This document shows positions 1 to 30,389 of a DNA stretch of 30,389 bases, piece after piece; the stretch's first letter is position 1; every line of letters starts with the position of its first letter. Below the pieces are notes generated by a model. The model ran no database searches. It saw only the letters and a list, made by a program, of their open reading frames with translations, and was not told where the DNA came from. Source of the stretch: Paramicrosporidium saccamoebae KSL3 (lineage: Eukaryota; Fungi; Cryptomycota); contig MTSL01000124.1 of NCBI GenBank assembly GCA_002794465.1, positions 1-30,389 of the forward strand, in the 5' to 3' direction. The translations under genes were made by a program, and so were the position numbers.

Positions 1-238
1 TTAATGATGTATTTAATGATGTATTACTCAACTAGCCCGGTATACTTTTGGTTGAACAGATCCAACACCTTCAATGTAATTCCTAAACTCGTCGCTGACT
101 TGACTTTGGAGGTAATGATACAAAGTAGTGTCATCGCCGCAGACGGCTTAGAGTCGTAATATTTATTGAAAGCCTTGGCTACATGGGTCTACCATTCTTG
201 ACCCTAATGCTGATCCCAAAACCAACTCCTGCAGATGG

Positions 239-927
239 CTAGTCGGATATCATCTCGGCCAGATGGCGACATTCCTTACAGTACCATTTCCCTTTGGGAG
301 GGGCACTCAAACCGGCACACTGATAATGGAACCATTCCAGCGGACAGTCTGCATTGTCACAGCCAATCATGTCACCATAGGATACTTGTCGACAATAGCA
401 ATAGACGGGCTCATTGGGATCAATCGGCTCATCAGTCAACGTCTGTCGCTTCTTGGGGGACGATCGTGATCGCCCGTTAATGCCAACTCGTTCGACTCGC
501 TGCTCAGCATCGGGGATATCGGCAAACACGGAGACGAATGGGTTCGCCAACGGCATCCCAAGTTTTCCAGTCAGCTCGCTCTCCAACCTCGACAGATGGG
601 CCTCCACGACCGCCTGCAGTCTATTCTCAATATCAATCTTTTCATCAATAATCGCCAACAGTTTGGCATGTTCCTTTTCCGTCTTTTTAAGGAGAGCCGC
701 CTGAAGAGTGCTGCCAAGGCCCTTTTCTTCGGCGCGTAGATAGAGGTTGCGTTTCTTGAAGAGAGCCTTGCGTGCCTCTTCATATTGTAAGTCCTTGGAT
801 GCCAGCACTTCTAGCTGGGTGCGTATTTCGGGCGGAACGGCCTCTATAGCTACACTGTAAATATACAGGACGGGAAGGAGCTACTTTCTAAATAGTCGTC
901 GAGGACATGAGCAGCATTAGCTGCCAT
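239..927 (-). CDS. ING: ING-family (ING4/5, Yng2/Pho23-like) PHD-finger chromatin reader, 217 aa, 2 exons
   Basis: Exon 1 927-885 ([14 protein letters not shown]), 35-nt intron 884-850 (GTAGCT...TGTAG), exon 2 849-239. Splicing restores the ING N-terminal motif [16 protein letters not shown], which the ORF track misses. The C-terminus is a canonical ING PHD finger, [51 protein letters not shown]. The exact paralogue cannot be assigned. Confidence 0.93.
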
Positions 928-1542
928 CCTACTAGGTGATTGGTCCACTGGTCTCTGCTATGAGTTTGTCGCGTAATGGGAAAAGTCACTACGCCTGAGG
1001 ATGTATTGTGCTTCTAAACCACAAATTAAGGCATCATGTCGAAAGAATGGTCTCCCCCAATCGCAACAGAATCAGGTGAGATGGTTTGCGTTGGAGGGAT
1101 AATGTCCCCTAGTTGCAACCGAATCAGATGAAACAGCTTCTGTACATAGGCAGTACTCTACAAGAAGTAATAGCCAGGATTGACCATCTGCTTTCAGAGT
1201 CATAGACTTTTTGGTTAACCGCGTATAAGTAGCACGTGTTGTCCAATCTTAAAAGTCTTGTTCATAGCGGTAGTACTGTTGTATAGTGGACTGATTGCCA
1301 TGTTCTTGATGATAACCATATAGTTTGAAGATGATATTTATTTTTGAAGCAACCAAATGGAGATGATAAGATTTTTACCATTGTATAATTGTTACTATGC
1401 CGTCGGATTAGTAGTGGACGAATTTTCTTCTCGTCTCTTTCCCGCCTGGCTTAGTCTGTGGCTTCTTTACAATCCATGTACAAAACTCGCTTATCGAGTA
1501 CGAGCTCACGTCAATTATCATTCATGGGTCTTGACTCTTCAC

Positions 1543-2275
1543 CTAATCTCTGCCGCAATTTGGGGCCCGAGTATAAGCGACTTGGTGACCACGTCTCATC
1601 CAGTCTATAAGTGGGGGGTCAATATCAGATTTAGTGGCTGGACGCATCGGCACATGGAGTAGCCGTGCCATTGTCGTGTTTGGGGCATATGTTCGTGTGT
1701 ATGGTCGATTGTCTTTTTGGCTTAGGGAGGGAGGGAAAATTCCCTTTGTCTTGCCCAACTCAGGCTCTAATAGCAAAGCGTCGCTCCTATTAGGATTAGC
1801 GAGTGAATCCGCACGTGGCTGGGGCGTGCAATTGGGACGAGGTATGGCTTGGGAAAGCACCATGGACTTTTCCATCAGAGTATTGGAGGATTCTCCTTGT
1901 AGAGTGTCAAGTCCAGTTGGAGGTGATGAACGGACAGATGGCAACAGCTCTGTTAAGGGCGAAAATGTCATTTGAGGCGTTCCAATTACCTGTCCAGTTA
2001 ATTTACCTGGAGGATTGTTGCTTTCATAACCTACAACCTCAACATTCGACTGTAGATCTTGGCTGATGGAGATGGTAGTCACGATACAAAGTGATTTGTC
2101 GGTTTCAGGGTTATATATTATACTGGCGATTACATTGAGCGCGCTTGATGCGGATGGTTGAAGATCGCCCGATTCCAATTGCGTTATTTTGTCAAGTGGT
2201 CCGATGATGGCAATATCGCCGCTTTTTACGTCCACTACTTTGACAGTATCATTGGATGAGCCCAAGGAGATTCAT
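1543..2275 (-). pseudogene. Array member G: deletion-fusion pseudogene (start codon joined out of frame to the C-terminal third of the repeat domain plus tail)
   Basis: ATGAATCTCCTT at 2275-2264 is identical to the first 12 nt of member F but reads MNLLGLIQ*. The shifted frame (ORF 1543-2265, TTG start) encodes SSNDTVKVVDVKSGDIAIIGPLDKI...KSLCIVTTIS and a tail similar to those of members C and F. Confidence 0.8.
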
Positions 2276-2566
2276 TAACGAATCCTGACAAAATGGGGAG
2301 AGGAAATTGTGCAATTTAGGCTGATTCAATAATTTGCTGACGTGATAGCCAACGATCCGGTCAACGTACTGGGTGCAATTACTAAATCTTTGCTGGCTCG
2401 ATTTTAGAGACATAATGGCTTGGTTGTTGTAGGTGAGCCGCCCGGACTAGTCTAATAGCACCTTAATTATTGACTATTAATCGAGCACGTCTAAAGATTT
2501 TGGAAAGCAATGCCGTTTACTATCAAATGTAATTTGACATGCGGTGGTTATTATTTTACTTGTGGG

Positions 2567-5500
2567 TTAGGGAACATGCCTGTATGTGTGGTCCATTGCT
2601 CCTTTGACTTGGGAGGAAAGGGAAGTGTCCTCTTTGTTCTCCAGCTCGAGTTCTGATAGCAGATCCAAGCGTAACTGGGACGTAGAGTAGTGACGAGGTA
2701 GGTTCTTGGAAGGTCTCATGGGCTTTTCCATCAGAGTGTTGGGGGAGTCTCTTAGCTGAAAGACGTTTAAAGCAGGCGGAAGTGACATGAATTCACCGTT
2801 ACTCTGGGGTATTCCAATTAATTTGTCGATCGATTCCCCAGCCGTACTGCTGCTTATATGGTCTCCCGTTTGAATAGTCGGCTGTGAGCTTTGCATAACA
2901 GAAATGATGGCAACAATACACAGCGATTTGTTGAATAAGGAGCCATAGATCATCTCGGCAATCTTATCGGGCGTGTTTGTTGTCTTTAATCGAAGAGTTC
3001 CCGATGCTAATTGCGATATTCGGTTGAGCGGCCCAATGATGGCAAGATCACCATCCTGTACATTTGGCGTTTGTATAGTCGCCTCAAACGAACGAGCAAT
3101 AAACTTGAACACATCTCCGTCAGGGCGGAGAAGGATCGCTCCTAATGGGGGCCTGCCATAGGATGCCAACAACAGCCGATTATTGGTAAGGAGGGTCACA
3201 ATGAGACCATCCGACCCCAGCACATACTTTTTACAAAACTCTTCAATACCCATAGTGGCTTCACTAAGAGCATTTGTCCCCCATGTAAAGATACTCTCTC
3301 GCGTGGGACTATTGGCGTGGTAGCCATTCGAAACTAGGATTCTGTCCTGAGTTACTTGATACCCCATGGCAGCGTTACTGCCGGTCATGTGAAATGGATA
3401 CTTTTCAAGTTTCACCGCTCCCTTGTAGTAACGGTGAGAAAAGACAGTCGGTGACTGTGTGTCCTGAATACTGCTCTGGGAACCATTGCAGTGAATGCTG
3501 CTTTCAAGAAACCAGAAGGCACTTTCCGCAGACTTTGACAGTGGTGCTACACTCGATGGGCTAGGAGGTTGATGAGTGATCAGCCCAGAAGAGTTGGATA
3601 TTTCCTGATGAGTAGTGTATATGCCTGTGAGCACCTTGCTTTCCTCCTGACTGTCGGCCTGGAAGGGACGAACGTTTGTGAGAAATGGAATACTTGATGT
3701 GTGATCGCACTGGAGATTTTTTGGATTGAAAGTAACAAGTGGTTCATCACTCGTACTTTTAACTGTTACACCATGTGCGATTGAAGAATGATTGGGAATC
3801 CTTTTTGATTGTGGAGTGGGAGCAGCTGAAATGGTGGCAACAACGCAAAATGATTTGTTGTCAGCGGTGCCATAGATTTCTTCGGCGATTACATTGAGCG
3901 CGCTTGATGCGGATAGCTGAAGATCTCCCGATTCCAACTGCGATATTTTGTCAAGTGGTCCAATGATGGCAACATCACCATTTTTCACATTCACTACTTT
4001 GACAGCACCTTCAGATGAACGGGCGATGAATTTGAGCAGTTTTCCTTCGGGGCGGAAAAGAGCTGCCCCCAATGGGGGTCTACCATATGAGGCAATCAGT
4101 AATTGATTATCATCTCTTAGTGCCACAGCGAGACCATCAGATTCCTGTGGACATTCCCCTTTACATAATTTTTCAATTTCCAGAGTTGTTCTTCCAAGAT
4201 ACTTTGCTTGCCACTTTTTGAATGACATAGTCATGGAATTCGATTTCCCATAGCCGCCCAGTAATAATATTCTGTTACTAGTTACTCGGTAGCCCATGGA
4301 GCCGTTTCTGCCGTATATTTGAGAGGAAGATGCATCAAAACCCACCACACCGTAGTAGTAGCGTTTATCAAAGACGGCCGATGACTGTGAATTTCGAGTA
4401 CTTTCTTGAAAGCGTGTATAGTGCTTATGTAGGTGGCGAAACCAGATGGCACGTTCCGCTGGCTCTGTAGGTGATTTTGTACTCGATGGGGCGGGCGATT
4501 GACGGGGAACTGGTCCAGAAGATTTTGCCATTTCTTGATGAGCAGTGTCGGCACGTAGATGATGCTTGCTTTTCTCTTGACCATCGGCTTGGGAGGAGGA
4601 TTGCAGTCGTTCAAAAAACAAGTCATTTGGCAAAAGGTCGGTCTGGGCATTTTCTGATACTGACCCAGAAGGTGATGGGCCAATTGTGTCTTTTAACTTT
4701 TTGCCACGTGACCTTGGAGAGGAACGGGGCTTGGCTTTGGTCTTCTTTGACTGTGGAATCTGTTTAGTTGAAATGGTGGCAACAATACAAAATGATTTGT
4801 TGGCTTCAGGGCTATATATTGTACTGGCAATTTCCCCAAGGGTGCTTGACGCGGATAATTGAAGATTGCCTGATTTCAACTGCGGTATTACCTCAAGTGG
4901 TCCGATTATGGCAATGTCGCCATCCTGTACATCTATCGCTTTGACAGTACCATCGGAAGAACAATCAATAAACTTTAACCATTCTCTGTCAGGCCGAAGG
5001 AGGACTACTCCCAATGGAGGTTTACCATATAATGCTACCAGCAACTGATCATCACTTCCTAATGCCACAGCGAGACCATTGGACTCTAACGGATAATTTT
5101 CGCAAAATTCCTCCATGTTCAGTATAACTTTACTAAGATCGGGCTCCATCCAGTTTCTGCCACACTTCCGCCTATTGGGATTTTTAGCTCTGTAGCCATC
5201 CAACAATAAAATTCTGTCTTGAGCTATCCGGTAACCCATGACGCTATTTCTACCATCAATGCTAATGCGACGTTCCAGAGGTTTTACTGCTCCCTGATAG
5301 TAGCGATGAGAAAAAACAGCCGATGACTGTTTATCTCGAATACTGGCTTGAGAAAAAGCATAAGGATCACATGCGCTGCTAAACCAGATGGCACGTTCCG
5401 CTGAATTTGTAGGTGGTGTTTCGTTTGATAGTCTAGGCAACTGAAGGGAAACTGTTCCAGAAGATTTTTCCTTCTCTCTATGAGTGGCTTCTGTGCTTGG

Positions 5501-6775
5501 GCGTTTGTTTTTTTCTTGACTCTCAGTTTGGGAGGAGGACTGCAGTCGTCCAAAAAACAAATCATTCGATACAGAGTCGGGCTGGGGAGTCTCTGATTGT
5601 GGGCTGGTAGGCGGTAGATTAACCGCCCTTTCCGCTGTTCTACCATTTGGGACTGGGAAACAATGGAGCTTGGCATTGGTCTCTTTTGGCTGTAGAGTTT
5701 GATTCTTCAAAATGGTGGCGACAATACAGAATGATTTGACGGTTTCAAGATTATAAATTGTACAAGCAATTACATTGAGCGCGCTCGAGGCGGATAGTTG
5801 AAGAGCTCCCGATTCCAACTTTGATATTATGCCGAGTGGTCCAATGATGACAACATCGTCATCCTGTACATTTACTGCTTCAACGGTATCGTCAGATGAA
5901 TGTGTAATCAGTTGTAATATATCCCCCTTAGGGCGGAGGAGGATTGCTCCCAGTGGAGGCACACCATACGATGCAATCAGCAACTGATTGTTAGCATTAA
6001 GAGCCACAACGAGACCATCGTGCATCAGTGGATACTCCATTCCACGAAATTTGTCCATCTCCAAAGTGACTTTACTCAGAGTGTTCGTTGCCCATGTACT
6101 GAAGAGATTCTCTCCCATGGGATTGGTTACACTGTAGCCATCCAGCACGATAATTCTGTCCTGAGTCATTCGATATCCCATGGCGGTGTTGCTGCCGAGC
6201 ATTTGTGAGTAGTATTTCTCGGGCTTTATCACTCCCAGGTAGTGATACTGAGAAAGCATAGTTGATGACTTTGTCTCCCATGTACTGATCTGAGAGTCGG
6301 CAAAAAGCTCGCCATCGTCAGGAAACCAGATGGCCCGTTCCGCTGGCTTTGCAAATGTTGCCTTACTCAACGAGTCGAGCGGCTGATACGGAGCAAATTT
6401 AATGGACAGCGGGTCTGTTATTGTAGGTTCAGCGGATAGAACTGCCCGTGGCTCATTTCCCTCTTGCCATTGCTTTGGAAGGGAGAGACTCGTTTCGTCC
6501 ATGAGCGGTGCAAAACAGTCAGCGGGAGGCTGCTGCTCACAGGCTGGACGTGCGTTATCCTGAAAAGTTGGGTAATTAGACACTGACACATCATGTTCGT
6601 TGACAGCTTCAAGGCAAGAAAATTCGTCTTCAACATATGCATCGTTTATGAGTATACCTTCATAGGGCACGAGGTCATTTAACCAACCGTCCTGCGTTAA
6701 AGTATATTCTGACCAACCGTCTGGCAGTGTAGACTTGATGCTCTTTGCAAACACAAGGAACCAAAGGAGATTCAT
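2567..6775 (-). CDS. Array member F: putative secreted protein with 4 copies of the ~200-aa repeat domain, 1402 aa
   Basis: Uninterrupted ORF 2567-6871. The family leader MNLLWFLVFAKSIKS starts at ATG 6775 (codon 33 of the ORF). Four domains begin at the WF motif near 6325, 5385, 4440 and 3512, each running about 610 nt to the C[I/V]VA[T/I]I motif. Confidence 0.88.
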   Translation of the reverse strand: MNLLWFLVFAKSIKSTLPDGWSEYTLTQDGWLNDLVPYEGILINDAYVEDEFSCLEAVNEHDVSVSNYPTFQDNARPACEQQPPADCFAPLMDETSLSLPKQWQEGNEPRAVLSAEPTITDPLSIKFAPYQPLDSLSKATFAKPAERAIWFPDDGELFADSQISTWETKSSTMLSQYHYLGVIKPEKYYSQMLGSNTAMGYRMTQDRIIVLDGYSVTNPMGENLFSTWATNTLSKVTLEMDKFRGMEYPLMHDGLVVALNANNQLLIASYGVPPLGAILLRPKGDILQLITHSSDDTVEAVNVQDDDVVIIGPLGIISKLESGALQLSASSALNVIACTIYNLETVKSFCIVATILKNQTLQPKETNAKLHCFPVPNGRTAERAVNLPPTSPQSETPQPDSVSNDLFFGRLQSSSQTESQEKNKRPSTEATHREKEKSSGTVSLQLPRLSNETPPTNSAERAIWFSSACDPYAFSQASIRDKQSSAVFSHRYYQGAVKPLERRISIDGRNSVMGYRIAQDRILLLDGYRAKNPNRRKCGRNWMEPDLSKVILNMEEFCENYPLESNGLAVALGSDDQLLVALYGKPPLGVVLLRPDREWLKFIDCSSDGTVKAIDVQDGDIAIIGPLEVIPQLKSGNLQLSASSTLGEIASTIYSPEANKSFCIVATISTKQIPQSKKTKAKPRSSPRSRGKKLKDTIGPSPSGSVSENAQTDLLPNDLFFERLQSSSQADGQEKSKHHLRADTAHQEMAKSSGPVPRQSPAPSSTKSPTEPAERAIWFRHLHKHYTRFQESTRNSQSSAVFDKRYYYGVVGFDASSSQIYGRNGSMGYRVTSNRILLLGGYGKSNSMTMSFKKWQAKYLGRTTLEIEKLCKGECPQESDGLAVALRDDNQLLIASYGRPPLGAALFRPEGKLLKFIARSSEGAVKVVNVKNGDVAIIGPLDKISQLESGDLQLSASSALNVIAEEIYGTADNKSFCVVATISAAPTPQSKRIPNHSSIAHGVTVKSTSDEPLVTFNPKNLQCDHTSSIPFLTNVRPFQADSQEESKVLTGIYTTHQEISNSSGLITHQPPSPSSVAPLSKSAESAFWFLESSIHCNGSQSSIQDTQSPTVFSHRYYKGAVKLEKYPFHMTGSNAAMGYQVTQDRILVSNGYHANSPTRESIFTWGTNALSEATMGIEEFCKKYVLGSDGLIVTLLTNNRLLLASYGRPPLGAILLRPDGDVFKFIARSFEATIQTPNVQDGDLAIIGPLNRISQLASGTLRLKTTNTPDKIAEMIYGSLFNKSLCIVAIISVMQSSQPTIQTGDHISSSTAGESIDKLIGIPQSNGEFMSLPPALNVFQLRDSPNTLMEKPMRPSKNLPRHYSTSQLRLDLLSELELENKEDTSLSSQVKGAMDHTYRHVP

Positions 6776-6865
6776 CGGCGTCCTCTGATAGGGTAGAGCG
6801 GAGTAATAAATTCGCACAACTGAAATTAACTCGACCCTGGCAAGATGTTTTGGAACAGTCAATGA
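6776..6865 (-). promoter_or_regulatory. Conserved ~90-bp upstream element of the array genes (one copy per gene)
   Basis: Consensus TTGACNGTTCCAAAGCA(T/C)CTGG..AGGGTC(G/A)AGT.AATT..A.TT...TACTCC...CAG-N9-ATG. Copies lie upstream of ATGs 6775, 7269, 10591, 13115, 15398 and 20371, with a diverged copy at 2275. Function is inferred. Confidence 0.7.
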
Positions 6866-6969
6866 GGGCATTAAGGGTCCATGATTCGATACGATCGCGA
6901 ACCGGCAGATGAGGATTTTAGCGCTTCTAAATCTGCTATAGGCGGGTTTATCCTATGCCCATAATCGCC

Positions 6970-7269
6970 TTAGGATGGCTTGTTTGGAAAGAGCTCTTTC
7001 ACAGACATGAGTGGTGCTGAATAGCCGCCAGAAAGCGGCTTTGATTTCCTGAACGAGAGCTCTGAACCGTGACGAATTGGGGCAGTAGGTACTGGCCTAA
7101 CGTATTTCTCGATTGGGGCAATGGCAAAAACTCTGTCTTCTAAATCCAGATCATTAAACCGCTGGGAATTTTCGGGCCAGCGCTCCTGCGTTAAAGTATA
7201 CTTCACCCAACTGGCTGGCGATGTAGGCTGTACGCTTCTTGCAAGCAGAATGAGCCAAAAAAACCGCAT
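6970..7269 (-). pseudogene. Array member E: leader-only remnant or small secreted protein, 99 aa
   Basis: MRFFWLILLARSVQPTSPASWVKYTLTQERW matches the family leader and follows the family upstream element (7270-7357). The ORF stops before any repeat domain. Confidence 0.65.
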
Positions 7270-7777
7270 CGATGATCCCTGGTAGGATGGGTTGGAGTAA
7301 TAAATTTTTACACTTGGAATTGACTCGACCCTTTCCAGGTGCTTTGGACCGGTCAATAACTGTCGTGAATGGCACATTTTTCGGTAATATGAGGTTTGAG
7401 TAAAGGGCCCTGTTAAACAGCATCCACTTGCTATTGGTGAGTCCGATCCAGATAGCGGTCCCGCAGCCCAGTTTGGTTATATTAAGAATGGCCGCCTATA
7501 AAGAAGCCATGTACGTTGATATAAAAAAGCTCAGCCATCAACAGCGCCCTTATTGATATCCCTGGCCCGTAGTTATACTATCTCACAGATAAGATCAGGC
7601 CACTCTTCGATTGAATGAATTAAGCGCTCTAAATGTGCTCGCCACGATCATTGTCGCTGCACGGGCTGGTCATAATAACTTTATTGTTTATAATTTATCG
7701 GGCGTGTTTAGATGTTGTCCTTTAACAATGTTTCCTTACTCAATAATAATACGGTCTAACACTTGACGACTTTTGCT

Positions 7778-10591
7778 CTACTGTTGTTTTGGGAAATTTG
7801 TCTGCAAATACGATTCATGATTCCTTTGGCCGTTGACTTGGGAAGAGCTGTCTTTTGCCCTCTCCAACTCGGGCTCAAAGTCAGAATCCGACTCTGATTC
7901 TGATAACAAAACGGTGGTTTCAATGGGGTTAGCGGGCTGGTTTAAAATTTTTTGGACGCTGGACTGAGTCTGAGTCTGGATCTGGGTCTGAGTCTGGAGG
8001 TTAGAATTGATAAAGGGCATTTCATTAGGAGGCGCCATAGGTGTAATCTTCAGAGAATTCTCCCATCCTCTTGGCTGTTTTGCGGCCAAAGCAGGTGATG
8101 GCAGACGGACAGGTGGTAACGAGTATGCTAAAGGGGGAGGCGCCATCAAGTCACTGCTATTCTGAGAGTTGGCTTGTGGGTAGGCCATCTGGTCCGCTCT
8201 GGTTGCCTGTTCCACTGATCCTCCCGGTACACTACAGCTTGTATGGATCCCAGTTTTAATAGTCGGCTGTGAGTTTCGCTTCGCAGAGATGGTGGCAACA
8301 ATACACATTGATCTGTCGATTTCGGAGTCATAGATTTTATCGACAAGTACATCGAGAGTACTTGATGTCTCCAATGAAACAGTCCCCAGTTCCAACTGCG
8401 ATATTCTGTCGAGTGGTGCCACAATAACAACATCACCATTTTTTACATTCGCCGTTCTAGCAGCACCTTCAGATGAACGGGCGATGAATTTGAGCAGATT
8501 TCCTTTGGGGCGGAAAAGAGCTGCTCCCAATGGGGGTCTACCATATGAGGCAATCAGTAATTGATTATCATCTCTTAGTGCCACAGCGAGACCATCCGGT
8601 TCCTGTGGGAATTTCTCTTTACACAAGTTCTCAATCTCCAAAGTTGTTTTACCAAGATACTTTGCTTCCCACTCTTTGATTGACCCACTTGTGCGATTCG
8701 CCCTACCGTGGCCACCCAACAATAGTATTCTGTCATGAATTACTCGGTAACCCATAGAGGCATTTCGACCAGCTATTTGGGTGAGATTTCTATCGACGCC
8801 CACTGCACCGTGGTAGTAGCATTTATCAAAAAAGGCCGATGGCTGTGCACTTTGAGTAGTGTAGGTATAACTGTGGTGTTCACGCACCCGGAGAAACCAG
8901 TTGGCAAGCCCCGCTGAATTTCTAAGTGGTGTTCCACTTGGTGTGGCAGACAATTGGCGGGGAACTGGTTCCGAGGGCTTTTGCATATCTTGATAAACAG
9001 TCTCTGCACGTGTCTGTGGCTGGTCATCCTCTTCACCATCGGCTTCGGAGGAAGAGCGTAATCGCTCGAAAAATGAATCACTTGATACGACGCCATGATA
9101 GGAAGTACTTGGTAGCGGACCTGCGGGCAATGGATCACTTGCACTTTCCGTTTCCGTACCATGTGGAGCTGAAACATACTGAGGACTGACATTGGTATCC
9201 CTTGAGGGTGGAGTAGGACTATTCGAAATGGCAGCAACAGTACAGAGGGATTGGTTGCTGGCAAGGTCATAGATCTCGTTGCCAGTTGCATCTGAGGCTG
9301 GGTGTTTGTTACGTTCGTTCTCCTCTTGGCCATCAGGCTGGAAGGAAGAACCAAAATTGTCAAAGAGCGGAATCATTAGCTCAATCTCAGGTTGAGCCTT
9401 TTCTGATTCTAGACTGGAAGATGGTGGATTATCCGCACTTTCAACTACTTCATCCCGTGGAATTGGGAGGAAATGGGCCTTGGTTCTGGTTCCTTCTAAT
9501 TGTATGATTTGATTGTTCGAAATTGCAGCAACAATACAAATTGATTTCCCACTTGCAAAGCCGTAGAGTCTACTAGCAATTTCTTCAGAGGTGCTTGATA
9601 CGGATAGTTGAAGATTTCCCGATTTTAACTGTGATATCATGTTGAGTGGTCCCACAGCAACAATGTCACCTTCCTGCACAACTGCTGCTTCGACGGTATC
9701 GTCAGATGAATGTGTAATTAATTGTAATAAATCTCCATTAGGGCGGAGGAGAATTGCTCCCAGTGGAGGTCTACCATATGATGCCATCAGCAACTGATTG
9801 TTGGCATTAAGAGCCACAACAAGCCCATCGTGCATCAGTGGATACTCCATTCCACGAAATTTGTCCATCTCCAAAGTGACTTTACTCAGAGTGTTCGTTG
9901 CCCATGTACTGAAGAGATTCTCTCCCATGGGATTGGTTACACTGTAGCCATCCAGCACGATAATTCTGTCCTGAGTCATTCGGCATCCCATGGCGGCGTT
10001 GCTGCCGAGCATTTGTGAGTAGTATTTCTCGGGCTTTATCACTCCCAGATAGTGATACTGAGAAAGCATAGTTGATGACTTTGTCTCCCATGTACTAATC
10101 TGAGAGTCGGTAAAAAGCTCGCCATCGTCAGGAAACCAGCTGGCACGTTCCGTCGGCTTTGCAACTGTTGCTCCACTCGATGAGTTGGGTGGCTTATACG
10201 GGACAAATACGATGGACAGCGGATCTGTTATTGTAGGTTCAGTGGTTAGAACTGCCTGTGGTTCATTTCCCTCTTGCCATTGTCCTGGAACAGAGCGATT
10301 ATTTTCATCAACGAACAGTGCTGAGTGGTAAGCAGGGGACGGCCGCTGTTCACAGGCTGGAAGTGTGTCTTTCTCAAAAGTTGAATAGTTAGACACTGGC
10401 CCTTTGCGTTCTTTAATAGCTTCTAGGTAGGTAAATCCGTCTTGTTCTACACTTGCATCGCTCACAAATGCACCTCCATATGACGCGAGGTCTTTGGGCC
10501 AACTGCCTTCCTCTAAAGCATGTTCCACCCAGTTCTCTGGCTGTGTGGACTGGATGCTCCCTGCAAACACGAGGAGCCAAAAGAAATTCAT
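7778..10591 (-). CDS. Array member D: putative secreted protein with 2 repeat domains, 937 aa
   Basis: Leader MNFFWLLVFAGSIQS; domains start near 10135 and 8895; S/P/Q-rich tail including QTQTQIQTQTQS. Confidence 0.9.
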   Translation of the reverse strand: MNFFWLLVFAGSIQSTQPENWVEHALEEGSWPKDLASYGGAFVSDASVEQDGFTYLEAIKERKGPVSNYSTFEKDTLPACEQRPSPAYHSALFVDENNRSVPGQWQEGNEPQAVLTTEPTITDPLSIVFVPYKPPNSSSGATVAKPTERASWFPDDGELFTDSQISTWETKSSTMLSQYHYLGVIKPEKYYSQMLGSNAAMGCRMTQDRIIVLDGYSVTNPMGENLFSTWATNTLSKVTLEMDKFRGMEYPLMHDGLVVALNANNQLLMASYGRPPLGAILLRPNGDLLQLITHSSDDTVEAAVVQEGDIVAVGPLNMISQLKSGNLQLSVSSTSEEIASRLYGFASGKSICIVAAISNNQIIQLEGTRTKAHFLPIPRDEVVESADNPPSSSLESEKAQPEIELMIPLFDNFGSSFQPDGQEENERNKHPASDATGNEIYDLASNQSLCTVAAISNSPTPPSRDTNVSPQYVSAPHGTETESASDPLPAGPLPSTSYHGVVSSDSFFERLRSSSEADGEEDDQPQTRAETVYQDMQKPSEPVPRQLSATPSGTPLRNSAGLANWFLRVREHHSYTYTTQSAQPSAFFDKCYYHGAVGVDRNLTQIAGRNASMGYRVIHDRILLLGGHGRANRTSGSIKEWEAKYLGKTTLEIENLCKEKFPQEPDGLAVALRDDNQLLIASYGRPPLGAALFRPKGNLLKFIARSSEGAARTANVKNGDVVIVAPLDRISQLELGTVSLETSSTLDVLVDKIYDSEIDRSMCIVATISAKRNSQPTIKTGIHTSCSVPGGSVEQATRADQMAYPQANSQNSSDLMAPPPLAYSLPPVRLPSPALAAKQPRGWENSLKITPMAPPNEMPFINSNLQTQTQIQTQTQSSVQKILNQPANPIETTVLLSESESDSDFEPELERAKDSSSQVNGQRNHESYLQTNFPKQQ

Positions 10592-10853
10592 CGGCGACCC
10601 CTGAAAGAGCGGGGGGGGGGTAACAGATTTGCCTAATTGAAATTAACTTGACCCTGGCCAGGTGCTTCGGAGCAGTCAATAATTGTCTTTAGTGGTGCAT
10701 TTTCGATAAGATCGGGCTACTCTTTGATTGAATGAATTAAGCGCTCTAAATGCACTCATTAATATTGGAGACAATCTCTGCTGCCATCTTTAGGACAAGT
10801 GTCGTAAATAAGCTTCTTGGTTTCTCAGGTCGTTGACTTGGGAAGAGGAAAAA

Positions 10854-13115
10854 CTACTGTTTCTCCGATTCTGAGCCAGAATCGGACTCTAACTCTGGCA
10901 ACACCTCCAAGCGCGACTGAGCCTTGTAGTACTGATGAGGTGTGTTCCGGCAAGGTCTCAGGAACTTGCCCATCAGAGTGGTTGGAGGTCCTATTTGTAG
11001 TGCGGTAGGTTTAGTAGGAGGCGGTACACGAACAGAAGGCACCGGGTTTGTTATAGGCGGAAGCGTCACTTGGGGTACCCGGATTACCTGCCCAGCTAAT
11101 CCACCAGGTGAGTTGCTACTTGAACTAACCATAACTTTAGTAGTCGTCTGCAGGCCTGGGCTGACGGAGATGGTGGCGACAATACAAAGTGAGTTGTTGT
11201 TTACAGAGCCATAGATTTTCTTGGCAAGTTCCTCAGGGGAGCTTGATGCGGATAGTTGAAGGAATCCCAGCTCCAGTTGCGATATTATGTCGAGTGGTCC
11301 GATGATGACAATATCATCGTTTTGTACACTCACCACTTTGACAGTGTCGTCAGATTGACGGTCAATAAACTTTAACCAATCTCCTTTAGGGCGAAGGAGA
11401 ATTGCTCCCAGTGGAGGTTTGCCGTAAGATGCTACCAGCAATTGGCCATTAGTCTTAAGAGCCACAACGAGGCCATTAGACGACTGCGGATACTCTTTAA
11501 GGAATTCTCCAATCTCTAGTGTGGCCTCGCTAATATTACTCGTCGCCAATTCCTTGCCGAGTTCTTGACCCACGAGACCCTTTTTGTAGTAGCAATCCAA
11601 CAGTAAAATTTTGTCCTGAGTTATTCGGTAATTCATGAAGCTGCTATTGCCTGACATGTGAAAGCGATATTCCAGGAGCTTCACCATTCCGTAATAGCAA
11701 CGGTGAGAAAAAACAGTTGATGACTGTGTAGACCGAAGATTGGTTTGAGAGAAATTGTAGTGGTTGCGCCCTTTGGAGAACCACTTGACACGGCCAGCTG
11801 ACTTTGCAGATATATTTGATGAGTCAGATTTCGACTTTGCCTTTTTCCGACGACTAGTACATAGTTGCGTTTGCCGCTCGCCTTTCTTTCGGCTGTTGGC
11901 TTGGGGAGAGGACGACGCACTTGATTCGCAATCGGAATGGGCATCTTTTGATTGTGGACTAGAGGAAGATAGACGATTCACACTTTCGACTGCTCCACTG
12001 TGTAGGCCTGGAAGAGAGTAGGGCTTGACATTGGCTGAAAGGGTGGCGACGATACAAAGTGATCTGCCTGTTTCAGGGTTATGGATTACTCTGGAAATCT
12101 CATCGGGCACGCTTGACGTGGGTAGCTTAAGATCTCCCGATCCCAATTTTAATATTTTTTTGAGCGGTCCCACAATAACAAAGTCGCCATCCTGTACATC
12201 CACTGATTTGACACTATCATCAGATGTACGAGAAATAACTTTCAGCCACGTCCCGTCAGGACGGAGAAGAATTGCACCCAATGGAGGAGTACCATGGGAC
12301 GCCATCAGTAACTGGTTATTAGCATTAAGAGCCACAACGAGACCATGAGTCAACCCCGGGTACCTTTTACGCAATTCTTCAATTTCCAAAGCGGCTTCAC
12401 CAAGATCACATGTCGCCCACTCTTGCTTGCGCTGTTTGCCCAAACCGCCTTTAGCATTGTAAACATCCAATAGTAAAATTCTGTCCTCGGTTACTCGGTA
12501 GCCCATGTAACTGTTCCTCCCCCGCATGTGGAGGGGTAATACTTGAGGCTTTACCACCCCCCGGTAGAAGCGTTCAGAAAAGACAATTGGTGACTGTGTA
12601 GCCTCAATATTGGTTTGAGAGCAACTATAGCGGCCGTAAATGGTACGAAACCAGATGACACGTTCCATCGACAAGTCGAATAGATGATAGGGGGCAACTT
12701 TGATGAGTGGCGCATCTCTAATCCCGTGTTTTGGGGGTAAAGACGTCTCTGACTCTTCAATTTGTAATTCTGTCTCGACAAATGAAGACACAATTGTTTT
12801 TGAGTTTTTCCTGCGTGGAAGCATCCCGTACACATTGTCGTCATGGCATAGTCGGCTTGAAAAGAGGTGGTCATTCTTGTATATGGACAACATGGAACAA
12901 TCACTAGGAAGCAGCTGCTCTCCCTCAGATAGAGACTTGCTATCATGAAAAGATGCGGCAGTAAACATTAACTCGCTACATCCTCTGGAGAGGGCAAAAT
13001 CAAACATTGTGACCTCAGGGAATAGTTCTTCAAGCGGCTGGGTATACTCCGGCCTACCGCTCGGTAGTGTAGACTGTATGCCTCTTGCAAGAACAATGAC
13101 CCAAAAAAAATTCAT
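10854..13115 (-). CDS. Array member C: putative secreted protein with 2 repeat domains, 753 aa
   Basis: Leader MNFFWVIVLARGIQS; domains start near 12650 and 11780; basic linker SRRKKAKSK; acidic end ESDSGSESEKQ. Confidence 0.9.
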   Translation of the reverse strand: MNFFWVIVLARGIQSTLPSGRPEYTQPLEELFPEVTMFDFALSRGCSELMFTAASFHDSKSLSEGEQLLPSDCSMLSIYKNDHLFSSRLCHDDNVYGMLPRRKNSKTIVSSFVETELQIEESETSLPPKHGIRDAPLIKVAPYHLFDLSMERVIWFRTIYGRYSCSQTNIEATQSPIVFSERFYRGVVKPQVLPLHMRGRNSYMGYRVTEDRILLLDVYNAKGGLGKQRKQEWATCDLGEAALEIEELRKRYPGLTHGLVVALNANNQLLMASHGTPPLGAILLRPDGTWLKVISRTSDDSVKSVDVQDGDFVIVGPLKKILKLGSGDLKLPTSSVPDEISRVIHNPETGRSLCIVATLSANVKPYSLPGLHSGAVESVNRLSSSSPQSKDAHSDCESSASSSPQANSRKKGERQTQLCTSRRKKAKSKSDSSNISAKSAGRVKWFSKGRNHYNFSQTNLRSTQSSTVFSHRCYYGMVKLLEYRFHMSGNSSFMNYRITQDKILLLDCYYKKGLVGQELGKELATSNISEATLEIGEFLKEYPQSSNGLVVALKTNGQLLVASYGKPPLGAILLRPKGDWLKFIDRQSDDTVKVVSVQNDDIVIIGPLDIISQLELGFLQLSASSSPEELAKKIYGSVNNNSLCIVATISVSPGLQTTTKVMVSSSSNSPGGLAGQVIRVPQVTLPPITNPVPSVRVPPPTKPTALQIGPPTTLMGKFLRPCRNTPHQYYKAQSRLEVLPELESDSGSESEKQ

Positions 13116-13583
13116 CGGCCTGCCTTGGTAGAATGAGCCGGAGTAGTAAATTGTCCAATTGAAATTGACCCAACCCTAGCCAGATGCTTTGGAACGGTCA
13201 GTAAATGAATCCAATGGCGCATTTTTCGACAAGATTGGACTACTTTTTATTGGGTAGCCGATAACGTCATAAATAACCACCCGGCTCAAGTCATAGTGCT
13301 TTTATTATCTATTGGTTGGAGGGTAAGACTGTCTTTTACAAAATGCAACTTGATACTCGGTATTGAAATCTGCTGCCGTATTCAGGACAAGTGTCGTGAA
13401 TATAATCTACGGTTTATTTGGCCATTGGATTGAGAAGAAGAAAAACTCTACTGGTTCTCCGATTCGGACTCAGAGTCGGATCTAGTAGGTGGGGTGGCAA
13501 TTGGTGTGTCAAAAATGCAAGTGGCACTAATTCGCTGTTATTTTGGGAATCGATCTGTGGACGGGCCATTTGGGGTGGTTCCA

Positions 13584-15398
13584 TTAATATTTCAGCTGGC
13601 CCCCAGCCTCAATAGTCGACAGCGGAGCTCGTCTAACGGAAATGGTGGCGACGATACAGAGCGATTTGTTGGCTGAAGAATCAAAAATTTCTCTGGCAAG
13701 TTTATTTGGTGGGCTGGATGCGGAAAGTTGAAGATTTTCCGATTCCAACTGCGATATTCTGTCGAGTGGCCCTACGATAGCAATATCACCATTTTGCGCG
13801 TTCACTTCTTTGACAGTATCATCAGATGAACCGCCAATAAACCTCAATCGCCCCCCGTTAGGGCGGAGAAGGACTGCTCTCAATGGGGGCCTGCCATATG
13901 ATGCCATCAATAATTGATTGTTATTCCGTAACGCCACAACGAGACCATCAGATACCAGTGAATGCCCCTCTCCAAAGAAATTCCCAAACTGCAGAGTATT
14001 TTCATTAAGATCATCCGTTGCCCATGTGCCAAAGAGACTCTCTCCCGCAGGGTTATTCGCACTATAGCCATCGAACAATAATATCCTGTCATGGGTTACT
14101 CGGTATCCCATAGAGCCGTTTCTGCCGAACATGTAGAAGAGAAGGCTCTCGGGTTTCACTATTCCGTGGTAGGAGCACTGAGAAAAAACAGTTGATGATT
14201 GTGCATTCATAATGTTGGTTCGGAAGTCAATAAAAGGCTTTCCATTTTCGAGAAACCAGCTAGCACGTTCCGCTGAATTTATAGGGGAGGGAACACTTGC
14301 ATTTTCAACCGTCTCACCACAGGGGACTGAATAGGAATTGAGTATGACGGCGGCCTCTTTTGATTGTGGAATATGATTCGTTGAAATGGTGGCGACAATA
14401 CACATTGATCTGTCGGCTCCAGGACTATAAATTGCATTGGCAATTACATCGAGTGCGCTTGATGCGGGTAGTTGAAGAGCTCCCGATTTCAACTGCGATA
14501 GTCTATCAAGCGGTGCCACAACAACGGTATCGCCGTGCTGTACATTCAGCATTTGGACAGTACTGTCAGACGATTGCGCGATAAACTTTAACATATCGCT
14601 ATCCAAGCGGAGGAGAGCTACTCCCAGTGGGGGCCTGCCATAGGATGCTATCAGTAATTGATTATTATCCCTTAGTGCCACAGCGAGACCATCAGATCCC
14701 GGTGAACATTTCTTTTTACATAATTTTTCAATCTTCAAAGTTGTCTTGCCAAGATACTTTGTTTCCCACCCTTTCAATGACCCATTCGTGCAATTCTTTC
14801 TACCGTAGCCACCTAGCAATATTATTTTGTCACGAGTTATTCGGTAACCCATGGAGACGTTTCGCCCAAACATTTGGATAGGGGATTCCACGAGATGCAC
14901 CATACCGTAGTAGTAGCGTTTATCAAAGAAAATCGATAACTTTGCATGTCGAGCACTGGTTTGAAGGGAACTGTAATGCGTGATCGCCCTGAGAAACCAG
15001 GCGGCGCGGCTCGCTGACTCTACTAGTGCTGTCTCACTCGATGATTCAGGCAGTTGAGGCGGGGCAGATGTGGCGGATAGCGGGTCTGTCGTCCCAGTTT
15101 CTGTGGGTAGAGCTGTCCGTGGCTCAGCCTCCTGTTGCCACTGCCTTGGAAGGGTGGGATCATTGAGGAACGACTCTTGTCTCCATAATAAAAGTCCGTC
15201 TTTCATAAAGGCTGAGTCATTAGACTTTGGCTCGCCATGTGCTTTGGCAACTTTAAGGAAAGAAACTACATCCTCAGTATCTTCATAAGGCATGAAATTC
15301 TCTAACCAACTGTCCTGCGCTAAAGCATGTTCTGCCCAACTATCTGGTGTTGTGGACTGGATGCTCCCTGCAAACACAATGGCCCAAAGGAAATTCAT
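13584..15398 (-). CDS. Array member B: putative secreted protein with 2 repeat domains, 604 aa, tail cut short by a frameshift
   Basis: Leader MNFLWAIVFAGSIQS; domains start near 14995 and 14255. Sequence homologous to the paralogue tails continues in other frames past the stop, to about 13448. Confidence 0.88.
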   Translation of the reverse strand: MNFLWAIVFAGSIQSTTPDSWAEHALAQDSWLENFMPYEDTEDVVSFLKVAKAHGEPKSNDSAFMKDGLLLWRQESFLNDPTLPRQWQQEAEPRTALPTETGTTDPLSATSAPPQLPESSSETALVESASRAAWFLRAITHYSSLQTSARHAKLSIFFDKRYYYGMVHLVESPIQMFGRNVSMGYRITRDKIILLGGYGRKNCTNGSLKGWETKYLGKTTLKIEKLCKKKCSPGSDGLAVALRDNNQLLIASYGRPPLGVALLRLDSDMLKFIAQSSDSTVQMLNVQHGDTVVVAPLDRLSQLKSGALQLPASSALDVIANAIYSPGADRSMCIVATISTNHIPQSKEAAVILNSYSVPCGETVENASVPSPINSAERASWFLENGKPFIDFRTNIMNAQSSTVFSQCSYHGIVKPESLLFYMFGRNGSMGYRVTHDRILLFDGYSANNPAGESLFGTWATDDLNENTLQFGNFFGEGHSLVSDGLVVALRNNNQLLMASYGRPPLRAVLLRPNGGRLRFIGGSSDDTVKEVNAQNGDIAIVGPLDRISQLESENLQLSASSPPNKLAREIFDSSANKSLCIVATISVRRAPLSTIEAGGQLKY

Positions 15399-15797
15399 CG
15401 ATGACCCGTGGCGGGTTGGAGCGGAGTAATAAGATTTTGCAATTTAAATTGGCCCGACCCTACCCAGATGCTTTGGAACGATTAGTAGATTTATTTAATA
15501 ATAGTACCACTAAGCCTGGCATGTCCAGTTATAATTGAGAGGTTATAAAGACCCTTTATTGGTATCTCTGGCCCGTAGTTATACCATCTCACAACAATCA
15601 TGACATATCAAAGGCATCTAGAGAGTTCAGGAGGCCAAGGCTGTCGCCCCAGTGAACTTGCGTGTTGAGGAAGCCCCTTTATTAATGATCGGGTCTAGTA
15701 AAAAATTAAAAGTCGACCTACGGACGAATCATTTGGGGCACTCCGATTGTCTATCCCGTTTATCTATCAAGTGTTTTCGGTTGTAAAGATCTCAGGT

Positions 15798-16429
15798 TCA
15801 ATTTTCAGCCGCAAGCTTTGATGACAAAATTTTGGCAGCAATACAGATTGATTTGTCGTTTTTAGGGTCATAGATTTTTTTGGAAATTCGTTCAGGCGCG
15901 CTTGGTGCAGATAGTTGAAGATTTCCCGATTCCAACTGCAATATTTTGTCAAGTGGTCCGATTATGGCAATATCACCATCTCGTGCCTTCACCGCTTTGA
16001 TCAACTGAACGGGAAATAAACTTCAGCCACTAGATATTAATGGAAACTCTTTCTTACAGAATTCTTCAATCTCTAATGCGGCTTCACTCAGTGCATGCTG
16101 TAGTTGCGATTCTTGGAACTATTCGCGCCGTACCCATGCAACAGTAGGATTCTATCCTGAGTTACCCGGTAACCCATGGGGCGGTAGTTGCTGCCCAACA
16201 TGTGAAAGGGATACTTCCGGGGCTTTACCACCTCTTGGTAAGAGCGACGAGAATAATGATTGCATTTGCTCTAAAACCAGCAGCCATGCTCCGCTGACTT
16301 TGTCCCGTTTGGCGAGGCGGGAGACTGACGGGGAACTGGTCCAGAGGCTTTCGATTTGGCCTTCTTTCGACGGGCAGTATTTGTGCGTCTGCGCGACTGT
16401 TTCTTTTTACCGGCTTGAGAGGATGCATG
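15798..16429 (-). pseudogene. Decayed fifth repeat domain of array member A
   Basis: Linker and domain homology continues past the TGA at 16430 (...KSAEHGCWF*SKCNHY...MGYRVTQDRILLLHGY...ALSEAALEIEEFCKK...DGDIAIIGPLDKILQLESG...KSICIAAKI). It has stops at 16271, 16088 and 16023, a frameshift near 16090, and internal deletions including the whole LVVAL...YG.PPLG segment. Confidence 0.85.
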
Positions 16430-17233
16430 TCAGCTTTCAGAAGACGAAGCACTTGATGCGAGATAGGTCTGATAATTCTCTGAATCTGAACCAGGGAATG
16501 ATGGGCCAATTGCAATTTTTAACTTTTTCCCACGTGAGCCTGGCTGGGGGCTGGGCTTGGCTTTGGCCTTTTTGGAGCGGGGAATCTGATTAGTCGAAAT
16601 GGTAGCGACAATACAGATTGATTTGCCCGTTTCAGGGCTATGGATTACTCTGGAAATCTCATCGGGCGCGCTTGATGTGGGTAGCTTAAGCTCTCCCGAT
16701 CCCAATTTTAATATTTTTTTGAGCGGTCCCACAATGACGACGTCGCCATCCTGTACATCCACCGCTTTGACAGTATTGGCAGACGACTGTGCGATTATTT
16801 TCAACGAAAATCTTTCAGGACGGAGAAGAACCGCCCCCAATGGAGGCTGACCGTATGATGCTATCAGCAATTGATTATAAGCGCCAAGAGCCACAATGAG
16901 GCCATCGGATATCAGTGGAATGGTTCTTCTACAGAGCCTTTCGATCTTCAAAGTATCTTCATTGAGAGCATTTGTTGCCCATGTGTCAAGGAGATTCTCT
17001 CCCGTGGAATCGCTTGAATTGTAGCCATCCAACACTAGAATTCTGTCCTGAGATATTCGGTATCCCATGGCAGAGTTGTTGCCAAACATGTGAAAGTTAT
17101 TTTTGCCAACCTTTACCACTCCCTTGTAGCAACGGCAAGAAAAGACGGTCAATGGCTTACCTTGAATCTGGGTTCTAGTGAGCCTAGAAAGCTTGCCGCT
17201 ATCAGGAAACCAGATGTGCCGTTTTGCTGGCAT
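16430..17233 (-). CDS. Fourth repeat domain of array member A, cut off by an in-frame TAG (267-aa ORF, no leader)
   Basis: Same frame as ORF 17240-20371 and only 6 nt after its TAG. It encodes one complete domain (WFPDSG...ILVLDGY...YGQPPLGAVLLRP...KSICIVATIS). Whether it is expressed is unknown. Confidence 0.55.
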   Translation of the reverse strand: MPAKRHIWFPDSGKLSRLTRTQIQGKPLTVFSCRCYKGVVKVGKNNFHMFGNNSAMGYRISQDRILVLDGYNSSDSTGENLLDTWATNALNEDTLKIERLCRRTIPLISDGLIVALGAYNQLLIASYGQPPLGAVLLRPERFSLKIIAQSSANTVKAVDVQDGDVVIVGPLKKILKLGSGELKLPTSSAPDEISRVIHSPETGKSICIVATISTNQIPRSKKAKAKPSPQPGSRGKKLKIAIGPSFPGSDSENYQTYLASSASSSES

Positions 17234-17239
17234 TTCTGG

Positions 17240-20200
17240 CTATTTCTTGTTCGATGGGCTGGGAGGCCGATGGGTGGCTAGTCCAGAGGCTTTTGCTGCT
17301 TTTCGAAGAGTGTATGCACGTGTGCGTGGCCTACTTTGATCTTGACCGCTCGCTTGAGAGGAGGCCCTTAGACCTTCAAAAGATGAATCATTTGACACGA
17401 GGACGGGCTGGACATTTTTTTGTTGCGGACTAATGGGCGATGGATTACCCACCCTTTCTACTGTTTTACCATTTGGGGCCGGAGAGTGACGAGGACTGTC
17501 ATTGGTCTCTCTTGATTGTGGGGTAGGATTGTTCGAAATGACAGCAACAATGCAAAGTGATTTGCTGAGTGTGGAGCCATAGACTTTCTCGGCAATTTCA
17601 CCAGGCGTGTCTGATGTCTTCAATTGAAGAGTTCCCAACTCTAATTTTGATATACTGTTGAGCGGCCCAATGATGGCAAAGTCACCATTTTGCACATTCT
17701 CCACGTCGACAGTATTATCCGAAGAACGAGCGTTAAACTTTAGTCGCTCTCCATCAGGGCGGAGGAGGATCGCCCCCAATGGAGGCTTACCATAGGATAT
17801 CATCAACAGCTGGTTATTAGCGCGTAGGGCCACAATGAGACCATCTGTTCCCAACGTATACTTTCTGCAAAACTCTTGAATTTCCATAGTGGCTTCACTC
17901 AAAGCATTAGTACCCCATGTGAGAATATTCTCTCTCGCAGGGCTATTAGCACGGTAGCCATCCGACACTAGGATTCTGTCCTGAGCTACTTGGTATCCCA
18001 TGGCAGAGTCACTGCCTGCCATGTGAAATGGATGTTTCTCAAGTCCCACCACTCCCTTGTAGAAACGGTGGCCAAAGACAGTTGATGATGTTGTGTCCTG
18101 AATACTGGTTTGAAAATTTTTGTGGCAACTTCTGCCTTCAAGAAACCAGAGGGCACGCTCAGCTACACTCGGTGGGCTAGAAGGTTGGTGAGTGACTAGC
18201 CTAGAAGAGTTGGACATTTCCTGATGAGGGGTGGCCGCGCTTGTGTACGGATTAGCTCTCTCTCGACTGTTGTCTTGTAAGAAGGGTTGAGAAGTTTCAA
18301 AAGGCGAATCAATCGGCGTGTGATTGGGCAGAGCCCTTGCAGATGGTCTATTACCCGGCAATCGTCTACGGCGACGTTTCATTAGTGTATATTGTGGGAC
18401 TGGAGAGTAATCGGACTTGATGCCGAGCTTTTTTAGATGTAGGCTCTGATTAATCGAAATGGAGGCGATGATACAAAATGATTTGTCGGTTTCGGGGTTG
18501 TGGAGTGCAGTGGCAACTTCATCAAACGTATCTGATAACTTGAATTTAAGAGCCCCCGATTCCAGTTGCAATATCTTGTCACGTGGTCCTACAACGACAA
18601 AGTCACCGTGCTTCACATTCCCTACGTTGATAATGTCGTCGCCAGTGGTACCACTAACAAGCTTAAACGTACGTCCGACAAGGCGGAAAAGAGCCGCAGC
18701 CAATGGGGGCTTGCCATACGATGCCATCACCAACTGATTATTAGGACGAAGAATTACGATGAGACCATCTGACCCCACCACATAATTTTTGCAGAGCTCT
18801 TTCACATCCATAGTGGCTTCCCTCAAAGCATTCGCTCCCCACATAAAGAGACTTTCTCGCGCGGGGCTATTAGCATGGTAGCCATTCGACACTAGGATTC
18901 TGTCCTGAGTTACTTGATATCCCATGATAGTGTTACTGCCTGTCATGTAAAATAAACGTCTATCATTTTCCACCGCTCCCTCGTAGAGGCGGTAGCCAAA
19001 GACAGTTAATGATGTTGTGTCCTGCGTACCTATGTGATGATCTTTGTAGTGATTGCTGCCTTCAAGAAACCAAAGGGCACGTTCAGCTGACTTTGTCGGT
19101 GATGGTACACTCGATGGTCTAAAAGGTTGATGAGTGACTAGTCCAGAAGATTTTTCTAGCTCTCGAACAGTCTCTTTTGCTTGCGGAATTTGCTTGGTTA
19201 GAATGGTGGCGACAATGTAAAGCGATTTGTCGCTTATAACGCCATGAACTGATTTGGCCATTTCCTCAGGGGTGCTTGTTGCGTATAGCTGACAGAATCC
19301 CCGTTTCAATGGCAATATTAAGTCAAGTGGTCCTACAATGACAATGTCACCAGTTTGCACACTTTTCGTCTTGATAGTGTCATCAGAAGAACGAACAATA
19401 AACGTGAGCATCCGTCCATTAGGGCGGAGAAGAGCCGCACCTAGCGGGGGTTTGCCATAAGATACAATCACTAATTGACCTCTTGCATTAAAAGTCACAA
19501 CAAGACCGTCAGATATTAGGGGATAACCGGCTCTACGGAATGGCTCGCTCTTCAGGGCAGCTTCGTTAAGATTATCTGCCGCCCATGCGCTGAATAGACT
19601 CTCTCCTGCAGGATTATTTGCCTTGTAACCATCCAGCAATAGAATCCTGTCGCGGGTGGCTCGATATCCCATAGCGGCGTTGCTGCCGAACATGTAGGAG
19701 AGAAGGTTCCCGGGTTTTATCGCTCCGTAGTAGGAAATTTGAGAAAAAACAGCTGATGACTGTGTACCCATGGTATTTGCTTGAAAGTCAACAAAAGGTT
19801 TACCATCTTCAAGAAACCAGTTGACACGTTCCTCTGGACCTGGAGGCAATGTTCCGCTCGATGAGGCAGGTGGCTGATATGGGACAGATGTGTTGGACGG
19901 TGGGTTTGTCATCCTAGTTGCTGCAGGTGGACACACCCATGGTTCAGCCTCTTGTTGCTGCTGTATCGAAGGAAAGAGATGCCTTTCATCCCTGGGCGGT
20001 TCTACATCAGCGAGCAGTGGCTGTTCCCATGGTGAAAGCGTGTCCTTTTGCAAAGTTGAATGGTTAGGCACTGGTTCTTTACGCTCCCTGGCGCCTTCTA
20101 GTTCTTTATGCTCCCTGGCGCCTTCTAGTTCTTTATGCTCCCTGACGCCTTCTGGTTCTTTACGCTCCCTGGTGCCTTCTGGTTCTTTACGCTCCCTGAC

Positions 20201-20371
20201 GCCTTCAAGGAAGGAAAACTCACCTTCAGCATATGCTTCATCTGCAAATATATCTTCATATGGCTCGAGGCCTTTTGACCAATTGTCCTGCGCAAAAAAA
20301 TCGTCTAGAAAACTTTCTGGTAGCGCAGACTGGATGCTCCCTGCAAATACGAGGAACCAAAGGAAAATCAT
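17240..20371 (-). CDS. Array member A: putative secreted protein with 3 repeat domains and a 9-aa tandem repeat, 1043 aa
   Basis: Leader MIFLWFLVFAGSIQS; domains start near 19815, 19070 and 18145; KRRRRR in the second linker. Confidence 0.88.
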   Translation of the reverse strand: MIFLWFLVFAGSIQSALPESFLDDFFAQDNWSKGLEPYEDIFADEAYAEGEFSFLEGVRERKEPEGTRERKEPEGVREHKELEGAREHKELEGARERKEPVPNHSTLQKDTLSPWEQPLLADVEPPRDERHLFPSIQQQQEAEPWVCPPAATRMTNPPSNTSVPYQPPASSSGTLPPGPEERVNWFLEDGKPFVDFQANTMGTQSSAVFSQISYYGAIKPGNLLSYMFGSNAAMGYRATRDRILLLDGYKANNPAGESLFSAWAADNLNEAALKSEPFRRAGYPLISDGLVVTFNARGQLVIVSYGKPPLGAALLRPNGRMLTFIVRSSDDTIKTKSVQTGDIVIVGPLDLILPLKRGFCQLYATSTPEEMAKSVHGVISDKSLYIVATILTKQIPQAKETVRELEKSSGLVTHQPFRPSSVPSPTKSAERALWFLEGSNHYKDHHIGTQDTTSLTVFGYRLYEGAVENDRRLFYMTGSNTIMGYQVTQDRILVSNGYHANSPARESLFMWGANALREATMDVKELCKNYVVGSDGLIVILRPNNQLVMASYGKPPLAAALFRLVGRTFKLVSGTTGDDIINVGNVKHGDFVVVGPRDKILQLESGALKFKLSDTFDEVATALHNPETDKSFCIIASISINQSLHLKKLGIKSDYSPVPQYTLMKRRRRRLPGNRPSARALPNHTPIDSPFETSQPFLQDNSRERANPYTSAATPHQEMSNSSRLVTHQPSSPPSVAERALWFLEGRSCHKNFQTSIQDTTSSTVFGHRFYKGVVGLEKHPFHMAGSDSAMGYQVAQDRILVSDGYRANSPARENILTWGTNALSEATMEIQEFCRKYTLGTDGLIVALRANNQLLMISYGKPPLGAILLRPDGERLKFNARSSDNTVDVENVQNGDFAIIGPLNSISKLELGTLQLKTSDTPGEIAEKVYGSTLSKSLCIVAVISNNPTPQSRETNDSPRHSPAPNGKTVERVGNPSPISPQQKNVQPVLVSNDSSFEGLRASSQASGQDQSRPRTRAYTLRKAAKASGLATHRPPSPSNKK
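20073..20207 (-). repeat. 5 x 27-bp coding minisatellite (EG[V/T/A]RE[R/H]KE[P/L])
   Basis: Plus-strand units (g/a)gttcttta(c/t)gctccctg(g/a)(c/t)gccttct start at 20073, 20100, 20127, 20154 and 20181, with no spacers. Confidence 0.97.
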
Positions 20372-20869
20372 TGATGGCCCCTGGTTGAATATTGGGATAC
20401 TAGCATTATAATTTGAGTTGACTCGACACCAACCAGGTATTTTGAAAAGATCCAGGAATATAGTGTTTGGTTCAGTAATACTGGACTAATTTTTGCTTGG
20501 ATGCGTCGCTACGGACTTTGTAAGACGGCTAGAGGGCTCTTATCGTGACTTTGTGAGCCCTCTTATAGGTTCAATACTAGCGTGGCAGTATTTATATAGA
20601 GTTAGCGACAATATTCCCACTACACGCCTTTATCTTTCTCTTTAATAACGGGTTAATTCTGAGTATTTAACCTGCTGATCTGCCCATTACATTACAGGAT
20701 GGATTTAATACTTTATAAATAGTCACCAAATTGACCTTGTTGCTGCAGACGGGTTGCTCAATTTTGAGTCGTAGTACACTACTAATTATCTATGCTGTTG
20801 CCAGCTTTAGTAAAAACCCTGGCGGCCCCTTATGTGCTAACGTTTACAATTTGAATAATCTTTCTTCAC

Positions 20870-21463
20870 ATGGTCTACTTTGACCTGCATGACATTTTGT
20901 GTGAGGAACAGCCGGTGAAGCTTCTGTTTACACAGGACGTGCCGTGGACCGGTCAGTTGGCCCTCTCAGACGACACTGTCTCCACCGACACTCTCATCCC
21001 GCGCGGCACTGTCCTCCAAATGCCGCTTTGGCTCGCGCGCTCCCTCCACACCACAGGCCTCGCCAACATTCTCGCCCCCCGACAATTCTCCACCCGCATG
21101 CGTGCTGACCTGGCTGCCGATGCGACGGCAGTGAATCTGCGGGATCTGGCCACCTATTGGTATCGACTGGGCGCCAAGATGGCGGGGATTCTACCAGCCG
21201 AGAACATTCCGAGAGTGATGGCAGCGGCATTGGCAGGTCGGTTAATCTTCCTAGGAAGGGCAATTTTCGCTCCCTCTGAGGGCTCTAAAGATCCCCACCA
21301 AACTATTTTTGGCGGTGCAAACAGCGGTCTGGCCACGCTGGATCACACTGAACAAGCAATATATACGGCAACCATTGCCGCTAGAAAGGACACTGATGGT
21401 TGGGCAAGTCGGTCCAATACCCTTTTAAAACCACTTGATCTATATAATGAGCTAAAGTACTAA
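20870..21463 (+). CDS. PSF3: GINS complex subunit Psf3
   Basis: MVYFDLHDILCEE...IPRGTVLQMPLWLA...L.ADA..VNLR...Y.Y matches the Psf3 N-terminal YxDxxDIL and LPLWLA motifs; 197 aa is the typical size. Confidence 0.88.
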   Translation: MVYFDLHDILCEEQPVKLLFTQDVPWTGQLALSDDTVSTDTLIPRGTVLQMPLWLARSLHTTGLANILAPRQFSTRMRADLAADATAVNLRDLATYWYRLGAKMAGILPAENIPRVMAAALAGRLIFLGRAIFAPSEGSKDPHQTIFGGANSGLATLDHTEQAIYTATIAARKDTDGWASRSNTLLKPLDLYNELKY

Positions 21464-21683
21464 ACCATTCCGTCAAGAATGTATGTGAATAATTATATGT
21501 TTGTGCCGGTTAATTCGAACCTTTGTCAATCGAGTCAGTTTGCCAATCGTGTCACATTTTGTCACTCCAAACTTTTGTCAATCGAAGCACGTGCCCCACT
21601 TTTATGATTACTACACACTTTTGTCATCCCCTCCTCACACCATCATGCTCCCAACACATCACCCTCACACCCTCGCACTTAGA

Positions 21684-23909
21684 TCATGTTACTAAGAGAC
21701 GATAGCCGGTAGACTTTTTCAACAGGTATCCATTCTCATTCAATGCATCAAGTAGTTCCCCGAAAGGAAGCTCGGTAATCTTCAAGACATCAAATAGGGC
21801 CTGGAGCTGTTGGGTGGTAAATTCCGTCTCTCCAGTCCTTGAACTAATCTTGATCAGCTCACTGACAAACTTTTTCATTCCCCCCGTCTTGCTGCCTTTT
21901 CTAATTTTGGTTGTGGAGACGGTCTGTACCGTGTCCGCAGTGCAGAACGTAACCAGTTCAATGACCTCATGGGCATCTTGGGCACTGACAAAATTGCGCA
22001 ATTCCATTTTGGCGCGTGCCTCGGATAGACGGATCATTGATTCCAAGTGGCGGGTTGTGATGGGAAGAGTTTCGTCGGGAATGTGCTTTTTCCGCATGTC
22101 CAAGTAGAATTCCTGCAATATTATGGCTGCTTCTTCGGTCATGCGCGGAGTTATCTTTTGTCTTGCATATGAAATATAATGTCTGAGAAGAGATTCATCA
22201 ATGGTGCCGATTGGATGTTTTGGATCAAGGAGCTCTCTAAGGGTGGTTGGCGCCTGAGTGACTTGAGTGAGTAGGACGGTGGCGGACCGGAGTTGGCCTT
22301 TTTCAGATTTGACACTTCCAAGCACATGTTCAGAGAGAACTTTGTCCATGTCAGCATTGGGCTTGTCCAGCAATACAAAGATGAGATCAAATCGAGAGAG
22401 CAGCGCCGAGTCCATTTTGAGGTTCTCCACAACCGACTTTTCCTTGCTGTAATGTCCGCCCACCGGGTTAGCAGCCGCAAGGATGGAGGTTCTGGCCGGA
22501 AGGGTGCAGACAATTCCGGCCTTTGCCACATTGACAGTTTGTTGCTCCATGACATCGAGTAGGGATCGCCAACTGTCTCCAATAATTTTGTCAAACTCGT
22601 CAATGCAACAACACCCTTGATCTGCAAGAACCAATGCTCCCGCCTCCAGCGATCCATCCTGCACGGCAGCTGTCAGACCCACCGCCGTTGAAGTGTTTGC
22701 ACAGACATAGACGGCACGTGGGGCCACCAGAGATGCAAAAGTCAACAGTTGTGATTTTCCCAGTCCGGGATCACCGACCACGAGAATGTGAGGATCGGAG
22801 CGGACTGAGAGTGCCGCAGCGTCAATTTGGGAACTGCGTCGACTCCCTCCAAACAGTCCCAGTAGTAGTCCCATTTTGACGAGCTCATTGCCGTAAATAT
22901 GTGGACAAAAAGATCTAACCAATGTTTGCAGGGTCGTTTTGCTATTTGCGACCGACATGATTTCTTGCAACCGTTGCTCCGGAACGTCAATCGCCTTTAC
23001 TGGAACTCCAAGAGTGGCGTCCATGGACTTTATCTTTTGCACTGAGACGGCGTCAATGTACAGAGATGAGGGACCGGGCTTGTCAGTGGGATCGCCTGCC
23101 TTGAGTATCCCCGACACTGTAACAACTTCTCCAGGAACCACTGAATCCACCAGATCGCTGGATAATTCAATGTCAATGACTCGGGGAATCCGTCCTTCTT
23201 CGTCCGCATTGTCCAGAGTGGACATTTCCTGAATCTTGATTTTCTGCAAATTGATACACTTTGTCATGGATGACTCTCGTTCAGCCACAAAGCTTTTGGA
23301 CATGCAATGGGATGTTGGACATTTACTCGGAGTCCGATACAAACCATCTTTGATGGACAGGACAAGGGACTGTTGACATTTGAGACATCGGAAGCTCAGC
23401 TGGGTTGGATGTGGGCGGACGGACGACACGCGCACAACATTCCCCCGAACGGTGATGAATCGACCAATTTGGAATGCCTTTAGATCCCGAAACTGTTGAC
23501 TTGGGCCATGGCCGTACAGTCGCACTGACCACTTGAATGGTTTGGTCCCAATTGGCTGCTTCTCATAATAAATCTCGGTAGATGACACTCCCAATGCAGC
23601 CAAAAGTGACTCGGGTGCTTGTTCTAATAGTCTATTGAATACTCCCTCGCCAAGGGATGGTAATAATTGCCCACACTCGAAGCGGATACAGTTCAAACTG
23701 CCGTCCTAACATGAGTGTGTCTAGCTTGGTAGTTACATAGTTGAGGAGATGTTCATGGTGTCTAAGGTAGCTCAGCAGTTGCATGCAAATTAACACAAAC
23801 TCGTCTCGAGGCTGGTAAGCTAGAGATTACGGGTCTTTCCTCGCAATAGTGTACGCTTGTCGACAAAATAAAGACACCACGTCCGAAGGGGCGCTTCGAC
23901 GGACGGCAT
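21684..23909 (-). CDS. MCM8: MCM8 helicase, 719 aa, 3 exons
   Basis: Exons 23909-23855, 23819-23737 and 23705-21684. Introns are 35 nt (GTACAC...CTCTAG) and 31 nt (GTAACT...TGTTAG), and exon lengths sum to 2160 nt. Splicing restores the MCM8-like WCLYF N-terminal motif. Also present: C4 zinc finger (CLKC...CPTSHC), Walker A GDPGLGKSQ (MCM8 type), Walker B CIDEFDK, arginine finger SRFD, and ITTRHLESMIRL. Confidence 0.9.
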
Positions 23910-23918
23910 TGGAGCTGC

Positions 23919-23930
23919 GATTGGCCAATC
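23919..23930. promoter_or_regulatory. Palindromic double CCAAT box in a 51-bp divergent intergenic gap
   Basis: GATTGGCCAATC is a perfect 12-bp palindrome between the MCM8 ATG (23909, -) and the Ubl-RhoGAP ATG (23961, +). Confidence 0.55.
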
Positions 23931-23960
23931 GAGTCGGGAATTGCCGCCAGCCACTGGCAG

Positions 23961-25929
23961 ATGGAGTCGTCTGAACAACAGTCCTGCGAGTCTCCAGAAA
24001 ATAATGGTCCGATAGCCGAGTCATTCTTGGAAGAGCCGGCAGGGTTGGAGTCGAATGTCGAGCAGCCATGTAATCCCAATGTCAAGATTACCATATTTGC
24101 CGAGATTCCCACACAACATGTCAAAAAGGGGATTAGATTGCTTCCCACCCAGACTCTTGCCAGTTTTATTGCCAAATTGCAAAAGAAGAAGATAATTAAC
24201 GGCGGTAGTAGCGGCGCTGGCGGTGGTGGCGGTGGTAGTGGCGGTAGCGAGATTTCCATTTTGCATGTTTCTCATAATGGTAATGGCGAGTCTAGACGAC
24301 TCTCTATGGATTCGGATTCGTCTCAAACTATTTGGGAGCTTGGAATTAGAGATCAGGTTACAGTGCTGGGTAGGTGCTTATCTATAGGATTGGTTGACAA
24401 TATTATTTGGCTCCGCCACTGACTTGGTAGAGGTGGAGAAACCATCATCTTCCAAGAAGAAAGAGTCACTGTTGAACAGGTTTCGGAGCGCCGCTGCCAA
24501 GACATTGCGCACCAGTGCCAATTCTATTCCAACGCCAAAAGACGAAGAGCCGCTTGGCATTTTGTTTGGAATTCAATTGGAAATTGTTGCTGACATGGGA
24601 CCGCCTCTAATGTCTGCTCCGGGAATACCAGCGTTCATGTCCTCGGCATTTGAATTTTTAAAGACATTTGAGAGTAAAGAGGAGGGACTATTTCGCTTGT
24701 CAGGCTCAGCATCGACGATCAAGACGTATAAGAAAGTTATTGATCGGGGAGAGCAGATTGAGTGGCAGGCTGGTCGTGACGCCCACAATGCCACCGGACT
24801 GATCAAAATGTATCTGCGAGAGCTCCCTGAACCGCTTTTGACCTTTTCCCTGTTTGGTCACTTTTGCTCCGCAGTACAATGTACTGATCGCAAACTCACA
24901 GGAGAGCTCTTCAAGTCTCTGCTGTCAGTGATACCAATGGTCAATTACAACCTGCTCAAATTTATCATTACAGAATTGGTGGAGATTAGCAAATTTGAGG
25001 AACACACCAAGATGGGAGTAACCAATTTGGCAACTTTGTTTGGTCCCAACCTTGGAAGGCCAGCAGAGTCTATTTTCGATCAAGCCGAGATGCTTCAGTG
25101 CGCATCTAGGGCATCGGCGATTACCTGCTTCATGCTGCGCAACGCCCATCTAGTTTTTGACCAGGCCCTTGATGACACATTCAAGTCCTTTGCAGTGGCC
25201 ACTTTTGATTATTCTCCAACCGAGGGCGATGAGCTCTCTTTGCACGTGGGCGAGGCAATATTTGTGACTGATTGTGAAGACGGAGACGGATGGTGGACAG
25301 GCCAGGCTGTAGACGAGACGGGAAATATCAAGTCTGGAAAGTTTCCCAGCAATTACGTCACAGTATCGAGACAGAATGATGCTGTGATCTCTATGAGCAG
25401 CTGTAATCTTGGAATGTCTCGTTCCAGTGAAGCATTAGTAATCAGCACGCCTGAGCTAAGGATTGATGATTTTCTTGCACCCGGGCCGGTACTAGATATT
25501 CCCGAGGGCGAGGAGCCTCCAATTCTTGAAGAGTCTCCAATTCCTGGGGATTATTCGATTCCCGATGGTTCTCTACTCCCCATCGATTCTTCGATCCCCG
25601 ATGATTCTCTACTCCCCGTCGATTCTTCGATTCCCAATGATTCCCCACTCCCTGTCAATTCTTTGATACCCGAGGATATGGAGTCTCCAGTGGTCCCCGA
25701 TGATACGCAATCCCCCTTTCTTGATAACGATTCTGAAGCGCAAGATTCATCGCTGAGGCCCATCTCCGGCAATCGTCTCCTATCTTTGGAGATGGAATTG
25801 GCGTCGCTAAAGTTGCAGCTTGCAGAGGAGAGTAAGAAACGTCAGGAATTGGCCGCCATCATCCCAGAACTTGTAAAAAATCAGGATGAAGTTTTGAAAT
25901 TGCTCCAGACTCTTAATGAAAGTAAATAA
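23961..25929 (+). CDS. Ubiquitin-like domain + RhoGAP + SH3 + acidic/Pro repeats + coiled-coil protein, 645 aa, 2 exons
   Basis: Exon 1 23961-24356, 31-nt intron 24357-24387 (GTTACA...CTATAG), exon 2 24388-25929. The join reads TIWELGIRDQ|DWLTIL. RhoGAP motifs EEGLFRLSG (arginine finger), LIKMYLRELPEPLLT, KMGVTNLATLFGPNL; SH3 motifs ATFDYSPTEGDELSL...DGWWTG...GKFPSNYV. The Ubl call and the intron are less certain than RhoGAP/SH3. Confidence 0.82.
25555..25677 (+). repeat. 3.4 x 36-bp coding repeat (SIPD[G/D]SLLP[I/V]DS)
   Basis: Units start at 25555, 25591 and 25627, with a partial unit at 25663, in the RhoGAP gene tail. Confidence 0.92.
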
Positions 25930-25955
25930 ACCATCAGAGTCGGATCACTCGAGTC

Positions 25956-27698
25956 ATGCCTGGTGATTTATTGTCCGGGATGACTATGGTTGTCGGGACG
26001 ACCGGGGTCAGAATGAAGTTGCTTGTGGACCCGGAACAGGTCTGGTGGGAGATTCCCACTCCGGATGAATCCAGCGCCAAAAAGTACTGCTCCAAAATGA
26101 CGGATGCAGCCAAGAGTGCAGTCCGTTCGCGTGCCTCGGCTCTGTATGAGGAGCAGGCCAAAAAGTACCAACTGCAAAAGGAAATGTCTCCCGCTGACCG
26201 TCACTGGCTCCAGACTGTCCTCAAAGAGGGAACACAGAGCGACAAAATCTCGACAATGCTCCTTCAGGCCCGCGAGTGTCCGTTTTACAGCCTGGACTGG
26301 ATTACGCAGCTCCTGGCCATGGCCAGCAGCACATCCCGCCACGAGTCATACCCTGCGATGGAGTCCCTGCGAGATATCTTTGTTCTGGTACTTCCCCCAA
26401 AGAGTTCGGGTCGTTCATTAACTATGTGGCAAGGACGATACATTACGGATAACAAAGACTTGACACCCTCTTCGTTCCTGGTGGTGGCCTATTTCGAAGA
26501 TATGCTTCGAAGGGCATATGTGGAGTATCTCAAGATTTTGGAGATTATGATTCATGACCAAGTCCAGAACGGAAGGGAACGAGCCATGCGCGTAGTCTTT
26601 GAACTATTGCTCGCTTACAAGTGCGAATTTACTGAAACTCTTTTGCAACTGTTGGTTAACAAGATTGGCGATCCCGACCGCAAAGTGGCGTCCCGAGTAA
26701 TCTATTACCTGCAAGGGGTTATCGAAAAATACGAAGAGTTGACGCTTCCCAGTGTAAAGGCTGTGCAGAACGAAGCCACACGGCCAAATGCGCCAAATGA
26801 CAAGTCTGCATTTTATGGACTGTTGTTCTTTTCGCAGGTTCGTCTTAACGAGAGTTCCCCAGAGGTAACCGAGGTCCTCTTGCAGACATATCAACACTTT
26901 TTGCAAATATTCCTCAAACAGCTCGAAGACGCGGCACGGAATAAGAAAAAGGCGCACAAGACTAAGAGACGGAAGGTGGATTCCGCAGAGGACGAGATTC
27001 CTCGAACAGTCCGAGTTGTTTTGTTGGGACTGACCCGTGCTATTCCCTTTGCCCGCTCAACGGGAGAGTCTGGCTTGGGTCAGTATGCCTCCAAGCTAAT
27101 CTCCATTGCGGGCAAGATTCGGTCGTTTCCGACTCTTCTGCAAGCTGCAAGTCTCATCTTTAAAATCTTTACGGAAGATTCGCTGGTCGATGAATCGTCG
27201 ATGCAGTTACTCGGAGAGCTTGTCAGCAAATATCTGCTGGATTATAACCGCATGGCTGATAATACTGCCTCCCATCCGCCATTGTTCAAGCTGCTCTATA
27301 AAATCTTTGCTGCTCTCGGCGATTCCAACAACCAAAAGGCGCTGGGATGTCTCCGTAGCATGGTAAAGTCGCTACTTGTCGTCTCCACCACCATGAGCAG
27401 TCCTTCATTTGCGGCTGCTGCCCTTTTACTCGTCAACGAGGCTATTGCAATGAAGCCTGGCCTCCGTCTTGCAATCAATTTCCCCGAGGATGAAGACTCG
27501 AGCGTCGAATCTGGACTGTTCTGGGAATTGAATATCTTGGCAAAACATTACCATCCCACTGTTGCTCGCTATGCAAAAACGTTGTTGCAACCCAACGGCG
27601 AAATTGATGTAGGAAAGGAACCTGAAGACCCATTTACCACCATGACCAATTCTGCATTTTTAGAGGCATTTATTAGCGGAGCTGTTAAATCTGTATGA
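25956..27698 (+). CDS. NOC1: Noc1/Mak21 (CEBPZ-like, CBF/Mak21 family) 60S ribosome biogenesis factor, compact form
   Basis: WLQTVLKEGTQSDKIS, LVNKIGDPDRKVASRVIYYL and LFWELNILAKHYHPTVARYA match Noc1/CEBPZ motifs. The true start may be the ATG at 26013 (MKLLVDPEQVWW). Confidence 0.85.
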   Translation: MPGDLLSGMTMVVGTTGVRMKLLVDPEQVWWEIPTPDESSAKKYCSKMTDAAKSAVRSRASALYEEQAKKYQLQKEMSPADRHWLQTVLKEGTQSDKISTMLLQARECPFYSLDWITQLLAMASSTSRHESYPAMESLRDIFVLVLPPKSSGRSLTMWQGRYITDNKDLTPSSFLVVAYFEDMLRRAYVEYLKILEIMIHDQVQNGRERAMRVVFELLLAYKCEFTETLLQLLVNKIGDPDRKVASRVIYYLQGVIEKYEELTLPSVKAVQNEATRPNAPNDKSAFYGLLFFSQVRLNESSPEVTEVLLQTYQHFLQIFLKQLEDAARNKKKAHKTKRRKVDSAEDEIPRTVRVVLLGLTRAIPFARSTGESGLGQYASKLISIAGKIRSFPTLLQAASLIFKIFTEDSLVDESSMQLLGELVSKYLLDYNRMADNTASHPPLFKLLYKIFAALGDSNNQKALGCLRSMVKSLLVVSTTMSSPSFAAAALLLVNEAIAMKPGLRLAINFPEDEDSSVESGLFWELNILAKHYHPTVARYAKTLLQPNGEIDVGKEPEDPFTTMTNSAFLEAFISGAVKSV

Positions 27699-27702
27699 GA
27701 GC

Positions 27703-27765
27703 TGCGAGGGTTGTGTTGGGGCTGTGTGAGGTTATGTGAGGCTTGTGTGGGGGTTGTGTGGAGGC
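27703..27765 (+). repeat. Degenerate GT-rich ~10-11-bp repeats just after the NOC1 stop
   Basis: tgcgaggg ttgtgttggg gctgtgtgag gttatgtgag gcttgtgtgg gggttgtgtg gagg. Confidence 0.7.
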
Positions 27766-27857
27766 TATATAGACCCTTTGGCCGTATACTCGTGAATAAT
27801 ATAGACTCTTATAAATGTTTATCCATACTAAAAGAGTAAATAATTATCTTTGGCGGG

Positions 27858-29900
27858 ATGGACGACGACGTGCCCGTCAGACGGTCCCTGCGTGTGGCGG
27901 GGATGACACCATTAAGGCCTATGAGTTCAATTATGCACAATGAACAAAATAGAGGACGCAGTAACAGTAGAACAGGGACCCCTCGTCGTACCCGTGACAC
28001 AAGTGTCCCCGATTCCCGCATGAGACAGGCTCTCAACTTGCCAAGCGACATTAGCAGCTCAGACTTTCTCGGTGACACTCCAACAGGCCGGTTTCATCGT
28101 GCCGCTGCACCGGATAATCAGCGGACGGTGCAGGCAAAGAGGGTTGCCCCCACAACTACACTCATGACCGCAACCACCACTACTGCACAAGTTCCTACTG
28201 TCAAGGCAAGAAAAGTTACTCGTCAAGTCTCCAATGTCTTTTTGAATCAACATGAGGAAGAAGAGGAAGGCATGGCAAATATAGCTGTGCTCAGTTTTAC
28301 TCGGATTTTCGGATGGCTTGTTTCGTGTTGCAAAGCGTCGCTAATATGGCTTTTTTCCTCTACGAATATTGATTCTCAAAAGTCTCGAAAATCTCAGACG
28401 GCCTTGTTGTATATTTCCGGATTTGTCGGCCTGAGTGTTGTATTATATGCCATGGCGCAGCTTGATCTGCGGATCGCCCGAGGGGTTGGCTCGTCTATAT
28501 TTTCTACGCCACTGAAACGGTCCAAACCTGTGGACATTACCCCAATCCTCCAGCCCAAGGACGTGGATTCATTTAACAGAAACTTTAGTCTTCTCAAGGA
28601 GCGCATTCTGTCGCTGGAGCTTGCGCTAAACGAAGCCAAAGCAATGGCGATGGGTGCTGACGAGCTTACTCGATCCACCAGCGAGGCAGTCCAAACCAAG
28701 CTTCAATTCCTCATTGAAAAGGACTTTGCCTTGGAGACTCGATTGGCGGACATTAATGAAAAAATGCTGGATCTTGGGGCGTCGTTGACATTTCCCGAAT
28801 CTAACGCTACCAAGGAGCTAGAGTCCAGTCTCCAGGAGGTAAAGGAAAAGTTTCAGTCTACAAAGAACGACATGGAGCAGATGAAGGAACAGTTGTCCGC
28901 CGCCGCTGTTCGCCATTTTATTAGAGACGAAATTGGAGAATTTCTGCCCGAGACGCTATTAGTGCGGAAGGGAAAAGATGGCTCTATTATTATTGATTCA
29001 GCTCTAATGCAGACGCTCCACGAAATGTTCCAAACACGTCAAGCCGGACCGACTGAAGATGCGTCTTCCAGCAGCGTCAACTTGAAGGTGGTGGAGAATA
29101 TGCTCAACGGCAAACTAAGTCAGATTGAGCATTCGCTGGTCAATAAGGACGAGTTGATGGATTTGGTAAGCAAGCGTCTCGCCATAGAGTTGCCAAAGGC
29201 TGCGGTATTGAATGGAACGAGTCAAGACATGATATCCAAACTTGTCGATGGAAAATTGTCCGACGTAGAATTGCGGATGAAAACACGCCAATTATCTCGA
29301 GATGAAATAGCAAAGCTGATCCAACAAGAACTGCAGAAGAGCCAGCAGGATTCAATTGCGGATGGTGTTGGAATGGCCGATTTTGCCCTACAAACGATGG
29401 GATGTCGTGTTGTGCCCTCTGGCACCTCGCCGTCATTCCATAAAGCGAGAGGAGGAATTGCAGATTTTATAATCGGAACCCAAGGAAAGCCAGCAAAGAC
29501 GGCCCTGAGCCCGGACAACTCGCTTGGAAATTGCTGGGCATTTCCTGGCGATTCCGGCACTCTGACCATTGCCCTGGGAGAGGCCATCGTCCCGAGCCAT
29601 TTTTCCATTGACCATGTTCCTTCCTCGCTGCCAGTGGATCGATCCTCTGCTCCTCGCAAGTTTCAAGTGTTTGGCATGGAGAATTTAAAAGATGGGCCTG
29701 TTATGCTTGGTGGATTTGAATATCGTCTCGAGGGGCCGGCTGTCCAAACCTTCTCCAGTCAGTATATCCTCAGCAGTCCAATTAGATACGTCCGCCTCGT
29801 GGTGCTTTCTAACCATGGGAAATCCGACTACACCTGTCTCTATCGATTCCGTGTACATGCTACCTCTGATATGTCTACGCTTTTGGGTGATCTTCAATAA
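27858..29900 (+). CDS. SUN-domain (Sad1/UNC-84) inner nuclear membrane protein, 680 aa
   Basis: Disordered basic N-terminus, TM segment (TALLYISGFVGLSVVLYAM), long coiled coil, and a C-terminal SUN domain (ADFAL...GNCWAF.G..G.L.I.L...SSAPRKFQVFG...SNHG..YTCLYRFRVH). Confidence 0.94.
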   Translation: MDDDVPVRRSLRVAGMTPLRPMSSIMHNEQNRGRSNSRTGTPRRTRDTSVPDSRMRQALNLPSDISSSDFLGDTPTGRFHRAAAPDNQRTVQAKRVAPTTTLMTATTTTAQVPTVKARKVTRQVSNVFLNQHEEEEEGMANIAVLSFTRIFGWLVSCCKASLIWLFSSTNIDSQKSRKSQTALLYISGFVGLSVVLYAMAQLDLRIARGVGSSIFSTPLKRSKPVDITPILQPKDVDSFNRNFSLLKERILSLELALNEAKAMAMGADELTRSTSEAVQTKLQFLIEKDFALETRLADINEKMLDLGASLTFPESNATKELESSLQEVKEKFQSTKNDMEQMKEQLSAAAVRHFIRDEIGEFLPETLLVRKGKDGSIIIDSALMQTLHEMFQTRQAGPTEDASSSSVNLKVVENMLNGKLSQIEHSLVNKDELMDLVSKRLAIELPKAAVLNGTSQDMISKLVDGKLSDVELRMKTRQLSRDEIAKLIQQELQKSQQDSIADGVGMADFALQTMGCRVVPSGTSPSFHKARGGIADFIIGTQGKPAKTALSPDNSLGNCWAFPGDSGTLTIALGEAIVPSHFSIDHVPSSLPVDRSSAPRKFQVFGMENLKDGPVMLGGFEYRLEGPAVQTFSSQYILSSPIRYVRLVVLSNHGKSDYTCLYRFRVHATSDMSTLLGDLQ

Positions 29901-30019
29901 ACTGCAGCAATTGGTGATTTCGCGGACCAATGGATTTTCTTGCCCAATGGTTTTGATTGGTCCGAGTGTGCATGAACAATTTCCATAAATGGCAGTCGGT
30001 GAAGGTTGTAGACACTGCG

Positions 30020-30389
30020 ATGAAACTGCATCTACTTTTAACGTTACTTGGGTTCGTGGCTGCCGAGCCCTATACCAAGGTCTTTGGCGACTGTACCCTA
30101 TTTAATCCTGACAGAACGAAGAAGAAAATGCTAAGTATAACCCAAACTCCAAGCGGAAGCTTTATCGAGCTCACTGCGAAAACTGGCGATCTCACCATTT
30201 CAGATGCCAATTCTGCGTTTAATGTTCTGGGTTGCGCTGGGCCCATCATTGAAGGTGATGTATTTCCCGTAGCGGCAGCTGTATCAGGCGCTACCGCTCC
30301 TACTTCTGGACCACCAACTGGAGGTGCAACTGAAGTACCATCTAGAGTACCGTCTGAAGTACCAACTGAAGTTCCACCTAGAGTACCGT
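30020..30389 (+). CDS. 5' part of a putative secreted Pro/Thr/Val-rich protein (runs off the window)
   Basis: ATG 30020 reads MKLHLLLTLLGFVAA|EPYTKVFGDC...GC...ATAPTSGPPTGGATEVPSRVPSEVPTEVPPRVP with no stop. It has a clear signal-peptide pattern and 12-nt repeats at the end, and is missing from the ORF track because it has no stop. Confidence 0.8.
   Translation, partial: MKLHLLLTLLGFVAAEPYTKVFGDCTLFNPDRTKKKMLSITQTPSGSFIELTAKTGDLTISDANSAFNVLGCAGPIIEGDVFPVAAAVSGATAPTSGPPTGGATEVPSRVPSEVPTEVPPRVP

Follow-up and report, generated by a model that had tools for sequence, protein, structure and literature searches.

A tandem array of genes for predicted secreted proteins with repeated, divergent, putatively PP2C-like domains in Paramicrosporidium saccamoebae

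Paramicrosporidium saccamoebae is a parasite of the amoeba nucleus. In the window, the whole 30,389-nucleotide stretch of contig MTSL01000124.1 that we analysed, positions 1543 to 20371 of the minus strand hold five long intron-free open reading frames (A, B, C, D, and F), a further stretch (E) that continues one of them in frame, and three decayed pieces. A tblastn search of the window with one domain found 14 matches over its full length (E values from 1e-45 to 1e-85), every one on the minus strand, and three partial matches; the essentials of the array are present at these positions far beyond chance. We propose that one paralogous gene family of P. saccamoebae makes up the region as a tandem array evolving by birth and death, and we consider the chances about even that this family supplies secreted, multivalent, non-catalytic PP2C-fold modules at the parasite-host interface. 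The first-pass annotation had spoken of an effector "system", a term that is unjustified because the array represents a single paralogous family and not a set of cooperating components.

Results

Organization of the array

Seven units had been described as sharing an upstream element and a start region; we found six, with ATGs at 20371, 15398, 13115, 10591, 7269, and 6775, and all six encode the 15-residue hydrophobic leader reported for them (MNFFWLLVFAGSIQS). There are 14 intact copies of a domain of about 220 residues, plus partial copies. Proteins with two (B, C, and D), three (F), and four (A) domains are present as originally claimed, E contributing one domain, and the reading frames are open over 604-1402 codons.

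All of the following features lie on the minus strand. Gene F (17240-20371) encodes its leader (MIFLWFLVFAGSIQS), an N-terminal region containing a coding tandem repeat of 27 nt x 4.9 at 20074-20206, and three domains (19181-19846, 18437-19099, and 17516-18175), and terminates at a TAG (17240-17242) within a linker. E (16430-17239), previously taken for an independent unit (16430-17233), is in the same frame as F and is parted from it only by this TAG; it has neither a leader nor an upstream element of its own, and as the continuation of F it supplies an intact fourth domain (16577-17239). Downstream of E lies a degraded fifth domain (15813-16303, in pieces at 16109-16303 and 15813-16001), which is frameshifted and stop-riddled, with its N-terminal part in frame -2 with stops, its C-terminal part in frame -1, and the conserved core NQLL..YG.PPLG..LRP deleted. 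Gene D (13584-15398) encodes a leader and two domains (14364-15026 and 13620-14285); gene C (10854-13115) encodes a leader, two domains (12018-12680 and 11148-11810), and an acidic C-terminal tail; and gene B (7778-10591) encodes a leader and two domains (9500-10165 and 8267-8926), with a 24-residue remnant of a deleted middle domain at 9206-9277. The sixth leader (ATG 7269) heads only a 99-residue truncated reading frame, a 5' remnant (6970-7269) in which the upstream element and leader (MRFFWLILLARSVQP) are followed by 84 more residues but no domain. Gene A (2567-6775) encodes a leader, four domains (5690-6355, 4751-5413, 3809-4471, and 2882-3541), and a C-terminal tail; its frame is open upstream to 6871, which had been given as its start, but the actual start is the conserved leader ATG at 6775. 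The last piece, G (1543-2265), is a 3' remnant comprising the last third of a domain (2068-2259) and a C-terminal tail resembling those of A and C, with no leader and no N-terminal part.

Besides the leader, the six units share an upstream element of about 90-130 nt, located on the minus strand at 20372-20500 (F, the most divergent copy), 15399-15525 (D), 13116-13245 (C), 10592-10720 (B), 7270-7395 (the truncated 5' remnant), and 6776-6900 (A). Its core, given for the B copy, reads TTGAC.G.TCC.AAGCA.CTGG..AGGGT...GT.AATTTCAATT. From -90 to -41 the six copies are 71% identical, versus about 46% at synonymous sites of the domains. In the metagenome relative L001 there was no recognisable conservation past about 15 nt before the ATG, and constraint on the element is therefore supported within the array only. 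We propose that each functional gene is intron-free and probably driven by this common element, acting as promoter and 5'-UTR.

Divergence, selection, and turnover

An alignment of the 14 intact domains spanned 223 columns, of which 22 were invariant, with a mean column identity of 62%; pairwise identities ranged from 38 to 82%. Five domain types could be distinguished, ordered differently from gene to gene. Median dN/dS was 0.44 overall, 0.49 in the N-terminal half, and 0.36 in the C-terminal half, values that are approximate because dS is near saturation, and the domains are under purifying selection. The proposal of rapid turnover held for the turnover itself, as seen in the 5' and 3' remnants, the degraded domain, the in-frame TAG in a linker, and the shuffled domain order; "rapid" applies only in part, since the majority of paralogous domains diverged long ago (pS about 0.54, 38-65% identity) and selection on them is purifying. 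A transposon or selfish repeat was ruled out, as the array contains no transposase or reverse transcriptase domain and its units are under purifying selection.

Gene models and neighbours

In the public MAKER models (PSACC_01737 and neighbours), the C-terminal halves of domains are treated as introns and adjacent genes are joined. The MAKER run behind them retained ab initio predictions that had no support (PMC5701793). The introns in these models measure about 200-410 nt, versus 35 nt in the neighbouring ING gene, and an exact look-up of protein D gave no record because the public model differs. We concluded that the public gene models of the array loci are wrong, and consequently that proteome-based analyses of this genome missed the family in its proper form. 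The neighbouring genes had been said to need splicing, and this was borne out for the one that was checked, ING, in which a 35-nt GT..AG intron (850-884) restores the ATG and the conserved N-terminus. The MCM8 and RhoGAP reading frames have no ATG start ahead of their domains, which is consistent with upstream exons but is not proof of them.

Distribution of the family

Word-indexed searches with domains A1 and A3 returned only three proteins each, so an exhaustive search was needed. A profile search of 1.84 billion (1.84e9) representative proteins gave 55 matches, at least three of them apparently spurious; P0037, P0046, and P0053 are unrelated repeat proteins matched over short stretches and were discounted. 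The P. saccamoebae matches are PSACC_ proteins encoded across more than 10 contigs, the other matches are JGI/Logan metagenome proteins, and no further species occurs among the named matches. The only Pfam match in a scan of the whole proteins was SidD_cat at an E value of 0.25, over the NQLL..YG.PPLG region of protein A, and was not meaningful; a scan of 33 isolated domains likewise gave no meaningful match. A sequence profile search of the PDB yielded no PP2C; its matches were confined to short, spurious ones between "RI..LDGY" and Kelch repeats. Scans with degenerate patterns, for the design of which A3 was too divergent, found no family locus in prokaryote genomes and no confirmed locus in a metagenome contig collection.

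Among the metagenome relatives, which encode the whole domain contiguously, L001 encodes a leader and two domains, and the 37-kb contig L002 carries its own array of at least seven co-oriented domain reading frames of about 20% identity, several with hydrophobic N-terminal leaders. The family is undescribed and lineage-restricted, and the lineage-specific expansion originally suggested was upheld by these searches. Its narrow taxonomic range, many paralogues, clustering, and pseudogene remnants are those of an effector-like family. With members on more than 10 contigs of a genome of about 3,750 genes, it may be among the largest lineage-specific families of P. saccamoebae.

The leader and predicted secretion

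The leader is short and lacks a basic n-region. A hydrophobic core of 8 residues (mean KD 2.6-3.0) leads into G/S-I-Q-S, with T at +1, so that an h-region precedes a c-region with a small residue at -1 and a tolerated one at -3. Judged by sequence, its composition is that of a eukaryotic signal peptide, with cleavage of the 15 residues likely after SIQS, and the leader is retained in divergent relatives. The array proteins contain no further transmembrane-like segment, except one beta-strand stretch in A, and no transmembrane or GPI-like hydrophobic C-terminus for surface anchoring. Ser, Thr, and Pro together make up 22-25% of the mature protein, and there are several N-x-S/T sequons. We infer from the leader and the lack of other membrane-spanning segments that the array proteins are probably secreted.

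A predicted PP2C-like fold

An AF2 model built on a 33-sequence alignment had a pLDDT of 88 and a pTM of 0.88; it superseded a first run on the 14 window paralogues only (pLDDT 55, N-terminal half unmodelled), which nevertheless gave the same PP2C-fold answer. When the model was compared with the PDB by Foldseek, the best 23 matches were all of PP2C/PPM fold (probability 0.84-1.0, query-normalised TM 0.32-0.44, best E value 3.7e-4), and included tPphA, PstP, RsbX, PppA, PPM1K, Lem3, PBCP, Stp1, RssB (rank 20), and SpoIIE. The domain is thus predicted to adopt a PP2C-type alpha-beta-beta-alpha sandwich, a link by fold only with TM below 0.5. The statement that no named family could be recognised holds for the sequence, which has no Pfam match, and fails for the fold, which is predicted to be PP2C-like.

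The predicted domain resembles PPM/PP2C-type Ser/Thr phosphatases of bacterial type (such as tPphA 2J86, PstP 1TXO, RsbX 3W40, and SpoIIE 3T91) in fold, in size (about 220 residues), and in element order, which begins with an N-terminal beta block and continues with two short helices, six strands, and two more helices before a last strand. Possible motif echoes are "LDG" following a strand, "G" ahead of the pair of central strands, "LLRPDG..L..I..S.D.T", and "GD" preceding the penultimate strand. In contrast to these enzymes, the domain has a short flap region, two to four copies stand in tandem behind a predicted signal peptide, an arrangement for which we know of no precedent among PP2Cs, and sequence or profile similarity is not detectable. 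None of the 33 domains matched Pfam PF00481, PF13672, or PF07228 at E ≤ 10; and hhalign comparison with bacterial PP2C profiles, built from PstP and tPphA (PDB-confirmed sequences) and from 14 relatives, gave probabilities below 1% and no significant alignment. As the segments aligned varied between runs, the hhalign alignments were not used for residue mapping. Domain residues were equated with metal ligands by motif and secondary-structure order only.

The binuclear Mn2+/Mg2+ set used for the comparison was PstP D38, G39, D191, and D229, plus D25 and D118. The domain lacks this invariant Asp/Gly set, most of the metal-centre Asp residues being missing. Only two acidic columns, D72 (82%) and D166 (100%), are conserved across the 33 sequences, versus nine invariant Asp in the reference alignment of active PP2Cs. 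In 5 of the 14 copies from the window, G or N stands in place of D72. By strand and helix order, G-P-L in the domain would correspond to the Asp after the "GD" strand (PP2C "SDGL"), and K/R-S to the one preceding the last strand (PP2C "DN.T"). Among the copies in the window, five acidic positions show fair conservation, D66, D72, D112, D/E154, and D166, and these might make up an unconventional site.

Discussion

We propose that each protein comprises a signal peptide, an N-terminal region of about 120-150 residues, and two to four globular domains of about 220 residues joined by Ser/Pro/Thr- and Lys/Arg-rich linkers, to which some genes would add the acidic C-terminal tail. The domain would have a highly diverged fold of PP2C/PPM type in which most Asp of the binuclear metal centre are lost, and would most likely be a binding module, or pseudophosphatase, rather than an enzyme. 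The E. coli RssB domain and human TAB1 are non-catalytic, and the array domain resembles RssB (C-terminal domain, 3EQ2) and TAB1 in a PP2C-like fold with an incomplete catalytic set, which makes a binding or adaptor role likely. Unlike the array proteins, both are single-domain intracellular regulators with no secretion signal or tandem repetition, and neither shows sequence-level homology to the array domain. The leader would take the proteins into the ER, and release from the wall-less intranuclear stage would then permit soluble, multivalent binding at the parasite-host interface to (phospho)proteins of the host or of the parasite surface, with new variants arising by gene duplication, domain shuffling, and deletion.

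Secreted families of other intracellular parasites offer partial parallels. In Toxoplasma, PP2C-hn and PPM3C are PP2C-fold proteins that travel the secretory pathway and reach the host interface or the nucleus of the host (PMC7793252). Like the array proteins, for which secretion is predicted, they are PP2C-fold proteins of an intracellular eukaryotic parasite; unlike them, they are canonical, catalytically competent, recognisable by sequence, and single-domain, and belong to no large tandem family. The large families of Nematocida and the Theileria SVSPs are clustered, species- or genus-restricted, and expanded, with remnants and rapid diversification. Both are lineage-specific large gene families with signal peptides (PMC10393165, PMC2657828), and the array resembles them in clustering, restriction, expansion, remnants, diversification, and, by prediction, signal peptides. 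It has no sequence relationship to them and differs in the large globular PP2C-like domain repeated within each protein and in its setting, an amoeba nucleus with putative exposure to the host.

Alternatively, the repeated domains and Ser/Pro/Thr-rich linkers could form a polymeric matrix in the parasite's own extracellular or secretory structures (spore wall, polar filament, or surface coat), to which the signal peptide would direct them, and not act on the host, as the signal-peptide-like leader, the repetitive multi-domain build, the Ser, Thr, and Pro content, and the sequons would allow. Microsporidian polar tube proteins likewise evolve fast and are secreted, and some of their genes lie in tandem, which also counts for a structural role. 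P. saccamoebae has a polar filament, yet no homologues of microsporidian polar filament proteins were found (PMC5701793); the predicted proteome in which PFPs had no match (PMC5701793) holds only truncated models of the array genes. We nonetheless consider a structural role rather doubtful, because a globular enzyme-like fold on flexible linkers is unlike known polar tube and spore wall proteins, a hydrophobic C-terminus for surface anchoring is absent, and the large size, high diversification, and spread of the family over more than 10 contigs fit an interface family better than stoichiometric structural components.

The proteins might also be secreted, active but atypical PP2C-fold hydrolases with several active sites each, either protein phosphatases or other phosphodiester or phosphomonoester hydrolases. 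Bacterial PP2C-fold enzymes that remove AMP or phosphocholine exist, and active PPM enzymes are the best structural matches, some of them PP2C-fold hydrolases whose chemistry is not that of a phosphatase; the weak SidD_cat match, the five fairly conserved acidic positions, and the secretion of active PP2Cs by apicomplexan parasites (PMC7793252) point the same way. Set against these are the two family-wide acidic positions where active PP2Cs have nine, the loss of D72 in five copies, the apparent replacement of the "SDGL" and "DN.T" Asp residues, and the lack of profile similarity to PP2C, from which we infer that catalysis has been lost and that an active hydrolase is very unlikely. That the array is largely non-functional (decaying duplicates or unexpressed genes), as its remnants, in-frame TAG, and frameshifted domain might suggest, or that the MAKER models are right and the C-terminal domain halves intronic, is extremely unlikely, given the long reading frames that remain open, a dN/dS of 0.36 in removed halves that carry the most conserved motifs, metagenome relatives that encode the domain without a break, and supposed introns far longer than the 35-nt ING intron.

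Within our preferred reading of secreted, non-catalytic binding modules, a more specific version would make this the first effector family of a rozellid or early microsporidian-lineage parasite: pseudophosphatases secreted into the amoeba nucleus that capture phosphorylated host nuclear proteins or kinases, diversified by a domain-shuffling arms race, an old enzyme fold having been re-used as a tandem binding scaffold. We regard this version, taken as a whole, as unlikely. We know of nothing established about host manipulation by Rozellomycota or early microsporidian-lineage parasites, and neither secreted proteins nor effectors are mentioned in the P. saccamoebae genome paper (PMC5701793). 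The array presents a putative PP2C-like fold without the catalytic set, tandemly repeated behind a predicted secretion signal, and gives a concrete, testable set of candidates for host manipulation in these parasites.

Organization of the array

Paramicrosporidium saccamoebae belongs to the Rozellomycota/microsporidian lineage and lives as a parasite inside the nucleus of Saccamoeba; the window, one whole contig of 30,389 bp with an even GC content of 44–50% along its length, carries ordinary eukaryotic genes on both sides of the array. These encode an ING/PHD protein (239–927, minus strand), GINS-PSF3 (20870–21463), MCM8 (21684–23696), and RhoGAP-SH3, CBF/Mak21 and SUN-domain proteins. From 1543 to 20371 every long ORF lay on the minus strand. 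When one domain was compared with the window by tblastn, 14 full-length copies were found, with E values from 1e-45 to 1e-85, together with three partial copies; the 14 intact copies aligned without large gaps, giving 22 invariant columns and a mean column identity of 62%. Six copies of the leader with its upstream sequence were present, and their ATGs lie at 20371, 15398, 13115, 10591, 7269 and 6775.

All of the units are on the minus strand. Gene A (2567–6775) encodes the leader, four domains and a C-terminal tail; gene B (7778–10591), the leader, two domains and 24 residues left over from a middle domain since deleted; gene C (10854–13115), the leader, two domains and an acidic tail; gene D (13584–15398), the leader and two domains; and gene F (17240–20371), the leader and three domains. 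Unit E (16430–17239) is the frame of F carried on past a single in-frame TAG (17240–17242), which lies in an inter-domain linker and splits F from an intact fourth domain; this TAG could be a real nonsense mutation, a site of readthrough or an assembly error. Downstream of E is a degraded fifth domain (15813–16303), frameshifted and containing stops. Two further pieces are a 5' remnant (6970–7269; leader plus 84 residues) and a 3' remnant, G (1543–2265; tail plus the last third of a domain). The first-pass annotation had described seven secreted repeat-protein units, and checks of the tblastn copies, the leader and upstream repeats and the unit junctions show that picture to be right in substance, with its 14 intact domains and co-oriented ORFs; there are, however, six units with leader and putative promoter, E is not separate, and remnants are present.

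Several short tandem repeats were also seen. The N-terminal region of gene F, and of no other array gene, contains a 27-nt repeat (4.9 copies, 20074–20206, 92% matches) encoding 9-aa units EG.RE[RH]KE[PL]. The RhoGAP-SH3 gene contains, in its C-terminal part, a 36-nt coding repeat (3.6 copies, 25549–25677; SSIPDDSLLPVD repeats), and 12-nt repeats occur at both contig ends (1–25, TTAATGATGTAT x2.1; 30333–30387, AAGTACCATCTA x4.6), where they may have caused the assembly to break.

Coding status of the array genes

The public MAKER models of the array (P0002, P0005, P0006, P0009 and P0013 among our profile matches; PSACC_01737 and its neighbours, 2567–20371) splice out the C-terminal halves of the domains and join the truncated 5' remnant (7269) onto gene A. 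The 'introns' so modelled are ~200–410 nt long, whereas the ING intron that we checked is 35 nt. The removed halves hold the most conserved motifs, NQLL.ASYG.PPLGA.LLRP, GD..I.GPL and C-I-V-A-T-I-S, and metagenome relatives encode these halves contiguously. Over 91 domain pairs the median dN/dS (Nei-Gojobori) was 0.44, with 0.49 for the N-terminal and 0.36 for the C-terminal half. The selection on the C-terminal half, its conserved motifs and its contiguity in the relatives bear out the earlier statement that the long ORFs need no splicing, and we conclude that the array genes code as uninterrupted ORFs and that the public models are wrong. The P. saccamoebae genome paper reports that MAKER was used with keep_preds=1, a setting that retains predictions lacking support (PMC5701793).

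The companion statement, that three neighbouring genes do need splicing, held for one of them. The ING/PHD gene requires a 35-nt GT..AG intron (850–884, minus strand) for a complete ORF, and its removal gives an ORF that starts at ATG 927 with the conserved N-terminus restored; for MCM8 and RhoGAP we found only that the ORFs have no ATG ahead of the conserved domains. A candidate 31-nt GT..AG intron (23706–23736, minus strand) lies immediately upstream of the MCM8 ORF, and the sequence that adjoins its donor does not share the frame of a 165-aa ORF at 23762–24259.

Leader and upstream element

The leader has the consensus M-N-F-F-W-L-L-V-F-A-G-S-I-Q-S, followed by T, with an 8-residue hydrophobic core (mean Kyte-Doolittle 2.6–3.0) and a small, polar c-region. 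In a hydropathy scan of the array proteins no other 19-residue window exceeded 1.6, save one beta-strand stretch in A, and no hydrophobic C-terminus was present. Judged from the sequence, these features suit an ER signal peptide that is cleaved off and products that are secreted in soluble form. Similar leaders were found on divergent members from the genome and from metagenomes (P0004, P0011, P0021, P0024, P0027, P0039, P0045 and P0055).

Mean identity among the six upstream copies was 71% at −90 to −41 and 60% at −40 to −1, and the leader codons were 77% identical; in contrast, synonymous sites of the domains were only ~46% identical (pS 0.54). Within the array, the upstream element thus seems to be under constraint, and its simplest explanation would be a promoter or 5' UTR that the units have in common. 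Apart from ~15 nt preceding the ATG, the element could not be recognized before the related gene of metagenome contig L001.

Predicted fold and catalytic residues of the domain

AlphaFold2 supplied with the 14 paralogues alone modelled only the C-terminal half of the domain (pLDDT 55); with a family alignment of 33 sequences that included distant relatives, pLDDT and pTM rose to 88 and 0.88. For both models the Foldseek matches in the PDB were almost exclusively PP2C/PPM-fold proteins. With the better model, ranks 1–23, which comprised tPphA, PstP, RsbX, PppA, PPM1K, Lem3, PBCP, streptococcal Stp1, RssB and SpoIIE, had probabilities of 0.84–1.0, query-normalised TM scores of 0.32–0.44 and a best E value of 3.7e-4; unrelated folds appeared only below rank 23, at probabilities of 0.06 or less. 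The predicted order of strands and helices agrees with that of bacterial PP2Cs. Comparison by hhalign of the family profile with profiles based on PstP and tPphA, whose sequences were checked against the PDB, gave probabilities below 1% and inconsistent alignments, and hence no link at the sequence level.

Nine Asp were invariant in an alignment of 16 active PP2C sequences, and among them are the known metal ligands, PstP D38, D191 and D229, with D25 and D118. In the 33-sequence family alignment only two acidic positions are conserved: D166 of 'GD', which is invariant, and D72 of 'LDG', which is conserved at 82% and for which 5 of the window's 14 copies have Gly or Asn instead. Matched by the order of elements alone, 'LDG' would correspond to the PP2C 'ADGMGG' and 'GD' to the structural 'GD', and the Asp of 'SDGL' and of 'DN.T' would have given way to G-P-L and K/R-S, respectively.

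Distribution of the family

The first-pass annotation had called the family lineage-specific and unnamed and had proposed a domain-profile search of protein databases. Pfam gave no match, and an exhaustive search of 1.84 billion representative proteins gave 55 matches at E≤1e-3, with 24 at E≤1e-30; three of the 55 were dropped as unrelated repeat proteins. Among 20 matches looked up, 12 were named, every one a P. saccamoebae protein, which upholds the claim, and eight were JGI or Logan metagenome proteins. PSACC_00012, _00013 and _00014 lie on one 73.7-kb contig; the other named matches were PSACC_00209, _00220/_00704, _01196, _02211, _02259, _02369, _02500, _03170 and _03333. No relative was found in a scan of a collection of prokaryote genomes, and no account of the family or of any P. 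saccamoebae secretome was found in the literature searched.

P0008 (PSACC_02259; 2569 aa, on a 181-kb contig) has several similar leaders internally (MI.FWAL.VGLC.CS) and at least nine N-terminal domain halves; evidently several leader-bearing genes were merged in this model, and it represents a second tandem array, one belonging to a subfamily that has diverged further. On metagenome contig L002 (JGI 3300036987, 37 kb), at least seven ORFs, all in one orientation (1–17200), encode one or two domains each, ~20% identical to those of the window, and several have hydrophobic leaders. As the layout of leader, domains and tandem genes recurs at other genomic loci and in metagenomes, these are traits of the family and not accidents of the locus. 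A histone deacetylase gene adjoins the row of ORFs on L002. On metagenome contig L003, which comes from a close relative, a DDE_Tnp_4 transposase-like gene (2126–2491) lies ~1.2 kb from family member P0001. P0032 (PSACC_01196) has a leader and one family domain, then ~540 unrelated residues with the UniRef label HECT-domain-containing, a structure that could reflect either genes fused in the model or a genuine domain fusion.

Evolution of the array

The domains (numbered within each unit) fell into five types: alpha (A1, B1, F1, D2), beta (A3, B2, D1), gamma (A4, F3, F2), delta (C1, E1) and epsilon (A2, C2). Their order is alpha-epsilon-beta-gamma in gene A, alpha-(remnant)-beta in B, delta-epsilon in C, beta-alpha in D and alpha-gamma-gamma-TAG-delta-(degraded) in F/E. 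As A1/B1 was the sole recent pair (82% identity, dS 0.29), the other domains being 38–65% identical, the array is an old one, reshaped by duplications, by internal deletions and by the shuffling of domains. It is thus a case of birth-and-death evolution, with some units decaying, and not of a recent burst; the rapid turnover first proposed is seen in the remodelling and decay, but not in the age of most domains.

Interpretation

The best-supported reading is of a family that is confined to the lineage and consists of secreted, soluble proteins with several domains, in which the PP2C-fold modules no longer look catalytic. Known PP2C-fold pseudophosphatases serve as binding or adaptor modules, and tandem modules joined by flexible linkers suggest multivalent binding. 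Alternatively, the proteins might be structural components of the spore or polar filament; the genome paper found no homologues of microsporidian polar-filament proteins in P. saccamoebae, although a polar filament is present (PMC5701793). They might also be atypical active hydrolases, as the window copies retain five fairly conserved acidic positions that could form an unconventional site. That the array is non-functional DNA is contradicted by the dN/dS values. Returning to secreted binding proteins, vegetative P. saccamoebae lives within the host nucleus (PMC5701793), and therefore the array products, if secreted, would meet host nuclear components directly and, we likewise infer, may act as effectors. 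Expanded secreted families form a familiar class in intracellular parasites, to which this family belongs; what is new is a real, lineage-specific protein family, previously undescribed, with a predicted remote PP2C-like fold, an unusual tandem architecture and predicted secretion.

Follow-up and report, generated by a model that had tools for sequence, protein, structure and literature searches.

In the PPM/PP2C phosphatase PPM1A, the acidic metal ligands are D38, D60/G61, D239, and D282, which belong to motifs 1, 2, 8, and 11. Two proteins with the PPM fold, TAB1 and RssB (in its C-terminal domain), have an incomplete metal site and work by binding rather than hydrolysis. The spore-wall and polar-tube proteins of microsporidia are lineage-specific, secreted, and repeat-rich. 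Microsporidia also carry expanded, lineage-specific families of proteins with signal peptides, including ricin-B-lectin-like proteins (PMC9224602) and the large gene families of Nematocida (PMC10393165). In the intracellular parasite Toxoplasma, PPM3C and related proteins are secreted members of the PP2C family (PMC7793252, PMC12379425), and GRA44 is a secreted pseudophosphatase-like protein (PMC7031617). No PPM-derived family of the type described below was found in the literature searched.

The window analyzed here is a 30,389-nucleotide stretch of DNA that makes up a whole contig (GCA_002794465.1, MTSL01000124.1) of Paramicrosporidium saccamoebae KSL3, an intranuclear parasite of amoebae; thus, its genes are eukaryotic. 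The minus strand between 1546 and 20371 is occupied by head-to-tail paralogs, comprising six open reading frames (ORFs) and three decayed pieces, with 14 complete and three partial copies of a domain of ~215 amino acids (Table 1). The family covers about 60% of the contig. We read the locus, with a probability of roughly 0.7, as a tandem array encoding secreted, non-canonical PPM-fold repeat proteins that probably serve as multivalent binding proteins or scaffolds at the interface with the host.

Table 1. Features of the array, in window coordinates.
Feature	Position	Strand	Description
Upstream region of g1	20372-20470	minus	conserved, ~100 bp, abuts the start codon
Gene g1	17240-20371	minus	1043-aa ORF, starts MIFLWFLVFAGSIQS (signal-peptide-like)
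g1 N-region		minus	acidic, contains a 27-bp x 4.9 repeat
g1 domains (three, pseudo-PPM)	19193-19834, 18449-19087, 17528-18163	minus	
g1b	16430-17233	minus	267-aa ORF in the g1 frame; one complete domain, 16589-17227
Decayed domain copy	15816-16267	minus	two frames, 16094-16267 and 15816-16013; His at the motif-2 position
Gene g2	13584-15398	minus	604-aa ORF, starts MNFLWAIVFAGSIQS; domains 14376-15014, 13632-14273
Gene g3	10854-13115	minus	753-aa ORF, starts MNFFWVIVLARGIQS; domains 12030-12668, 11160-11798
Gene g4	7778-10591	minus	937-aa ORF, starts MNFFWLLVFAGSIQS; complete domains 9512-10153, 8279-8914
g4 third-domain stub	9218-9310	minus	C-terminal stub between the two complete g4 domains
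g5 fragment	6970-7269	minus	gene head only, ~100 aa, signal-peptide-like start MRFFWLILLARSVQP; domain absent
Gene g6	2567-6775	minus	1402 aa from MNLLWFLVFAKSIKS; frame open upstream to an ATG at 6871
g6 domains (four)	5702-6343, 4763-5401, 3821-4459, 2894-3529	minus	4763-5401 is the modelled copy (modelled as 4760-5401)
Array-end relic	1546-2271	minus	last third of a domain (2062-2271) and family-type C-terminal tail; without gene head
Other conserved upstream regions (five gene heads)	15399-15500, 13116-13215, 10592-10690, 7270-7370, 6776-6875	minus	

Each gene follows the same plan, in which a hydrophobic N-terminus leads into an acidic region of ~130-180 residues and then into one to four copies of the 215-residue globular domain, joined by low-complexity linkers of 35-200 residues rich in Ser, Pro, Gln, and Lys. 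A region of ~100 bp is conserved before all six gene heads, including that of the g5 fragment, and looks like a duplicated promoter or 5'UTR. A single giant intron-containing gene was rejected, since a conserved upstream region and a signal-peptide-like start recur at each unit. The deposited gene models, among which PSACC_01737 overlaps g2, treat the domain cores as spliced out and are probably wrong at this locus. A single stop codon (17240-17242) separates g1 from g1b; this stop was not read through, and g1b, which itself lacks a signal peptide, was scored as a separate piece.

At the six gene heads, residues 3-14 are hydrophobic (Kyte-Doolittle 1.5-1.7), and a small-residue motif, SIQS or GIQS, comes after this short stretch; the N-termini of distant relatives are likewise hydrophobic. 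No hydrophobic anchor was seen at the C-terminus of the array proteins. To judge from these signal-peptide-like N-termini, the proteins are probably secreted.

Domain copies were detected with phmmer, using one copy as seed against all six-frame stop-to-stop pieces, and the search was redone with a broader profile. The 14 full-length copies (E-values 3e-44 to 4e-142) are confined to the minus strand, within 2891-19834, as a sequence-only reading of this DNA had placed them (2904-19820). The partial copies are the two frames of the decayed copy (16094-16267 and 15816-16013) and the relic at the array end, which phmmer matched over 2059-2271. Aligned over 215 columns, the copies share 38-54% identity with the first one and have 22 invariant positions, among which the motifs named in that reading are represented. 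The motif blocks are G50..M55-G56-Y57, I64..D68-G69-Y70, G109-L110-V112, L120..G126-x-P128-P129-L130..L134-R136, D162..P168, and S203..A208. The best-conserved segments, DGY, SYG[KR]PPLG, LLRP, GD..IVGPL, and KS.CIVA, seem to lie where the active-site loops of a PPM would be. The median dN/dS over 91 pairs of copies is 0.42, so the copies appear, with less certainty, to be under moderate purifying selection.

The fold assignment comes from structure prediction. AlphaFold2 was run twice on the copy at 4760-5401, which had been proposed for this check. A 14-sequence alignment gave a model with a pLDDT of 70, whose top 26 Foldseek matches in the PDB are all PPM-fold proteins. With 35 sequences, the pLDDT rose to 89.3 (pTM 0.88; 87-89 across all five models), and the best 20 matches are again all PPM-fold, with E-values from 8e-4 (~1e-3), probabilities of ~1.0, and TM-scores of 0.38-0.44. 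These 20 include tPphA, Stp, RsbX, PstP, PPM1K, PppA, Lem3, and the pseudophosphatase RssB (3f79/3eq2); a second pseudophosphatase, TAB1 (2irm), is also among the Foldseek matches. For both models, unrelated folds rank only at worse E-values; TM-scores over the two models (0.38-0.46) stay below 0.5, and large rmsd values accompany them. The predicted domain is a two-sheet PPM/PP2C beta-sandwich with ten core strands in PPM order and two C-terminal helices. The long alpha1/alpha2 pair is cut to one short helix, and that layer is largely absent. The flap, a subdomain beside the active site that PP2C-type members typically have and that RsbX/SpoIIE-type members have in reduced form, is missing as well, since only about five residues (model residues 148-152) connect the strands that flank its position, where hhalign leaves a gap of ~40 residues. 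Residual motifs fall at matching places in the structure, with DG following strand three, G following strand five, LLR.DG lying within strand six, and GD preceding strand nine. The confident prediction thus points to a PPM/PP2C phosphatase fold for the 215-residue domain. The earlier proposal of a PPM fold is upheld, whereas its PTC7/SpoIIE-like specification is not: SpoIIE ranks low, and the Foldseek searches with the two models gave no specific pointer to either subfamily.

Sequence methods give no significant link to PPMs. Pfam yielded no PP2C, PP2C_2, or SpoIIE match for whole ORFs (E<=1) or for 35 single domains (E<=10), and its one PPM-related lead, the PPM-fold family SidD_cat, is under threshold (E=0.25). 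Profile hmmsearch of PDB sequences with two family profiles found no PPM. Its sole match was a Kelch-repeat-like hairpin of 25 residues ('...GYRVTQDRILLLDGY' versus '...G..V.QGRIYVLGGYD'), with per-stretch E-values of ~3 (8pks) and 200-370 (8pjw); it was rejected as a chance beta-hairpin because the AlphaFold2 model is not a propeller. For hhalign, the comparison set was 80 genome-derived bacterial PrpC/Stp phosphatases, which replaced a bait of B. subtilis PrpC whose PPM identity was confirmed by PDB matches. E. coli PphC was dropped as a PPM yardstick, as phmmer found no PDB relative for it. The alignment to the 80 sequences is not significant alone (P=0.03, probability 1.7%) but follows the PPM motifs in order; it scored 21.2, more than any of the 30 block-shuffled controls and more than the reversed controls. 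Global mode of hhalign returned no alignment. Together with the strand order of the model, this weak alignment reproduces the motif map that had been drawn by eye.

Residues at the catalytic positions were counted over 35 domains with a map built from hhalign and secondary-structure order rather than superposition. On this map, the motif-2 Asp-Gly is the only metal-ligand motif kept. Its first residue is Asp in nine of the 14 full copies, Gly in three, and Asn in two, and the decayed copy has His ('RILLLHGY'), exactly the tally given in the sequence-only reading (Asp in 9 of 15). The Asp residues of motifs 8 and 11 are absent from every window and relative domain, as that reading had also noted for the array copies, with Pro, Leu, and similar residues at the former position and Lys or Arg at the latter. 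Motif 1, whose position on the map is ambiguous, shows no conserved acidic pair in the 35 domains. D62 ('TQD'), present in 12 of 13 window copies, is unlikely to be the motif-1 Asp because it sits in a beta-hairpin turn of the model, distal to the motif-2 loop, and is D, N, E, or S in relatives. The claim that the motif-2 Asp is the sole survivor holds on the map, but it is no random survivor: of 22 domains outside the window, 21 have this Asp and 19 have the Gly after it, and loss of the Asp is limited to two clades of copies inside the array.

The acidic ligands of motifs 1, 2, 8, and 11 are thus incomplete and the flap is absent, on the residue map and the model, respectively. With the motif-2 Asp-Gly alone kept, a binuclear Mn/Mg center could not form, and the residue map suggests a catalytically dead domain, that is, one that would not be a canonical phosphatase. 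Because three of the four metal-binding aspartates are missing, the domain is most likely a binding module and not an enzyme. The predicted PPM fold combined with an incomplete metal site is that of a PPM-fold pseudophosphatase.

A family search among 1.84 billion representatives gave 55 matches, and the 10 whose source was checked, plus three more that are named, are all from P. saccamoebae or metagenome contigs. One metagenome contig has at least seven same-strand genes with the domain, and a second P. saccamoebae locus has five, so the family is present at no fewer than two loci besides the array contig. A word-indexed protein search with a wider family profile returned nothing new, and two scans of metagenome contigs with family alignments found no loci. 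By these matches and loci, the family is lineage-restricted and tandem-expanded, with pseudogene debris.

Since the segments at the active-site loops are the best conserved and the copies are under apparent purifying selection, the former catalytic edge probably persists as a surface that binds a ligand, perhaps a phosphorylated protein of the host. On this view, the secreted proteins would bind multivalently or act as scaffolds where parasite and host meet, here in the host nucleus. A bolder version, which we regard as doubtful, is that strings of one to four dead PP2C domains are released into the host nucleus, where they clamp phosphorylated host proteins or occupy the substrates or partners of PP2C enzymes. 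If so, host signaling or chromatin would be rewired, and the tandem array would be a source of diverse specificities. The same fold could instead have a structural role in the spore wall, the polar filament, or a parasite surface coat. The signal-peptide-like starts, the repeated modules with long Ser/Pro-rich linkers, and the lineage-restricted tandem arrays are traits that the family shares with microsporidian spore-wall and polar-tube proteins. We consider this role unlikely, as pure filler would not need such strong conservation at the former active-site edge and a C-terminal hydrophobic anchor is absent, although neither point is decisive.

Two further explanations dispute the pseudoenzyme assignment or the PPM ancestry itself. 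The resemblance might not reflect ancestry if the domain is a convergent, unrelated beta-sandwich or if the AlphaFold2 model is wrong, as the non-significant sequence tests, the low TM-scores with large rmsd values, and the near loss of alpha1/alpha2, one of the sandwich's four layers, would allow. Against this, two models from different alignments gave identical, exclusively PPM top lists, the five models from the 35-sequence alignment are in agreement, the residual motifs occupy matching structural positions, and the hhalign score lies above every shuffle, all of which makes this explanation quite improbable. Persisting enzymatic activity through a smaller or altered set of catalytic residues, such as one in which the motif-2 Asp-Gly and N52, D162, or D170 hold a single metal, seems very improbable. 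It would accord with the retention of the motif-2 pair outside the window, with the invariance of D162 in all 35 domains, with the presence in seven of 13 window copies of D170 ('GPLD'), a single residue away from where the motif-8 Asp would be, and with PPM folds of other chemistries among the Foldseek matches, such as the phosphocholine hydrolase Lem3; the substrate might be other than a protein. However, three window subtypes without the motif-2 Asp remain conserved and open, D170 is unconserved outside the window, and Lys or Arg holds the motif-11 position. D162, in turn, corresponds to the 'GD' turn, which in PPMs is structural and does not bind metal.

We conclude that the array domain is a new pseudo-PPM family, probably secreted; no Pfam model, name, or publication for it was found in the literature searched. 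The fold assignment turns 'hypothetical proteins' into a testable hypothesis on how an intranuclear parasite deals with its amoeba host. It also offers an unusual case of pseudoenzymes, in which PP2C-derived domains are minimal, tandem-repeated, and, by prediction, exported.

The best structural matches among known systems are the bacterial-type PPMs tPphA, Stp1/STP, PstP, PrpC, and the minimal RsbX, which is close in size (199 residues) and, like the others, similar in core-strand order and C-terminal helices. The shared features are the DG that follows the motif-2 strand, the 'LLR.DG' segment, the 'GD' turn, and a Gly at the site of 'GDS'. Unlike these phosphatases, with which it has no significant sequence similarity, the array domain lacks the motif-8 and motif-11 Asp residues, the motif-1 acidic pair, and the flap, has one short helix for alpha1/alpha2, and occurs as one to four repeats per predicted secreted polypeptide. 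As regulators, TAB1 and RssB are cytosolic and have a single domain, and their PP2C kinship is still visible in sequence, whereas the array family is predicted from its N-termini to be extracytoplasmic, is tandem-repeated and array-expanded, and is out of reach of sequence searches. The Toxoplasma proteins PPM3C and GRA44 offer the likeness of an intracellular eukaryotic parasite that exports phosphatase-fold proteins to the host interface, as is predicted for the array. They differ in being single-domain proteins of another phylum with no sequence kinship to the family; in addition, GRA44 belongs to the acid-phosphatase type, and catalytic motifs are present in PPM3C and related proteins. The expanded families of Microsporidia differ in the kind of domain and share with the array its tandem arrangement, its fast divergence, and its debris of pseudogenes; their N-terminal signal peptides have putative counterparts in the signal-peptide-like starts of the array genes.

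Six long ORFs and several fragments lie on the minus strand from 1546 to 20371. A phmmer search of all stop-to-stop pieces of the window, seeded with a single copy of a ~215-aa domain, retrieved 14 complete copies (E 3e-44 to 4e-142) and three that are partial. Identity to the first copy is 38-54%, and 22 positions are invariant; among these are all the repeat motifs listed in the sequence-only reading. The repeat domain is confirmed as real, far beyond chance. Its median pairwise dN/dS is 0.42, which is moderate purifying selection, as expected of a fast-evolving but coding family. In the layout below, g1, g1b, and the fifth copy are handled as separate pieces, and the stop is kept as a stop. 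This stop (17240-17242) lies between g1 and the intact fourth domain, with the frame-shifted fifth copy behind (15816-16430). The disruptions reflect either decay of the 3' portion of a formerly longer gene or an assembly or sequencing error.

Array pieces in the window (nucleotides) and predicted secondary structure of the domain (domain residues)
Feature	Position	Strand	Content
g1	20371-17240	minus	three domains
g1b	17233-16430	minus	fourth domain, past a single in-frame stop from g1
Decayed fifth copy	16267-15816	minus	split over two frames, behind g1b
g2	15398-13584	minus	two domains
g3	13115-10854	minus	two domains
g4	10591-7778	minus	two domains, flanking the stub of a third
g5	7269-6970	minus	gene head alone
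g6	6775-2567	minus	four domains
Relic	2271-1546	minus	last third of a domain and family-type tail
Predicted strands	28-37, 47-51, 56-60, 63-67		AlphaFold2
Predicted short helix	96-102		AlphaFold2
Predicted strands	109-114, 119-125, 130-138, 141-147, 153-157, 163-168		AlphaFold2
Predicted helices	169-177, 188-196		AlphaFold2
Predicted strand	204-212		AlphaFold2

An AlphaFold2 model of the copy at 4760-5401, based on an alignment of the 14 window copies, reached pLDDT 70 and pTM 0.76. HMMER, run exhaustively over 1.84 billion representative proteins, found 55 relatives. Adding 22 of their domains gave a 35-domain alignment with 13 window copies, from which a second model reached pLDDT 89.3 (all five models 87-89) and pTM 0.88. 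In Foldseek searches of the PDB, PPM-fold proteins alone fill the first 26 matches of the first model and the first 20 of the second, as the proposal of a PPM/PP2C fold had anticipated. These include tPphA, S. agalactiae STP, RsbX, PstP, PPM1K, PppA, PBCP, Lem3, RssB, and SpoIIE (E 8e-4 to a few e-2, probability up to 1.0, TM 0.38-0.46); unrelated folds stand lower down, with worse E-values and TM ~0.1-0.2. The narrower suggestion of a PTC7/SpoIIE-like subfamily is not borne out, as the matches show no specific pointer to PTC7 or SpoIIE. The predicted elements follow the PPM order seen in the structures of PstP, tPphA, and PP2Calpha. Unlike these proteins, the predicted domain lacks the flap, has one extra N-terminal hairpin, and replaces the long alpha1/alpha2 pair with a single short helix and a loop that is partly disordered. 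The models point to a stripped-down PPM fold with a probability of about 0.8, short of certainty because TM-scores are below 0.5 and the helix layer is missing. The rival is that the PPM likeness reflects convergence or a mis-predicted fold.

Sequence comparison bears on the same choice. Pfam gave no PP2C, PP2C_2, or SpoIIE match at E<=1 for whole ORFs or at E<=10 for the 35 single domains; the sole related lead is that the central strands of one domain match the PPM-fold family SidD_cat below threshold (E=0.25). With hhalign, the family profile was compared with 80 bona fide PPM genes of PrpC/Stp type, taken from bacterial genomes. The local score of 21.2 is not significant (P=0.03, probability 1.7%); it is higher than those of the two reversed controls (12-13) and of every one of the 30 block-shuffled controls (maximum 20.9). 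The alignment is collinear with the PPM motifs and reproduces, without reaching significance, the motif-by-motif map drawn by eye: RILLLDGY pairs with L.vVADGMGG, dGLvVaL with GTTlvaa, qLLiaSyG.PP with ..iahIGDSR, GDiVvVGP with gD.lLLCSDG, and slCIVa with DNITvv (domain before PPM). Profile searches of all PDB sequences matched nothing but a short Kelch-like hairpin. Residues 47-72 (e.g., window 5186-5263; 'HM.GRNSAMGYRVTQDRILLLDGY') resemble the Kelch-repeat consensus '.M..RRS..G..V.QGRIYVLGGYD'. A Kelch propeller was rejected, as the structure model gives no support for one, and the likeness is probably a chance beta-hairpin resemblance.

Catalytic positions were located in the 35 domains from hhalign and the secondary-structure map. 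The motif-2 Asp is present in eight of the 13 aligned window copies, 9/14 complete copies, and 9/15 with the decayed copy included. The count read earlier is exact (nine D, three G, two N, and one H), and the decayed copy is the one with His. Outside the window, 21 of 22 domains have this Asp, and the Gly after it is found in 11/13 window copies and 19/22 outside domains. The motif-8 Asp is replaced by Pro or Leu in the window and is variable elsewhere. At motif 11, the position is Lys or Arg in 12/13 window copies and 12/22 outside domains, with Ser next to it on the C-terminal side. 'G-[KRN]-P-P' takes the place of the 'GDS' loop, and no candidate position for motif 1 holds a conserved acidic pair in the 35 domains. 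Canonical PPM catalysis depends on two metals that these aspartates hold, and the canonical active site is therefore predicted to be missing from the whole family, not merely the window array. The core of the proposed catalytically dead PPM/PP2C-like domain thus holds: the fold is predicted and the catalytic aspartates are gone on this map. D170 ('GPLD') lies one residue from the motif-8 position in 7/13 window copies and is unconserved outside the window; D62, conserved in the window, sits at a hairpin turn. In the copy tree, copies of G type group as a single clade (support 100/99), and those of N type also fall within one (100/99). By this topology, the motif-2 Asp was lost just a few times, the G and N subtypes then spreading among genes.

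A residual non-canonical enzyme is one rival to a pseudo-phosphatase. D162 of the 'GD' turn is the sole residue invariant in 35/35 domains, with G37, G109, G126, and R136 nearly so. The best-conserved segments map to the strand ends along the PPM active-site edge, which suggests that the old cleft may be retained as a binding surface. The other rival is a structural spore or coat protein. Every gene head opens with M-x-F/L-F/L-W, continues with a hydrophobic run (Kyte-Doolittle 1.5-1.7), and then has 'SIQS'-like residues, an arrangement that looks like a signal peptide; hydrophobic N-termini also occur in many relatives. The inter-domain linkers (35-200 aa) are ~50% Ser/Pro/Thr/Gln/Gly/Asn, and the C-terminal tails are acidic, not hydrophobic. 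Basic clusters (KRRRRR, RRKK, KKTKAKPRSSPRSRGKKLK-like) occur in several linkers, including g1 (aa 665), g3 (aa 422), and g6, and could be nuclear-localisation-like or nucleic-acid-binding patches. These are of interest as P. saccamoebae is a Rozellomycota parasite that grows within the Saccamoeba nucleus (PMC5701793). As a working model, the likeliest reading is a family of putatively secreted, multivalent pseudo-phosphatase modules that would act at the host-nucleus interface.

Upstream of all six gene heads (before 20371, 15398, 13115, 10591, 7269, and 6775), ~100 bp are conserved (consensus ...TTCCAAAGCACCTGGCTAGGGTCGAGTCAATTTCAATTG...), probably a shared promoter/5'UTR. In some copies, the stretch can also be translated in frame, giving 'PKHLARVELIS...'. 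From their sequence, the genes appear to be separate transcription units duplicated along with their promoters. The N-terminal region of g1 has a 27-bp tandem repeat (20074-20206, 4.9 copies, 92% matches) that encodes ~five copies of 'EG.RE[RH]KE[PL]' and is absent from the other paralogues. A protein search with one array ORF matched the deposited PSACC_01737 (346 aa, 13584-15398) and PSACC_01738 (692 aa, 17240-20371), both on a 30,389-bp contig of P. saccamoebae, which the window covers in full. Their 'introns' remove the best-conserved domain core, e.g., the SYG[KR]PPLG segment. These models are probably wrong because the genomic ORFs are unbroken there and the segment is kept in 14/14 copies and relatives. 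Likewise, database entries for several further family members of P. saccamoebae match just the first ~100 domain positions.

The array is flanked by ordinary eukaryotic genes (ING/PHD, GINS Psf3, MCM8-like helicase, RhoGAP-SH3, CBF/Mak21, and SUN-domain proteins). The RhoGAP-SH3 gene has an internal 36-bp tandem repeat downstream of the SH3 domain (3.6 copies, 25549-25677). The contig ends in 12-bp tandem repeats, TTAATGATGTAT x2 at 1-25 and AAGTACCATCTA x4.6 at 30333-30387, which are not reverse complements of one another.

The 10 relatives whose source was looked up and three from word-indexed protein searches all come from P. saccamoebae or JGI/Logan metagenome contigs, and all are 'hypothetical proteins' (including PSACC_00012, _00209, and _00220/_00704). 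On one 37-kb metagenome contig (L082; region 1-19656), at least seven genes carry the domain, all on one strand and adjoining a histone deacetylase gene. A second P. saccamoebae locus (L083:3700-13900) has five divergent single-domain genes near a histone deacetylase gene. The shared neighbour may be conserved synteny, and this site may be the old home locus from which the multi-domain array arose. The family is not mentioned in the P. saccamoebae genome paper or the other literature searched. To our knowledge, there is no prior description of a minimal pseudo-PPM family that is exported (here by prediction), repeated in tandem, and encoded in tandem gene arrays; pseudo-PPMs as such are already known from TAB1 and RssB, and secreted parasite PP2Cs from Toxoplasma.
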